Under the pieces are notes generated by a model. The model saw only the letters and a program-made list of their open reading frames with translations, was not told where the DNA came from and did not search any database. From NCBI GenBank assembly GCA_964554685.1, contig CAZKPR010000005.1, positions 1-50,359 of the forward strand: a stretch of 50,359 nucleotides of DNA, written 5' to 3'. The translations under genes were made by a program, and so were the position numbers. This DNA comes from an uncultured Leptospirales bacterium (lineage in GTDB: Bacteria > Spirochaetota > UBA4802 > UBA5550). Of this stretch, positions 1 through 50,359 are shown piece after piece (the first letter of the stretch is position 1; every line of letters begins with the position of its first letter).

Positions 1-1
1 G

Positions 2-997
2 ACGATAAAGCTCGAGAACGTCGACGGCATAATCTTCAACCACCTCTACCAGTCGAGTTACGAGGCGGAGATGTCGCGCAGCTTCCTGAACGGCGTGAGC
101 GAACTCGTGGAGAAACACCGCAAGCCCGTGGCCGTGACCCTCATCTCCGACGCGGCGGAAATCCTGGACATCTCCATGAACCATCCCTACCCGACCTTCA
201 CCACGCCCCTCCAGGCCGCCACGGCGCTCTGGGGGTCCCATTATTACCACCTCCGCCGCGAGGCCCGGAACAACCGCGGGACGCCCCTGGCCTTCGATAT
301 TGACATGGCGGCAATCGCCACGATACGGGAGCGTTGCGAGAAGGAATCGAGGATACCGCTTACCGACGAGGCCCTCGATGTCTGCGCCGCCGGGGGGATA
401 TTCCCCGTCCGGGGCGCCCGCCTATCCGGCGCCGATGACCCGGCCGTCTCGGCCTTCCCCTATCCCGCCGCGGTAAAGCTCCTTTCGCGTGACGCATCCC
501 ACAAATCCGATATTGGCGGGGTGAAGCTCAACCTCGGGTCCCCCGAAGAGGCCGCCGCCGCCATCGACGAGATCACGCGATCCCTCGGGGCACTGAGGAA
601 TCCCCCGGCCATCGACGGGTTCCTTCTTCAAGAGATGTCGGGGGGCGAGGAGTTCTTCATCGGCGGGAGGCGCGATCAGGTCTTCGGTCCCATCGTGATG
701 GCGGGCTTCGGAGGCATCTTCATCGAGCTCTTCCGTGACCGGGCCATACGCATCGCCCCCGTGACTCCCAACGAGGCCGACGACATGCTCCGCCAGCTCA
801 AGACCTTCCCGATTCTTGAGGGTATCCGCGGTCGAGGTCCCCTCGACATCGACGCTCTGAAGGAGCTCATCTGCAGGGTGTCCCACCTGATCTGCACCGT
901 GGAGGATATCGAGGAGATCGACCTCAATCCCGTCATGGTGCGTCCCAAGGGTGAGGGCGTTTCCGTGGTTGACTCCCGGGTCTTCTTCAGAAAATGA
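2..997 (+). CDS. ADP-forming acyl-CoA synthetase (acetate--CoA ligase family), C-terminal ATP-grasp portion; 5' end lies outside the window
   Basis: The frame is open from nt 2 with no stop before the first ATG at 71, so the gene enters from upstream. Translation shows ATP-grasp-type motifs: LLSRDASHKSDIGGVKLNL, GFLLQEM, EFFIGGRRDQVFGPIVMAGFGGIFIELFRD, IEEIDLNPVMV. Stop TGA at 995-997. Confidence 0.7.
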   Translation, partial: TIKLENVDGIIFNHLYQSSYEAEMSRSFLNGVSELVEKHRKPVAVTLISDAAEILDISMNHPYPTFTTPLQAATALWGSHYYHLRREARNNRGTPLAFDIDMAAIATIRERCEKESRIPLTDEALDVCAAGGIFPVRGARLSGADDPAVSAFPYPAAVKLLSRDASHKSDIGGVKLNLGSPEEAAAAIDEITRSLGALRNPPAIDGFLLQEMSGGEEFFIGGRRDQVFGPIVMAGFGGIFIELFRDRAIRIAPVTPNEADDMLRQLKTFPILEGIRGRGPLDIDALKELICRVSHLICTVEDIEEIDLNPVMVRPKGEGVSVVDSRVFFRK

Positions 998-1198
998 CCC
1001 TCGCGGCGGGAGTGTGTCGCTCGGCGCCCGTCCCCGCGATGATCCGGTTTTCTCCTTGACTTCATTGCCACGAGCATTCTATGCTTATTCCTCGTGTCCC
1101 CGGAGGCGCGTCGCGCATCACCAGCCTGGCGGCGTGATTACCGGGTGATTTGACCGCGGGAAAGGAGACCACGCAGAAGGTGAAGGCAGGTTGACTTC

Positions 1199-3142
1199 AT
1201 GAACGCTCCGAAATCCTGGATCACCTCACTTCGTTCTCGCCTCTCCGCCCTTTTCCTCCCCGACGAGCCCGACCTCGAGGAACGGGCGCGGAGGAAGCTC
1301 TTCGCGATATTCATGCTTATCCTCGGCTTTCCCCTCCTGGCGTTCGGAATCCATCACCTGCTCAACGGAGTGTATGCGTACGGTGCGGTAGACGTCATCC
1401 TTTCCATTGTCATGATCAGCCTCGCTTTTTCACAGAAATACATAAAACGCATGGTCCTTCTCTACAGGGGCATGACCCTGCTCCTCTGGCTCCTGTTGTT
1501 CTACTGGTTGAAAACCGCCGCCATTAACGGGTACGCGAGCATCTGGGCGATTGTTACTCCCGTGTTCGTCTTTTTCCTTCTCGGAAAGAGGGAAGGCTTT
1601 GTCTGGGCCCTTACCATGGTCCTATTGTGCGCATTCTTTTTTTTTGACCCCCTCGGTCTTGAGAAAACCAACCGCTATTCCCTGGCATTTTCGGCACGCC
1701 ACCTGGGAACCCTTCTCTTCGTGATCCTGATCACCTACTTCTATGAATCATCGCGCATGAAATTCAAGAAGGCCCTTGAACAGGACAGGGAGGAGCTCAG
1801 GAACCACCGGGACAACCTCGAGATCATGGTCGCCGAGCGCACCGAGGAGATCAGCAGAAAAAACATTGAATTGAACAGCACCCTTGGCCAGCTTCGGGAA
1901 ACCACGGCGCAGTACCTTGAATCACAGAGGGAAAAAGAGCGAATGCAGGAACAGATCGCACATTCTCAGAAGATGGAGGCCCTGGGTACCCTCGTGGGGG
2001 GCTTCGCCCATAATTTCAACAACCTCCTCGGCGGGATCACCGGAAGCCTGAACTTCCTGGAAGTGCTCCTGAAAAACGAACGCCTCGAACGGAGAACCGA
2101 TATCGAGGAGTGCCTCAAGCTGGGCATCGAATCGTCGCAAAAATCCGCCATAATAATCAGGCAGCTCCTCACCCTTTCGCGACGCCAGGACTTCAACCTC
2201 GTCCCGATGGACATACGGCAGTCCCTGAAGAATACCCTTTCCATCCTGAAAAGCAGCCTGCCGAAAAATATCCGGCTCGATTTTAATATTCCCGATGCAC
2301 CCGCCTTTGTACTGGCCGAACCCGTGTACTTCGAGCAGGTGCTCCTTAACCTCTGCATCAACGCGTCCCATGCCATGACCATCATGCGCGGCCCCGGCGA
2401 ATCCCAGGGAGGCACGCTCACGGTGATCTCCGACATCGTGGCGCCTGATGAATCCATCCTGCGTGAATTTCCAGGGGCGGCGGGAAACGGACCCTGGGCG
2501 CGCATCCGGGTGATCGACAGCGGGGTGGGGATCCCCGAGGAAAGCCGGGCGCGGATATTCGAGCCCTTTTACACGACGAAAAACATCGGAGGCGGAAGCG
2601 GTCTGGGCCTGGCCATCTCTTACGGCATCATACGGCAGCACGGAGGGTTCATCACCGTCGATGAACGTCCCGGCGGCGGATCCGTTTTCTCCGTCTTTCT
2701 TCCCCTTGACAGGGAACAGGCGCCCGCGGGGCGCGAGGCCGTTGCGTCGCCGGTCCGTCACGTCCCGCACCGCCGCGAAACCATCCTCGTGATCGACGAT
2801 GAGCCCTTCATCCTCTACGTGATAAGGGGTTACCTGGAGGAATTCGGATGGGAAGCGATCATCACGGAAAAACCGGAGGAGGGAATCTCACATTTCCGGG
2901 AGCGCCACGATGACATTTCCGCCGTGATCCTCGATCTTTCCATGCCGGGAAAATCAGGCATCGAGGTATACGCCGAGCTCGCCGCCATAGATCCGGCGGT
3001 AAAAGTGGTTCTCTGCTCCGGCCTGATCGAATCGGAGGTTACCCACCAGGCCCTTTCCGCCGGGATCAGCAAGATTCTCTACAAGCCCTTCGAATCAGCC
3101 ACTCTTCTCGATACGCTCCTTGACCTGCTCAACCACGGGTAA
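1199..3142 (+). CDS. hybrid sensor histidine kinase / response regulator (multi-TM N-terminus, coiled coil, HisKA, HATPase_c, C-terminal receiver)
   Basis: 647 aa. About 5 hydrophobic helices at the N-terminus. H-box HSQKMEALGTLVGGFAHNFNNLL. N/G boxes LLNLCINASHAM, DSGVGIPEE, GGGSGLGLAISYGI. Receiver domain ILVIDDEP...DLSMPGKSG...SGISKILYKP. Confidence 0.85.
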   Translation: MNAPKSWITSLRSRLSALFLPDEPDLEERARRKLFAIFMLILGFPLLAFGIHHLLNGVYAYGAVDVILSIVMISLAFSQKYIKRMVLLYRGMTLLLWLLLFYWLKTAAINGYASIWAIVTPVFVFFLLGKREGFVWALTMVLLCAFFFFDPLGLEKTNRYSLAFSARHLGTLLFVILITYFYESSRMKFKKALEQDREELRNHRDNLEIMVAERTEEISRKNIELNSTLGQLRETTAQYLESQREKERMQEQIAHSQKMEALGTLVGGFAHNFNNLLGGITGSLNFLEVLLKNERLERRTDIEECLKLGIESSQKSAIIIRQLLTLSRRQDFNLVPMDIRQSLKNTLSILKSSLPKNIRLDFNIPDAPAFVLAEPVYFEQVLLNLCINASHAMTIMRGPGESQGGTLTVISDIVAPDESILREFPGAAGNGPWARIRVIDSGVGIPEESRARIFEPFYTTKNIGGGSGLGLAISYGIIRQHGGFITVDERPGGGSVFSVFLPLDREQAPAGREAVASPVRHVPHRRETILVIDDEPFILYVIRGYLEEFGWEAIITEKPEEGISHFRERHDDISAVILDLSMPGKSGIEVYAELAAIDPAVKVVLCSGLIESEVTHQALSAGISKILYKPFESATLLDTLLDLLNHG

Positions 3143-3226
3143 CCCTTCCCGGCGTCAATGAATACCCGTCGCGTGCGAAAAGTCCGCCCCCATACGACAT
3201 AATAAAAATTATTGTTGACAGTGCGA

Positions 3227-3255
3227 TTGAAGATGAATTCGTTCAATAGTATATT
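3227..3255 (+). promoter_or_regulatory. candidate sigma70-type promoter for nrdJ (TTGAAG-N17-TATATT)
   Basis: TTGAAG at 3227-3232, a 17-nt spacer, then TATATT at 3250-3255, in an AT-rich patch. A TTGACA at 3215-3220 has no good -10 partner. This predicts a leader of about 210 nt. Confidence 0.3.
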
Positions 3256-3470
3256 TGTCAGGGGACCTCGAAGAGCCGCTGGTCAGACACCCGGATCGGC
3301 GGCGTGTGCAATGCCCTGCGTACCCGGGAAAAGCCGCCGCCTGGACAGGTGAATTTCCCATTTTTTCCCGGCTGGCCCCGGGGAAGGCCAGAGAGCGCGG
3401 GAGGGCTCCCGGGAAGCCCTTCATTCCGCCCTGCAATTATGCGTAGATACTACACCAACGGGAACGTGCC

Positions 3471-5783
3471 ATGGAGTGGAGCGATATCATCATCTCGTCG
3501 AAAAAAGAGCCTGAGCTGTCCGAAAACGCCCTGATCGTTCTGGAAAAACGCTATCTTGCCAGGGACGACACGGGAGCCATACTCGAAACCCCGAAAGAGC
3601 TTTTCCTGCGCGTGGCGAAATTCGTGGCCTCGGCCGATTCCGCCTACGGCGCCCCCGTGGAAAGGGTCAACGAAATTGCCGGCCTTTTCTATGAAATGAT
3701 GGCAAACCTCTCATTCCTTCCCAATACGCCGACGCTGATGAATGCCGGCAGGCCCCTGGGCCAGCTCGCGGCCTGCTTCGTCCTTCCCGTGGAGGACTCC
3801 ATGGAGGGCATTTTCGACGCGGTGAAGCAGATGGCGCTGATCCACAAAAGCGGCGGAGGCACGGGCTTCTCCTTCTCCCGGCTCAGGCCCCGGGACGACA
3901 TCGTGAAATCAACCGCGGGAGTTTCCAGCGGCCCCGTGTCGTTCATGAATATATTCAACGCGGCCACGGAGACCGTGAAGCAGGGTGGCACGCGGCGCGG
4001 CGCCAACATGGCGATACTCTCCGTGGATCATCCCGATATCCTGAAATTCATCCGGGCCAAGGAGGATAAGAACGCCCTGACGAACTTCAATATCTCCGTG
4101 GCCCTCACGGACTCTTTCATGGACGCCGTGGAAAGGGACGAGGAATACCCCCTTGTGAACCCCAACACGAAGAAGTCACCGGGGAGCCTCAGGGCCCGCG
4201 AGGTATTCGATCTCATCGTGCGCAAGGCATGGGAGAGCGGCGAGCCGGGCGTGATATTCATCGACCGCATCAACGCCGCCAATCCCCTCAAGAAAATCGG
4301 CGCGATAGAGAGCACCAATCCATGCGGCGAGCAGCCCCTCCTCCCCTACGAATCGTGCAACCTGGGATCGATCAACCTGAACAGGTTCATCAAGGAAAAG
4401 AAGGACGGCGCCGCCATCGATTTCGACGCGCTGAAACGCGTCACCCGCCTGGCGGTCCGTTTCCTGGACAATGTGATAGACGTGAACCGTTATCCCCTCG
4501 ACACGATTCGGGACAACACCCTGGCGAATCGCAAAATCGGCCTCGGCGTGATGGGCTTCGCGGACCTTCTCGTGAGGCTCGGCGTGCCCTATGACTCGGA
4601 AGAGGCCGCGGAGCTCGCCGGGGAGGTCATGTCCGCGATCCAGGAGGAGGCGAAGCGCGCATCCGAGGACCTCGCTGTGGAGCGGGGGGCCTTTCCGAAC
4701 TTTCCCCGCTCGGAGTACGCCTCGGCGGGAGCACAGCCTCTCCGCAACGCCACCACCACCACCATCGCCCCCACGGGCACGATCAGCATCATCGCCGGGT
4801 CGTCGAGCGGCATTGAACCGATTTACGCCCTCGCCTACGTGCGGAACGTGATGGACGATAACGTTCTCGTGGAGGTCAACCCCCTCTTCGAGGCAATGGC
4901 CCGCGCCAGGGGGTTCTACAGCGAAGACCTCATGGCCCGCATCGCCGACGAAGGTTCCGCGGGCGGGGTTGACGGCGTTCCCGATGAGGTGAAGCGCATC
5001 TTCGTCAGCGCCCACGACATTTCTCCCGAATGGCACATCCGCATTCAGGCGGCCTTCCAGAAATTCACTGACAACGCGGTTTCGAAGACAGTCAATTTCA
5101 GAAACGACGCGGCAATGGAGGAGATCGACCAGGTCTACCGCACGGCCTACCGCCTCGGGTGCAAGGGCGTTACCGTGTACCGCGACAAGTCAAGGGACAA
5201 CCAGGTCCTTGACTCGGGCCGCAGGCCCGAACCCTGCAAGGCCCCCGCAGAAGGAGCGGCCACTGATACGCCGTCCCGCATCACCCCCCGCTCCAGGGAC
5301 GAAATCACCCGGGGCGCAACGCGCAAGATGACGACGGGATGCGGATCCCTCTACGTGACCATCAACGAGGACCGCCAGGGGCTCTTCGAGGTCTTCGCGG
5401 CCATGGGAAAAGGAGGCGGGTGCGCCGCGAGCCAGACCGAGGCCGTGAGCCGCCTCATCTCGCTGGCCCTCCGGTGCGGCATTGACAGGGAACAGATCAT
5501 CAAGCAGATAAAGGGTGTGCGCTGTCCCAACCAGGCGTGGGAAAAGGGGGGACGGATCTACTCCTGCGCAGACGCGATCGCCAAGGCCCTGGAACGGCAC
5601 GCGGGAATCGAACACCCGGAGAATGATGACCCCGACCATGACACGGCGAAGAACAGCGCCGAGACGAACGGCAAGCGGAGCGACATGGTAATGGTGGGAG
5701 TTTGCCCCGATTGCGGAGGGCCCCTGGAATTCGAGTCGGGGTGTTCGGTCTGCCGCTCCTGCGGCTTCTCCCGCTGCGGATAG
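3471..5783 (+). CDS. nrdJ: adenosylcobalamin-dependent (class II) ribonucleotide reductase
   Basis: 770 aa. LSENALIVLEKRYL N-terminus, catalytic loop STNPCGEQPL, CNLGSINL. TSCPD-type insert (TGCGSLYVTINED...GGCAASQTEA). C-terminal CPDCGG...CSVCRSCG zinc ribbon. Confidence 0.93.
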   Translation: MEWSDIIISSKKEPELSENALIVLEKRYLARDDTGAILETPKELFLRVAKFVASADSAYGAPVERVNEIAGLFYEMMANLSFLPNTPTLMNAGRPLGQLAACFVLPVEDSMEGIFDAVKQMALIHKSGGGTGFSFSRLRPRDDIVKSTAGVSSGPVSFMNIFNAATETVKQGGTRRGANMAILSVDHPDILKFIRAKEDKNALTNFNISVALTDSFMDAVERDEEYPLVNPNTKKSPGSLRAREVFDLIVRKAWESGEPGVIFIDRINAANPLKKIGAIESTNPCGEQPLLPYESCNLGSINLNRFIKEKKDGAAIDFDALKRVTRLAVRFLDNVIDVNRYPLDTIRDNTLANRKIGLGVMGFADLLVRLGVPYDSEEAAELAGEVMSAIQEEAKRASEDLAVERGAFPNFPRSEYASAGAQPLRNATTTTIAPTGTISIIAGSSSGIEPIYALAYVRNVMDDNVLVEVNPLFEAMARARGFYSEDLMARIADEGSAGGVDGVPDEVKRIFVSAHDISPEWHIRIQAAFQKFTDNAVSKTVNFRNDAAMEEIDQVYRTAYRLGCKGVTVYRDKSRDNQVLDSGRRPEPCKAPAEGAATDTPSRITPRSRDEITRGATRKMTTGCGSLYVTINEDRQGLFEVFAAMGKGGGCAASQTEAVSRLISLALRCGIDREQIIKQIKGVRCPNQAWEKGGRIYSCADAIAKALERHAGIEHPENDDPDHDTAKNSAETNGKRSDMVMVGVCPDCGGPLEFESGCSVCRSCGFSRCG

Positions 5784-5954
5784 ACCCTCTGTCGGATTCA
5801 GCGAACAACAGCCGATGTGTCGCGAAGGCACGGAGCGACTTTCGAATACCTTGCGTGATGCAGATGTTCCAGCCTCGGCAATGCTCACCCTGGTTGCGGC
5901 GATGATTATCTGCTCCGGCAACGGACACATCACCGGGTAATTTGCTTCGGGCGC

Positions 5955-5978
5955 AAAAAAACCGCGAGGGCATCGCGG
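5955..5978 (-). terminator. rho-independent terminator downstream of the STAS gene
   Basis: The minus strand reads CCGCGA-tgccc-TCGCGG followed by TTTTTTT (plus-strand A7 at 5955-5961). It lies about 30 nt after the minus-strand stop at 6005. Confidence 0.6.
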
Positions 5979-6004
5979 CTGTCGGACTAATGCGGGGGCA
6001 AATT

Positions 6005-6340
6005 CTATGCCGCGTTTATGAAATCGGATATTTCAAGAAACTTGAAAATCCTCCGGACATTATCCGTAAGACCGGCAAGGCGCATGCTTTTCCCCATCTT
6101 GCCTATTCCCTGCTTCAGCGTGATGAGCATGCCCACGGCCGATGAATCGATATGGGTGACCGCACCGAGATCGAGCACGATGCGATCCGCCCCGGAGCCG
6201 GAAACAAGCTTCTCGATATACTCAAGTATGAACGAGGTATTGCTGAAGACCAGGTCGTCCTTCAGGAACTGGAGCCTCAGTTCATTTCCTTCGTCATTCG
6301 TGTTGATAAAATCCATGAGATCCGTCCGGCCTTTTGCCAT
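6005..6340 (-). CDS. STAS-domain anti-sigma-factor antagonist (SpoIIAA/RsbV-like)
   Basis: 111 aa. RIVLDLGAVTHIDSSAVGMLITL (conserved phospho-Ser context DSS), then RLAGLTDNVRRIFKFLEISDF. Confidence 0.8.
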   Translation of the reverse strand: MAKGRTDLMDFINTNDEGNELRLQFLKDDLVFSNTSFILEYIEKLVSGSGADRIVLDLGAVTHIDSSAVGMLITLKQGIGKMGKSMRLAGLTDNVRRIFKFLEISDFINAA

Positions 6341-6428
6341 GCACCCGACATAATATTATCAGGCAGACAAATCCGTCATATCATTTAAAATGTCAAGAAC
6401 AATCTCGCGAGACACGAGGAATTTATAA

Positions 6429-7238
6429 TTAACTTCGCGATATGATCCTCACGTCGGGGGGCAGCTTAATGTCACGAACCCTTTTCACCGCCACGGGACC
6501 GTTTGCCTTTACATTCTTCAACTTCAAATCGATCCTGAGGCCCGTATTCAACGCCACCAGGACCATGTGCGTGGCACAGTACAGGTCGCTTCTGTTCATC
6601 CGGTTCTTAATATAAATCTCGAATCGCTCCCCGCTTTCCCTGTTGATGATCAGCAGTTTATCGGGAACCCCTTCACGGAAGGACACCGTCTGGTAATATC
6701 GCTGGTTCTCCAGGAGGAGCATCGTGCCGTTCCCGCTATTCTCCCTGAGGCCCTGCTTAACGCGGTATTCATGTACGAGGGGGATATTGCCCGTGGCGAG
6801 GGCCATGATTATCTTCATTCCCATCGCGGGTCCCCCGTAATCCCTCAGATCGATTCCCTTCATGCTCTCGACGAAGAGTTTCTTCTCCACTGGATAGTAG
6901 AGGCGCAGATCGTTGCCATCGGCGAAAAACACCAGGACGGAGGTCCTGAAAATATAGTCGAAAAACGCGGCGTGCATCGCCCCCGCCTTCCCGTCGTACT
7001 GGATGTTTCCGGTCATCCTGAATCTCTTTTCCCGCCGCGCGCCGTCAATGATGAAATCGGCGGCGAGGGACCGCGGCGCCTTTGCCTCAATATCCTTCAC
7101 GGTGGCGAGCATTTTCCTCACATCCTCGTTCTCCGCAGGATGGTAGCTGGCCAGCGCCTCTTCGTCCCGCATTCCCTTCACGCATCCGGCGAGGGCAGCG
7201 CAGAGCACACATAAAGCAATAGCGATAAGATTTCTCAT
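6429..7238 (-). CDS. hypothetical lipoprotein (possibly LolB/DUF4292-like), co-transcribed with the TPR gene
   Basis: Signal peptide plus lipobox MRNLIAIALCVLCAALAGC. It starts 3 nt after the TPR gene stop. No catalytic motif recognised. Confidence 0.6.
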   Translation of the reverse strand: MRNLIAIALCVLCAALAGCVKGMRDEEALASYHPAENEDVRKMLATVKDIEAKAPRSLAADFIIDGARREKRFRMTGNIQYDGKAGAMHAAFFDYIFRTSVLVFFADGNDLRLYYPVEKKLFVESMKGIDLRDYGGPAMGMKIIMALATGNIPLVHEYRVKQGLRENSGNGTMLLLENQRYYQTVSFREGVPDKLLIINRESGERFEIYIKNRMNRSDLYCATHMVLVALNTGLRIDLKLKNVKANGPVAVKRVRDIKLPPDVRIISRS

Positions 7239-7241
7239 GGG

Positions 7242-9200
7242 TTACTGGCGGTTCTCCCTGTGCATTCTGATTTTTTTCCGGATCGACTCATCACGCTTCA
7301 TCTCGTACGATTTTTCCCAGTTGATAATGGCATCCCTGATTTTTCCCATTTTAAGATACGCGTCTCCTATGTGGTCGTACACGACCGGGTCGGGCGTCTC
7401 TGCCCTGCGCAGAATTTTTTCCGCCGCAAGAAGATTCTGGAGGGCAAGGGCGTATTCGCCCCTGCGGAAGTAGACCCATCCCAGGGAGTCGATATAGGCG
7501 CCGTTGTCGGGTTCGAGCTCGAGGGCCTTCCGTATCAGTTCGAGGGAGCGGTCAAGGTGCATGTTGCGGTCGGCAAAGAGATATCCCAGATAATTATAGG
7601 CACGTCCGCTTTTCGGGTCATGGGCGATCGCCTTCTCCAGGGAGTCAACGGCGCGGTCAACCCGTGAAAGCTTATCCATGACCACGGCGAAATAAAAATA
7701 GTAGGTCTCGCTCGCATCGTCGAAGGAAATCGCCCGCTCGAGATGCCTCTCGGCTGAGGGATAATCCTCGCGCCAGATTGAAATGAGGCCCTTGAAAAAA
7801 TAGGGCCGTGCGTTCTTCGGCTCTTTCGCCGAGGCGGCGTTTATATAGAACAGCGCTCGATCGTACTCGCTTCTCACGCCATAAAGGTACCCGATGTGAA
7901 GCATCAGGTCCGTATCCTCCTGTATGCGATTGGCCCTTATGTAGTAGTAGAGAGCGCGTGATATACTGCGCGTGTCCTCGTGGGTCTTTGCAAGGTAGTA
8001 GTACACGCCCGCCACGGAATCATTGAGCCTCGCCGCATCAAGAAGACAGCGCTTCGCCTCGTTGTACAGCCTGTTGTTGTACATGAGCACGCCGGCGGTC
8101 ACGTATTCGTTGAACGCGGCGGTCCTGTCGCCTTTCCTTTCATAGATGCGCCCCAGGGCAAGCCTGAGGGTTATGGTGGCCGGCGCGATCTTCATGACCC
8201 GCGCCAGGTCTTCCTCGGCGGCGCGGTCATCGCCGGCACGCTCACTGTAGAGACCCCGGGAAAGAAGGCCGCTGAGTGAATCCGCGTCACCGGCCTTTCC
8301 GAGATACGATATGGCCCTGAGGTCGCCCCGGATGTAGTACACCCTTCCGAGAACGGAATTGATAACGGGATCGTCGGGCTGCTTCGCGAGGAACAGTTCC
8401 GCGTGCCGACGCGCGCAGTCTATGTCATACTTCTCCATGCAGGTCAATGCCAGGTAGTAGAGGGCCTCTAGATTCTCCCTGTTGACATTCAGCGTCTCCC
8501 CGTACAGGGCGACGGCTTCATCGAGCTTCCCGCTTTGATAGGCTATCACGGCAAGGTTGAAATAGGACTGTTCCTTGTAGTAATCGTCAACGGGCTGCCT
8601 GTCCGAAATTTCGATGACCTTCCGGTAGGTGAGCGCCGCCCTTTCCGGGTCGCGCATTTTTTTATGGTAATGTTCGGCGAGTATGAGGAGGATCTGGACC
8701 GATCCCGGCCTTATCCGAAGGTAATCCAGGAGAATCCCCGCGGCGGCCTCGTAGTCCCGAAGCTTGAGATGGGTGTTGTACAGCCTGTTGTAGACACGCA
8801 GGTCCGACTCGCCTTCGGCAAGGGCGCGCCGCGCATGGTCCAGGGCCCTGGCGTAGTCCCTCCGGTAGAAGTAACAATCCGCCAGCTGGAGCTGGATCTC
8901 GCCGCGAGCCTCGCCTGATGCGTCGGCGCGGTTAAACCACTCGATGGCCCTTACAAGGAGGGCCTTGCGTTCTTTACCCCCGCGCGCAGCGAGGGCGGCG
9001 TGCTTGTAGTAAAGCCCCCAGCTGAAGCTCGACCAGCCGGAACCCACCGAATCTGCCGGGACGGCATATTCCCCGCGCGCCGCTCCCGTATCCGCGGATG
9101 AATCCCGCACCCATCCCGCGAGAATTATAACGAGGGCAACTGAGGCAGCGATTCGCGCCAATGTATTTCCACTGTTCACCGGCATTTCCTTGAAGATCAT
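7242..9200 (-). CDS. tetratricopeptide (TPR) repeat protein with N-terminal membrane anchor/signal
   Basis: 652 aa. Hydrophobic N-terminus IAASVALVIILAG. Many degenerate 34-aa repeats with the A/Y/L pattern (for example YYYLAKTHED, YNYLGYLFAD, GWVYFRRGEYALAL). The start could be M1 (9200) or M6 (9185). Confidence 0.8.
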   Translation of the reverse strand: MIFKEMPVNSGNTLARIAASVALVIILAGWVRDSSADTGAARGEYAVPADSVGSGWSSFSWGLYYKHAALAARGGKERKALLVRAIEWFNRADASGEARGEIQLQLADCYFYRRDYARALDHARRALAEGESDLRVYNRLYNTHLKLRDYEAAAGILLDYLRIRPGSVQILLILAEHYHKKMRDPERAALTYRKVIEISDRQPVDDYYKEQSYFNLAVIAYQSGKLDEAVALYGETLNVNRENLEALYYLALTCMEKYDIDCARRHAELFLAKQPDDPVINSVLGRVYYIRGDLRAISYLGKAGDADSLSGLLSRGLYSERAGDDRAAEEDLARVMKIAPATITLRLALGRIYERKGDRTAAFNEYVTAGVLMYNNRLYNEAKRCLLDAARLNDSVAGVYYYLAKTHEDTRSISRALYYYIRANRIQEDTDLMLHIGYLYGVRSEYDRALFYINAASAKEPKNARPYFFKGLISIWREDYPSAERHLERAISFDDASETYYFYFAVVMDKLSRVDRAVDSLEKAIAHDPKSGRAYNYLGYLFADRNMHLDRSLELIRKALELEPDNGAYIDSLGWVYFRRGEYALALQNLLAAEKILRRAETPDPVVYDHIGDAYLKMGKIRDAIINWEKSYEMKRDESIRKKIRMHRENRQ

Positions 9201-9504
9201 AACTCCACCTAAGATAGGTATGGCATCCTATATTGTCAAATCTAATTGGCGATCCCGGGCGGGGAAGCGGGAGCAAAGACGCCCCGGCGGGCGGAAAAAA
9301 AGAATTTATTCTGTAACAATCAATTCGCCGGAAATACCCGATTGACAGGATCCGTAATGGTGATGAATGATGACTCTCGATGCCGCCCTGATTCCGCACC
9401 CGCACCCGTTTATTGCAGCGGAAAAAGGCGGCGTGAAAATATGATTCTGAAAGATAGTGCCGAAAACGGGGTGCATTCCCGGAGGCGAAAAACGGAGGAT
9501 CAAC

Positions 9505-10203
9505 ATGATAATGGGACTCGATCCCTTGTACTGGATAATGATGGCGCCGGTGTTTCTGCTATCGGTATGGGCGTCCATCAGGGTGAAAAGCACCTTTAAC
9601 AAGTATTCCCGCGTCGCCACGGCTTCGGGGCTTACCGGCGCCGAGGTGGCCACGCAGATACTGAGGAGAAACGGACTCACCAACGTGTCGGTGACCGAGA
9701 CCTCGGGTTTCCTTTCGGACCACTATGATCCCACGAAACGCGTGGTTCGCCTTTCACCGAACGTGTATCGGAGCAATTCCATCTCCGCCATAGGCGTCGC
9801 CGCCCACGAGACGGGCCACGCGGTCCAGCACGCGAAAGCCTACTCGCCTCTCGTGCTGAGAAACACCATGGTGCCCATCGCCAGCATCGGATCCAGCATG
9901 TCCTGGATCGTCATGATCGCCGGCTTTATACTGGGGGTCATGGGCCTCGTCAAGGTGGGGATCGTGCTCTTCAGCGCCGTGGTTCTGTTCCAGCTCGTGA
10001 CGCTCCCGGTGGAATTCAATGCCTCATCGAGGGCGAAGGAGATGCTCGCGTCATACGGCCTGGTGTCCCGGACAGAGCTTGCGGGTGTGAACCGGGTGCT
10101 TTCGGCCGCAGCGATGACCTACGTGGCCGCGGCCGCCTCATCGATCATGACCCTGCTCTATTTCCTTCTCCGCGCGGGATTTCTCGGCGGAAGCGACGAC
10201 TGA
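9505..10203 (+). CDS. membrane zinc metallopeptidase (Zn_peptidase_2 / YpfJ-unrelated 'neutral zinc metallopeptidase' family)
   Basis: ATG at 9505 preceded by GGAGGA at 9494-9499; the tracked ORF start at 9457 is probably too early. Motifs: LYWIMMAP...SVWASIRVKSTFNKYS, SDHYDP, HExxH as AAHETGHAVQH, C-terminal TM helices. Confidence 0.8.
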   Translation: MIMGLDPLYWIMMAPVFLLSVWASIRVKSTFNKYSRVATASGLTGAEVATQILRRNGLTNVSVTETSGFLSDHYDPTKRVVRLSPNVYRSNSISAIGVAAHETGHAVQHAKAYSPLVLRNTMVPIASIGSSMSWIVMIAGFILGVMGLVKVGIVLFSAVVLFQLVTLPVEFNASSRAKEMLASYGLVSRTELAGVNRVLSAAAMTYVAAAASSIMTLLYFLLRAGFLGGSDD

Positions 10204-10404
10204 GAGGCCGTTTTTTTTATTGAAATATTGATTGCCGCACTTTATCCTGCCGTATGATGCGCCGCCGGGAGCGGGAGGAAGTCGCAGCGTCGATTCCCGC
10301 CTTTCGCTCACGGCGATCACGCATGCAACAGCGCGGCGGCGCGCGGCGAGTCGTTGCAATCACCCGGCACCCCCGGATATTCGGATCACTGACAGGCTGA
10401 AACG

Positions 10405-11124
10405 ATGATACACTGCTTCCGCCATCGGCTTTTCCTCAGCATACTGTCCGCAGGCGTTGCGGCGTGCGCCCTCGTGGTTCCTGCGCCCTCTTTCGCGGAC
10501 GAAACGCCTCCTGCCTCCACGGATGCACCCCCGGCCAATGACACGGCCCGGCAGGAAGCACCCCGCCAGAGACGCGTAAAGAGCCCCATATCGAAAAAAA
10601 GCGTCATGCTCGGCATCGGCGGCATCGCTTCATACGCCGTGGGCGGCGGCGATACCCATCCGGGCCTCGAACACGCCGGGATCAATCCCGTGGCCCTCCT
10701 CTCCGTGAGCTACTTCTTCATCGACGGCCTGGCCATCGGCATTCAGGGCACGCACCAGTATATCCAGACCACGGTACGTTTTCAATCCTCGCGCCTTCCC
10801 GTAGCAGTGTCCACTTCCGTAACCGCCATGGGAGGCGCCGTGGGCATCGGGGGAAACTACTTCTTCCATGCAACACCGGTCCTCTTCCCCTACCTCGGCC
10901 TTTTCCTTCATTACGGTATGGCGGGGGGAAAGGTCCCCAACCTGGGATCAACCCGGTTTTCCTTCATCAACGTGGGGATAGCCGCCGGCCTCACCTGGAT
11001 CGTCACCGAAGGCCTCGGGTTGTGCGTTGAAGCAACGCACATGCGCGACATCGTCGATCCCGGAAAATCGAACCGCCACGGCCACCTGACCGGCATTGGT
11101 ATCGGGTTTCGGCTCTTTATCTGA
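10405..11124 (+). CDS. putative outer-membrane beta-barrel (porin-family) protein
   Basis: Signal peptide LFLSILSAGVAACALVVPAPSFA. Gly- and aromatic-rich alternating strands. C-terminal GIGIGFRLFI. Confidence 0.5.
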   Translation: MIHCFRHRLFLSILSAGVAACALVVPAPSFADETPPASTDAPPANDTARQEAPRQRRVKSPISKKSVMLGIGGIASYAVGGGDTHPGLEHAGINPVALLSVSYFFIDGLAIGIQGTHQYIQTTVRFQSSRLPVAVSTSVTAMGGAVGIGGNYFFHATPVLFPYLGLFLHYGMAGGKVPNLGSTRFSFINVGIAAGLTWIVTEGLGLCVEATHMRDIVDPGKSNRHGHLTGIGIGFRLFI

Positions 11125-11150
11125 GTCAAGGAAGCCGGGGGAGGCATCGG

Positions 11151-12113
11151 ATGAAGGGAAAGAAGATTAAAAAGCTGCTGACGCAATTCGTCCTCGCGCC
11201 GATCAGGGCGGCGAGGGAATTTGTCTTCGTCGATCTCCGTACGGTCATGAAGAATTTCGGCCAACACGACGGCGAGCTCTCGACATGCGCCCTGGCATTC
11301 TTTCTTCTGATCTCGTTCATCCCCATCTCCCTGGTGGTCATCGCGGCGCTCAGCTTTTTCTTCAAGTCCGAGGCCCTCGCCGCGTTCTACATCACGCAGC
11401 TCAAGAACCAGCTTCCCTCCATCAACATCGACCGCTTCATTTCCATCATTGACAGGATCATCTATACCAAGCGCTACCTCGCCTTCATCTGGGTCCCGTT
11501 CCTTCTCTGGTGGGGAAGCTTCGTGTTCGACATCATCGAGCGGGGACTGGAAAAGGCATTCCAGATCGACGAGAGCAGGCGCTTCTGGAAGGCCAAGGCC
11601 CGTCACTTTCTCATCATTCTCGGCATCGCGACGAGCGTGTTCATCATCACCATATTCTCCCATTTTTTCGCCGTGATCAAGAACATCGGCATAGCCCGCC
11701 TCATCGACGAGAACATCAACGCCTGGAGCCACCTGAGCATACTGGTGAACGTCCTGGAACGGACTCCCTATCTCATTTCCTCGGTCACGACACTCGTGAT
11801 GAACACCCTGCTCATTTTCATGATCTACCGGTTTGTGCCGCCGAAAAAGCTCACCAACAGGGCACTTTTCAAAGGAGCGCTCTTCGCGTCCCTGAGCTAC
11901 GAGGTGATCAAGTCGCTCTTTTCGATCTATATACGGGAAATCAACGATTACACCTCGATCTTCGGTTCCCTGAACACGATCGTCATTCTGATGATATGGA
12001 TCTGGTACACCTGTTTCCTTTTCGTGATCGGCGCGGAGCTCGCGTGGGTTTTCTACCAGAAGGAAGAGGGCGGAACAAAACTCGATTTCAACGAAACCCC
12101 CGACACCGCGTGA
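11151..12113 (+). CDS. YihY/BrkB (virulence factor BrkB) family membrane protein
   Basis: 320 aa, six hydrophobic helices. Typical ALAFFLLISFIPISLVV and LLIFMIYRFVPPKK...SLFSIYI...YTSIFGSLNTIVILMIWIWY motifs. Confidence 0.8.
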   Translation: MKGKKIKKLLTQFVLAPIRAAREFVFVDLRTVMKNFGQHDGELSTCALAFFLLISFIPISLVVIAALSFFFKSEALAAFYITQLKNQLPSINIDRFISIIDRIIYTKRYLAFIWVPFLLWWGSFVFDIIERGLEKAFQIDESRRFWKAKARHFLIILGIATSVFIITIFSHFFAVIKNIGIARLIDENINAWSHLSILVNVLERTPYLISSVTTLVMNTLLIFMIYRFVPPKKLTNRALFKGALFASLSYEVIKSLFSIYIREINDYTSIFGSLNTIVILMIWIWYTCFLFVIGAELAWVFYQKEEGGTKLDFNETPDTA

Positions 12114-12138
12114 CCCGACTGCCCCTCGTGATTTATGC

Positions 12139-12178
12139 TTGACAGCATGTGAAATGTAAGTTAATGGCCATTCATTAA
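12139..12178 (+). promoter_or_regulatory. candidate promoter with overlapping palindromic operator upstream of the TetR gene
   Basis: TTGACA at 12139-12144, a 17-nt spacer, TAATGG at 12162-12167. Inverted repeat TTAATG-N6-CATTAA at 12161-12178 contains the perfect palindrome AATGGCCATT. Confidence 0.35.
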
Positions 12179-12231
12179 TCAGCGCGACGCCGGTTGCGGT
12201 GTGGCGTCCCGTGGCTGAAGGAGAACGACGG

Positions 12232-12840
12232 ATGACGGTACGAAAGAAGGGAACGGAGCGGCGCGACCTCATCCTCTCCCGGGCAAGCAGGCTGTTCTGG
12301 GAAAAGGGATACGCCGAAACCAGCATGAAGGACATCGCCGGCGCCTGCGGCTTCCGTCCCGCAAACCTGTACAACTTTTTCGAATCGAAGGAATCAATCC
12401 TCCACGAGATACTCCTCATCGAGATGAACGAAATAGTGGAGCCGATACGGCACCTCAGGGAGGACGAAGGAATAGATCCCGTGAGCGGTCTTCGCACCCT
12501 GATCGAAAACCACCTGCGTCTCACCCTGGGCGAGAAGAGATCATCGAAGCTTCTCTTCGACGTAAGCCTTAAGAACCTTACCGGGCCCCACAGGAAGGCG
12601 ATCATTCGCCTCCGCGATGAGTACGACGCGATCGGGACCGCCATCATCGGCCGGGGCATGAAGAAAGGAATTTTCTCCAGTGACCTCGATATAAAGATCG
12701 CGGTTTACAGCATCGCCTCCATAATCGCCAGGTCCCGGATATGGTTCTCTCCCGGGGGGAAGTACTCCGTGGACGACATCATCGACTTCGTGTTCCGGTT
12801 CGCGCTCCATGGTCTCGGCGCCGAAAAGGGGCGCGGTTGA
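12232..12840 (+). CDS. TetR/AcrR family transcriptional regulator
   Basis: ATG at 12232 preceded by GAAGGAG at 12217-12223. HTH region RRDLILSRASRLFWEKGYAETSMKDIAGACGFRPANLYNFFESKESIL. Confidence 0.85.
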   Translation: MTVRKKGTERRDLILSRASRLFWEKGYAETSMKDIAGACGFRPANLYNFFESKESILHEILLIEMNEIVEPIRHLREDEGIDPVSGLRTLIENHLRLTLGEKRSSKLLFDVSLKNLTGPHRKAIIRLRDEYDAIGTAIIGRGMKKGIFSSDLDIKIAVYSIASIIARSRIWFSPGGKYSVDDIIDFVFRFALHGLGAEKGRG

Positions 12841-12913
12841 GGGGATGGATTTTTTCACTATGGAATAACCTGCACATTCAACCATCTTGCTCTTCTGAAA
12901 GAGGAGGCCCGCC

Positions 12914-14368
12914 ATGTCGCTAAAAACACCGGCTGAATACATCGAAAGCCTGAAAGGCCTTGACCTGAAGGTCTACATGTTCGGCAGGAGGATCGAGAAC
13001 GTGGTCGATGACCCGATCATCAGGCCCTCCCTGAACGCCGTCGCCCTGACCTACGCCCTGGCCCATGACCCGAAGCACGAGGAAATCATGACGGCGGTTT
13101 CCCATCTCACGGGGAACAGGATCAATCGTTTCACGCATATTCACCGGAGCGCCGAAGACCTGGTGAAAAAAAGCAGGATGGGAAGGCTCCTGGGGTCCCT
13201 CACCGGGTGCTGTTTCCAGCGGTGCGTGGGCATGGACGCCCTGAACGCACTTTCCATCATCACCTATGACATCGACGCGGCCCGGGGCACCGGCTACCAC
13301 CGGCGCTTCACGGACTATCTCCGGTACGTCCAGGAGAACGACCTGGTCTGCGACGGCGCGATGACTGACCCGAAGGGAGACCGCTCCCTCCCGCCCCACC
13401 GCCAGCCCGATCCCGACATGTTCCTCCGCATCGTCGAGGAACGACCCGACGGCATCGTGGTGCGCGGGGCGAAGGCGCACCAGACCGGGGCGGTGAACTC
13501 CCATGAAATCATCGTGATGCCCACTGTGGCAATGAGGGAGGAAGACCGCGACTACGCGGTCTCCTTCGCCGTGCCGAGCGACACCGATGGCATCATGTAC
13601 ATCATGGGACGCCAGTCCTGCGACACCAGGAAGCTCGAGGAGGGCCTGATCGATCGCGGTAATATCGCCTTCGGGGGCCACGAGGCCCTGATCGTGTTCG
13701 ACGACGTCTTCGTGCCCCGGGGTCGGGTTTTCATGTGCCGCGAGCATGAATTCGCCGGCCGCCTGGTTGAGCTCTTCGCCTCCTACCACCGCCAGAGCTA
13801 CGCCTGCAAGGTCGGCGTCGGGGACGTGCTGATCGGGGCGGCGCAGACCGCCGCGGAATACAACGGCATCGAGCGCGCCTCCCACGTGAAGGACAAGATC
13901 ATAGAGATGAACCAGCTGAACGAGACCCTTTACTGCGGATGCATCGCCTGCGCGTCCGAGGGACGTCCCGAGCCGAGCGGGACCTGGTACGTGGACGCCC
14001 TCCTGGCGAATGTCCACAAGCAGAACGTGACGCGACTCCCCTACGAAATCGCCCGGCTCGCCCAGGACATCGCCGGCGGGCTCATGGTCACCTGCCCCTC
14101 AGAGGGCGACCTGAAGTCTCCCGGGGCGGGGAAGTGGGTGAAGAAATACCTTGTGGGGGTCGACGGCGTGCCCACGGAGCACCGGATACGCATTCTCAGG
14201 CTTATCGAAAACCTGACCCTTGGGTCCGCCGCAGTGGGTTACCTGACGGAATCGATGCACGGGGCGGGTTCGCCCCAGGCACAGAGGATCATGATAGCGC
14301 GGCTGGTTGACATGGAGAAAAAGAAAAACAACGCCCGGAGGCTCGCCGGCATTCCCGTAGAAGAGTGA
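12914..14368 (+). CDS. abfD: 4-hydroxybutyryl-CoA dehydratase / vinylacetyl-CoA delta-isomerase
   Basis: 484 aa. It is co-linear with my recollection of Clostridium AbfD: AEYIESLK...VYMFG..IEN, Fe-S ligand region TGCCFQRCVGMDA, DGAMTDPKGDRSL, IVVRGAKAHQTG, YHRQSYACKVGVGD, ESMHGAGSPQAQRIMIAR. Confidence 0.85.
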   Translation: MSLKTPAEYIESLKGLDLKVYMFGRRIENVVDDPIIRPSLNAVALTYALAHDPKHEEIMTAVSHLTGNRINRFTHIHRSAEDLVKKSRMGRLLGSLTGCCFQRCVGMDALNALSIITYDIDAARGTGYHRRFTDYLRYVQENDLVCDGAMTDPKGDRSLPPHRQPDPDMFLRIVEERPDGIVVRGAKAHQTGAVNSHEIIVMPTVAMREEDRDYAVSFAVPSDTDGIMYIMGRQSCDTRKLEEGLIDRGNIAFGGHEALIVFDDVFVPRGRVFMCREHEFAGRLVELFASYHRQSYACKVGVGDVLIGAAQTAAEYNGIERASHVKDKIIEMNQLNETLYCGCIACASEGRPEPSGTWYVDALLANVHKQNVTRLPYEIARLAQDIAGGLMVTCPSEGDLKSPGAGKWVKKYLVGVDGVPTEHRIRILRLIENLTLGSAAVGYLTESMHGAGSPQAQRIMIARLVDMEKKKNNARRLAGIPVEE

Positions 14369-14381
14369 GGCGGGTAAGTTC

Positions 14382-15710
14382 CTACTCCCCGCTATGCTCC
14401 ATCGCCGCGGCGCGGCCCCGCTCCTCGTTCACGAAGGAAACCACGACCACGGCAATGACGAAGAAGGCCGAGCAGATCAGGATGGAGTTCTTGAGGCCAA
14501 AATTCACCTGGAGCAGTCCGAGCGCCATGAGGCCGATGATCGCCGCGAGGCGTCCCGTCAGGTTCCAGAGGCCGAAGAATTCACCCGACTTGGTATCGGG
14601 AGAGAACAGACCCACCATGGCCCGGCAGGCCGACTGCGTGGCGCCGAGGCCGAGGCCCGCGAGGGAGCCGATCACCAGGAACACGTACTCCGCCTCCCAG
14701 GAGACCCCGAGAAGCGCGTTTGCCCCGGCCGTGATCCGGTCCACGCCGTAAATGAGGCTGACGGCGGCTACCCATATGAAAAGGGTCGCCATGAATGTCT
14801 TCTTGGCGCCCCAGCGGTCCTGTATCACGCCGAAGAGGAATGCGCCCCCGGCGGCGGTAAACTGCGTGATGACGAACATCATCATCTGCGTGGTGGCGCT
14901 CCACTTGATCACCTGGTCCCCGAATATGAACGCGAAGCTTATGACGATGGAGAGGCCGGCGTAGGCGAAGAGAAACGATGCCAGGAGAATGGCCAGGTCC
15001 CGGTAATGGCGAATGTCCCGAAAGGTGCGCCGCACCCGGTTCATGCCGATGGTCAGGTAGTTCTCCCCGGGAGGAAGGGCCCGCGCCGTGCCCCGGTCCC
15101 TCACCCAGAGGAAGGTGGGGATTGCGGCGATGAGGAAGAACGCCCCGGTAATGGGACCGACGAAGCGAAGATTGGGGTAATTCTCGATGACCAGGGCGCC
15201 GAGGCCGAACATGACGATCGCGGTCGAGGTAAGCCCGCCGAAATAGCCGAGGCCCCAGGCGTAGCCGGAGATCTTTCCCAGGTCCTCGGGGGGGCCGAGG
15301 TCGGGAAGGAAGCTCGACACGAAGGATTCGCTGTAGGAAAAACCTATGTTCGACAGGACGATCAGGATTATCGCGAGTACGACACCGCCGGGAACAACGA
15401 AATAGAGAGACGCCGTGGCCACGACGGTAAGCGCGTAGCTCCCGAAGAGAAACTTCTTCTTCGCCGCGGTGAAATCCATGATGGCCCCGAGGACCGGGGC
15501 GGAGAGAAGCACGATCAGGTAGCTGATTGACAGGGCCGCGCTCCAGAGAAGGTTGCCAAGACGGAATTCCGGCGCGTCCCCCACTATGAGCCGGGGAAAG
15601 ATGACGCAGTAGACCACGGTGATGATGACCGTGGTGTAGGATGAATTGGCGAAATCGAACATCGCCCATCCGAATATTTCCCTTCCCGACGCGCGCTTGT
15701 TAACTGCCAT
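14382..15710 (-). CDS. MFS transporter, UMF1/Atg22-like family
   Basis: 442 aa, about 12 TM helices. N-terminal FGWAMFDFANSSYTTVIITVVY is characteristic of the UMF1 family. Convergent with abfD across a 13-nt gap. Confidence 0.8.
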   Translation of the reverse strand: MAVNKRASGREIFGWAMFDFANSSYTTVIITVVYCVIFPRLIVGDAPEFRLGNLLWSAALSISYLIVLLSAPVLGAIMDFTAAKKKFLFGSYALTVVATASLYFVVPGGVVLAIILIVLSNIGFSYSESFVSSFLPDLGPPEDLGKISGYAWGLGYFGGLTSTAIVMFGLGALVIENYPNLRFVGPITGAFFLIAAIPTFLWVRDRGTARALPPGENYLTIGMNRVRRTFRDIRHYRDLAILLASFLFAYAGLSIVISFAFIFGDQVIKWSATTQMMMFVITQFTAAGGAFLFGVIQDRWGAKKTFMATLFIWVAAVSLIYGVDRITAGANALLGVSWEAEYVFLVIGSLAGLGLGATQSACRAMVGLFSPDTKSGEFFGLWNLTGRLAAIIGLMALGLLQVNFGLKNSILICSAFFVIAVVVVSFVNEERGRAAAMEHSGE

Positions 15711-15750
15711 GCCCCACCTCCCCTTTCATCTTCACCGCCCGGAAGGCGTA

Positions 15751-17658
15751 TCAGCCTCTTCCCCTGAACCTTGGTTTGATCACCCAGTAGGTCACCGAAC
15801 CGGCACCGCGCACATACGCCGTTTTTTCCCGATCGAAGTTGAAGCCCTTCCCCGCGAGATAGCCGGTCACCGACGGCTCGTGCATGAAGTCCTCCGCAAC
15901 GGCGATGCCCCCGGCGTCCGCGTAGGCCTGGAGCTTCGCCGCAACGTTGACCGGCTGCCCGAAATAATCTATGGCGCTGTTCAGGTTCACCGCGAGGCAG
16001 GGGCCCCTGTTGATGCTCGCCCTCGTCCGTATGGGAACCTCCCCGTACTTTCCGTCGAACACGGACATGAACTCGATTGCGCCGCGCAGGGCGTCAAGGG
16101 GTTCGCGAAAGGCGAGGAGCACGGCGTCGCCGATGGTTTTAACGATCGCCCCACGGTGCGACAGGGCTATGGCATGGCTCTTTTCGAAGAACTCCCTGAC
16201 CAGGGAGAAGGCCCGCGAATTCCCCTCCCTGCCGTAAAGCTCCGTCGACTTCACGATGTCAACAAAGAGAACATTCTGGACCCCCACGTCAATGGAAAGA
16301 CCCGCGGCCAGGGCCTCCCGGGAAAAAAGGTCCCTGAATTCCTGGAAGTTGAAAAGATCCCCGGGACGTAGCGCTTCGGCGTCCTCACCGCTTTCTTCCA
16401 CGATGAAAATGTGATGCACGGAATCGCCGTTCGCCATCAGGAGTGTCGCGCCCGGACCCGTCTGGAAGGTCATGTTCTCAGTGGAATGCTCCCACAGCAC
16501 CTCGCGTGGAGGATGGTCACCGTCAACATCCAGGAAGTTGAAGGCCTCGCGCCCGTGGAGGCGGAGGCGGTAGCGTCCCTCTTCGTAATCGACGGCCACG
16601 GCACGCCGCTCATCCGGCACCAGCTCCCACTGGAACCTGATGTGGGGTTTTCTCGCGGGTTCCGCGCTGCAGTACAGCACCGGCTCCACTGTCTTGATCT
16701 CCGGGCTGATACGGAAGGTAATCTCGATGGCGTTGACCGTTCCCGTGGTGAAGGTGACCGCGCAGACCTCGCATGAGGCGGTCTCGGGGACGTCCCAGAG
16801 ATGGTCCGTGCGACCGCGCACCCCGCGGCAGTGGGGACAGACCACGTCCCAGGTCAGGTCCAAGAGGCCCCGCCGCGTGGCGTGAAGCATCACGGGAAGG
16901 AGCCGCATCCAGTCGGCCCGGGCTGACCGCGCGATCCGCTTCGGCCGCATCCTGTAGAGCTCCTCGTCAGGGGCCTCATCGATATGCCGTATGAGCAGCT
17001 CCACGTATTCCGCGTCGATCTTCTCATCGAGGAGCCGCTGATGTATCGAGGCGATACGGGAGGTGTTGGCGTCAGCCTTGGGCGGCCGCTCTTCAACCCT
17101 GAGCGATTCCGCGGGAAGGAGCCGGAATTCGACGGGCTTCGCGGCCGCGGTGGCCAGTTCCATCAACACGCCGCCGTAGCGTTTTCGATACCTGTTCCGC
17201 GCCGCGAGGAGAACCGCCCGGTACGCGTGATTGCGCGGAATCCATCCGAAGTAGAGGAGGACACGGCAGGAGGCGCCGGCGCCTTCCTCAAGGAGGATGT
17301 GGAAGCGCACGTAATGCGCGAACCCCCTCGAGTAGATCCGCTCGACCCGCAGTTCCTTCCCCGATTCCCACTGCCAGGGAGGCTCTTCCCATTCTACACT
17401 GAAGACGCCGAACCTGGTTTTCCCATGGAGCCTGCCGTTTTTTTCGGAAAGCTCCATGCCCGTGAGGCCAAGCTTTTTGTTGACGAGGGAGGTGTCGGAC
17501 ACCAGGGGCCAGAGATCTCGGGCCGACGCGGGAAGCTCGTAGGTAAAGTAATATTCCACGGGGACGCCAAGGGAGCGCCACCTGTCCAGCCAGGGGTTCG
17601 CTTCGAGATACTCGTTCAGGTCGCCTATTGTCTGAGCCACGGCAATGTTCCCCGTCAA
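15751..17658 (-). CDS. class III adenylate/guanylate cyclase with large N-terminal sensor region
   Basis: 635 aa. C-terminal cyclase core VLFVDIVKSTELYGREGN, IVKTIGDAVLLAF, GQPVNVAAKLQ. Central Cys cluster VVCPHCRG...SCEVCAV. The start is TTG, overlapping the plsC stop (TTGA). Confidence 0.8.
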   Translation of the reverse strand: MTGNIAVAQTIGDLNEYLEANPWLDRWRSLGVPVEYYFTYELPASARDLWPLVSDTSLVNKKLGLTGMELSEKNGRLHGKTRFGVFSVEWEEPPWQWESGKELRVERIYSRGFAHYVRFHILLEEGAGASCRVLLYFGWIPRNHAYRAVLLAARNRYRKRYGGVLMELATAAAKPVEFRLLPAESLRVEERPPKADANTSRIASIHQRLLDEKIDAEYVELLIRHIDEAPDEELYRMRPKRIARSARADWMRLLPVMLHATRRGLLDLTWDVVCPHCRGVRGRTDHLWDVPETASCEVCAVTFTTGTVNAIEITFRISPEIKTVEPVLYCSAEPARKPHIRFQWELVPDERRAVAVDYEEGRYRLRLHGREAFNFLDVDGDHPPREVLWEHSTENMTFQTGPGATLLMANGDSVHHIFIVEESGEDAEALRPGDLFNFQEFRDLFSREALAAGLSIDVGVQNVLFVDIVKSTELYGREGNSRAFSLVREFFEKSHAIALSHRGAIVKTIGDAVLLAFREPLDALRGAIEFMSVFDGKYGEVPIRTRASINRGPCLAVNLNSAIDYFGQPVNVAAKLQAYADAGGIAVAEDFMHEPSVTGYLAGKGFNFDREKTAYVRGAGSVTYWVIKPRFRGRG

Positions 17659-18383
17659 TCAGGATCACGATCCAGGTTTGATTCGATCACGTCGCGCGTC
17701 CGTTCCATGAGTTCGCCGATCCTGTCTAATCCATACCCGGAGGTCTCGATGGGGTCCCCGATCACCACCTCGATACGGCCGGGATGGAACTCGACGCTTC
17801 CCTTGGGCAGGACACGGCGGCTGCCGTTCACCGTGACCGGCAGTACAGGGTAGCTCCTCTCCAGGGCCACGGCGAACCCCCCCTTTTTGAAGGGCAGGAG
17901 ACGGCCATCGGGAGAGCGGGTCCCCTCGGCAAAGAACATGACGCTCGCCCCCCGGGGGAGGCGGTCAAGCCCCTTCCTGATGCTTTTCCTGGCCCGGTCC
18001 GGATCGCGCCGGTCGATAAAGATATTCCTCGATGCATAGAGAGCGTAGCCGAAAAGGGGTACCCTGAGTATTTCCTGCTTGATGATCCAGCGGAACTGGA
18101 CCCCCAGGGAGGTCACGATGGCCAGAATGTCGTACTGGGACTGGTGGTTCGATATAATCACGTAGGAGCGTCCCTTCTCGATTTTCTCCTTCCCCACTGC
18201 GGATACGCGGGTGGCGGACACGAGAAGCATGACCCGGGCCCATATCTTCGAAATTGAAAAGGCGAGATTCCCCGTCCTGCTCAGGAGCGAAGATATCACC
18301 ATGGGAAGGAAGAGAAGGAGGGTCATTATCCCCGCCCAGAGGAATATCCAGCCTATCTTCACCGCCCGCGTTACCGCATTCAT
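17655..18383 (-). CDS. plsC: 1-acyl-sn-glycerol-3-phosphate acyltransferase
   Basis: 242 aa. N-terminal TM helix, HX4D block NHQSQYD, FAEGTRSPDG, and PVLPVTVNGS. Confidence 0.85.
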   Translation of the reverse strand: MNAVTRAVKIGWIFLWAGIMTLLLFLPMVISSLLSRTGNLAFSISKIWARVMLLVSATRVSAVGKEKIEKGRSYVIISNHQSQYDILAIVTSLGVQFRWIIKQEILRVPLFGYALYASRNIFIDRRDPDRARKSIRKGLDRLPRGASVMFFAEGTRSPDGRLLPFKKGGFAVALERSYPVLPVTVNGSRRVLPKGSVEFHPGRIEVVIGDPIETSGYGLDRIGELMERTRDVIESNLDRDPD

Positions 18384-18475
18384 GGCATCAGCACCTCATG
18401 ATCCTGCCGCGCCTCCCGATCATCCCGCAGGGATTGCATCCTTTCCGGGATCGTGAAGGAAACGGGCCCGGTCAT

Positions 18476-20287
18476 TCATCGCAGACCCCGAACCATCGTT
18501 TCCTTGTCAAAAGTAACGACCACGTCGTAGGTGATCTCCTGCTTCGCGCCGGGCTCCATCCCGAGCTTCCACCGCCGGATTCCCTGGGAATACTTCGTGG
18601 TCTTTTTGAATTCATCGTCCTCCGTGAAGGCACGGGAAAGGTTCTCGACGTCGATGCGAATCGCGTCGTTCAGTGAAACAGGGAACACGTCATAGACCAT
18701 GATCGTCTCCCGCTTCTTGAGCTGGTTCTCCATTGAAAGCTTGTAGTGGTAGCGAATCTTGCGCTTCCCTCCGAGTATTCCCGCCGTATCCTCGAATTTC
18801 TTCACCAGTTCCTTTTTAACGATGACGCGCGTCTCTAAGCCCAGGGTCAGCTCGCATACCCTGCCCGGCGGCGAGAACGTCATGGTGATATTGCCCATGA
18901 ACTCGTTTTCGAGAAACACCTGGGCTTCCCCCTCGAGCCAGGGAAGTTCGGTAATGTTCTTCACCTGCGCCTTCATGTACGCGCTGTTCGCCTTTTCCGG
19001 CATGGCCTCGTAAAAGTAGTCGATTTCCCTTCCTGCCCCGAGGTCATATTCCCTGATCAGCTTTTTCTGATATTTCGACGTGGACTCCACGGTCTGGAGC
19101 GCGGGAAGGGATATCTCGAAATAAATGCCCTCTTCCCTCACGGTCACCTGGTCTTCTTCCTGGGCGATCTGTTCCTGGAGGGGAGGCGCCATGCCTTTTT
19201 TATATGCCTTACCTCCCGCCTCGTCCTTTGCCATCTCCTCGCGATCTAATCTTCCCGGCACGACGATGTCAAGGTACCAGGGGTTAAGGTCCGGCGGGGC
19301 AATGGAACTGACGGGCCTGCCCGTGGAAAGGGCCAGGCGTATTCCCTCCCAGTTTTCGCCGGTTTTCTGGTAGATATCACCGTACACCACCATTGTCACT
19401 CCCTTCGTCAGGTACCCGGCCCTCACGTCGTAGCGCATCTGCCACTTCGTCTGGGGTATGACGTAGCTGAAGGTGATCGTGGTCTCCGCATCCGCTGGGG
19501 ATTGGATCGATACGATCAGCCGCTTTTCGATTTCGAGGTTTTCCGTGGGATTGAGGAAGATCCTCTTCTTTTCGCCGTACAACCCGGTGCTGTCGGCATA
19601 CTGCTGGACGTTCATCGCCGAGCGGTTGTCCAGGAGCGCCTTGTTCAGGGTCTGGTAATTGCGGAAGTACCCGGCCCCGGCGATCTGGGAAAGCTCAAAC
19701 TCCCATTTCTGGATCTCCTTTCCGATCTTCTCCCGCTCTTTTTCGATCCTCCGCTTCTCGCGGAGCAGATCCGAGGTCTTCCTCGCGAGGTACTGGAGGG
19801 TGTCGTTCCAGAGGCCCACCTGGGGTATTCTCGTGGCGAGCTCCTTCGAGACGTTCCCGCTGGTGAACTCCATGACGGAATTGAGAAACTTTTCCTGGCC
19901 CGCGATATTCTTCAGCTCATCCACGTGGACCTGGTCCCTCTCGCGAAGCTCCTCGAGCTTTTTCTCGATCGCGACGATGTTCTTCTGGCGCTTCTGCACC
20001 AGGGCCTTCTGCTCGACCTCGAGGGAGAGTATCTTTCCCCCGAAATCACCGGGGAGGCTCCCGCGCACGGACCAGTCGTAGAGCAGGGGGGGCAGGTTGC
20101 CCAGGACAACGGTGTTGACTCCCTTGGCGAGACGCAGGCGGGTCTGCCGCACGATGGTGGCCTGGTTCTGGTACAGCTTCACCGACACGATATCGCTCGG
20201 GCGCGACTCCTCGCCGGTGTCGGCAAGAACCCCCGCGGCGGCGGCCACCAGGCATGCGGCGATCATTTTCTTAATAATACCCTTCAT
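18476..20287 (-). CDS. DUF4140/DUF4139 (MuiA-like, TIGR02231-type) secreted protein with central coiled coil
   Basis: ATG at 20287 (MKGIIKKMIAACLVAAAAG signal peptide) preceded by GGGGGAG. N-terminal VKLYQNQATIVRQTRLRLAKGVNTVVLGNLPPLLYDWSVRG. Long heptad region (EKKLEELRERDQ...). The tracked ORF start at 20380 is probably too early. Confidence 0.7.
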   Translation of the reverse strand: MKGIIKKMIAACLVAAAAGVLADTGEESRPSDIVSVKLYQNQATIVRQTRLRLAKGVNTVVLGNLPPLLYDWSVRGSLPGDFGGKILSLEVEQKALVQKRQKNIVAIEKKLEELRERDQVHVDELKNIAGQEKFLNSVMEFTSGNVSKELATRIPQVGLWNDTLQYLARKTSDLLREKRRIEKEREKIGKEIQKWEFELSQIAGAGYFRNYQTLNKALLDNRSAMNVQQYADSTGLYGEKKRIFLNPTENLEIEKRLIVSIQSPADAETTITFSYVIPQTKWQMRYDVRAGYLTKGVTMVVYGDIYQKTGENWEGIRLALSTGRPVSSIAPPDLNPWYLDIVVPGRLDREEMAKDEAGGKAYKKGMAPPLQEQIAQEEDQVTVREEGIYFEISLPALQTVESTSKYQKKLIREYDLGAGREIDYFYEAMPEKANSAYMKAQVKNITELPWLEGEAQVFLENEFMGNITMTFSPPGRVCELTLGLETRVIVKKELVKKFEDTAGILGGKRKIRYHYKLSMENQLKKRETIMVYDVFPVSLNDAIRIDVENLSRAFTEDDEFKKTTKYSQGIRRWKLGMEPGAKQEITYDVVVTFDKETMVRGLR

Positions 20288-20657
20288 GGCGGTCTCCCCC
20301 TCGCATATGATCGGACAGTGCCCCCGGAGCTCCGGGGACGGGACCCCCGGCATCAGGACCCGCGTGACAAGAATATGCACAAGGATTCACTTCTGTCAAG
20401 GCATTGAAGCATTTCAGGGAATAAAACAATTCTGGTATTCGAGGTCCGATACGTTCAGCCATGTGAAAGCGGCGCACTTGACCGGTTTGTATCTACTATA
20501 TTGAAGCAGGCTCAGTGCCCCCACCCCGCGCCTCTGCGCGTGACCCTTTCGTCACATCGAAAGATGAAGGCACCAAGATTGAACATGCTCCCCCTTTCCC
20601 CCGGGAGAGGGGGCCGGGGGGGTGAGAGCACAACCCTCACGACAGCACCCCGACTTA

Positions 20658-21767
20658 TTATAAGCTCTTCGCGAATCGGAAGCCTACGTCGTCGCTTACC
20701 AAATACGGGTCGTAGCTGGTCCAGAAGCCAACTGGCAGAAAAATTGCTTGGCTCCACCAATTCCCGCCACGCCCTACGCGGCGATCCCCACCGTGAAGCT
20801 CAAAACACCATTCCGATACATTGCCGCTCATGTCGTAGAGGCCCAGTGCATTTGCTCCGGTGGTTTTGCTTTTTACCGTCGCGGTACTCGTTACTCCTGT
20901 CGGCTCCCATGAATCCCCATCCCAGTATTGATAATATACAGCAACAATGTCATTGGCTGATTTTCCCGGTTCGCCGGAACCATCCGTATTGTCATTACAA
21001 TACGTTATCGCCCCACTCGCTGAATCGCCTTTTGTAAAATACGGATCAGTATAGCCGCTCACCGTGTTTGTCGCGTCGTTCCTCCACCGCGCCGCGAGTT
21101 CCCACTCATTGCTTGTGAGAAGGCGAAAGCCCTTTGCCGCGGCTTTCACATAGGGATTGTCCTGGCCACCGGCAGTTCCATCAAACGATCCGGTGTCATC
21201 CGCGCTTCTGATCGGCGAAACATATCCGCTGTCGGTGTAATACGCGCAGTCAAGGTCGGGTGACGACCCGTTATTGGCATTGTACCATTCCGTCAGGGCG
21301 TTGCACCACACAATGGCATGGCGCCAGTTCACGTAGGTCACCGGCTCCTGGCTATTGGTTTCGCTCCCTGGCGTACCGTCATTGCCGGCCCGGGGTTCGC
21401 TTCCGCCAGTAAATGTGAACGTGTACTGGTCTGACCCCCGCGCGGCGTCAGTGGCCCATGTGTATACCTTATACCAGAGCTGGTAGGTTACCTCGGTCTC
21501 GCCGATCAAGTAGGCATTGGCAACCGTAGCCGGTGTGCCTAGATCGTCAGTACCGGTCGGGAACGTTGTGCCGCCGGGCATATTGGCCATGAGAAACGAT
21601 ACGCCGTCGGCGGTGTAGGTTTCCATGTTATAGGGAGACAGGCCACCACCGGCGAGAAGCATGAATAGAAGATTGTTGTTATTGTCCTTCTTCCCCGTCT
21701 CGCATGACAAAAAGGCCAGGGCGCAGATGAGGATAAGCAAAGAAATGAATCGGCATAATGTTTTCAT
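20658..21767 (-). CDS. formylglycine-generating-enzyme (SUMF1/FGE-sulfatase) domain lipoprotein
   Basis: ATG at 21767 preceded by GGGGGGAA. Lipobox LALAFLSC. VTYVNWRHAIVWCNALTEW, FRLLTSNEWELAARW, GLYDMSGNVSEWCFE, GGNWW, VGFRFAKS. G+C is visibly lower than in the neighbouring genes. Confidence 0.8.
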   Translation of the reverse strand: MKTLCRFISLLILICALAFLSCETGKKDNNNNLLFMLLAGGGLSPYNMETYTADGVSFLMANMPGGTTFPTGTDDLGTPATVANAYLIGETEVTYQLWYKVYTWATDAARGSDQYTFTFTGGSEPRAGNDGTPGSETNSQEPVTYVNWRHAIVWCNALTEWYNANNGSSPDLDCAYYTDSGYVSPIRSADDTGSFDGTAGGQDNPYVKAAAKGFRLLTSNEWELAARWRNDATNTVSGYTDPYFTKGDSASGAITYCNDNTDGSGEPGKSANDIVAVYYQYWDGDSWEPTGVTSTATVKSKTTGANALGLYDMSGNVSEWCFELHGGDRRVGRGGNWWSQAIFLPVGFWTSYDPYLVSDDVGFRFAKSL

Positions 21768-22080
21768 GGTTTCCCCCCTGGTAGTATAATGCATGTCATC
21801 ATCCGGTACTGTTTTTGTAATTGCACCGTATCTTCTATTGACAATATAGTTATTAAGTAAAAATATATATGTAAAGCAATTTTTCACCATACATAAAAAT
21901 GAAGAAATCATATATTCAGAGCATTTGTTACCCCAATTCTTACCTGTTCATAAGTGAATTCACTGATGGATGACTCAGGGAGGATAGTCTTTCTGGAAAA
22001 GCGAATTCCGGTTTGGTCGATACTTCTGCGACTATTGGGTGCAGACAGGTAATGTCGGGCCTGAAGGAAATCACGCCCTG

Positions 22081-22120
22081 CCGCCCGGCTCCGGCCCCCT
22101 TAAGGGGACAGGCCGGGCGG
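22081..22120 (-). terminator. strong GC stem-loop downstream of the transporter gene (terminator-like, no clear U-tract)
   Basis: CCGCCCGGC at 22081-22089 pairs with GCCGGGCGG at 22112-22120. An inner CCCCTTAAGGGG palindrome sits between them. It lies 30 nt beyond the minus-strand stop at 22151. Confidence 0.4.
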
Positions 22121-22150
22121 AGATTTGTCCGATGAATGGTAACCTTTGGT

Positions 22151-23659
22151 TTAGAAGAAAATCAGCGTCACGATCACGAAGATCACGAGCAGGATCGGGA
22201 TTGAATACTTGATCATGTACCCGAAGAAGCTCGGCATCTTGATGCCTGATTCCTCGGCGATCGACTTCACCATGAAGTTCGGGGCGTTCCCGATGTAGGT
22301 GTTGGCCCCCATGAAGACCGCCCCGGCGGATATCGCCGCCAGGTAATCGACCTTCTCCACGATGAGCCTGGCCACGGCAGGGGCCTCCGCCGTCCCGGGA
22401 TAGAACTTGCCCAGGGCGCTGTTGAAGAAGGTGAGGTAGGTCGGGGCGTTGTCAAGGAAGCTGGAGAGACCCCCCGTGACCCAGAAATACTGGGCCGGCT
22501 TTTCCGTCGACTTGATCAGGGCGGCCATGGCGCCGTGCTCCCCGGCCTTGAGTATGGCCAGGGCGGGGATGATGGTCATGAAGATCCCCGCGAAGAGGTA
22601 GGCCACCTCCAGGATCGGCCCCCACCCGAACTCGTTGTCCTTCCGTATGCTCTCCTTCGTGGTCTTGAGGGAGAGAAGGGCCACGAGGATCAGCAGGCCG
22701 TCCTTGACGAGATTCTGCACGGTCTGGTGTATGCCGAAGATGTTCACCTCGCCAAGCTTCACCATCCCGCTGAAAAGGACGGCCCCCACGACGCCACCGA
22801 GGTAGATGAAATTATGCGTGCCCTCGATCTTAAGCGGCTCCTTCTCGCCGGTCCCCATGAGGGTCTTGTCCTCTTTCCTGTAATAAATCGTATCGATGAT
22901 GAAATAGAGCGCCAGGAGTATCACCGACACCAGGGCCATGTGCGGCAGGATATGCATGGTCCAGAAGAAGGGGACACCGTGGAGAAAGCCGAGAAAGAGG
23001 GGCGGGTCCCCCAGGGGCGTCAGGGCTCCGCCTATGTTGCTCACGAGGAAGATGAAAAAGACGATGGTGTGGACCTTGTGGGTGCGCCAGGCGTTGGAGC
23101 GTATGATCGGCCGGATCAGGAGCATCGATGCCCCCGTGGTGCCGATCCAGGATGCGATCACGGTCCCGATAAGGAGTATGATCGTGTTGACCGCCGGGTT
23201 TCCCTTCAGGGTCCCCCGTATGTGGATCCCCCCGGCGATGGTGAAGAGCGACCAGAGGAGCAGGATGAAGGGTATGTAATCGATAATGTAGATATGGGCG
23301 ATCTCGTGGACCGCCACGCCCTTGAAGATGATGACGAAGGGCACCGCGAACACCAGGGCCCAGAAGGCGGAAAGCTTCGGATAGTGGTGGTGCCAGAAGG
23401 TGGGCGCCACGAGGGGGAAGAGCGCGATCGAAAGAAGTATCCCGGCAAAGGGAAGCACTGACCAGAGGGGGAGGATGGTTCCGAGTTGTGCGCCGCCATG
23501 GCCATCTTCCGCACCGGCCTCGCCATGGTGCTGGCCTGCTTCAACGGCGGTTTCAACCGCCGCGGTTCCCTTTTCAACGCCCGCTTTCGCCAGGGCGAAC
23601 ACCTGCACCGCGCAAACCATGGCGATGACCGCGATTATGCCAACCGTGTATTTCTTCAT
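22151..23659 (-). CDS. ArsB/NhaD-superfamily ion transporter (relatives are usually annotated sodium:proton antiporter)
   Basis: ATG at 23659 (MKKYTVGIIAVIAMVCAVQVFA) preceded by GAGGAG. About 12 TM helices. LPLWSVLPFAGILLSIALFPL, NIGGALTPLGDPPLFLGF, GNAPNFMVKSIAE. The 128-codon upstream extension in the ORF track looks non-coding. Confidence 0.7.
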   Translation of the reverse strand: MKKYTVGIIAVIAMVCAVQVFALAKAGVEKGTAAVETAVEAGQHHGEAGAEDGHGGAQLGTILPLWSVLPFAGILLSIALFPLVAPTFWHHHYPKLSAFWALVFAVPFVIIFKGVAVHEIAHIYIIDYIPFILLLWSLFTIAGGIHIRGTLKGNPAVNTIILLIGTVIASWIGTTGASMLLIRPIIRSNAWRTHKVHTIVFFIFLVSNIGGALTPLGDPPLFLGFLHGVPFFWTMHILPHMALVSVILLALYFIIDTIYYRKEDKTLMGTGEKEPLKIEGTHNFIYLGGVVGAVLFSGMVKLGEVNIFGIHQTVQNLVKDGLLILVALLSLKTTKESIRKDNEFGWGPILEVAYLFAGIFMTIIPALAILKAGEHGAMAALIKSTEKPAQYFWVTGGLSSFLDNAPTYLTFFNSALGKFYPGTAEAPAVARLIVEKVDYLAAISAGAVFMGANTYIGNAPNFMVKSIAEESGIKMPSFFGYMIKYSIPILLVIFVIVTLIFF

Positions 23660-24084
23660 AAGGCGCGCTCCTCTGATGACTGATAAGAATGGCTCCATTC
23701 CTGCCATCGCCGGTTGGGATTCCGGTCCGCCTGACCCCCGGCAGCGGTTGTTTAATCCGATCAGGGGTCCCTGGGGAAAAACAGGCAGAGCATCAAGCGA
23801 AAGAGTTGGCCATGGGTATATATTGTCAAATACATATTCATTTTTCCCGCAAATTGGTTCCCGATCCTTTCCCCTGAAAGAATTCAATTTTTTATAAACT
23901 GAGCCCAGCCATACCGGTAGATCCATCCCCTCCTTCACGCCTACTTTTCCTTGCGAGGGAGGGAGGGGAGTCACCCTGCAAAATGGGGAGGCATCACCAA
24001 TTTTTGTCATGCCGGCCTGTTTTATTATTGAAGAGTTGGGCACGAATCGTTACATTTGCCGGAAAATCAGGGGCCACGACGCCG

Positions 24085-24282
24085 ATGAACGGTTCAGAAA
24101 AACGATTCAGCCGCCTTGCCGGGAAGGTAATCATTATACTTTTCCTCGTCGCGGCATCGGGATCGGGGATTTTTCTCATGAAAGACCCCGGCACCAGGAC
24201 CTGGGGCTTCGTGCTCTTCATCCTTTCGTTTGTATGGCTGTACGCGTATGTCGTGAAGCGCAGAACAACGGCCGGCAGGTGA
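24085..24282 (+). CDS. possible small two-TM membrane protein upstream of the RND gene
   Basis: 65 aa from the ATG at 24085, with two hydrophobic helices (VIIILFLVAASGSGIFL; WGFVLFILSFVWLYAYVV). Weak RBS and no recognisable family. Confidence 0.35.
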   Translation: MNGSEKRFSRLAGKVIIILFLVAASGSGIFLMKDPGTRTWGFVLFILSFVWLYAYVVKRRTTAGR

Positions 24283-24340
24283 GGGAGGTTTCCCCACACG
24301 CGGCCCGCACTCCGCGCATACCATTTATCCGGATGCCACA

Positions 24341-27300
24341 ATGAAGCGTCTCATAAATTTCTGCCTGAACAACTCGCTCTTCTTCATCATGCTCTTCATC
24401 GGCATATGCATCGCCGGCGTCGTCAACATGTTCGCGGCGAAGAGGGAGGCCTTCCCCAAGATCGAATACAACTACGTGGTGATCAACACCCTCTACGTCG
24501 GCGCCACCGCCGAGGACGTCGAAAAACTGCTCACCATACCCCTGGAGGATCAGCTCCGGGAAATCGACGGCATCGATGAGCTCTACTCCTCATCATTGGA
24601 GGCGCTTTCCCTTATCGTCGTCAAGCTCGACGCGGACCTGGAGAATGTGGACAAGACCGTCAATGACCTGAAAAACGCCATCGACCGCACGGAGGACCTT
24701 CCCGACGATTCGCAGAAGCCGATCGTCACGGAGCTGAGCACGGCCATGACCCCCATCGTGGACATCGCGCTCACGAAGGAAGGGGGCATACCCACGGACG
24801 AGGCCGAATCCGAGCTCCGGAACCAGGCCAAGATCCTGGAGGACCGGCTCCTTGAGCTCCGGGGCGTCGCCCGGATCGACAAAAAGGGCTACCGCGACCG
24901 GGAAATGCACGTCGAGGTCGATCCCGCCCTGCTCAACCGCTACAAGGTGTCAATGGCTGAAGTCATCATGGCCCTCGCCAAGAAGAACGTCAACATCCCC
25001 GGGGGGCTGATTCGGAACAACGGCAGGGACATCCTCGTGCGCACCATCGGCGAGGTGGAACAGATCGGGGAGATACGGAAGACCCTGGTCCGGATGAACG
25101 ACGCCGGCGGCGGGATCACCATCGGCGACGTGGCGCGAATACGCGACTCCTTCGAGGAAGCGACGATAATCAACAAGACCAACGGGGCCAGCTCAATCAC
25201 CCTGACGGTTCTCAAGAAGGAGTCCGCGGACATCATCGAACTGGTTGACCGGATCAAGCGCGAGGTGGCGACCTACAAGAAGACGGCGCCGAAGGAGTAT
25301 ACCGTCAACGTCCACAACGATCTCTCGTATTTCGTGAAGCGACGCCTGGACGTGCTGGTGGTCAACGGCCTCGGGGGATTCATCCTGGTCCTGATCATAC
25401 TGGTGCTCTCCTATGGATGGCGCATTTCGATACTGACCGCCCTGGCGATACCCTTCGCCATGTTCGCCACGATCGTCTGGATGGTGAGCCAGGACGTTTC
25501 CATCAACCTCAACTCCATGTTCGGCCTCATCATGGCCCTGGGGATGCTCGTGGACAACAACATCGTGGTCTCCGACAACATCTACCGGCACCTCGAGGAA
25601 AAATGGCCCCTCCGCGAGGCCGTCGTCAAGGGGACCGCCGAGGTCATGATGCCCATCGCCGCCACGGCCCTCACCACCATCGCCTCCTTCGCGCCCCTCA
25701 TGTTCATGACCGGCATCATGGGAAAATTCATGTGGGTTCTTCCCGCCGTGGTCACCGTGGCCCTCATCGCCTCGTGGCTCGAGTCGGGCTTCATGCTTCC
25801 CGTGCAGATCCACGAGATGCAGAAGCGCCGGAAAAGCACGGTCACCCTTAAGGAGGAGGAGGGGGGGCGGATCTTCAACGCCATCAGAACGCGGTACCTG
25901 TCGCTTCTCAGGACATGCCTCCGGCACCGCTATTTCTTCACCCTCGGCGTGACCGCCGTTTTCATCGGCACCCTCGCCTTCGGCGTCCTCGCCATGAAAT
26001 TCATTCTCTTTCCCACGGGAGGCATCGAGACGTTCGTGATCAAGGTCGAGATGCCCACGGGAACCTCCGTGACGCGCATGAGCGAAAAGATGTCCGAGAT
26101 CGAAAAAGTCGTGGCCACCCTCCCAAAATCCGAGCTCGACTGCTTCACCTCCCGGGCGGGGATCATCCAGGAGCACCCGGGCGACCCTGACACCAAGCGG
26201 GGAAGCAACTACGGCGTGCTCCTGGTGTACCTCACCCCCGAGGAAGAACGAAAGCGGAAGGCCGATGAGATCATGGACTACGTGAGGCTGAAAACAAAGG
26301 CCCTTTCAGATTTCACCAAGATCGAGTTCAAGCCGATCCGGTTCGGACCGCCCACGGGGCCGCCCATCTATATCACCGTCAAGGGGGAAGACTTCGCCGT
26401 TCTGCGCGAAATCTCCGCCATCTACAAGAAACACCTGAAAACCATACCCGGCCTCAAGGACATCAAGGACAATTACGAGCCGGGAAAGGACGAGCTCCGC
26501 ATTTTCGTGGACGACAGAAAAGCGGCCCTGACGGGCATCAGCGTATTCGATGTCGCGACGACGGTGCGCGCCGCCTATGCGGGCAACGTCTCGACCTCGA
26601 TTAAGAAAACAGAGGAGAAGATCGATATCCGCGTGCAGTTCCCCGAGGGACAGCGGAAGAACCTCGACAGCTGGAGATCGATCAAGATAATCAACCGGAT
26701 GGGCAACCTGATACCCCTGGAGATGGTGGCCCGTGTGGAGCGGAAGCAGGGCATCTCGGTGATCTACCGCAAGGGGTGGCGGCGCAACATCAACGTTTCG
26801 GCGGAGATCGACGAGAAGGCGAAGGACGTCACCTCCGTGAGCGTGAACACCATGCTCATGAAGCGCTTCGCGGACATGCCGGACCGGTATCCCGGCTACA
26901 CCGTGGATTACGAGGGGGAATTCAAGGACACCCAGGAATCGATCTCGAACCTGATGCGCTCCTTCCTCATCGCCGCCCTGGCGATATACATCATCCTCAT
27001 CGCCGTCTTCCGGTCCCTGGCCCAGCCGGTCATCATCATGGCGATCATACCCCTCGCCCTGGTGGCCGTGGTCTGGTCCTTTTTCTTCCATGGCCACCCG
27101 ATATCATTCCTGGCCCTCATGGGCGTCGTGGGTCTCGCCGGCGTGGTGGTCAACAATTCCATCGTGTTTCTCGACTTCGTGAACAGCGGGCGGTGCGCCG
27201 GCCTTTCCGCCGTCGAGGCCTCACTGGAGGCCGGGGCAAAGCGGATGCGCCCCATCATACTCTCCTCCCTGACCACGGTCATGGGACTGGCCCCCACGGC

Positions 27301-27652
27301 CTACGGCATCCTGGGAAACGACCCGTTTCTGAAGCCGATGGCCCTTTCCATGGTATGGGGCCTGGCCCTGGGAACCGTCATCACGCTCTTCGTAACGCCT
27401 GTCCTCTACACGATTTTCACGGACCTCTCCGTACGGATATTCAGGCGCGACATGCTGTGCGGTAAAATCGACGTGTCCTATCATGACGACGAAGAGGAGC
27501 GCGCCGCGAGTGAGCGAATCGAATCCCGTATTGCCGGGGAACTCTCCGCGCGCCTGAAGGGGGAAATCACCGATGAGCTCGCCGCGCGGTTCGCCCGGGA
27601 CGACGGCGGTGATTCCACACCGTCGCGACGGAGCGGCAAGAAGAAGCGGTAA
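24341..27652 (+). CDS. RND efflux transporter permease subunit (AcrB/ACR_tran type) with charged C-terminal tail
   Basis: 1103 aa. AcrB-like N-terminus (TM1, then a large periplasmic loop). Repeated 6-TM halves, for example GLIMALGMLVDNNIVV and VVGLAGVVVNNSIVFLDF. About 80 aa of acidic/basic tail. No adaptor (MFP) or OMF gene on either side. Confidence 0.9.
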   Translation: MKRLINFCLNNSLFFIMLFIGICIAGVVNMFAAKREAFPKIEYNYVVINTLYVGATAEDVEKLLTIPLEDQLREIDGIDELYSSSLEALSLIVVKLDADLENVDKTVNDLKNAIDRTEDLPDDSQKPIVTELSTAMTPIVDIALTKEGGIPTDEAESELRNQAKILEDRLLELRGVARIDKKGYRDREMHVEVDPALLNRYKVSMAEVIMALAKKNVNIPGGLIRNNGRDILVRTIGEVEQIGEIRKTLVRMNDAGGGITIGDVARIRDSFEEATIINKTNGASSITLTVLKKESADIIELVDRIKREVATYKKTAPKEYTVNVHNDLSYFVKRRLDVLVVNGLGGFILVLIILVLSYGWRISILTALAIPFAMFATIVWMVSQDVSINLNSMFGLIMALGMLVDNNIVVSDNIYRHLEEKWPLREAVVKGTAEVMMPIAATALTTIASFAPLMFMTGIMGKFMWVLPAVVTVALIASWLESGFMLPVQIHEMQKRRKSTVTLKEEEGGRIFNAIRTRYLSLLRTCLRHRYFFTLGVTAVFIGTLAFGVLAMKFILFPTGGIETFVIKVEMPTGTSVTRMSEKMSEIEKVVATLPKSELDCFTSRAGIIQEHPGDPDTKRGSNYGVLLVYLTPEEERKRKADEIMDYVRLKTKALSDFTKIEFKPIRFGPPTGPPIYITVKGEDFAVLREISAIYKKHLKTIPGLKDIKDNYEPGKDELRIFVDDRKAALTGISVFDVATTVRAAYAGNVSTSIKKTEEKIDIRVQFPEGQRKNLDSWRSIKIINRMGNLIPLEMVARVERKQGISVIYRKGWRRNINVSAEIDEKAKDVTSVSVNTMLMKRFADMPDRYPGYTVDYEGEFKDTQESISNLMRSFLIAALAIYIILIAVFRSLAQPVIIMAIIPLALVAVVWSFFFHGHPISFLALMGVVGLAGVVVNNSIVFLDFVNSGRCAGLSAVEASLEAGAKRMRPIILSSLTTVMGLAPTAYGILGNDPFLKPMALSMVWGLALGTVITLFVTPVLYTIFTDLSVRIFRRDMLCGKIDVSYHDDEEERAASERIESRIAGELSARLKGEITDELAARFARDDGGDSTPSRRSGKKKR

Positions 27653-27656
27653 GGCC

Positions 27657-28397
27657 ATGGGAGCGGGACTCCCCGTAATAGAACTCGATACCGTCGATTC
27701 AACGAACAGCTATATCAGGGCGCACCCCGAACTGTGGACACGCCCCTTCTGTGTCGTTGTCGCCCGGGAGCAGACCGCGGGACGGGGGCGCCATGGACGA
27801 CGATGGCATTCGGAGCCGGGTCTTGACCTGACCTTCTCGCTTCTCTTTGTGCCTCCTTCACCCCCATCGGAGCTCAACGGCGTGACCCTCCTGGCGGGCC
27901 TCGCCGCCTACCGCGCCCTTCTTCCCCGGCTGGATGACGGCCTCAGGCTCAAGTGGCCGAATGACCTTCTTCACAACGGCAAAAAGATCGGCGGCATCCT
28001 CTGTGAACTCTTCGACGCGGGAAAACGCCCAGGCGTGATTATCGGCATCGGCATCAACGTCAACAGCACCTGCTTCCCGGGGGATCTGGAGGGCGCCGCA
28101 TCCTTGAGACTCATAACAGGAAGGAGCCACGACACCGGGGAGCTTCTCGGCGATATCCTGGGGACGCTGGCCGCGCTTCTCAAGGGCTTCAACCCGCCCC
28201 TTGATAAGGACCTCCTCCGGGAATGGGAGGAGGCGTCATCCTCGATCGGCGCAAGGGTTCATTATCGCCGCCCGGGCGGAATGGGAAGCGGAGTTATTAG
28301 CGGCGTCGATTCCCGGGGATTTCTTCTCATCCGGAATGATGACGACGCGAAAATCGTGCCACATGCCGGGGAGGTTCTTTTCGAAGACGACAGATAA
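27657..28397 (+). CDS. birA: biotin--[acetyl-CoA-carboxylase] ligase, group I (no HTH domain)
   Basis: ATG at 27657, 4 nt after the RND stop. LDTVDSTNSY, biotin-binding GRGRHGRRWHS, KWPNDLL..GKKIGGIL. Confidence 0.85.
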   Translation: MGAGLPVIELDTVDSTNSYIRAHPELWTRPFCVVVAREQTAGRGRHGRRWHSEPGLDLTFSLLFVPPSPPSELNGVTLLAGLAAYRALLPRLDDGLRLKWPNDLLHNGKKIGGILCELFDAGKRPGVIIGIGINVNSTCFPGDLEGAASLRLITGRSHDTGELLGDILGTLAALLKGFNPPLDKDLLREWEEASSSIGARVHYRRPGGMGSGVISGVDSRGFLLIRNDDDAKIVPHAGEVLFEDDR

Positions 28398-28421
28398 ACC
28401 CCCTTCCGTTAATCTAACCCA

Positions 28422-28500
28422 ACACTGTCGACATGGAGGAAGGCGGATACACTGTCGTATCAATTAATCCTTGCCACGGAAGACCCCCGGTGCATACTGT
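28422..28500 (+). promoter_or_regulatory. repeat elements and candidate promoter in the leader of the giant carboxylase gene
   Basis: ACACTGTCG occurs twice (28422-28430 and 28449-28457). The first overlaps palindrome TGTCGACA. The second is embedded in GATAC-ACTGTC-GTATC (28446-28461). It is followed by TTGCCA (28471-28476), an 18-nt spacer and TACTGT (28495-28500). Confidence 0.25.
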
Positions 28501-28635
28501 TCTTTTCCACCCCCGTACACCACCGGAACCCCGCGGGGCGCCCCGGGGGATTTCATAGAATGCGAGGGAGATTGAAGCCAGGGCCCGGGGGATGATGGAG
28601 GACGGGCGGCCCTGCGTGAAATCGTCGCGTCCAGG

Positions 28636-31600
28636 ATGAAACAGTACAGCTTGAGTGAAGAAATCAACTCCGCCCTGGAGGGGCTCAAGGCCCTTAATCC
28701 CGATATTGCCGGAAGCCGCGGGTCGGACCGGGATTCCGAAACTGGTTCCCGGGCACACCGCCTCCAGAAAGTCCTGGTGGCAAACAGGGGCGAGATCGCC
28801 AAGCGTTTCTTCCTCGCCCTTCACGAGGAAGGCATCCCCTCCGTCGCGTCCGTCGCCGACCCGGACCGCGGGCAGTCCTGGTATGAGTTCGCCGACGAGG
28901 TGATCTTCATCGGCGACCCCTACCACTACGCGAGCATTCCCGTCGTCATCGCCGCCGCCCTCCTTTCGGGGGCCAATGCCGTGTATTCCGGCTATGGCTT
29001 CCTCTCTGAAAACGCCGGGTTCGTCAGGGCGATCGATTCCCTCCGGGACTCAGGGGAAGACATCATCTTCATGGGTCCCGATTATGAAACCATGCGCAGG
29101 GTGGGCAGCAAGATCGAGGCGCGCCGCCTCGCCCGCGACAACGGGATACCGGTTCTCGACAGCACCGGGGCACTTTCCGCCGACGATCCCCCGGCCGTCG
29201 CCCGGGAGGGAGCCCGGCTCGGTTATCCCCTGTACCTCAAGCTCTCTTCGGGCGCGGGGGGACGGGGCATCTACAGGGCCGAGGACGAGGCGGCCCTCAT
29301 CACCGCCGCGGGAGAAGCGGCCCGCCTTGGCCGGGAGCTCTACGGCGACTCCAGCTGTTACCTGGAGCGCCTCATCCGGGACCCGGTCCATTTCGAAGCG
29401 CAGATATTCAACGGCCGCGCCATCGGCATACGGAAATGCGCCGTTCAGAGAAGGAACCAGAAAATCATAGAGGAGAGCGGGCACTGCTTCCTCGATGACA
29501 CCGTCGCCAGGGACCTCCTCGGCGCCGCGGAAAAGATGGCGGTGCTTTCCGGCTACGACCATTCCGGCGGCGCCGGGACCGTGGAATTTCTGCTTGATTC
29601 GGAGACCGGCCGATTCGGCTTCATGGAGATGAACTCCCGCCTCCAGGTGGAGTACGCCGTGACGGACCAGTCTCTCGGGATCGACCTTGCGAAATGGCAG
29701 ATCCTTTTCTTCGACGGCCGCGAATCGGAGATTCCCTGGCCCGGCGGCGAGGAACCACCGGCATCCCATTCCATCGAATGCCGCATCTACGCCGAGGAGC
29801 CGGAAAACGACTACCTCCCCTCGCCGGGGAAAATCATCGAGCTCGATCTTCCCACGTTCAACGGCATCAGGTGCGATTTCGGCTTCATGGAGGGCGATAC
29901 CGTTCTTCCCATGTACGACCCCATGATTGGGAAGCTGATCGCCCACGGCGCCACCCGGCGGGAAACCATCATACGGCTCGAGCGGGCGCTCCAGGAGCTC
30001 TACATAGGAGGCGTCAAGACCAATATCGGCCAGCTTCTCCGGATCGTGCGCCACCACGCCTTCATTCGCGGCGACTACACCAACACCATACTCGGCATGT
30101 ACCCCGAGCTCGCCAGTGCCAGGACGGCCCTTTCCCCGGGGGCGTCCGAGGACAGGCGCGCGATGAAGCAGACCATCTTCGGCGCCTTCACGGAGCATCT
30201 CCGCCACCTGCGGCACTCCGTCGGAGAATTCATCGTCATAGCCGGCCTGGGAAGCGTCCTTGACCCCAACGCCGACCCCGGCGCTCCCTCCCGCTACACC
30301 GTGGAGCACGAGGGCCGGCGCGTGACCGTTGATTTCCTACAAACCGCCATCGACACCTTTCACGCCTTTGTTAACGGCCTTTACAACGGGAAGATACTCC
30401 TGACGTCCATGAACGACCGTTGCGACGATTTCCTCATCGTCTTCGGATCGAGTTCGTACCGCCTGCGGGCGAACCGCCATCCAGGATTCATCGAGCTGAG
30501 GATGAAGGACGACTTCAACAAGATCAACTATTACCGTGTCGCCGTCGCCACCGAGGGCTCGCCTGAGGAAACGACGGCCCGGAAAGTCTGCTCCCCCTTC
30601 CAGGGAACCTTCGTGTCATTCAGCCGGGACCTCGGGGCCGGCGACACCGTGCGGGAAGGAGAGCCCCTCATGGTGCTTTCCTCCATGAAAATGGAGACGG
30701 TCATCACCGCCCCCGCGGGGGGCAGGATCATCTCGCTGATCGAGGACGGCGACACGGAGAGGCTGCATCTCACGCGCACGGCGGGGGGACGCGTAATGGG
30801 AAGAAGCGTCAACGAGGGCGAGGTGCTCGCCGTGATCGAAACGGCGGATATTCCTTCCGAAACTGACGAGGCGCCGCACCACCCGGAGTCAACGGTGCCA
30901 CCCGCACCGCCAGCCTCGGTTCTTGATCACCTGTTCCGCGATGACTTTTCCGACGCGGTTCTGGAAGACCCGGCGGGTCGCATCAAAACCGCCCTGGAGG
31001 TGCTCCACGCCGCCACTCTCGGATTTGTCCAGCGGTCATCGATACTGGAATCTCTGAAAAAGACGGTGCGGCGGATTCCCCCCGGTATCGACGGGAACCT
31101 CATCTCCGACGAGGTCATCGACCTCATGAATTCCATCATACTCTTTCATACCGGCATCAAGAAGCTCTTTTCTCCCGTGATCACCGAAGAGGGCCTCTCC
31201 TTCCTGGAGGAGCTGGACCACCACATAGCCGGGGGAGGGAAGGCCAGGAGCCAGGCCTCCCGGCCCTTCGAGCGGCTCCTGAGGCGCGTCGTCGACGCCT
31301 ATGGCATCTCCCGCTGGGAAGAGCGCTCGGAGATGAGCGAGCTCGCGCACAATTACGTATTTCTTCTCCTGGGCCGCGCCTACCGGTTCAGCCTGGACCA
31401 GACGGACCTGATCAAGAAGATCGTGGAGATCATCTCCGCCATCAGGCGACCCGAAAAAAACACGCTGGTCACCCTCGCCGGCCTTATGGAGCAGGAACAG
31501 GCCGAGCGTGACGATTCTCTGCTTAAATTCATCAAGCGGATCCTCGCCGCTCAGTTCGATGACGCCGACCTTGCCGCCTTCAGGGAACGGGAGCTCTCAC

Positions 31601-34488
31601 CGTCGGTTAAAAATCTCTACGTATCATTCCGCGAGCGCTTCACCGAGGGAATCGCCTCGCTCTGCGCCGCCTCGCTCTCGGCTCCCGCCGCGGGAAAGGA
31701 CGTGGATTCCCTCCTCCCTCCCGGCGTGCGCGGGGATATCACCCGCCGCCTCGCCGTACTCGGCCGATCATGTTCGGCGCGTCGGCTCTATTCCCCCATG
31801 GAGAACGTATGGCCCTATCTTCTGGACTCCACGACGGAATCACCGAAGCGGAGTTTCATGTTATTCACCCGCGCGGCGACGACTCCCGCGGGTGCGGGAA
31901 TCGCCGGGGCCCTCGCCGAAGCCCTCCAGGTGGCGGCACTGTACCGCCAGGTTGAGCCGGGCGATGACTGCTGGATTGAAGTCTTTGCCGAGGACGCCAC
32001 CCTTTCGTGGGTCGATGAAGCCGGCGACGGTTTCCTGCCGTACAGGGAATTCAGGAGCATCTGCGAATCGTCACTGCCGGCCAGAAAAAACGGCGGCATT
32101 CTCAGGTTCATAATCAACATCGGCGTCCGCTTCCCGTTTTCCGGGGAGACCCGCCGGAGAAGCGTCCTTGCCTGCCGGCACAACGATTTCCTCTCGATTG
32201 AATTCCTCCTCGCCATGGACCGGACGAACCCCTACCACGATCCAGGGGAAATGACGATCCCGAACCAGCGCCTCATCGACCTCGGCAAGTGGCCGATCGA
32301 GGCGTGGGCTGAATCATGCTTCGATCCCGGCACGATGCGCGAAATCCGTATACCCTCGATCGACGAGACGAACGAGGCGACGCCCGGAGACCTGCGTATC
32401 ATAAGCCGCCCTCCGGGGGCGAAGATTTACCAGGGGCTCGTCGGAGGACTCCCGGCCTGCTTCTACATGAAGGATTCCCGGGTCAGCGGCGGCTCCACGG
32501 GAAGCAGGGAAGGTCTCAAGTACGTCGCCGCGGCCTACCTGGCCTACATGAACGACTGTCCGCTCTATGTCTGGAACGACAGCGCCGGGGCCAACATTAT
32601 GGAGGGCGTGATATCCCTCAACAGGGGCGCCCAGGGATTCATGATCAACGCCCTTCTCACGGAGAGGGCGCGTGACGAACGCGTGCGGAGCTACATCGAA
32701 CATGCCGCCGATCCCGATCTTAAAAAAATCACGGGGGACATCGACCGGGAATACGGTTTCGGCGACGGAACGCCGCGGGAGCGAAGGTCATTCCAGCTCA
32801 CCGCGATCGGCATCGGCTCTTCGGCCGGTCTGGACGTGTACGGTTCGAGCCAGGCCTCGATACAGATACTCCTCGATTCAGAGGAATCGTACCGCGTTCT
32901 CACGGGCTCGAAGGTGGTCCACACCGTCATAGGCGAAGAGATCACCAACTATGACATCGGCGGAGCCAAGATCCTCGGCACCTGGACCGGCATCGTCGAC
33001 GTGGTCGCCGCGGACAAGCTGCACCTCATTGCATGCATCCACCTGGCCCAGGGTATTTTCACGTCCCGGGATGAACTCCCGGGAATCGCCCGTTCCGGCG
33101 CGTCCCCGGGGCCCCACGTGGTCGCCGATCCGATCGCCCTCAACGAATCGATGATACGGGCACACGTCGACTGCGGGGTGTTCTGGCCCTTCAAGGAGAA
33201 CTACTACGCCGCGGAATCGCTCATCGGCGGCTTCGCCCTTATCGGAGGACGGCGCGCCCTCATCATGGGTCCCCGGACCCACGGGGGCCTCCGCTCCCTC
33301 GCCACGGTGATCAAGGCCAGGGAACTTCTCAGGACGGCCCACCGGACCGGTTCCCACCGCGTGCTCGTTTTCGGGGCGCGGTGGCAGCAGACGCCCGCCA
33401 TCCATGAACAGATGCAGATGAGGCCGCGGATAGATTTCATGAACTCCATGATGCGATCCCGGGGCCTGCAGATTCACATCATCACCCATCCCGGGGGCCT
33501 GAGGTGTTTTGAACTGAACTGCGCCGCCGATTCGCTCATCTACGTGAGGAGCGGGAAGGAAAGCGCCCCCGACTGGACCTTCGCCCAGAAGAACGCGGGC
33601 TTCATCGTCGACTCCCTCGGCGCGGCCTTCGACCTGGCCCACCGCCTGATCGCCATGATCGACCCCGCCGCGGGAACGAACGATTTCATCTTGCCGCGGG
33701 GCGAACCCGCCATCCCTCGCGACGCCGCCGAGCCGTACGATATAGTAGAATCGGTGATCCTCCACGCTTTCGACGAGGGTTCCTTTCTCGAGTTCCACCG
33801 CGACATGAACAACCCCATCACGGGGCCGCACCTGATCACGGGACTCGCGGGACTTGAAGGCCGCACCGTCGGCGTCATCGCGGACCAGCCCCTCCTGAAG
33901 GGAGGAGGCGCGGACGCCTTCGGCACGGAGAAGTTCCGCGTGTTCACCGAGTTCCTCTCGGGCCACGGGATACCCCTGGTCATGCTTTCGAACTCCTCGG
34001 GATTCGTCCCGGGATCCCAGCAGGAGCGCCACCGGATCCAGGCCATCGGCGCGGAGTCCCTTGACGCCAACATCCTCGGCACCATTCCCGTGGTGAGCGT
34101 GGTCCTCAACCAGAATTACGGCGGCCGGCTCATCCACGCCTACAACCGGTTCCTCCGCCCCGGCATCGTCTACCTCGCCCTGGAGAAGGCGATCATGGCC
34201 GTTATCGGCGTCAGCGCGGCCTTTGATCTCCTGTACGGAAAACGGTACGCGCGCCTTCTTGAAAAAGGGGACGTGGAATCGGCCGAAGAGCTGAAACGGG
34301 AATTTTCGGAAAGCTACATCGAAAAGGCCAGGGCGGAGAATGACGGCGTTGCATCAGGCCTTGTGGACTGGACGATACCCGTCGTGGCGGAGCTCAGGAC
34401 GCACCTGATACGCGGGATGAAACTGGCGTTCGAGCGATGCCGGGCGGCCTTTGGGGACGAAGATACTTCCGGGAAAGGAACGACTTAA
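28636..34488 (+). CDS. single-chain multidomain biotin-dependent acyl-CoA carboxylase (BC - BCCP - long linker - carboxyltransferase)
   Basis: 1950 aa with no stop or frame break. Biotin carboxylase ATP-grasp: KVLVANRGEIAKRFF, GYPLYLKLSSGAGGRGI, FMEMNSRLQVEYAVTD. Biotinyl domain EGEPLMVLSSMKMETVITAP (Lys codon at 30688-30690). About 450 aa without motifs I recognise. Two-lobed carboxyltransferase: GGSTGSREGLKYV...NDSAGANIMEG; TVGVIADQPLLKGGGADAFGTEK...SGFVPGSQQE. Confidence 0.85.
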   Translation: MKQYSLSEEINSALEGLKALNPDIAGSRGSDRDSETGSRAHRLQKVLVANRGEIAKRFFLALHEEGIPSVASVADPDRGQSWYEFADEVIFIGDPYHYASIPVVIAAALLSGANAVYSGYGFLSENAGFVRAIDSLRDSGEDIIFMGPDYETMRRVGSKIEARRLARDNGIPVLDSTGALSADDPPAVAREGARLGYPLYLKLSSGAGGRGIYRAEDEAALITAAGEAARLGRELYGDSSCYLERLIRDPVHFEAQIFNGRAIGIRKCAVQRRNQKIIEESGHCFLDDTVARDLLGAAEKMAVLSGYDHSGGAGTVEFLLDSETGRFGFMEMNSRLQVEYAVTDQSLGIDLAKWQILFFDGRESEIPWPGGEEPPASHSIECRIYAEEPENDYLPSPGKIIELDLPTFNGIRCDFGFMEGDTVLPMYDPMIGKLIAHGATRRETIIRLERALQELYIGGVKTNIGQLLRIVRHHAFIRGDYTNTILGMYPELASARTALSPGASEDRRAMKQTIFGAFTEHLRHLRHSVGEFIVIAGLGSVLDPNADPGAPSRYTVEHEGRRVTVDFLQTAIDTFHAFVNGLYNGKILLTSMNDRCDDFLIVFGSSSYRLRANRHPGFIELRMKDDFNKINYYRVAVATEGSPEETTARKVCSPFQGTFVSFSRDLGAGDTVREGEPLMVLSSMKMETVITAPAGGRIISLIEDGDTERLHLTRTAGGRVMGRSVNEGEVLAVIETADIPSETDEAPHHPESTVPPAPPASVLDHLFRDDFSDAVLEDPAGRIKTALEVLHAATLGFVQRSSILESLKKTVRRIPPGIDGNLISDEVIDLMNSIILFHTGIKKLFSPVITEEGLSFLEELDHHIAGGGKARSQASRPFERLLRRVVDAYGISRWEERSEMSELAHNYVFLLLGRAYRFSLDQTDLIKKIVEIISAIRRPEKNTLVTLAGLMEQEQAERDDSLLKFIKRILAAQFDDADLAAFRERELSPSVKNLYVSFRERFTEGIASLCAASLSAPAAGKDVDSLLPPGVRGDITRRLAVLGRSCSARRLYSPMENVWPYLLDSTTESPKRSFMLFTRAATTPAGAGIAGALAEALQVAALYRQVEPGDDCWIEVFAEDATLSWVDEAGDGFLPYREFRSICESSLPARKNGGILRFIINIGVRFPFSGETRRRSVLACRHNDFLSIEFLLAMDRTNPYHDPGEMTIPNQRLIDLGKWPIEAWAESCFDPGTMREIRIPSIDETNEATPGDLRIISRPPGAKIYQGLVGGLPACFYMKDSRVSGGSTGSREGLKYVAAAYLAYMNDCPLYVWNDSAGANIMEGVISLNRGAQGFMINALLTERARDERVRSYIEHAADPDLKKITGDIDREYGFGDGTPRERRSFQLTAIGIGSSAGLDVYGSSQASIQILLDSEESYRVLTGSKVVHTVIGEEITNYDIGGAKILGTWTGIVDVVAADKLHLIACIHLAQGIFTSRDELPGIARSGASPGPHVVADPIALNESMIRAHVDCGVFWPFKENYYAAESLIGGFALIGGRRALIMGPRTHGGLRSLATVIKARELLRTAHRTGSHRVLVFGARWQQTPAIHEQMQMRPRIDFMNSMMRSRGLQIHIITHPGGLRCFELNCAADSLIYVRSGKESAPDWTFAQKNAGFIVDSLGAAFDLAHRLIAMIDPAAGTNDFILPRGEPAIPRDAAEPYDIVESVILHAFDEGSFLEFHRDMNNPITGPHLITGLAGLEGRTVGVIADQPLLKGGGADAFGTEKFRVFTEFLSGHGIPLVMLSNSSGFVPGSQQERHRIQAIGAESLDANILGTIPVVSVVLNQNYGGRLIHAYNRFLRPGIVYLALEKAIMAVIGVSAAFDLLYGKRYARLLEKGDVESAEELKREFSESYIEKARAENDGVASGLVDWTIPVVAELRTHLIRGMKLAFERCRAAFGDEDTSGKGTT

Positions 34489-34865
34489 GACGCCTCTTCG
34501 TCCCCTTTCCCCGCCAGCTCCTCCATGCGCGCGGAAGAAATACGCTCCCAGTCAGGGTCGATGAACCTCCCGCCCTCGCGAATAAAATGGACTATGTCGA
34601 AGGTTTCCCGGTAATGCTCGAGTCGGGAGCCCCGGTCGGGATTCTGCTCGATGTAGAGCAGCCTGTCCGGATCGAGGCCGAATTCCTCCACGATCTGCCC
34701 GGCGAGGGAGTCGGCGCAGGTGGTCACGCTCGTGCCGGGGTTCTCCTCGTGGAGCTCCGTGACCACGACGACATCGCGATCCCTGCCCCTGATGATCCGC
34801 AGCCCGCACCGCGAGGGCACGTCCCAGTGTCCCCTGAAGGAGTAGATTGTGTCCATGTACTTCAT
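34485..34865 (-). CDS. hypothetical protein, last gene of the minus-strand lipid operon
   Basis: 126 aa. It starts 6 nt after the radical SAM stop. Codon usage is GC3-rich like its neighbours. No family recognised. Its stop shares the tetranucleotide TTAA (34485-34488) with the convergent carboxylase stop. Confidence 0.5.
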   Translation of the reverse strand: MKYMDTIYSFRGHWDVPSRCGLRIIRGRDRDVVVVTELHEENPGTSVTTCADSLAGQIVEEFGLDPDRLLYIEQNPDRGSRLEHYRETFDIVHFIREGGRFIDPDWERISSARMEELAGKGDEEAS

Positions 34866-34871
34866 GGGAAA

Positions 34872-36161
34872 TCAGCTCCCCGACTGGGCCGAAATTTCCG
34901 AGGCGAAGGCTTTCCTCATGAGATCGCGCCGACGGGGACGGTAGGTGCCCATGGCCATCTCGCGGTCTATCGCCTTCTTGAGGAGCCTGAACATCTTGTA
35001 CTGCTGCGGTTCGTCCTGGTAGAATCTCTCCCAGGCGAAATGGTAGAGCTCCTGGAGGCGCTCGGGGCTCATCAGCTTCGGCTGGATTACGACCTTCCCC
35101 GCGTTGTAATCGTCCCAGTCGTGATTGATGATCCTCTTTTCCTTCCTCATGTCGTCGTAGGCCTTGGTGTGCGGGAAGGGGGTGAGGACCGTGAACTCCG
35201 CGAGATCAAGATCGATCTCCAGGAGAAAATCAATGAAGCGCTTGATGTACTCCTCGTCGTGGTTGTCCATGCCGAGGAGGATGGTACCCTCCACGGCGAT
35301 ATCGTGGTCGTGGTAGCGGCGTATCCGCTCCTTTATGTAGTCCGAGGTATCGAACACCGCCTGGTACACGTACCAGGCTCCGGCGCGTCGCGCGAGTTCG
35401 AGCACCTCGGGCTTGTCCTCGATGGTGTGGCTGCACCAGTTCTTCTTGAGGGGCTCCATCTCCCTGAACAGGTCCATCTCCCACTGCGTGTCCTGGGCAA
35501 GGGAGTTGTCCACCACGAAAAGGCGGTTATTCTCCACCAGGGCCATCTCCTCGATGGCCCTGTCGATCGGCCGGGGGCGGAACTTCCGTCCCCCCAGGAA
35601 GGCCACGGCGCAGGGATAGCAGTTGAAGCGGCATCCGCGCGAGGCGTGCACGAGGTCAACCATCTGCACGCCACGGTAATAATAGAGGTCCCGGTTGTAG
35701 ATGCTCCGGCGGGCGGGTCCCACGATCTCTATCGGCGGCGGATCGGCAAGGTAGTTGTAGACCCGCTTGAGCTTTCCCGCCCCGAAATCGCGGAATATCT
35801 CCTCCATCCGTCCCTCCGCCTCTCCCAGGAAAACGGAGTCTGCATGGCCCAGGGTCTCCTCGGCATGGAGCATCGTCGCGATGCCGCCGAAGATGACCTT
35901 CACGCCCCGTCGACGGTACTCATCCGCGATTGCCCACCCGCGCTTGACCTGGGTCGTCAGCATCATGGATATGCCCACGAAATCGACGGGATCATCGTAG
36001 TTGAACTTTTGGAGGTTCTCGTCCACGAACTCAACGTCAACATGGTCGGGTAGTGCCGCCGCCATCACGGCGGGACCGTGGGGCGGCAGGTTGAAGGTCG
36101 TCTGGCCTTCGAGCTTTTCCCAGCGGGGATATATGAGCCTGAATGTTATCTGTCGTGCCAT
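34872..36161 (-). CDS. B12-binding-domain radical SAM enzyme (class B type)
   Basis: N-terminal Rossmann-like B12 domain (DFVGISMMLTTQV...VIFGGIATMLHAEE). Radical SAM cluster motif SRGCRFNCYPCAV. The ATG at 36161 is preferred; an alternative GTG lies at 36221. Confidence 0.8.
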   Translation of the reverse strand: MARQITFRLIYPRWEKLEGQTTFNLPPHGPAVMAAALPDHVDVEFVDENLQKFNYDDPVDFVGISMMLTTQVKRGWAIADEYRRRGVKVIFGGIATMLHAEETLGHADSVFLGEAEGRMEEIFRDFGAGKLKRVYNYLADPPPIEIVGPARRSIYNRDLYYYRGVQMVDLVHASRGCRFNCYPCAVAFLGGRKFRPRPIDRAIEEMALVENNRLFVVDNSLAQDTQWEMDLFREMEPLKKNWCSHTIEDKPEVLELARRAGAWYVYQAVFDTSDYIKERIRRYHDHDIAVEGTILLGMDNHDEEYIKRFIDFLLEIDLDLAEFTVLTPFPHTKAYDDMRKEKRIINHDWDDYNAGKVVIQPKLMSPERLQELYHFAWERFYQDEPQQYKMFRLLKKAIDREMAMGTYRPRRRDLMRKAFASEISAQSGS

Positions 36162-36226
36162 GGGGGTACTCTCTCGCTTCACGGACAGTACTGTCAATAG
36201 TTTTTCGAACGCACGGATCACTCCCC

Positions 36227-36874
36227 TCAGTCGCGCGTTTCCTCGGTCTCGATCAGTTCCAGCACCAGGGAGTACGCAGGGGTGCCCGCGGCGGTGAAAT
36301 CGATGCGCTCCGGCATCCCCATGCGGCGGCCGGCCGAATAGCGGATCACGCGTTCCCGCGTGCGCGACGCGCCGTAGACCGCCACCTCGATCTCGCCGCC
36401 CTCCCTCCTGATGACGTCTGTCACGGTCTCTTCAGAACGGTAGCGCGCAACGCGGCTCCCGTCACGCAGCGTTCCCGATTCAACGGGCTTTCCGGGGGGC
36501 GCGAAAAGAATAAGCCTGATATCCCTGATCATCCCCGCGACAAAAGCGGGAGAGGAGAAGGGCCCGATGGCCCGGTGGATCACGAGGCCGCCATCATGCT
36601 CCGCGTCGAGGAACACCAGCCCCTCGATGGACATTAGTGAGAAGCGGATCCTTCCGGTCCTTTCCTCGAAGGCGAAGACGCCGATCATCGACGCCGTGGC
36701 GCCCCCGGGGAGGGTCCCGGTTATGGAATGAATGAGGCGCCGGCTTCCCGTCACGAAGGGGGAATCAACCCCGCCCGCGTCCGCGTCCCCGCCGGCGAAG
36801 GGAGTGATGGCGGGAAGGCCGGCGCAGGCCGTCAACAGAACAAGCACGATAAGGAAAGGAGGAAAGCGCATCAT
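36227..36874 (-). CDS. lipoprotein, possibly DUF3261-like (ApeN-like)
   Basis: Lipobox MMRFPPFLIVLVLLTACAG. About 215 aa. Its start overlaps the LolA-like stop (ATGA at 36871-36874). The family assignment rests on size and context only. Confidence 0.55.
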   Translation of the reverse strand: MMRFPPFLIVLVLLTACAGLPAITPFAGGDADAGGVDSPFVTGSRRLIHSITGTLPGGATASMIGVFAFEERTGRIRFSLMSIEGLVFLDAEHDGGLVIHRAIGPFSSPAFVAGMIRDIRLILFAPPGKPVESGTLRDGSRVARYRSEETVTDVIRREGGEIEVAVYGASRTRERVIRYSAGRRMGMPERIDFTAAGTPAYSLVLELIETEETRD

Positions 36875-37503
36875 ATCCCCTTGAAAAGCGAATCGGGCAG
36901 CCTCTCGTTCAGGCGGACACCCGAGAACTCGAGAAGGGTGTAGGACCTTTCGCTTTCGAATATCTTCACCGTGCGTATCACACCGGGCGTGGAGGAAAGC
37001 CGGAGCTCGATCCGCTGGATGAATTCCGCCATGGAACGCTCCTTCGGCGTGAGTACGATCACCCTCCCGGGGCGAAGGATCGGGGTGAAATCGGGGTTGG
37101 CGTCGAAGCTCCCCTTCATCCAGAGGGTGATCTCCTGGAGCACGACGCGCATCGACTGGAGTCGCGCCGTTGAATCGCTCGTCATCCGCCCGCCGCGCTC
37201 GACGTAGCGGCGCACGGACCGGTTATGCATGAGGAGAACGCTCCGGACCGGGGACTCGTATTCCCACCGGAGGGACGCAGGGGCCTGGAAATAAAACGTT
37301 CCCTTCGAAACGAGGGGCCGCGCCAGTATGGGCATCTGCTTCGTCTGGGTGAAATTCGCGCGGACGGAGGTGATCTCACGGGCCGTCGAGCGAATCTCCT
37401 CCCAGCCATCTCCCCAGGCGAGAAGCGACAGGGAAAGAATGGCCGGGACCGCCCTGGCCGCGAAGGGGATTCTCGTTGTCGTTGTATTCCTGAAATACCG
37501 CAT
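36871..37503 (-). CDS. LolA-like outer-membrane lipoprotein carrier family protein
   Basis: 210 aa. Signal peptide, then ITSVRANFTQTKQMPILARPLVSKGTFYFQAPASLRWEYESP, typical of LolA-fold proteins. Confidence 0.7.
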   Translation of the reverse strand: MRYFRNTTTTRIPFAARAVPAILSLSLLAWGDGWEEIRSTAREITSVRANFTQTKQMPILARPLVSKGTFYFQAPASLRWEYESPVRSVLLMHNRSVRRYVERGGRMTSDSTARLQSMRVVLQEITLWMKGSFDANPDFTPILRPGRVIVLTPKERSMAEFIQRIELRLSSTPGVIRTVKIFESERSYTLLEFSGVRLNERLPDSLFKGI

Positions 37504-37527
37504 TGGATTCTTCCCGGCGCCGGGGAG

Positions 37528-38265
37528 TCAGATCATCCCGCCGTTCACGCCTATCACCTGTCCCGTAATGTAGGACGCCTCGTCGGAGCAGAGGAAGCGC
37601 ACCGCCGCGGCGACCTCCTCGGGCCTTCCCACGCGGCCCATGGGTATGACATGCTTGATCATCTCCACCGGTGCGTCCCTGATCATGTCCGTCTCTATGA
37701 GTCCCGGGGCCACGACGTTGACCCGTATCCCCTTTTTCGCAACTTCCGAGGCGACCGTTCTGCTGGCGCCGATGAGACCCGCCTTCGCCGCGGAGTAGTT
37801 CGCCTGCCCCTTGTTGCCTATGAGCCCCGCCACGGAAGCGATGGAAACCACGGAGCCCTTCTTCTGTCTCAGCATCTTCTTCAGGGCCGGCTTCGTCATG
37901 TTGTAAAAGCCTTTCAGGGTCGTGGCGATGACGGCGTCCCATTCGGACTCCTGCATCATGAGGAAGAGGTTGTCCGCCGTGATCCCCGCGTTGTTCACCA
38001 GGGCATCGAGCCTGGGAAAACGCGCGGTAATATCCTCCATCGCCTTTTCCGCTTCCGCCGCCGACGCCACGTCGAATTTCATCGCCTCGCCGTCGCCGCC
38101 GGCCCCCCGTACGAGGTCCATGGTCTCCGCTGCGGCCGCGTCGTTCGAACGATAGTTGACGATGATATAATAGCCGTCGGTGGCGAGCCCCACGGCAATG
38201 GCGCGGCCGATCCCCCTGCTCGCGCCGGTTACGATGGCCGTTTTCCGCCCCTCGTTGATTTCCAT
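37528..38265 (-). CDS. fabG: 3-oxoacyl-ACP reductase (SDR, FabG type)
   Basis: ATG at 38265 preceded by [28 protein letters not shown], catalytic S...YSAAK, and PGLIETDM. The 122-codon upstream extension in the ORF track overlaps the dehydratase gene and is rejected. Confidence 0.9.
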
Positions 38266-38285
38266 CTTTCTCCTCCTGGACTCCG

Positions 38286-38729
38286 CTACTCTTCGGGCCT
38301 GAACACCTGAAGATGAATATCCCCGGCAACCCCGGATCCGGTTTCGACGATGCCCGCCACCTCGACGTAGTCGCGCTCCTGCTTCACTCTCCTCGCCGTT
38401 ACGGTCAATCGCTCTCCAGGGGGTATGCTCGTCACCGAGAAGACCGCCTTCTTGACTCCCACGAGCCACCCGGGACGCGTATTCTCTTCCGGATTCCCCG
38501 TTTCGGCGGCATTCTTCATTCCGAAATAGGCGCCTATGCTCTGGGCCACGAGCTCGATCATGACGATGGGGTTGACGCCGCGGTCCCCGGAGAGGGGCCA
38601 GTGGGGCCCCGCGACCGCGGTGGTGACGCATCGTTCTTCATCGAACTCGATGATCTCCTCGATGAGCCTCATCCTTCGTCGGTGAGGAATCAATGTCTCA
38701 ATGTCATGCATGATCTGCGTCCCAGGCAA
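38286..38729 (-). CDS. hotdog-fold beta-hydroxyacyl-ACP dehydratase (FabZ/ApeI-ApeP-like)
   Basis: About 141-147 aa (start at 38729 or ATG at 38711). [14 protein letters not shown] opening motif. [13 protein letters not shown] central helix. Confidence 0.75.
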
Positions 38730-38766
38730 CGGGTGAGGAATCAGGCTATTTCATTCGAAGTAATGG

Positions 38767-38788
38767 TGTCAATAAAAATAAGTTGACA
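38767..38788. promoter_or_regulatory. inverted repeat / back-to-back -35 boxes in the divergent promoter region
   Basis: TGTCAA (38767-38772), A/T-rich 10 nt, TTGACA (38783-38788). Each arm reads TTGACA toward one of the two divergent operons. The downstream -10 candidates are weak (AAGACT on the plus strand). Confidence 0.3.
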
Positions 38789-38829
38789 GCATCCCGCTCC
38801 GCGTCGAAGACTTTTCGGCGTTACATACC

Positions 38830-39105
38830 ATGAAGAGGGAGCGTGCAATGGGGGAATTAATCGCCGAGCTGAAGGAAAAAATCATCGAGACCCTCGACCT
38901 GATCGATGTCGTACCCGCCGATATCGCCGAGGAGGACCCCCTCGTGGGAGGAAAGCTCGGCCTTGACTCTATCGACATACTCGAGCTCGCCATGATGGTG
39001 GACAAGGAATACGGATTAAAGATAGACAGCAAGGAGCTGGGCAGGGAGGTCTTCTCAACCCTGAGGACCCTCGCCGATTACATCACGAAGCACCGCCAGG
39101 GATAG
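38830..39105 (+). CDS. acyl carrier protein (dedicated, non-housekeeping context)
   Basis: About 85-91 aa. Phosphopantetheine site LGLDSIDILELAMMVDKEYG. Confidence 0.85.
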   Translation: MKRERAMGELIAELKEKIIETLDLIDVVPADIAEEDPLVGGKLGLDSIDILELAMMVDKEYGLKIDSKELGREVFSTLRTLADYITKHRQG

Positions 39106-39109
39106 CCCA

Positions 39110-41269
39110 TTGTCAACCAGGGTCTTCATCACGGGAAGGGGAATCATCAGCCCCCTGGGGCGCGGCGTTGAGGCGCACCTCGATTCCCTGCGCCGGGGCC
39201 GTTCAGGCATCGGGCCCCTGGCGCTGTTCGATACCGCCGCCGGCGCCCTGCCCGTGGGTGAAATCACCGGTTTCACCTCCGAAGCAGCGGTTCCCCGGAC
39301 CCATCAACTGGCGATCGAAGCCGCCCGGGACGCACTGGGAGGATCAACGGAGCCGCCCGATGCGATCGTCATCGGCACCACCACGGGGGGCATGTCAACG
39401 ACGGAATCGCTCCTGAAAAGCGGCGAACGCGACCCCGCGCTCTTCTTCCATCATTCCACCTCGTCGGTGGCGGAATACTGCGCGGGGATCCTCGGGTGCC
39501 GGGGACTCGTTATCACCGTCACCACGGCCTGCTCCTCCGGGGCCGCCGCCATACGCCTCGCATGGGAGCTCGTCAGGACGGGAAGGGCGCGCCGGGTCCT
39601 CGCCGGGGGCGTCGATTCGCTCTGCCGCCTCACCTACTACGGGTTCAACGCCCTCCAGCTGATCGATCCCTCCGGGGCCCGCCCGCTGGATCGCGCGCGC
39701 CGCGGCATGTCCGTGGGCGAGGGGGCGGCCATGCTTCTCCTCGAGGGAAGGGACGGGGTCCCCGATGGCGCCCCGGCGGAGATCATCGGGTGCGGTCTTT
39801 CCTGCGACGCCCATCATCCCGCGGCTCCCCACCCGGAGGGCGCGGGGGCGCGGGAGGCCATGAGGCGCGCCATCAACGCGGCGGGCCTCTCACCATCCGG
39901 CATTTCCTACGTGAACCTGCACGGCACGGGAACCATCGACAATGACCTGGCCGAGGCCCGGGCCCTTCGCTCCCTCTTCGGCGACGCCCTCCCCCCCCTC
40001 TCGTCGACGAAGGGGGCCACGGGTCACACCCTGGCCGCGGCCGGCGCCATCGAGGCGGTAATCGCAACGATCGTGCTCGAACGGGGATTCATGCCGGCCA
40101 ACACGGGGTGCACGGAACCCGACCCGGAGCTCGGGGTCACGCCCCTCCTCGAAGCGCGGGAGGGCGAGGTCGACGCGGTGCTCTCCAATTCCTTCGGCTT
40201 CGGCGGCAACAACGCCTCCCTGGTCCTGGCCGGCCCGGGGGGAGACCGTTCCCCGGCAGGGACGCAGGCCTGTTACCTCGAGGTGCTGGGCTTCTCCTGC
40301 GTCACGGGGGCCGGGAACATGGCGGCCACGCTGGATCGCCTCAACGAGGGAAAATCCTGCACCGGCACCCTGCCCCTGGGGGAGGTATTAACCCAGCTTC
40401 CTCCACGGGAGGTCCGGCGCCTGAAGCGGCTTCCCCGCATCGCCCTTTCGCTGGCCATTGACGCACGGGAGAGCGCGGCGGAGGCACCCGCCCCCGCGGC
40501 GCTCTTTTTCGGGACCTCCTGGGGGCCCCTCTCGGAAACTCATGACTTCCTCACGAAGCTCTTCGAATCAGGGGAGCAGTTCACGAGCCCCACGGATTTC
40601 GTCGGCTCGGTCCACAACGCCCCGGCCGGCCAGGCGGCCATCCTGCTCGGAGCCCGCGGCGCCAATATTACCGCCACGGGGGGCGACTACTCCTTCGAGG
40701 AGGCCCTCTTCGCGGCCCTTCTCGCCGCCGAGCCCGGCGAGGGGCTTCTGGTCTTCGGGGCCGATGAATATCAGGAAACCCTCTCGCCTCTCTTCGACCC
40801 ATCGGTACGCGCCGCGGTTGCTCCCTCGGACGGCGGGGGCGCCCTCTTTCTTCGCAAGACGGAGGAACCGCGGGGCACAAGGATCGTGCCCGCGTTTTTC
40901 GGCAACCCGGGGACCGATGCCGGTTGGTCCGATTCCCTGGTCGACTCCCTGGGAGGGGCCAGGGCTATTGGGGAAACCTACGGCGCGGTCATGGCCGGCA
41001 TTCCCTCGGGAGAAAGAAAGGTCTGCGAAGAGCAGCTCGCGCGCGTGATCTCGTCCACCGGCTTTGCTGGACCGGTCATCGACTACCGCGCCCTTCTCGG
41101 CGAGTACGGCGCCGTATCCGCCACGGCTGCGGCCCTCGCCGCCCGTTTCGTCAGCGACGGCTCGTTCCCCGGGTCCATTGCCGGGGCCGGCGTGGCGGTC
41201 CCCGCGGGGAAGGGGATACTGCTCCTGGGCCTGGGGCGCTTTGTTACCGCCGTCGGCATCATCCCCTGA
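39110..41269 (+). CDS. fused beta-ketoacyl-ACP synthase (KS) and chain-length-factor-like (KS-N-like, no nucleophile) didomain protein
   Basis: TTG start 4 nt after the ACP stop. N-terminal half: VTTACSSGAAAIRLA (active Cys), CDAHHPAAP, NLHGTGT, NSFGFGGNNASLVL. C-terminal half is KS-like but has TATGGDYSFEEAL where the Cys should be, and no His-His pair is seen. Confidence 0.85.
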   Translation: MSTRVFITGRGIISPLGRGVEAHLDSLRRGRSGIGPLALFDTAAGALPVGEITGFTSEAAVPRTHQLAIEAARDALGGSTEPPDAIVIGTTTGGMSTTESLLKSGERDPALFFHHSTSSVAEYCAGILGCRGLVITVTTACSSGAAAIRLAWELVRTGRARRVLAGGVDSLCRLTYYGFNALQLIDPSGARPLDRARRGMSVGEGAAMLLLEGRDGVPDGAPAEIIGCGLSCDAHHPAAPHPEGAGAREAMRRAINAAGLSPSGISYVNLHGTGTIDNDLAEARALRSLFGDALPPLSSTKGATGHTLAAAGAIEAVIATIVLERGFMPANTGCTEPDPELGVTPLLEAREGEVDAVLSNSFGFGGNNASLVLAGPGGDRSPAGTQACYLEVLGFSCVTGAGNMAATLDRLNEGKSCTGTLPLGEVLTQLPPREVRRLKRLPRIALSLAIDARESAAEAPAPAALFFGTSWGPLSETHDFLTKLFESGEQFTSPTDFVGSVHNAPAGQAAILLGARGANITATGGDYSFEEALFAALLAAEPGEGLLVFGADEYQETLSPLFDPSVRAAVAPSDGGGALFLRKTEEPRGTRIVPAFFGNPGTDAGWSDSLVDSLGGARAIGETYGAVMAGIPSGERKVCEEQLARVISSTGFAGPVIDYRALLGEYGAVSATAAALAARFVSDGSFPGSIAGAGVAVPAGKGILLLGLGRFVTAVGIIP

Positions 41270-41275
41270 GGCGCC

Positions 41276-42622
41276 ATGAAGGTACTCCTGATCTCCGCCA
41301 ACACGCTGCGCGTTCCCTATTGCATCTATCCACTGGGCCTCGATTACGTCGCGCGGGCGATAGCGGACCGCCATGACGTGATGATCCTGGACAGCAACCT
41401 CACCAAGGGCGCGGATCAAGTCGCCGGGACCATCCATGATTTCAAGCCCGATCTGATCGGCATATCCCTGAGGAACATCGACAACACGAACGTACTGGAC
41501 TCGAAGGGCTACATCGAGGCGTACCGGAAACTGGTCGAGGCGATACGGCAGTGCACGGATGTTCCCGTCATTCTCGGCGGAAGCGGCTTCACCCTTTTCC
41601 CGGCGCGTCTCATGGAGCTCATCGGCGCCGACTACGGCATCATCGGCGAGGGGGAGAGGCTGCCCATGCTCCTGGAGGCCCTGGAAAGGGGGGATGATCC
41701 CGCGGGCATTCCCGGCGTCATCACCGGGTCCATGAAGGGTTCCTTTCCTCCCCCCCTTGGCGAGGATTTCCATCGCGCGCCCCTCCAGGGGGAGATCGCC
41801 CGCTTCTACATCGAGCGGGGGGGCATGCTCAACCTCCAGACGAAGAGGGGCTGTCCCTACCGGTGCGTTTACTGCACCTACCCTCATATCGAGGGAAGCG
41901 ATCTTCGCCCGATCCCGCCGGAGGAGGCGGCCGAAACCGCCAGGGAACTCGAGCACGCCGGGGCGAAATACCTCTACATCACCGATTCCGTGTTCAACGC
42001 CGACTACGACCAGAGCAGCCGCGTGGCCCGGGCGTTCATGGATGCGGGGCTCGGAATACCCTGGGGGGCGTTTCTCTCCCCCACGAAGCCGCCGCCGGGC
42101 TACTATGCCCTTCTCCGCGACGCGGGGATGACCCACGCCGAATTCGGCACGGAGTCCCTTTCACCCTCCATGCTCGCCTCCTATAGAAAACCTTTCTCGG
42201 TCGACGATGTCCATGAGGCCCATGCCGCCGCGGTCGCCGCCGGGCTTCATGTCTGCCACTACCTGCTCCTGGGGGGACCCGGGGAGAACCGGGAGACCCT
42301 CGAGGAGACCCTGGCACACGCCGACCGCCTGGAGAGGACCGTCATCTTCTTTTTCTGCGGGATCAGGATCTATCCCCACACCGCGCTGTACGAGATCGCC
42401 CTCCGGGAGGGGCAGATATCCGAGCAGGACGATCTGATCGAGCCGGTATTCTACCAGTCCCGGGATATCAGCGGGGAGGAGATAATCCGGATCACCACGG
42501 AGCGGGCCGCGGGAAGGGAGAACTGGTTCATCGGCACGGGGAGCAGGCTCACCACGCGCCTGGTGGCGCGCCTCCACCGCCAGGGCCATACGGGGCCCCT
42601 CTGGGAGATGATGATCCGGTGA
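41276..42622 (+). CDS. B12-binding-domain radical SAM enzyme (lipid-biosynthesis type)
   Basis: MKVLLISANT...YPLGLDYVA...DLIGISLRN B12-like domain. TKRGCPYRCVYCTYP cluster motif. Starts 6 nt after the KS stop. Confidence 0.85.
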   Translation: MKVLLISANTLRVPYCIYPLGLDYVARAIADRHDVMILDSNLTKGADQVAGTIHDFKPDLIGISLRNIDNTNVLDSKGYIEAYRKLVEAIRQCTDVPVILGGSGFTLFPARLMELIGADYGIIGEGERLPMLLEALERGDDPAGIPGVITGSMKGSFPPPLGEDFHRAPLQGEIARFYIERGGMLNLQTKRGCPYRCVYCTYPHIEGSDLRPIPPEEAAETARELEHAGAKYLYITDSVFNADYDQSSRVARAFMDAGLGIPWGAFLSPTKPPPGYYALLRDAGMTHAEFGTESLSPSMLASYRKPFSVDDVHEAHAAAVAAGLHVCHYLLLGGPGENRETLEETLAHADRLERTVIFFFCGIRIYPHTALYEIALREGQISEQDDLIEPVFYQSRDISGEEIIRITTERAAGRENWFIGTGSRLTTRLVARLHRQGHTGPLWEMMIR

Positions 42623-44064
42623 AAGGCCCGAGGATCCTCACCCTGGCGCCGGCGCACCTCGCCGGCGCCGCCGCCCTGTCTGCCGCGGCGCTCCTGGCCC
42701 TCATCGATCCCCGTCTCTCCGCCATACCCCTGGCTCTCTTTCTGTTCGCCTGTTTCGCCGCGCCCTTCTTCCCCCGCCGGGGTTTCTATCTCCCGGTGAT
42801 ATCCGGGGGCGATCCGTCGCGCCGCGCCGTCGCCCTCACCTTTGACGACGGCCCCGACCCCGCGACGACCCCGCCGCTTCTCGATCTCCTGGCGAAGAAG
42901 GGCGTGACCGCGGCCTTTTTCCTCGCCGGGGCCAGGGCCGAGGCGCACCCGGACCTTGCGGCGCGCGTCATCGAAGTGGGCCACGAGATCGGCAACCATT
43001 CATACCGCCATGACCCCTTCCTCATGCTGAGGGGCACGGGGCGCATCCGGGAGGAGATACTCCGGGGACGGGAGGCCATCGCCCAACTCGGGGTACTCAC
43101 CTTCGCCTTCAGGCCCCCCGTGGGGATCACGAACCCCCGCCTGGGCCGGCCCCTCGTCGAGGCGGGGAGCCACTGCGTCAACTTCAGCCGCAGGGCCCTG
43201 GACGCGGGGAACCGGCGGATAACGGGACTCGCGGGAAGGATCACCGGGAGCGTGAGGTCCGGGGACATCATTCTCCTTCACGACACCGCGCCCCCGGGGG
43301 AGTTCGACCTGGATCTCTGGCTCGGCGAGGTGGATCGCGCCATCGACGGGATCAGGGAAAAGGGCCTGGGGATCATTCCCCTTTCGGAGCTCACGGGCCG
43401 GCCCGTATCCGTGGCAATCGACCGGGCTGAAGGCGTACCGGCTCCTTCTCCCCTCGACCGCATCGCCTCCCTTCCGGAGAACACGGGCACGTGGGGAAGC
43501 CCCTATTCAATGATGGAGCGGGAGCTCATCGAGACGAATCTCCTGCCCGAGATAAAGACCTCGCACCGAATCCTCGACATCGGAATCGGCGGTCCGAATA
43601 CCCTGGCCCTCTCGCGCCACGGGGCCCGCGTGACCGCCCTGGTGCACACGGGCGGGGCTGCGGCCCTCCTGCAGGGAAGCGCGAAGGGGGCAATGAGTGG
43701 TGCGATAGAAATTCTCACCGTCGATACCGAAACGATTGATACAATGGGTCAATTCGATATCGTAACCTGCTTTTCTTTTATCGAATATGTGCCCGAGGGG
43801 GAGCGGCTTCTCGCGACACTGTATTCCCTGCTGAAACCCGCGGGCCTCCTCTACCTCACCACGGCCCTGAAGTCATGCGGGGCCCTCACCGCGATGCCCC
43901 GCGCCGCCCTGCGCACCGGCGTCCTTCCCCTGACCAGAAGCGAAGGCCAGATCGCGCAGATTTTCCTCCACGCGGGATTCCGCGACGTCCGCATAACCTC
44001 GCATCCGATCGGAAGGCGCTTCTCGCCGCGGATCATCGAGGTCATGGCAAGACGGGAAGGGTAA
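42619..44064 (+). CDS. membrane-anchored NodB-type polysaccharide deacetylase fused to a class I SAM methyltransferase
   Basis: GTG start overlapping the preceding stop (GTGA). Two N-terminal TM helices. NodB motifs LTFDDGPD and GHEIGNHSYRH. C-terminal ILDIGIGGPNTL (motif I), then FDIVTCFSFIEYV. Confidence 0.75.
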   Translation: MKGPRILTLAPAHLAGAAALSAAALLALIDPRLSAIPLALFLFACFAAPFFPRRGFYLPVISGGDPSRRAVALTFDDGPDPATTPPLLDLLAKKGVTAAFFLAGARAEAHPDLAARVIEVGHEIGNHSYRHDPFLMLRGTGRIREEILRGREAIAQLGVLTFAFRPPVGITNPRLGRPLVEAGSHCVNFSRRALDAGNRRITGLAGRITGSVRSGDIILLHDTAPPGEFDLDLWLGEVDRAIDGIREKGLGIIPLSELTGRPVSVAIDRAEGVPAPSPLDRIASLPENTGTWGSPYSMMERELIETNLLPEIKTSHRILDIGIGGPNTLALSRHGARVTALVHTGGAAALLQGSAKGAMSGAIEILTVDTETIDTMGQFDIVTCFSFIEYVPEGERLLATLYSLLKPAGLLYLTTALKSCGALTAMPRAALRTGVLPLTRSEGQIAQIFLHAGFRDVRITSHPIGRRFSPRIIEVMARREG

Positions 44065-44194
44065 CGACGCATTTTGCATTGATTCCGTCATCCCGGTTGC
44101 ATTATGGCGGTTTGCGGGCAAAAAATTCTTGATAATCTATAGAATCTTTATACCCTGTTAGGTACGGCGCATACATTACAGGGACCGCAATTAC

Positions 44195-46984
44195 ATGAAC
44201 TGGCACTATAGCATAGTCTATCTCTCAAGCCTTGGGATTGCCATGGTAGTGCTCATTATGATCGCCGCCTATTCAGTGCGTCATCGGGATGTCGCGGGCG
44301 CCACCAGTTTCGCCATCTTTTCATTGATGGCGCTCGTGGGAAGCGCGATCGAGTCTCTCTCCATCGTAATCGGAACTCCTGAAGCCGCGAACTTCCTGCA
44401 GAACATGCGCTTTCTACCCCTTTCCGGTATTCCAGTCGCATGGCTCATTTTTACCATCCAGTACACCAGAAAGGAAATAACCATCACGCCTTTAAGAATA
44501 ACGGCCCTACTGCTTGTTCCGATCGCCACCCAGGTGATGGTATGGACCAACGGGCTTCACGGGCTCATGCTGCAGCGCTATCCCGACTACATCAGGGCAG
44601 GCCACTTTCTTATTCCCGACATGGCCACGAGGATACCCGGGCCGTGGTTCTGGTTCCACCTCATCTACAGCTATTCCTGCCTTCTCCTCGGAATCATCTT
44701 CATTATAATGATGTCAATTAGAGCGAAGAGGATATACAGGCGCCAGGCCACCGCGCTATGGGTCGGAACGCTTATCATTCTCGTGGGCTCCGCCATTCCG
44801 ATTTTCAATCCCTTCCCATGGTTAAAGATCAATCCGATCAACCAGAGCCTGGCACTGAGCACCCTTATCTTTGCGTGGGCCATCTTCCGCTACCGGCTTC
44901 TCGACCTTGCTCCCGTGGCGCGGGAACGGCTGGTCGACTCAATGGACGACGCGATGTTCGTGGTGGACCGGGGCAATAGAATTGTCGACCTTAACCCCGC
45001 GATGCGGAGACTCATCGGGCTGGGCTTCGCCTCGGCGGGAAGGACCGCGCCCGAAAAAATGGTGGGAATGAGCGCGGGCGAGGTGCTCTATCCATGGCGC
45101 AATCTTATACAGCGATTCAGGGATGATTCAGAACTCAAGACCGAGATCTCCGCCATGATCGGCGATGAAGAACGATATTTCGACCTTCACATCTTCCCAC
45201 TGGCCGATACCCGGGGGGAAGCCGTGGAGCGCATGGCCGTACTCCGCGACATCACCCCCCGGAGAAAGATGGAGCTGGCCCTCAGGGAGAAGACCCATCA
45301 GCTCAACGAGCGTCTCAAGGAGCTGAACTGCCTGTACGGGGTTACCGAGATCATGAGGACACCGGGGATTTCACTCGATGATATCATCCGGCGGACAATC
45401 GAAATAATGCCCCCGGCATGGCAGTATCCGGAGATCGCCTCGGCGCGCATGGTCCTTGACGGCCGGGAGTTCACGACAGGGCCCTGTGACAATGCACGGT
45501 GGGCGCAGTCGGCCGATATCGTGGTGGACAACGCAGTGCGCGGCTCCCTTTCCGTCTGTTATCGGGAGGAGCGCCCCCCGTCTGACGAGGGCCCCTTCCT
45601 CTCCCAGGAGCGCGACCTCCTGGACGCGATAGCCGAACGCACGGGAAAGATTATCGAGCGCCGGTCATCGGAAGAAAGCCTGCGGCTCAGCAAGGCCCGC
45701 CTCGAGGCGCTTCATGAAATGGAGCACATGGCATTCGAATCGGAGCGGGCCCTCGTCGAGCATGCCCTCGAGGAGGAGGTGCGGCTCACGGGGAGCGAGA
45801 TCGGGTATTTCCATTTTTTAACAGAGAACCAGAAAAGCCTGGAGCTCTACGCCTGGTCGAAACGCACAATGGAAACCTGCACCGTCTCCCCGGACCGCCA
45901 CTATCCCCTCGACCGGGCCGGTGTGTGGGCCGACTGCGCGCGGCTCAGGAGACCGGTGATCCACAACGACTACCAGGCCCTGCCTGAGAAGAAGGGCTAC
46001 CCGGAAGGCCACAGCCCCATCCGCCGCCACCTCAGCGTCCCCATCATCAACGACGGTAATGTCCTCGCCATATCCGGCGTGGCCAACAAATCCGCGCCCT
46101 ACAACGAAACGGACGTGCTCCACCTGGAGCTCTTCATGCACGGCGTGTGGCGGATCCTGGAGCGAAGACGCGCCATCGAGGAAAAGGACGCCCTTCTCGG
46201 GATTCTCGAAGAGAAGGAACTGAACCTCAGAAACCGGAACGAGCGGATGGAGCTCGACCTGATGATCGCACAGTCAGCACAGAAATCCTTCGTGCGCAGG
46301 AACACGCCCGCCTGCGACTTTCTCCGCGTGGATTTCCGCTATGTCCCGCTTGAAAGGGTGGGAGGCGACTACTTCTCGTTTTTCAAATCCGGGGAGGACC
46401 GCCTGGCCTTTTTCATCTGCGACGTGTCGGGCCACGGCGTCGCCGCCGCCCTCTTCACCGCCATGATCCGGTCGATGTCGGACAGGCTTTTTACCGAAAT
46501 GGGGGACAACCCGACGGGATTTCTCGAGACGCTCAACAGGGAGCTCCTGGATTACATATCGTCGAATTTCGTCACCGCGATTTACGGAATCTTCGAGCGC
46601 CCCGATGGAGCGGGAAACGTGCGCCTTCGCTTCGCCAGCGGCGGCCATGTTCCTCCGGTTATCATGCGCAATGGCGGAGAGATATCCTTTACCGGAGGAT
46701 CCGGGATGATCATGGGCGTCAAGGAGGAGGTCAGCTACCAGCTCATAGAGGAGGACCTCGAGCCGGGCGATCGTTTTTACCTCTACACGGACGGCATCCC
46801 CGAGACCGTCAATAACCGGAAGGAGATGATAGGCTTCGCCAAGGGCCTCCTGGAGCTGTTCCGCGCATCAATTCGTGAATCCCTGGGTGAATCACTTGAT
46901 GGTGTTCTGGAAGAGATGGCGCGGTTCAGGAACGGAGCGGAGCCCGGAGACGACATTACCCTCATCGGTTTCGAGACCATCTGA
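44195..46984 (+). CDS. 7TM-sensor / PAS / GAF / PP2C (SpoIIE-family) serine phosphatase
   Basis: 929 aa. Seven N-terminal helices of the histidine-kinase 7TM type. PAS (FVVDRGNRIVDLNPA). Two GAF-like regions. C-terminal VGGDYFSFF, FICDVSGHGVAAALFTAM, LYTDGIPE, GDDITLIGFE. Confidence 0.85.
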   Translation: MNWHYSIVYLSSLGIAMVVLIMIAAYSVRHRDVAGATSFAIFSLMALVGSAIESLSIVIGTPEAANFLQNMRFLPLSGIPVAWLIFTIQYTRKEITITPLRITALLLVPIATQVMVWTNGLHGLMLQRYPDYIRAGHFLIPDMATRIPGPWFWFHLIYSYSCLLLGIIFIIMMSIRAKRIYRRQATALWVGTLIILVGSAIPIFNPFPWLKINPINQSLALSTLIFAWAIFRYRLLDLAPVARERLVDSMDDAMFVVDRGNRIVDLNPAMRRLIGLGFASAGRTAPEKMVGMSAGEVLYPWRNLIQRFRDDSELKTEISAMIGDEERYFDLHIFPLADTRGEAVERMAVLRDITPRRKMELALREKTHQLNERLKELNCLYGVTEIMRTPGISLDDIIRRTIEIMPPAWQYPEIASARMVLDGREFTTGPCDNARWAQSADIVVDNAVRGSLSVCYREERPPSDEGPFLSQERDLLDAIAERTGKIIERRSSEESLRLSKARLEALHEMEHMAFESERALVEHALEEEVRLTGSEIGYFHFLTENQKSLELYAWSKRTMETCTVSPDRHYPLDRAGVWADCARLRRPVIHNDYQALPEKKGYPEGHSPIRRHLSVPIINDGNVLAISGVANKSAPYNETDVLHLELFMHGVWRILERRRAIEEKDALLGILEEKELNLRNRNERMELDLMIAQSAQKSFVRRNTPACDFLRVDFRYVPLERVGGDYFSFFKSGEDRLAFFICDVSGHGVAAALFTAMIRSMSDRLFTEMGDNPTGFLETLNRELLDYISSNFVTAIYGIFERPDGAGNVRLRFASGGHVPPVIMRNGGEISFTGGSGMIMGVKEEVSYQLIEEDLEPGDRFYLYTDGIPETVNNRKEMIGFAKGLLELFRASIRESLGESLDGVLEEMARFRNGAEPGDDITLIGFETI

Positions 46985-47189
46985 TCCTATCATCAACGCA
47001 TATTGTATCAGATACCTCTTTCAACGCGTCCAATATAATCCCGAAGCACCAAAGGATTCCATGGCAATAGCGCAAGGCCAACGGGTCAATTATTCCGGGC
47101 CGAGTGATCAATTTGTTCTTGCTATGCGAAAGGATTTCAATCATCATTTGCATGCGAAGGTCGATCAATGATCCGCTCGGAGGGGTGAT

Positions 47190-48398
47190 GTGATCATGAA
47201 AAGAACCGCATGGCACTACGTTCTCATGCTGGCGGCGGCATCGATGATGGCGCCGCCGATACTCTCCGCCCAGTCCATCCCCGAAATTACCGCCCCGGTG
47301 AACGACTACGCGGACATCATCACGCCGGACCAGGAAAAGAAATTGAGCGGCATGATTGCGGCTCACAGGGAAAAGACCGGGGTGCAGATCGCGGTCCTGA
47401 CGGTGCGCACCACGGGAGGAATCCCCATCGAGGAGTTCTCGCTAACTACCGCCGAAAAGTGGGGCGGCGGAACCAGAGAACGGGACGACGGCCTCCTCTT
47501 CACCGTGGCCGTGGATGACCGGCGCATGCGGATCGAGGTGGGCTACGGCCTCGAGGGGCACGTCACCGACGTCAGGGCCGGTCGGATGCTCGACGGGATC
47601 AGGGACGATTTCAGGAACACTAATTATGATCAGGGAATCGAAAAGGTGGTTTCGCAGATCACCGCCGCCACGGAGGAGCTGCGGCCCGGGGTGAAGCCGG
47701 CTGCACCGGCCAGGGTCCGCGGGGCGTTCTTGAATTTCCTTTCCCGGTTCCACATCATCTATGCCCTCATGGGGGCGCTCGTCGGGAGCCTCTTCATCTA
47801 CAGGAAAAGCCTGGGGGACCGCACGATCGTCATCGGCGGGAAGCCCTCTTCCGGGCGGCGGGGCAGATCCTCCCGGAAAAAACTTCGAGAAAGAAAAAGC
47901 GCAAGGCCCCGCAGGGGAAAGTTTCCCCTCTGGCTCACCATACTGATGTTCATCGTGATTCTCGCTCTCCTGCCTGTGCTCATCCAGCTCTACCTCCCCG
48001 GGGTCTTCCACTGGGCGCCGGTGCTCTTCATCACCGGCGCGCTTGCCGGCATGGGCGTGACCGAGAGCCTGATGTCCCCGCCGCCGAGGACGGGGGCGAT
48101 CCTGAGGGCCGCCATCCCTGCGTCGCTGAGCCTCATCGGCATCATCATCGGCCTTCACGTGTTCAGGGCAGTTGCGGACACGACGACCACACACGAATCG
48201 ATTTTAATAGTGTTGCTTGTGCATACGAACATTTTCCAGTTGATATTCTTCTTAATGGGTTTCTGCGACAGTGGCAACGGTGGCGGTGGTGGCAGTTCCT
48301 GGAGCGACTCCTCCTCATCATCGAGCGATTCCGGCGGCTCTTCCGATTCAGGGGGCGGGGGAGACTTCGGCGGCGGCGGGGCGTCGTCGGACTGGTAG
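47190..48398 (+). CDS. TPM-domain (TLP18.3/Psb32/MOLO-1, YgcG-like) membrane protein, copy 1
   Basis: Signal peptide. VNDYADIITPDQEKKLS...GVQIAVLTV, RDDGLLFTVAVDDRRMRIEVGYGLEG. Basic linker, 3-4 TM helices, Ser/Gly-rich tail ending GGGGASSDW. The start is GTG 47190 or ATG 47196. Confidence 0.8.
   Translation: MIMKRTAWHYVLMLAAASMMAPPILSAQSIPEITAPVNDYADIITPDQEKKLSGMIAAHREKTGVQIAVLTVRTTGGIPIEEFSLTTAEKWGGGTRERDDGLLFTVAVDDRRMRIEVGYGLEGHVTDVRAGRMLDGIRDDFRNTNYDQGIEKVVSQITAATEELRPGVKPAAPARVRGAFLNFLSRFHIIYALMGALVGSLFIYRKSLGDRTIVIGGKPSSGRRGRSSRKKLRERKSARPRRGKFPLWLTILMFIVILALLPVLIQLYLPGVFHWAPVLFITGALAGMGVTESLMSPPPRTGAILRAAIPASLSLIGIIIGLHVFRAVADTTTTHESILIVLLVHTNIFQLIFFLMGFCDSGNGGGGGSSWSDSSSSSSDSGGSSDSGGGGDFGGGGASSDW
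47295..47618 (+). repeat. tandem-duplication core, copy 1 (pairs with 48536-48859)
   Basis: The roughly 324-nt TPM-domain cores align without gaps and agree at most positions by eye. This includes an identical run gaacgggacgacggcctcctcttcaccgtggccgtg in both copies. Confidence 0.8.
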
Positions 48399-48436
48399 CG
48401 GCCGGGCAATGAACTTCACGGAGAGGTGACCCTTTC

Positions 48437-49567
48437 ATGACAAAAATCGCACGCCGATTTTCATTGCTCCTCGCGATATCATCGCTGCTTCTTCCGGCGG
48501 TAGCGGACGCCCGGGCCTTTCCCGCCATCAGGCGCCCGGTGAACGACTACGCCGGAATCATTCCCCCGGCGCAGGAGCACGCCCTGGCCGGCATGATCGT
48601 CGCCCACCGCACAAAGACCGGGATCCAGATGGCGGTCCTGACCGTGGGCACCACGGGAGGAATGCCCATCGAGGAGTTCTCCCTGAAGACAGCCGAACAG
48701 TGGGGCGGCGGGACAAAAGAACGGGACGACGGCCTCCTCTTCACCGTGGCCGTGTATGACCGGCGCATGCGCATCGAGGTGGGCTACGGCCTCGAGGGGT
48801 ACATCACCGACCTGAAGGCCGGGAGGATCCTCGATGACATACGGGACGATTTCAGGAGCTACCAGTACGGCCGGGGGATCGAAAAGGCGGTGAAGGAAAT
48901 GATCCTCGCCACGGAGGAGGTGCGTCCCGGGGTGGAACCCCCCGCCACGGTGAGGCTCTGGGGGGCCTTCGCCCGCGTGGTGCATCATTACAGCGTCTTC
49001 TTTTTATTCGGCGCCTTCATGGCCGTTCTCCTGATCATTCCCTCCGTCCGGCTGAAGCTCAATCCATGGCTGATCGCCGGAGCGACGATTCTTCTCTTAA
49101 TAGGAGTCCCGATCCTCCTCCAGTTGTACCTGCACGGGGCCTGGTACTGGACCCCCTTCGCGTATGTCACCGGGTTCTTCGCGGGCACGGGGTTTATCGC
49201 AGCCCTCATGTGGCCGAAGACGATAGTAATGAAAATAATCGCCACGGTTTTTACCGCCATCCCCGCCCTGGCGAGCCTGGCATCGATCGTGTACCTCCTC
49301 GAGGTCCTGAAGCCGGCGATGGTCGGCACGACGGAGAACGAAACGCTGCTTCTGGGAATACTTATCGGCACCAACATGCTCCAGTTCTTCATCCTTGCCG
49401 GAATCGCCGCCGCATGCTCCGAAGGCGGGGGTTCCTACTCCGACAGCGGCACCTCGTCATCCTCATGGAGCAGCGACACCTCCTCCTCATCGGGCGGCTC
49501 GAATGACACGTCATGGTCGGGAAGCGGCGGCTCCTTCGGCGGTGGCGGGGCCTCCTCGTCATGGTAG
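48437..49567 (+). CDS. TPM-domain (YgcG-like) membrane protein, copy 2 (tandem paralogue)
   Basis: Same architecture: VNDYAGIIPPAQEHALA, RDDGLLFTVAVYDRRMRIEVGYGLEG, TM block, tail ending GGGGASSSW. Confidence 0.8.
   Translation: MTKIARRFSLLLAISSLLLPAVADARAFPAIRRPVNDYAGIIPPAQEHALAGMIVAHRTKTGIQMAVLTVGTTGGMPIEEFSLKTAEQWGGGTKERDDGLLFTVAVYDRRMRIEVGYGLEGYITDLKAGRILDDIRDDFRSYQYGRGIEKAVKEMILATEEVRPGVEPPATVRLWGAFARVVHHYSVFFLFGAFMAVLLIIPSVRLKLNPWLIAGATILLLIGVPILLQLYLHGAWYWTPFAYVTGFFAGTGFIAALMWPKTIVMKIIATVFTAIPALASLASIVYLLEVLKPAMVGTTENETLLLGILIGTNMLQFFILAGIAAACSEGGGSYSDSGTSSSSWSSDTSSSSGGSNDTSWSGSGGSFGGGGASSSW
48536..48859 (+). repeat. tandem-duplication core, copy 2 (pairs with 47295-47618)
   Basis: See copy 1. 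The flanking TM and tail regions have diverged much more than the core. Confidence 0.8.
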
Positions 49568-49615
49568 CCGGCAGTGGAGTATTAATGCCCGCCGCCGGTA
49601 CCGAAGGGAAATTGA

Positions 49616-50272
49616 ATGACAGATGACGGGTGGAGCATCAACGCTGATCAGCGGGACGCGGCGCTGCGTAAGCTGAGAACATCCCGCCAGACGATCGCCC
49701 TCACCGGAGCCGGCATTTCCACCGCGAGCGGGATTCCCGATTTCCGCGGCGCACACGGGATGTGGAAGAGCCTCGACCCTTCCGTTTACGCCCACATCGA
49801 GACGTTCAGGAAAACGCCGGCCGCCGTATGGGAGCTGGCCCTGCGCCTCCGCGCCATGGCCCTCGCGGCGGAACCGAACCCCGCCCACCGGGCCCTGGCG
49901 GCCATGGAGAAGGCCGGCTTTCTCCAGGGCGTGATAACGCAAAACATCGACAACCTTCACCGACGGGCAGGGAGCCGGGTCGTCATCGAATATCACGGGT
50001 CGATTGACCGCGCGGAATGCCCCGCCTGCGGAACCGCCACGACCGCCATCGGTGATACCCCGCCGAGGTGCGAGGGGTGCGGCCAAATCATGAAACCGGG
50101 ATTTACGCTTTTCGGCGAGGCTGTTCCTCCGGCCGCCTTTCTCGAGGCCCGCAACCTCGCGTCCTATTCCGATCTGTTCATGGTAATCGGCACGTCGGCC
50201 CTGGTCCAGCCCGCGGCGGACCTCCCCTTCATCGCCAGGGAACAGGGGGCCTATATTATTGAAATGAATTAA
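49616..50272 (+). CDS. cobB: NAD-dependent protein deacylase (sirtuin, CobB/Sir2 family), apparently lacking the usual last ~30 residues
   Basis: TGAGISTASGIPDFRG, QNIDNLH, HG, Zn ribbon CPACG...CEGCG, GTSALVQPAA. Ends ...YIIEMN-TAA, where homologues continue with an ExT...G..GE.L segment. Confidence 0.8.
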   Translation: MTDDGWSINADQRDAALRKLRTSRQTIALTGAGISTASGIPDFRGAHGMWKSLDPSVYAHIETFRKTPAAVWELALRLRAMALAAEPNPAHRALAAMEKAGFLQGVITQNIDNLHRRAGSRVVIEYHGSIDRAECPACGTATTAIGDTPPRCEGCGQIMKPGFTLFGEAVPPAAFLEARNLASYSDLFMVIGTSALVQPAADLPFIAREQGAYIIEMN

Positions 50273-50359
50273 GGGACCACCGGTATCACCAATTATATTA
50301 CCTAATGCTTTAACAAGGGGCCCCTGGAAAACCCCATCCATACCCACCCGGCGTCGATG

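Follow-up and report, generated by a model that had tools for sequence, protein, structure and literature searches.

The segment from 34.5 to 44.1 kb of the window, the 50,359-nucleotide stretch of DNA analysed here, is best explained, with a probability of roughly 0.6, as one copy of a widespread orphan specialised-lipid cluster of the TIGR04072 or "ladderane-type" class, with aryl-polyene-like chain building and with the neighbouring RND permease, BirA and carboxylase genes lying outside it. The host is a Spirochaetota MAG of about 60% G+C, and the GC3 of the window is uniform and therefore gives no sign of recent horizontal transfer.

A first-pass annotation had counted 14 proteins at 24.3 to 44.1 kb and read them as one 20-kb island. 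ORF analysis combined with Pfam and NCBIfam searches located every gene that it described (Table 1), and the count came to 13 after the plus-strand ORF at 34437-36053 was dropped as an antisense artefact of rSAM1 with no Pfam match. The gene junctions are as tight as had been reported (4-nt overlaps, one of them shared by the lipoprotein and LolA-like genes, or gaps of 4-24 nt), except that BirA and the carboxylase are 238 nt apart and that the rSAM1/lipoprotein gap may also be wider, being 5 nt from the GTG at 36221 or 65 nt from the ATG at 36161. The ATG of BirA, 4 nt past the RND stop, is the probable true start. The two core operons do diverge, with a spacing of 100-136 bp set by the choice of start codons, and a consensus promoter scan of the region between them revealed nothing above chance.

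Table 1. Genes and intergenic region of the 24.3-44.1 kb segment, with the evidence for each assignment.
Feature	Position	Strand	Evidence
RND permease (AcrB-type)	24341-27652	+	ACR_tran 614 bits
BirA	27657-28397	+	TIGR00121 163 bits (cut-off 83); start ATG 27657 read from the sequence
Single-chain carboxylase, 1950 aa, BC-BCCP-CT	28636-34488	+	Pfam domains
Small protein, 126 aa	34485-34865	-	No Pfam match; partner gene of rSAM1
rSAM1 (B12-binding radical-SAM enzyme 1)	34872-36161 or 36221	-	B12-binding 33.8 bits, Radical_SAM 23.4 bits
Lipoprotein	36227-36874	-	Lipobox LTAC in the sequence
LolA-like protein	36871-37503	-	Pfam LolA 56 bits
FabG-type 3-oxoacyl-ACP reductase (KR)	37528-38265	-	NF004200 FabG 295 bits (cut-off 273)
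FabZ/ApeP-like hotdog dehydratase (DH)	38286-38729	-	FabZ 29.8 bits (weak); catalytic motifs
Divergent intergenic region of the two core operons	38730-38829	.	Coordinates
ACP	38830-39105	+	NF006617 (PRK09184) 79.5 bits (cut-off 70)
KS-CLF fusion	39110-41269	+	Pfam ketoacyl-synt and Ketoacyl-synt_2
rSAM2 (B12-binding radical-SAM enzyme 2)	41276-42622	+	TIGR04072 392.7 bits (cut-off 360)
NodB/methyltransferase fusion	42619-44064	+	Polysacc_deac_1 92.5 bits, Methyltransf_23 44 bits

The conserved core and its enzymes

Synteny was counted in the 55 rSAM2-anchored loci whose upstream flank spans 7 kb or more. The same genes occurred in the same order in 28-33 of the 55, about half, and these loci come from two phyla, being Spirochaetota and Desulfobacterales-type MAGs. 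By gene, the counts were 50 for the ACP (upstream of rSAM2), 33 for FabG, 32 for KS-CLF, 30 for LolA, and 28 each for the hotdog dehydratase, for the lipoprotein, which adjoins the LolA-like gene, and for rSAM1, which adjoins the cluster. The complete core order was present in two loci (L003 and L004), and Desulfobacterales-type loci were 45-76% identical to the window core. Since the gene order recurs in this way, the arrangement of the core is far beyond chance, and the proposal of a coherent, conserved and uncharacterised type II FAS/PKS-like lipid cluster holds for the core, that is, for 34.5-44.1 kb; the full 20 kb is not a single unit.

Catalytic motifs are present in the chain-building enzymes. 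The ACP carries its serine in an LGLDS motif, FabG has the YxxxK motif, and the dehydratase has its histidine (PHWP) and glutamate (IELVAQ) in place. When the two halves of the KS-CLF fusion were aligned, the N-terminal KS half had an intact Cys-His-His set, while the C-terminal CLF half is catalytically dead, with Asp in place of Cys and both His absent. The best PDB match of the KS half is 9s5h_B (221 bits), and the CLF half matches 6qsp_B first and 9s5h_C second. No enoyl reductase is found in the core gene set. Among the envelope and tailoring parts, the lipoprotein matched nothing in Pfam or NCBIfam, the LolA-like protein resembles, by its sequence, a periplasmic carrier of lipids or lipoproteins, and the last gene is predicted to encode a membrane-anchored NodB-type (CE4) deacetylase fused to a class I SAM methyltransferase, with TFDDG and HSYRH motifs and hydrophobic helices at the N-terminus. 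Of 59 related loci, 37 have a NodB domain, and the methyltransferase domain could be detected in 13, all from Spirochaetota.

The hallmark enzyme of the class is rSAM2, which has relatives in at least 595 GTDB species representatives and a family of at least 3967 protein clusters at E<=1e-20. Among solved structures the nearest is that of the cobalamin methyltransferase TsrM (6wte, 121 bits), and rSAM2 scored 148 bits against BzaD and 128 bits against the Trp 2-C-methyltransferase family. The other radical-SAM enzyme, rSAM1, has a CxxxCxxC motif (GCRFNCYPC) and reached no NCBIfam family at its cut-off. Its best 120 homologues all share 70% identity or more with it and are labelled Spirochaetota, Chrysiogenales, Deltaproteobacteria or Bacteroidales. 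Alignment and HMM searches placed a homologue of the 126-aa small protein (791 representatives at E<=1e-3) directly downstream of the rSAM1 homologue in L003, L089 and L090, and in L091 and L092 a gene of 123-130 aa at that place matches by position and size alone. rSAM1 belongs to a separate, very highly conserved family that travels with a small partner protein, and the view of the two radical-SAM enzymes as a matched pair finds no support. Because the rSAM1/small-protein pair is also found outside lipid genes (L090, L092), rSAM1 may act outside the core pathway.

The window copy is a reduced version of the cluster, without the second module of most relatives. Of 59 related loci, 51 have this module, which comprises a pair of non-B12 radical-SAM enzymes and two KSs together with a YbgC-type thioesterase, a PKS-DH-like protein and a PlsY-like protein. 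Since it has no counterpart in the window, the genes seen here may make up only half of a pathway whose remaining genes lie elsewhere in the genome. The ApeI-like partner of the ApeP-like dehydratase, which relatives usually carry, is likewise absent from the window.

The RND, BirA and carboxylase genes

RND permease, BirA and the carboxylase lie outside the conserved cluster. The first-pass annotation had instead centred a single dedicated island on the giant carboxylase, in which BirA and the carboxylase feed extender units to the pathway and the product leaves through the RND pump, and we consider this doubtful. In its favour, the closest relatives (L006 and L003/L007) have the genes side by side as in the window, and in three other Spirochaetota loci (L086, L087 and L093) the conserved BirA-carboxylase pair lies about 15 kb upstream of the core edge in the same orientation, with further lipid genes in the gap, namely an ABC transporter plus another ACP-KS-CLF set and, in L086, a ketoreductase. 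BirA and the carboxylase are within roughly 0-15 kb of the core edge in at least five Spirochaetota genomes, and a functional link with the core is possible. Against a single island, only 2 of 55 loci place the carboxylase within 10 kb of rSAM2, none of the Desulfobacterales-type loci has it, and in a Smithellaceae genome it sits among the housekeeping genes BipA, RF3 and CarB with neither BirA nor the cluster. Export by the RND permease fares no better, as the gene adjoins the cluster in the window but in none of 80 related loci, where the sole match (L003/L007) is 25% identical and about 8 kb downstream; the permease also has no adjacent membrane-fusion or outer-membrane partner.

The carboxylase itself points away from a bespoke extender-unit supply. 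The protein runs from BC through BCCP (MKM motif) and a central domain of some 550 aa to a PccB-type CT, and this one chain of about 200 kDa has the domain order of the eukaryote-type acetyl-CoA carboxylases (ACCs) of yeast, human and the actinobacterial SACE_4237 (PMC6491548). When the central region was modelled with AlphaFold (pLDDT 71), the top 26 Foldseek matches were all eukaryotic ACC central domains, led by 5csl_A (E 6.5e-7), so that the predicted region is like that of the yeast and human enzymes by fold, although it had no Pfam ACC_central match and a profile search found no PDB sequence for it. It differs from these enzymes in its host phylum, Spirochaetota, and in its CT domain, which is closest to bacterial PccB/AccD5-type subunits in sequence and in its best PDB matches; the single-chain long-chain acyl-CoA carboxylase 4rcn was a weak match (E 3.6e-7). 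Full-length homologues (40-84% identity) occur mainly in Spirochaetota MAGs, and the BirA has no repressor domain. The substrate is an acyl-CoA, probably acetyl-CoA. Because the carboxylase looks like a eukaryote-type single-chain ACC, housekeeping malonyl-CoA supply is the simpler reading, and the enzyme is most likely the ordinary malonyl-CoA-making enzyme of the cell. With SACE_4237, an essential ACC in a single chain already has a bacterial precedent, and a housekeeping role fits the cited lack of the four-subunit ACC in spirochaetes (PMC6491548).

Relation to aryl-polyene and ladderane-type clusters

The likeness to aryl-polyene machinery that had been noted for the gene set is borne out by the ACP, which exceeds the PRK09184 cut-off, and by the CLF half. 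Aryl-polyene and flexirubin systems (ApeO:ApeC KS:CLF, ApeQ, ApeI:ApeP, ApeE/F ACPs and a LolA-like protein) have the same KS:CLF, KR and DH without an enoyl reductase, share a LolA-like protein and a lipoprotein for outer-membrane delivery, and provide the best family and PDB matches for several of the window parts. We nevertheless regard it as unlikely that the window encodes such a pigment cluster, whose product would be an aryl-capped polyene with an outer-membrane anchor. The matches fall short of the equivalog cut-offs for the KS (PRK09185, 320 bits against 407), FabG (flexirubin FlxB, 303 against 340) and the LolA-like protein (LolA2_flexi, 92 against 125), each of which is the best NCBIfam match, and the dehydratase is only weakly ApeP-like (20.4 bits, below the cut-off of 27). 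As first noted, no ammonia-lyase, aryl-AMP ligase, thioesterase, glycosyltransferase or acyltransferase is present at 24.3-44.1 kb, nor is there an aryl-starter CoA ligase, an ApeI partner, an LPLAT-type acyltransferase or an ApeM-type exporter. B12-radical-SAM enzymes are not known from aryl-polyene clusters, and two are present here. A PlsC-type acyltransferase gene lies at 17655-18383, 6 kb upstream.

The class to which the window core belongs is known but uncharacterised. It was described by Rattray 2009 (PMC2649909), and "ladderane" clusters of non-anammox bacteria were reported from antiSMASH annotation, at least in PMC9902471, and also discussed in PMC11968836. The resemblance to candidate anammox ladderane clusters, suggested earlier, is supported by rSAM2, which passes the cut-off of TIGR04072, "rSAM_ladder_B12". 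The anammox candidates are KustE3603-3608, kuste2802-2805 and kuste3335-3352 (Rattray 2009; Javidpour 2016; Dietl 2023; Granatino 2026 preprint), and, similarly ordered, both they and the window have a dedicated ACP, an active KS with a dead KS as its chain-length factor, a hotdog dehydratase and a B12-binding radical-SAM enzyme, a likeness that rests on gene content and order together with the family model. The order ACP, KS, CLF, B12-radical-SAM is that of Kuenenia Cluster I, KustE3603-3608 (bioRxiv 10.64898/2026.05.19.726425; PMC10139942); kuste3335-3352 also has a NodB-like protein and a SAM methyltransferase, and the non-B12 radical-SAM pair in the second module of the relatives is like kuste3342/3343. 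The window differs in its non-anammox spirochaete host, its fused KS and CLF, the lack of a phytoene-dehydrogenase-like gene, a dehydratase that is ApeP-like and not amxFabZ-like, and the addition of FabG, a LolA-like protein, a lipoprotein and a second B12-radical-SAM enzyme. The clusters of Desulfotalea psychrophila and other non-anammox bacteria (PMC2649909, PMC9902471, PMC11968836) are of the same class, with FAS-II-like and radical-SAM genes, and the window departs from them in its Spirochaetota-specific NodB/methyltransferase fusion, its abutting carboxylase and its missing second module.

Despite the TIGR04072 membership and the Cluster I gene order, a true ladderane pathway, in which the organism makes cyclobutane-ladder lipids like those of anammox bacteria, is very improbable. 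The host is not an anammox planctomycete, the rSAM2 family occurs in at least 595 species, and Desulfotalea psychrophila has syntenic clusters yet no ladderanes (PMC2649909), the hosts of clusters of its type being anaerobes without known ladderanes. None of the seven PDB matches of the dehydratase is a good one or is labelled anammox FabZ, the best (E 0.0012) being an ordinary FabZ, and even in anammox bacteria the role of these genes in ladderane synthesis is unproven (PMC10139942). Least probable of all is a chance juxtaposition of unrelated lipid genes without a common pathway: the left edge is mosaic, with RND, BirA, carboxylase and the rSAM1/small-protein pair each found independently elsewhere, but the genes from the lipoprotein to rSAM2 keep their order and orientation in both Spirochaetota and Desulfobacterales-type MAGs and their tight junctions, and this conserved synteny refutes an accidental origin for the core.

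A model for the lipid pathway

We hypothesize that the core, as a copy of the orphan lipid cluster, builds and tailors a specialised lipid; every chemical step is inferred because no class member has a known product, and the first-pass view that no product can be assigned is upheld. An anammox KS/CLF-like heterodimer decarboxylates malonyl-ACP (bioRxiv 10.64898/2026.05.19.726425), and the KS-CLF pair here would prime the pathway in the same way. Together with the KR and DH it would then extend an ACP-bound unsaturated (enoyl or polyene-like) chain to a defined length. The chain would be modified at carbon by rSAM2, whose gene nearly always neighbours an ACP gene, most likely by C-methylation, because its nearest characterised relatives, TsrM and BzaD, are cobalamin methyltransferases, and less likely by C-C ring formation; rSAM1 may add a second carbon-centred modification.

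Some observations count against this model. The usual substrates of NodB enzymes are acetylated sugars, and no gene for handling sugars is present; and the lack of a thioesterase, acyltransferase or glycosyltransferase at 24.3-44.1 kb leaves chain release or attachment without an enzyme there. In the model, the NodB/methyltransferase fusion would tailor a head group or an acceptor on the inner side of the membrane, and the LolA-like protein and the lipoprotein would take the product to the outer membrane. BirA and the eukaryote-type carboxylase would most likely provide malonyl-CoA for the whole cell, and they would lie near the core as members of a lipid-gene neighbourhood that is conserved in this spirochaete clade.

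Membership of the ladderane-type cluster class and conservation of the core

The locus is a further member of an already reported, uncharacterised class of "ladderane-type" gene clusters. Its hallmark enzyme, the second B12-radical-SAM protein (rSAM2), scored 392.7 bits over its full length (residues 2-448) against NCBIfam TIGR04072 (rSAM_ladder_B12, "lipid biosynthesis B12-binding/radical SAM protein"), for which the cut-off is 360, and a CxxxCxxC motif was found in it. This score places the locus in the class first noted by Rattray et al., who described FAS-like clusters containing radical-SAM enzymes in both Kuenenia and Desulfotalea psychrophila (PMC2649909). "Ladderane" clusters with no assigned product have also been listed for non-anammox MAGs (PMC9902471, by antiSMASH annotation; PMC11968836), and the genes present here would be expected to trigger the antiSMASH "ladderane" rule. 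The nearest characterised kin of rSAM2 are cobalamin methyltransferases, namely BzaD and the tryptophan 2-C-methyltransferase family with the TsrM structure. Relatives of rSAM2 were found in at least 595 species representatives, and the proteins closest to those of the window come from uncultured Spirochaetota MAGs; the top locus in species-representative genomes is that of "Spirochaetota bacterium AnMBR.bin250", with 96% identity in rSAM2. Literature searches returned no paper on TIGR04072, "lipid biosynthesis B12-binding" or rSAM_ladder_B12, and none tying B12-radical-SAM enzymes to methyl-branched fatty acids in sulfate reducers.

Window features, with the number of rSAM2-anchored related loci carrying a homologue (denominators: 55 loci with ≥7 kb of upstream DNA and 59 with ≥8 kb of downstream DNA)
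Feature	Position	Strand	Remarks	Related loci
Ribonucleotide reductase	3471-5783	+	C-terminal TSCPD domain	
PlsC/LPLAT-type acyltransferase	17655-18383	-	PF01553, 96 bits	
AcrB-type RND permease	24341-27652	+	ORF and Pfam/NCBIfam scans	
BirA	from 27657	+	most likely start ATG, 4 nt past RND stop	
Carboxylase	28636-34488	+	1950 aa; BC, BCCP, CT domains	2/55 upstream
Carboxylase central region	30754-32424		residues 707-1263, about 550 aa	
Rejected ORF	34437-36053	+	538 aa	
rSAM1/small-protein unit	34485-36161	-		
126-aa ORF	34485-34865	-	converges on carboxylase	
rSAM1	34872-36161	-	B12-binding radical-SAM	28/55 upstream
Lipoprotein	36227-36874	-		28/55 upstream
LolA-like protein	36871-37503	-		30/55 upstream
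FabG	37528-38265	-		33/55 upstream
Hotdog dehydratase	38286-38729	-		28/55 upstream
ACP	38830-39105	+	diverges from hotdog-side genes across about 100 bp	50/55 upstream
KS-CLF fusion	39110-41269	+	719 aa	32/55 upstream
rSAM2	41276-42622	+	B12-radical-SAM	
NodB-deacetylase/methyltransferase fusion	42619-44064	+		NodB domain 37/59 downstream; methyltransferase domain 13/59 downstream, all Spirochaetota
Sensor	44195-46984	+	929 aa; 7TM, PAS, GAF, SpoIIE phosphatase	

ORF listing together with Pfam and NCBIfam scans recovered every gene that the first-pass annotation had named. Between 24.3 and 44.1 kb neighbouring genes overlap by 4 nt or lie 4-24 nt apart; the exceptions are a 238-nt gap ahead of the carboxylase and perhaps the rSAM1/lipoprotein spacing, 5 or 65 nt according to which start codon is used. 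The ACP, KS-CLF and rSAM2 genes follow one another at gaps of 4-6 nt. The left flank is a CitMHS_2 transporter, and the right flank is a sensor-phosphatase. A promoter and terminator scan of 27.4-44.4 kb gave counts equal to the shuffled expectation. The 538-aa ORF was rejected as a gene, having no family match and lying on the strand opposite the conserved rSAM1; high GC3 accounts for this spurious frame, which a naive longest-ORF caller prefers to the real rSAM1. The idea that the high-GC right arm was acquired recently by horizontal transfer was likewise rejected: GC3 is uniformly about 0.8 throughout the cluster and in the flanking DNA, and Ala/Gly-rich proteins explain the raised GC.

The window proteins were compared by tblastn with 80 loci anchored on rSAM2, all ORFs of those loci were also clustered, and counts were restricted to loci with enough flank. 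The upstream gene order is common to Spirochaetota and Desulfobacterales-type MAGs, and the conservation of the neighbourhood in other genomes, on which the first-pass annotation depended, was borne out for the core, which is syntenic in both. That annotation had read the whole 20 kb (24341-44064) as one candidate lipid island built around the giant carboxylase and the two B12-radical-SAM enzymes, with an orphan RND permease for envelope trafficking; the reading stands for the core and fails for the extent.

Downstream of rSAM2, 51 of 59 loci carry a pair of non-B12 radical-SAM genes, usually with an ApeI-like FabZ, a second ACP, two FabF-like KSs and a YbgC-type thioesterase, and with a PKS-DH-like and a PlsY-like protein as further usual companions. 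This second module lies at 12952-17076 in the related locus L004 and occurs in most of the loci L008-L085, and it resembles the Kuenenia kuste3335-3352 cluster (PMC2649909, PMC4790861). It is absent, within the DNA available, from the window and from its closest relatives (L006 and L003/L007), so the window's copy is a reduced version. The PlsY-like acyltransferase gene of the relatives' second module is a hint that the product is finally built into a glycerolipid.

Core proteins compared with known lipid systems

The KS half of the fusion retains an intact Cys-His-His triad. The C-terminal half has Asp in place of the Cys and neither His, and this loss of catalytic residues marks it as a chain-length-factor-like partner. 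The best solved-structure match of the KS half was 9s5h_B, and those of the CLF half were 6qsp_B, which we take to be an aryl-polyene CLF, and then 9s5h_C. Entry 9s5h holds two different FabF-like chains, and we suspect it to be the anammox amxFabF2/amxFabFmut heterodimer of bioRxiv 10.64898/2026.05.19.726425. In anammox Cluster I (KustE3603-3608) an active and an inactive FabF likewise form a heterodimer, while in the window the equivalent is one fused chain.

The likeness to Cluster I raises the question of whether this host makes ladderanes. The source is an uncultured Spirochaetota MAG, and the context argues against ladderane production (PMC2649909). Unlike the window, Cluster I has a phytoene-dehydrogenase-like enzyme; none of the ORFs in 24-44 kb encodes an amine-oxidase or phytoene-dehydrogenase domain. 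The methyltransferase domain of the NodB fusion matched UbiG and PmtA best in the PDB, and an anammox SAM methyltransferase was rejected as its kin because the PDB gave no such match. The NodB domain, which follows two hydrophobic helices, has TFDDG and HSYRH metal-binding motifs. The hotdog dehydratase keeps the FabZ-type His and Glu and is weakly ApeP-like. Its 7 PDB matches at E<=1 were headed by ordinary FabZ (best E 0.0012) and included 6qsr_B, presumably an ApeI/ApeP chain, at E 0.062; none of the 7 is labelled anammox FabZ.

In the comparison with curated aryl-polyene and flexirubin families, the ACP, which scored 79.5 bits against the PRK09184 cut-off of 70, is the only core protein to reach its cut-off. 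FabG and the LolA-like protein had their best matches in the flexirubin models FlxB (303 against 340) and LolA2_flexi (92 against 125), both below cut-off, and PRK09185 KS (320 against 407) and ApeP-like (20.4 against 27) were missed as well. No domain of an aryl-starter enzyme (ammonia-lyase, or chorismate-derived acid with CoA/AMP ligase) was detected in the region. The core also differs from a housekeeping type II FAS operon, in which FabD, FabH and FabI (or another enoyl reductase) accompany FabF, FabG, FabZ and ACP: malonyl transferase, KAS III and enoyl reductase are all missing from the 24-44 kb region, and its condensing enzyme is the KS-CLF fusion.

For lipid attachment, 24-44 kb contains no thioesterase, LPLAT-type acyltransferase or glycosyltransferase. 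A PlsC/LPLAT-type acyltransferase gene lies 6 kb upstream, adjoining a gene for an adenylate-cyclase-domain protein, and could be either a housekeeping PlsC or the acyltransferase missing from the cluster.

The carboxylase, its neighbourhood and the rSAM1 pair

Carboxylase homologues that span the full length (about 1900-2000 aa, 40-84% identity) are frequent among Spirochaetota MAGs and turn up also in a Smithellaceae genome, where the neighbours are BipA, RF3 and CarB. In three other Spirochaetota loci (L086, L087 and L093) some 15 kb separate the edge of the core from an upstream block of H+-PPase, a small ORF, BirA and carboxylase, and in two of these three genomes CitMHS_2 heads the block. 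This gap makes the adjacency of carboxylase and core in the window look like a lineage-specific deletion in a conserved chromosomal neighbourhood. In L086 and L093 this stretch contains BtrH_N genes and a second ACP-KS-CLF set as well as an ABC transporter; in L087 the 10 kb of sequence available past the carboxylase show mostly unannotated ORFs, followed by the ABC transporter. The second ACP/KS/CLF-like set spans 18782-21906 in L086, with a ketoreductase after it, and 19206-21511 in L093, and the same gap contains recurring two-gene units, each a BtrH_N/DUF4872 gene with a small gene beside it. These genes look like another uncharacterised lipid-like cluster, deleted in the window's lineage. 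For the RND permease, tblastn over the 80 related loci returned no counterpart adjoining the cluster.

The carboxylase carries its domains in the order BC, BCCP, central and CT in one chain, with BC, BCCP and CT assigned by Pfam. The best sequence matches of the CT domain are PccB-type, that is, bacterial. The central region had no Pfam (ACC_central) match, and its profile found nothing among PDB sequences at E<=10. An AlphaFold model of this region built from ten homologues reached medium confidence (pLDDT 71, pTM 0.47), and the top 26 Foldseek hits with it were ACC central domains from yeast, Chaetomium and human (best E 6.5e-7), so that the predicted fold of the region resembles that of the eukaryotic ACC central domain. 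The carboxylase would thus be like the eukaryote-type single-chain ACC in architecture and fold, but not in sequence. Long-chain acyl-CoA carboxylase 4rcn was rejected as a model, being a weak match and a much shorter protein (1093 aa) that aligned within its carboxyltransferase region only. Saccharopolyspora erythraea has a single-chain ACC of the same architecture, which is its essential ACC, and Spirochaetes are cited as lacking the four-subunit ACC (PMC6491548); by analogy with this precedent, housekeeping malonyl-CoA supply would be the simplest role for the carboxylase.

The sensor gene directly downstream of the cluster is kept at the same place in L006, one of the closest relatives (95% identity), and in L086 and L093 the CitMHS/carboxylase block likewise has SpoIIE-type genes nearby. 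The sensor may regulate the neighbourhood.

The first B12-radical-SAM enzyme, rSAM1, reached no curated family cut-off. Its best 120 homologues are all at least 70% identical and carry the labels Spirochaetota, Chrysiogenales, Deltaproteobacteria and Bacteroidales. A homologue of the 126-aa protein directly follows the rSAM1 homologue in L003, L089 and L090. In the Bacteroidales genome (L089) the pair stands beside a sulfotransferase, sulfate-activation genes, an AMP-ligase and KAS III, and in L090 the context is non-lipid; in L091 (beside a sulfotransferase) and L092 (non-lipid) a gene for 123-130 aa occupies the same position, matched by size and place. In Desulfobacterales-type loci rSAM1 adjoins the cluster and the small protein is absent. 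The small-protein family counts 791 representatives, has no Pfam model and has DUF6166 as its only fusion partner, and a single-sequence AlphaFold model of the 126-aa protein was poor (pLDDT 52). The rSAM1/small-protein unit (about 10001-11700 in L089-L092) is found both inside and outside lipid clusters, and it adjoins a sulfotransferase twice. Since rSAM1 occurs with its small partner in non-lipid contexts, whether it acts in this lipid pathway is uncertain.

A proposed pathway and what it would mean

We propose the following pathway, every step of which is inferred. The anammox KS/CLF-like heterodimer has been shown to decarboxylate malonyl-ACP (bioRxiv 10.64898/2026.05.19.726425), and by analogy the KS-CLF pair would prime synthesis in this way and then, with the ketoreductase and dehydratase, build an unsaturated ACP-bound chain of set length. 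rSAM2, which nearly always has an ACP gene alongside, would modify carbon on the tethered chain, most likely by methylation, and rSAM1 might introduce a second modification. The NodB/methyltransferase fusion would tailor the head group, and the LolA-like protein and the lipoprotein would deliver the product to the outer membrane. Elsewhere in the window is a ribonucleotide reductase with a C-terminal TSCPD domain, which we take to be typical of the B12-dependent class II enzyme; such an enzyme would fit cobalamin availability for the B12-radical-SAM proteins.

A bolder reading is that the TIGR04072 enzyme, perhaps with rSAM1, goes beyond simple methylation and, on an enoyl or polyene chain tethered to the ACP, makes C-C bonds that close small rings or form cross-links, giving strained or carbocyclic ladderane-related lipids in hundreds of non-anammox anaerobes. 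We regard this as a long shot; if it were true, the window's ACP, KS-CLF, KR, DH and radical-SAM set would be a minimal gene set for reconstitution.

The route of ladderane biosynthesis has been an open question for more than 20 years, and the suspected anammox genes have yielded neither to genetics nor to heterologous expression (PMC4790861, PMC10139942). Cluster I has been stated to be exclusive to ladderane producers (PMC10139942; bioRxiv 10.64898/2026.05.19.726425). Contrary to these statements, many non-anammox anaerobes clearly encode homologues of the ACP, KS/CLF and B12-radical-SAM module. The window's copy adds little by itself, coming from an uncultured source and an already reported orphan class, and is no more testable than the public copies. 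Two by-products are of separate interest: the highly conserved rSAM1/small-protein pair, and a spirochaete single-chain carboxylase whose predicted ACC-like central fold may bear on the origin of eukaryotic ACC. Homologous, more compact versions of the cluster occur in hundreds of other anaerobes, and identifying their product would reveal either a new widespread lipid class or tighter bounds on what the anammox enzymes are capable of.

Follow-up and report, generated by a model that had tools for sequence, protein, structure and literature searches.

The window analysed here, a stretch of 50,359 nucleotides from an uncultured Leptospirales bacterium, holds an uninterrupted reading frame of 1950 amino acids that encodes a single-chain biotin-dependent carboxylase, together with the neighbouring genes listed in Table 1. 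In agreement with an earlier note made from the letters of this DNA, the frame is intact on the forward strand and lies directly after a birA gene, whose product is a group I biotin protein ligase (TIGR00121 score 163 bits, cutoff 83). The condensing-enzyme set that the same note placed next to it is found just downstream and comprises an ACP and KS-CLF pair (NCBIfam PRK09184 and PRK09185), a FabG-like SDR and B12-radical SAM genes. Of the B12-radical SAM genes, the one for the lipid-biosynthesis protein (41276..44064) scores 392.7 bits with TIGR04072 (cutoff 360); the gene convergent with the carboxylase gave weak NCBIfam matches and is kept near the carboxylase in loci L086, L088, L090, L092 and L094. 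A forward-strand ORF running over the carboxylase stop codon (34437-36053) was first taken to be a conserved unknown protein, and was rejected as probably spurious because of its odd composition and the radical SAM gene on the opposite strand.

Table 1. Genes and protein domains at the carboxylase locus, in window coordinates
Feature	Position	Strand	Basis
Group I biotin protein ligase of the birA type, lacking an HTH domain	27573..28397	+	Pfam BPL_LplA_LipB and BPL_C
Single-chain biotin-dependent carboxylase, 1950 aa	28636..34488 (stop codon included)	+	Translation, Pfam, homologues
Biotin carboxylase (BC) domain, aa 43-485	28762..30090	+	Three Pfam BC domains; PDB matches; invariant catalytic motif
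Putative linker at BT position, aa 490-650	30103..30585	+	Between BC and BCCP, as BT in PCC-alpha
BCCP/biotinyl domain, aa 654-735	30595..30840	+	Pfam Biotin_lipoyl 654-706; SMKME motif
Predicted central domain, helical subdomain (CDN-like), aa 762-1042	30919..31761	+	AF2 model, Foldseek
Predicted central domain, alpha/beta subdomain (CDC-like), aa 1046-1190	31771..32205	+	AF2 topology, Foldseek
Carboxyltransferase (CT) N lobe, aa 1263-1475, family-invariant GSSAGLD	32422..33060	+	Pfam, hhalign, PccB alignment
Extra middle CT lobe, degenerate crotonase-like, aa 1516-1675	33181..33660	+	hhalign, AF2
CT C lobe, aa 1718-1940, NYGGRLI motif	33787..34455	+	Pfam, hhalign, PccB alignment
B12-binding radical SAM gene (second at the locus), running towards the carboxylase	34872..36221	-	Pfam B12-binding and Radical_SAM
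Putative lipoprotein	36227-36874	-	Signal peptide with LTAC lipobox
LolA-like carrier	36871-37503	-	Pfam LolA; LolA2_flexi 92 bits, below its cutoff
FabG/FlxB-like ketoreductase (SDR)	37528..38631	-	Domain searches
ACP	38830-39105	+	NCBIfam/Pfam
KS-CLF fusion condensing enzyme	39110-41269	+	Pfam ketoacyl-synt and Ketoacyl-synt_2
Lipid-biosynthesis B12/radical SAM protein and polysaccharide-deacetylase/methyltransferase fusion	41276..44064	+	TIGR04072, Pfam

The carboxylase belongs to a family of which our literature searches found no description. Homologues drawn from NCBI, JGI, ENA and Logan assemblies form more than 120 clusters with 40-84% identity, most of them about 1,860-2,030 amino acids long and with at least 97% query coverage. 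They occur in Spirochaetota and Smithellaceae, cultured Leptospira included (Leptospira sp. GIMC2001, whose genome is complete, with WP_272534572.1, and L. fletcheri with RefSeq proteins such as WP_135768911.1). CP115468.1, GCA_942491575.1 and GCA_053578255.1 are examples of genomes with the gene. A contig scan by full-length alignment, keyed on BC-domain motifs, returned ordinary accC/alpha-subunit genes at 79 of 80 loci, from which only outgroup alpha and beta subunits were taken. On the general prior for a metagenome-type contig, the long frame might be an assembly or annotation artefact joining separate alpha-like and beta-like subunit genes, a reading for which no specific support was found. 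The same co-linear architecture recurs in more than 100 full-length homologues from independent assemblies, complete genomes among them, so that mis-assembly is ruled out; conservation of linker and central residues across the family (for example the invariant G796, K1218 and W1224) likewise leaves an artefact with practically no credibility.

The hmmscan for which the earlier note had asked matched Biotin_carb_N (residues 43-153), CPSase_L_D2 (159-356), Biotin_carb_C (381-485), Biotin_lipoyl and Carboxyl_trans, the last in three stretches, with ACC_central absent. The first three of these make up the complete biotin carboxylase that had been claimed, and its catalytic motif residues are invariant in the family (K159, K202, H252, E331, N333, R335, Q337, V338 and E339). 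Its PDB matches are to MCC-alpha and bacterial BC (E 1e-85 to 1e-79), and it reaches 250-310 bits against bacterial BCs as opposed to at most 131 bits against the BC of fungal acetyl-CoA carboxylase (ACC). A single phmmer stretch to 7ybu_A covers residues 43-706, from BC through BCCP. The putative linker between these domains has no Pfam match, and hhalign gives it a probability of 1% against the BT of alpha subunits. In the biotinyl domain the SMKME motif supplies the biotinyl lysine, K685, whose codon (30688-30690) lies exactly where it had been placed; M684-K685-M686 is invariant in 41 homologues.

At the C-terminal end, the earlier note had recognised both carboxyltransferase lobes. These are indeed present and homologous by sequence to PccB, AccD5/6 and 12S, but the CT also has a third, degenerate lobe. 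The N lobe spans Carboxyl_trans profile positions ~133-213, aligns with PccB residues 89-248 and has an hhalign probability of 98.5% with the N-terminal half of beta subunits; the C lobe spans profile positions 250-477, matches PccB residues 287-512 and reaches 99.9% against beta subunits. Structure points to homology of the two lobes with the same enzymes (Foldseek E 5e-23, with a TM-score normalised to target, TMt, of up to 0.80). For the middle lobe no Pfam match was obtained, and BLASTP against the protein's own C lobe found nothing; hhalign relates it to that lobe with 80% probability (E 1.4e-5) and to generic beta subunits with 92.9% for their C half and 86% for their N half. Its kinship is detectable by profile-profile comparison only. 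The AF2 model of the CT has a third hairpin-helix-strand repeat at this place, where its pLDDT is highest, and among the solved CT structures retrieved there is no such three-lobed arrangement. The C lobe keeps its glycine pair (G1829-G1830). In the oxyanion motif of the N lobe, an invariant leucine (AGL, residues 1397-1399) stands where PccB has the second glycine, G183, so that catalysis may differ in detail.

Between BCCP and CT, the earlier note had described some 450 amino acids without a recognisable motif and had raised the possibility of a counterpart to the central domain (CD) of eukaryotic ACC. The first of these observations applies to about 430 residues (~762-1190), for which we obtained no Pfam match at E<=10, ACC_central (PF08326) included, no match to PDB sequences by phmmer or hmmsearch, and no hhalign match to the other domains of the carboxylase itself. 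With an alignment of fungal CDs, hhalign reached a probability of 8% at most, which is not significant; the fungal ACC fragments had been fetched with an approximate yeast Acc1 segment as bait, and all are database proteins with PF08326. This alignment is co-linear at the CD start and takes in the invariant G796.

The second suggestion gains support from the predicted structure. An AlphaFold2 model of the central region, built from an alignment of 40 sequences, has a mean pLDDT of 79.6, and in a Foldseek search of the PDB its ranks 1-26 are all eukaryotic ACC CDs (E 4e-6 to 1.5e-2), among them the yeast CD 5i6e and the AC3-AC5 structures 5trc and 5cs4, with unrelated proteins appearing only at E>=0.1. 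The first subdomain is all-helical in the model and gives long co-linear alignments to the CD of yeast and human ACC. The second has the predicted topology b1-b2-b3-helix-b4-helix-b5-b6-b7, mostly at pLDDT 80-94, in the same strand and helix order as described for CDC1/CDC2 (PMC4833862). It superposes on 5trc and 5cs4 with an rmsd of 4.5-6.4 A, global TM-scores are low (~0.2), and some family members have the alpha/beta subdomain deleted (L097/L105 = P0087). Because the PDB matches in these ranks are limited to eukaryotic ACC CDs, the model supports reading the region as a cryptic counterpart of that domain, consisting of a helical part and one CDC-type alpha/beta fold.

Eukaryotic ACC (yeast Acc1, human ACC1; 5csl, 5i6e, 8xl0) offers a close architectural parallel, having the same one-chain order BC-(BT)-BCCP-central domain-CT, with BT assigned here by position only, and the helical plus CDC-type central fold in common as far as the prediction goes. 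Whereas the eukaryotic CD comprises about 700 amino acids with CDN, CDL, CDC1 and CDC2, the spirochaete region has about 430 with one CDC-like domain, in which b2 and b3 are not separated by a regulatory loop; the central domains share no sequence similarity that could be detected, the catalytic domains of the spirochaete protein are of the bacterial YCC type, and its CT has the extra third lobe.

A bacterial enzyme of similar design is SACE_4237 of Saccharopolyspora erythraea, a multidomain ACC of ~200 kDa (Livieri et al. 2019, PMC6491548) that is likewise homomeric and has a central region. The earlier note had put the characterised bacterial single-chain long-chain acyl-CoA carboxylases at about half the present size, which is true of LCC (4rcn, 1093 aa); it took no account of SACE_4237. 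The shared order of domains, the comparable mass (~210 kDa) and the CD-like predicted fold would all suit a divergent, horizontally acquired member of the eukaryotic/actinobacterial homomeric lineage to which SACE_4237 belongs. That enzyme is, however, homologous to eukaryotic ACC from end to end and its CT groups with the eukaryotic CT (PMC6491548), neither of which holds for the family in Spirochaetota and Smithellaceae, as opposed to Actinobacteria, when SACE_4237 is compared by its description. Besides the missing ACC_central match and the modest fungal BC scores, the CT profile gives PccB at 9e-49 and eukaryotic ACC CT at 0.04-0.3, phmmer finds no match to fungal CT, and eukaryotic ACC lacks the extra CT lobe. 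A CD profile search over 1.84 billion proteins returned 55 clusters, of which four are unusually long and show no ACC_central in a Pfam scan, the remainder being family-sized or fragments. We therefore consider such an acquisition very improbable; judged by search scores and descriptions, the spirochaete carboxylase is not in the characterised SACE_4237/eukaryotic clade.

LCC resembles it as a bacterial single polypeptide with BC, BCCP and CT, but has neither central domain nor third lobe, and CT similarity is much lower to 4rcn (E 1.6e-7) than to PccB (4e-36). In sequence and fold, the BC and the N and C lobes of the CT have their nearest relatives among the two-subunit enzymes (S. coelicolor AccA2/PccB/AccB, M. 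tuberculosis AccA3/AccD5/AccD6, PCC and MCC). These carry alpha and beta on separate chains in an alpha6beta6 assembly, in contrast to the fusion through a CD-like domain and the three-lobed CT seen here.

To our knowledge, a central domain in a homomeric ACC counts as a eukaryotic trait, the one characterised exception being actinobacterial. For neither CDN nor CDC had the yeast CD study found a close structural homologue (PMC4833862). The present family adds a bacterial case in which BC and CT of bacterial type are linked by a cryptic CD-like scaffold. It is conceivable, though we hold this only tentatively, that the family represents a separate and possibly ancient bacterial homomeric lineage with a central domain, in which the three-lobed CT may pair its catalytic N lobe with its own C lobe, within one chain. 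On this reading, the central domain of ACC, taken to be "eukaryote-specific", would have arisen in bacteria, before or independently of the eukaryotic/actinobacterial clade. The degenerate middle lobe would take the canonical N-lobe position, and the CT active site would be complete without the dimer interface that subunits usually form. The family could offer a small prokaryotic model for central-domain function and a new data point on the origin of the eukaryotic ACC architecture.

Regarding function, we consider the protein to be a homomeric acyl-CoA carboxylase dependent on biotin, whose substrate is most likely acetyl-CoA and whose product is then malonyl-CoA (probability roughly 65%). 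The position of D422, a specificity residue in PccB, is occupied by a near-invariant isoleucine (I1833, within NYGGRLI). Diacovich et al. are said to have reported in 2004 that S. coelicolor AccB has Ile at this position and that D422I enables PccB to act on acetyl-CoA; the top PDB match of the CT, 1xnw, is the structure of this D422I mutant. As one specificity residue, I1833 points weakly to acetyl-CoA. The closest CTs by sequence are enzymes of the propionyl-CoA/methylmalonyl-CoA type (PCC beta, that is PccB, the 12S transcarboxylase and MmdA), and structural matches include the alkylmalonyl-forming carboxylases 5inf, 5ing and 5ini and a mycobacterial long-chain complex; these would fit an enzyme that carboxylates a different acyl-CoA, such as a propionyl-, butyryl-, branched or long-chain one, and provides methylmalonyl- or alkylmalonyl-CoA to the adjacent pathway. 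Many YCC enzymes are moreover promiscuous, as is SACE_4237 on acetyl- and propionyl-CoA (PMC6491548). Apart from the isoleucine, this alternative has against it that the B12-radical SAM and SAM-methyltransferase genes of the cluster could add branches after assembly. It is also at odds with the synteny, since type II KS/CLF systems and PfaA-like synthases as a rule consume malonyl units, and we regard it as unlikely. In favour of an acetyl-CoA carboxylase, a canonical ACC of several subunits has been reported to be missing from spirochaetes (PMC3199775), and an enzyme of this kind may explain malonyl-CoA synthesis in some Spirochaetota without canonical ACC subunits.

The analysis shows the domain content, the conserved catalytic motifs, the synteny across the family and the predicted folds; oligomeric state, substrate and the roles of the central domain and third lobe are what we infer here. 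The enzyme would operate as follows. The adjacent BirA-type ligase would biotinylate K685, the N-terminal BC would carboxylate the biotin with ATP and bicarbonate, and the BCCP would then swing over to the C-terminal CT, which would hand the carboxyl group to the acyl-CoA. The ~430-residue non-catalytic scaffold between BCCP and CT presumably tethers and orients BC/BCCP relative to the CT, whose third crotonase lobe, catalytically degenerate, lies between the two conserved ones. Malonyl-CoA so formed would pass to the adjacent lipid cluster of type II (KS-CLF/ACP/KR) and, in relatives, to PfaA-like megasynthases or PKSs.

Such an extender-unit supply, as already proposed in the earlier note, is supported by gene context across the family, though not universally. 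At about 15 of some 27 loci, KS/ACP/KR sets, PfaA-like megasynthases (KS-AT-ACPx6-KR-DH) or PKSs (KS-AT-ACP-TE) lie within 10 kb of the carboxylase, and several malonyl-consuming synthase genes end immediately upstream of it. Homologues L083 and L110 stand in housekeeping contexts with no synthase nearby, so that the role of dedicated supplier may hold only in some lineages. Where it does hold, a single-gene malonyl-CoA supplier travelling with PUFA-synthase-like and polyketide clusters could serve metabolic engineering. The link to biotin is equally recurrent: a biotin protein ligase gene adjoins the carboxylase in 13-14 related loci, bioY lies beside it in 5, and homologue P0166 carries the ligase domain fused to its C-terminus.

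Reading of the ORF showed 1950 codons without interruption, and Pfam domains showed a complete biotin carboxylase (BC), a biotinyl domain (BCCP) and three stretches matching Carboxyl_trans. In line with the earlier note, the biotinyl domain carries the motif SMKME, and its lysine, K685, is encoded exactly at 30688-30690. A search of 5.8 billion proteins identified more than 120 clusters of homologues at 90% identity, most of them about 1,860-2,030 aa long with at least 97% query coverage and 40-84% identity. These derive from NCBI, JGI, ENA and Logan assemblies, labelled mostly as Spirochaetota, Leptospirales or Smithellaceae MAGs, and cultured carriers are found in Leptospira fletcheri (WP_135768911.1) and Leptospira sp. 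GIMC2001 (WP_272534572.1; complete genome CP115468.1). With mostly full-length homologues from several assembly sources, mis-assembly, which the earlier note had wished to see checked, is for practical purposes excluded as the origin of the long ORF. The fusion is real and under selection, since no catalytic motif residue of BC varies in a 41-sequence alignment, and neither does M684-K685-M686. Database names are confined to "hypothetical", "carboxyl transferase domain-containing protein" and "carbamoyl-phosphate synthase subunit L"; NCBIfam holds no model specific to the family, and our literature search found no description of it. The N-terminal extension before BC (aa 1-42; nt 28636-28761) bears a family-conserved motif, AL..L..LNP, in which N21 is nearly invariant.

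Features of the carboxylase and of its neighbourhood in the window (aa, carboxylase residues; other positions, nucleotides)
Feature	Position	Strand	Remark
RND permease	24341-27652	+	upstream of carboxylase
Group-I biotin protein ligase (BPL)	27573-28397	+	upstream of carboxylase
Carboxylase ORF	28636-34488	+
Biotin_carb_N	aa 43-153		Pfam
CPSase_L_D2	aa 159-356		Pfam
Biotin_carb_C	aa 381-485		Pfam
Biotinyl domain	aa 654-706		Pfam
Central region, all-helical domain	aa 762-1042		AlphaFold2 model
Central region, alpha/beta domain	aa 1046-1190		AlphaFold2 model; b1-b2-b3-long helix-b4-helix-b5-b6-b7
CT N lobe	aa 1263-1475		recognisable by sequence
CT middle segment	aa ~1490-1690		well conserved, 40-60% column identity
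CT C lobe	aa 1718-1940		recognisable by sequence
B12-binding radical SAM gene	34872-36221	-	opposite '+' ORF 34437-36053
Putative lipoprotein, LolA-like protein, FabG/FlxB-like SDR		-	beyond radical SAM gene
ACP		+	PRK09184
KS-CLF fusion		+	PRK09185 + Ketoacyl-synt_2
"Lipid biosynthesis B12-binding/radical SAM protein"		+	TIGR04072, 392.7 bits (cutoff 360)
Deacetylase-methyltransferase fusion		+

By its catalytic domains, the carboxylase groups with the bacterial two-subunit members of the biotin-dependent acyl-CoA carboxylase superfamily (YCCs). Its BC is nearest to MCC-alpha, bacterial BC, PC and PCC-alpha (E 1e-85 to 1e-64), scoring 250-310 bits against ordinary bacterial BCs and at most 131 bits against fungal ACC fragments. 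The carboxyltransferase (CT) is nearest to S. coelicolor PccB, 12S transcarboxylase, archaeal and Thermotoga PCC-beta and AccD5/AccD6 (best E 4e-36 by phmmer and 9e-49 by profile); eukaryotic ACC CT structures reached E 0.04-0.3 at best with the CT profile, and the fungal ACC fragments, which are real database sequences, gave zero CT match. Consistent with this, the top Foldseek matches of an AlphaFold2 model of aa 1231-1950 (pLDDT 83.5, pTM 0.87) were exclusively bacterial and archaeal beta subunits (E ~1e-22), the best target-normalised TM-score (TMt) being 0.80, to AccD6. Judged by these domain scores and Foldseek matches, the carboxylase therefore lies outside the eukaryotic/actinobacterial homomeric ACC clade. 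In architecture it parallels both eukaryotic ACC and the bacterial protein SACE_4237, the latter compared by its published description: SACE_4237 has a CT that groups with eukaryotic CT and is homologous to eukaryotic ACC over its full length (Livieri 2019, PMC6491548), an end-to-end homology that the carboxylase does not share. Most likely the carboxylase works like any swinging-BCCP acyl-CoA carboxylase, which would be the expected enzymology.

The earlier note had described a central stretch of about 450 aa without recognisable motif, and suggested that it may be a novel counterpart of the eukaryotic ACC central domain (CD). Within the family, conservation is indeed lowest at residues ~740-1250 (19-46% identity to the window protein). 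A Pfam scan at E<=10 and phmmer and profile searches of PDB sequences gave no match to them, nor did the other parts of the carboxylase; Pfam ACC_central, for which the note had proposed a search, was absent from the protein. An AlphaFold2 model of aa 730-1265, built from 40 family sequences without templates (mean pLDDT 79.6, pTM 0.52), was compared by Foldseek with 350,542 PDB chains, and ranks 1-26 were exclusively eukaryotic ACC central-domain structures: human ACC1 filaments (8xl0/8xkz, E 4e-6), the yeast holoenzyme (5csl, E 2.6e-5), the isolated yeast CD (5i6e, E 9e-5), AC3-AC5 fragments (5trc, 5cs4; rmsd 4.5-6.4 A over ~173-187 columns) and Chaetomium CD-CT constructs. Below rank 26 the matches fell sharply to unrelated proteins (E>=0.1, probability <0.2). 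A hinged multi-domain region is expected to give low global TM-scores, and those against ACC CDs are ~0.2. In eukaryotic ACC, the CD parts CDC1 and CDC2 each consist of a six-stranded sheet into which two long helices are inserted, at b3/b4 and b4/b5, CDC2 having an additional C-terminal strand, and no close structural homologues were found for CDN or CDC (Hunkeler et al., PMC4833862). The predicted alpha/beta subdomain follows exactly this CDC order. From the model, we conclude that the central region is a predicted compact, cryptic counterpart of the eukaryotic CD, comprising a CDN-like part and one CDC-like domain. This likeness may reflect homology or convergence, which are not separable here because the model is a predicted one and the profile-profile comparison with real fungal CD sequences fell short of significance; its top match, at 8% probability, runs co-linear with the start of the CD and takes in the family-invariant G796.

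The central-region profile found only 55 clusters at the 50% identity level among 1.84 billion representatives, most of them family-sized or fragments; four unusually long ones, scanned with Pfam, had the same architecture without ACC_central. Some family members of ~1,725 aa (P0087 = L097/L105) are natural variants without query residues ~984-1209, the stretch that makes up the CDC-like alpha/beta subdomain; they retain the helical part, and their CT still has its three lobes. Within the helical subdomain, aa 977-995 (about nt 31564-31620) form a gap-rich, poorly conserved loop of low pLDDT, its sole long disordered insert.

Where the earlier note counted both CT lobes, the N and C lobes are present and a third lies between them. 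The middle segment has no Pfam match. In profile-profile comparison it matched the carboxylase's own C lobe (80% probability, E 1.4e-5, 175 columns) and, in an alignment of 24 ordinary beta subunits, their C half (92.9%, E 3.7e-7) and N half (86%, E 4.8e-6, 182 columns). Together with a third hairpin-helix-strand repeat in the AlphaFold2 model, of the highest confidence of the whole model, this shows the segment to be a third lobe homologous to the CT lobes. It is probably non-catalytic, since its sequence at the place of the catalytic glycine motif is ITHPGGL... On complete beta subunits, good superpositions (TMt 0.63-0.80, rmsd 3.6-5 A) cover ~445-500 columns, gaps included, whereas Foldseek alignments that extend from the N to the C lobe (~710 columns) reach an rmsd of ~18 A, which suggests that two adjacent lobes would build the canonical two-lobe unit. 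Given 21-24% identity, these would most likely be the middle and C lobes, so that the N lobe, the one of catalytic type, would sit outside its canonical place. Clues to the substrate from individual residues are weak. At the position of the PccB specificity determinant D422 the family has a near-invariant Ile (I1833 in the motif NYGGRLI), the D422I mutant 1xnw is the top PDB match, and the N-lobe motif GSSAGLD has Leu in place of PccB G183. Work on S. coelicolor AccB/PccB by Diacovich et al. in 2004 reportedly linked Ile at the D422 position to acetyl-CoA use.

Compared with eukaryotic ACC, SACE_4237 and two-subunit YCCs, only this carboxylase would combine three features: BC and CT of bacterial type, a CD-like scaffold cryptic in sequence, and an additional CT lobe. 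Homomeric ACC was still presented as eukaryotic in a 2024 paper (PMC11077971). The prediction of a CD-like domain in a second bacterial lineage, unrelated to the first, is surprising, as is a three-lobed CT; both are directly testable.

As the earlier note had it, the carboxylase follows birA and has condensing enzymes (ACP, KS-CLF) nearby in the window. The genes at 36227-44064 together form an aryl-polyene/flexirubin/ladderane-like type II lipid cluster in a Spirochaetota genome; an RND pump and an acyltransferase (17655-18383) are also near. With its aberrant V/L/H/G/R-rich translation, the '+' ORF 34437-36053, which overlaps the stop codon of the carboxylase, is probably spurious; the opposite strand has a second B12-binding radical SAM gene, and it is this one that relatives retain, near the carboxylase in L086, L088, L090, L092 and L094. 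Across 29 loci, drawn from metagenome contigs and from look-ups of exact proteins, a BPL gene adjoins the carboxylase in 13-14 and bioY in 5. A 2456-aa homologue matching the central-domain profile (P0166) joins the carboxylase architecture to a C-terminal BPL_LplA_LipB domain (aa 2210-2331) and is a Rosetta-stone fusion of carboxylase and its biotin ligase; another, P0171 (2316 aa), has an N-terminal extension of ~220 aa. Of about 27 distinct loci, about 15 have condensing enzymes within 10 kb of the carboxylase. Relatives at >=50% identity carry ACP/KS/CLF/KR sets, complete and window-like in L092/L093. In L098, L104, L108, L111 and L112, a PfaA-like megasynthase (KS-AT-6xACP-KR-DH) ends directly upstream; these megasynthases exceed 3,000 aa, with KS, AT, six tandem ACPs, KR, PS-DH and an N-terminal NMO-type ER in precomputed Pfam annotation. 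The order megasynthase-birA-carboxylase-bioY in L111 (1-16605) and L112 (1-16474) looks like a self-contained "secondary lipid" operon. A KS-AT-ACP-TE PKS precedes the carboxylase in L096/L106 and a PKS-NRPS in L082, but surroundings are housekeeping in Smithellaceae L083 and in Leptospira L110, beside mreBCD/pbp2. In line with the extender-unit role proposed earlier, the pattern of biotin genes and condensing enzymes fits a malonyl-CoA supplier which in many cases, though not in all, is dedicated to a synthase of secondary lipids or polyketides. Spirochaete genomes surveyed by Lombard and Moreira were without canonical ACC BC and CT subunits (PMC3199775).

SpoIIE/PP2C-type phosphatase sensors recur near the carboxylase (window 44195-46984; L081 4177-5634; L082 4517-9820; L090 523-1929; L110 7335-9833). 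Phosphorylation in the central domain regulates eukaryotic ACC. Such phosphatases are abundant in spirochaetes, so their proximity may be due to chance. The sensors of L082, fused to a Ser/Thr kinase, and of Leptospira L110 both lie directly upstream of the carboxylase.
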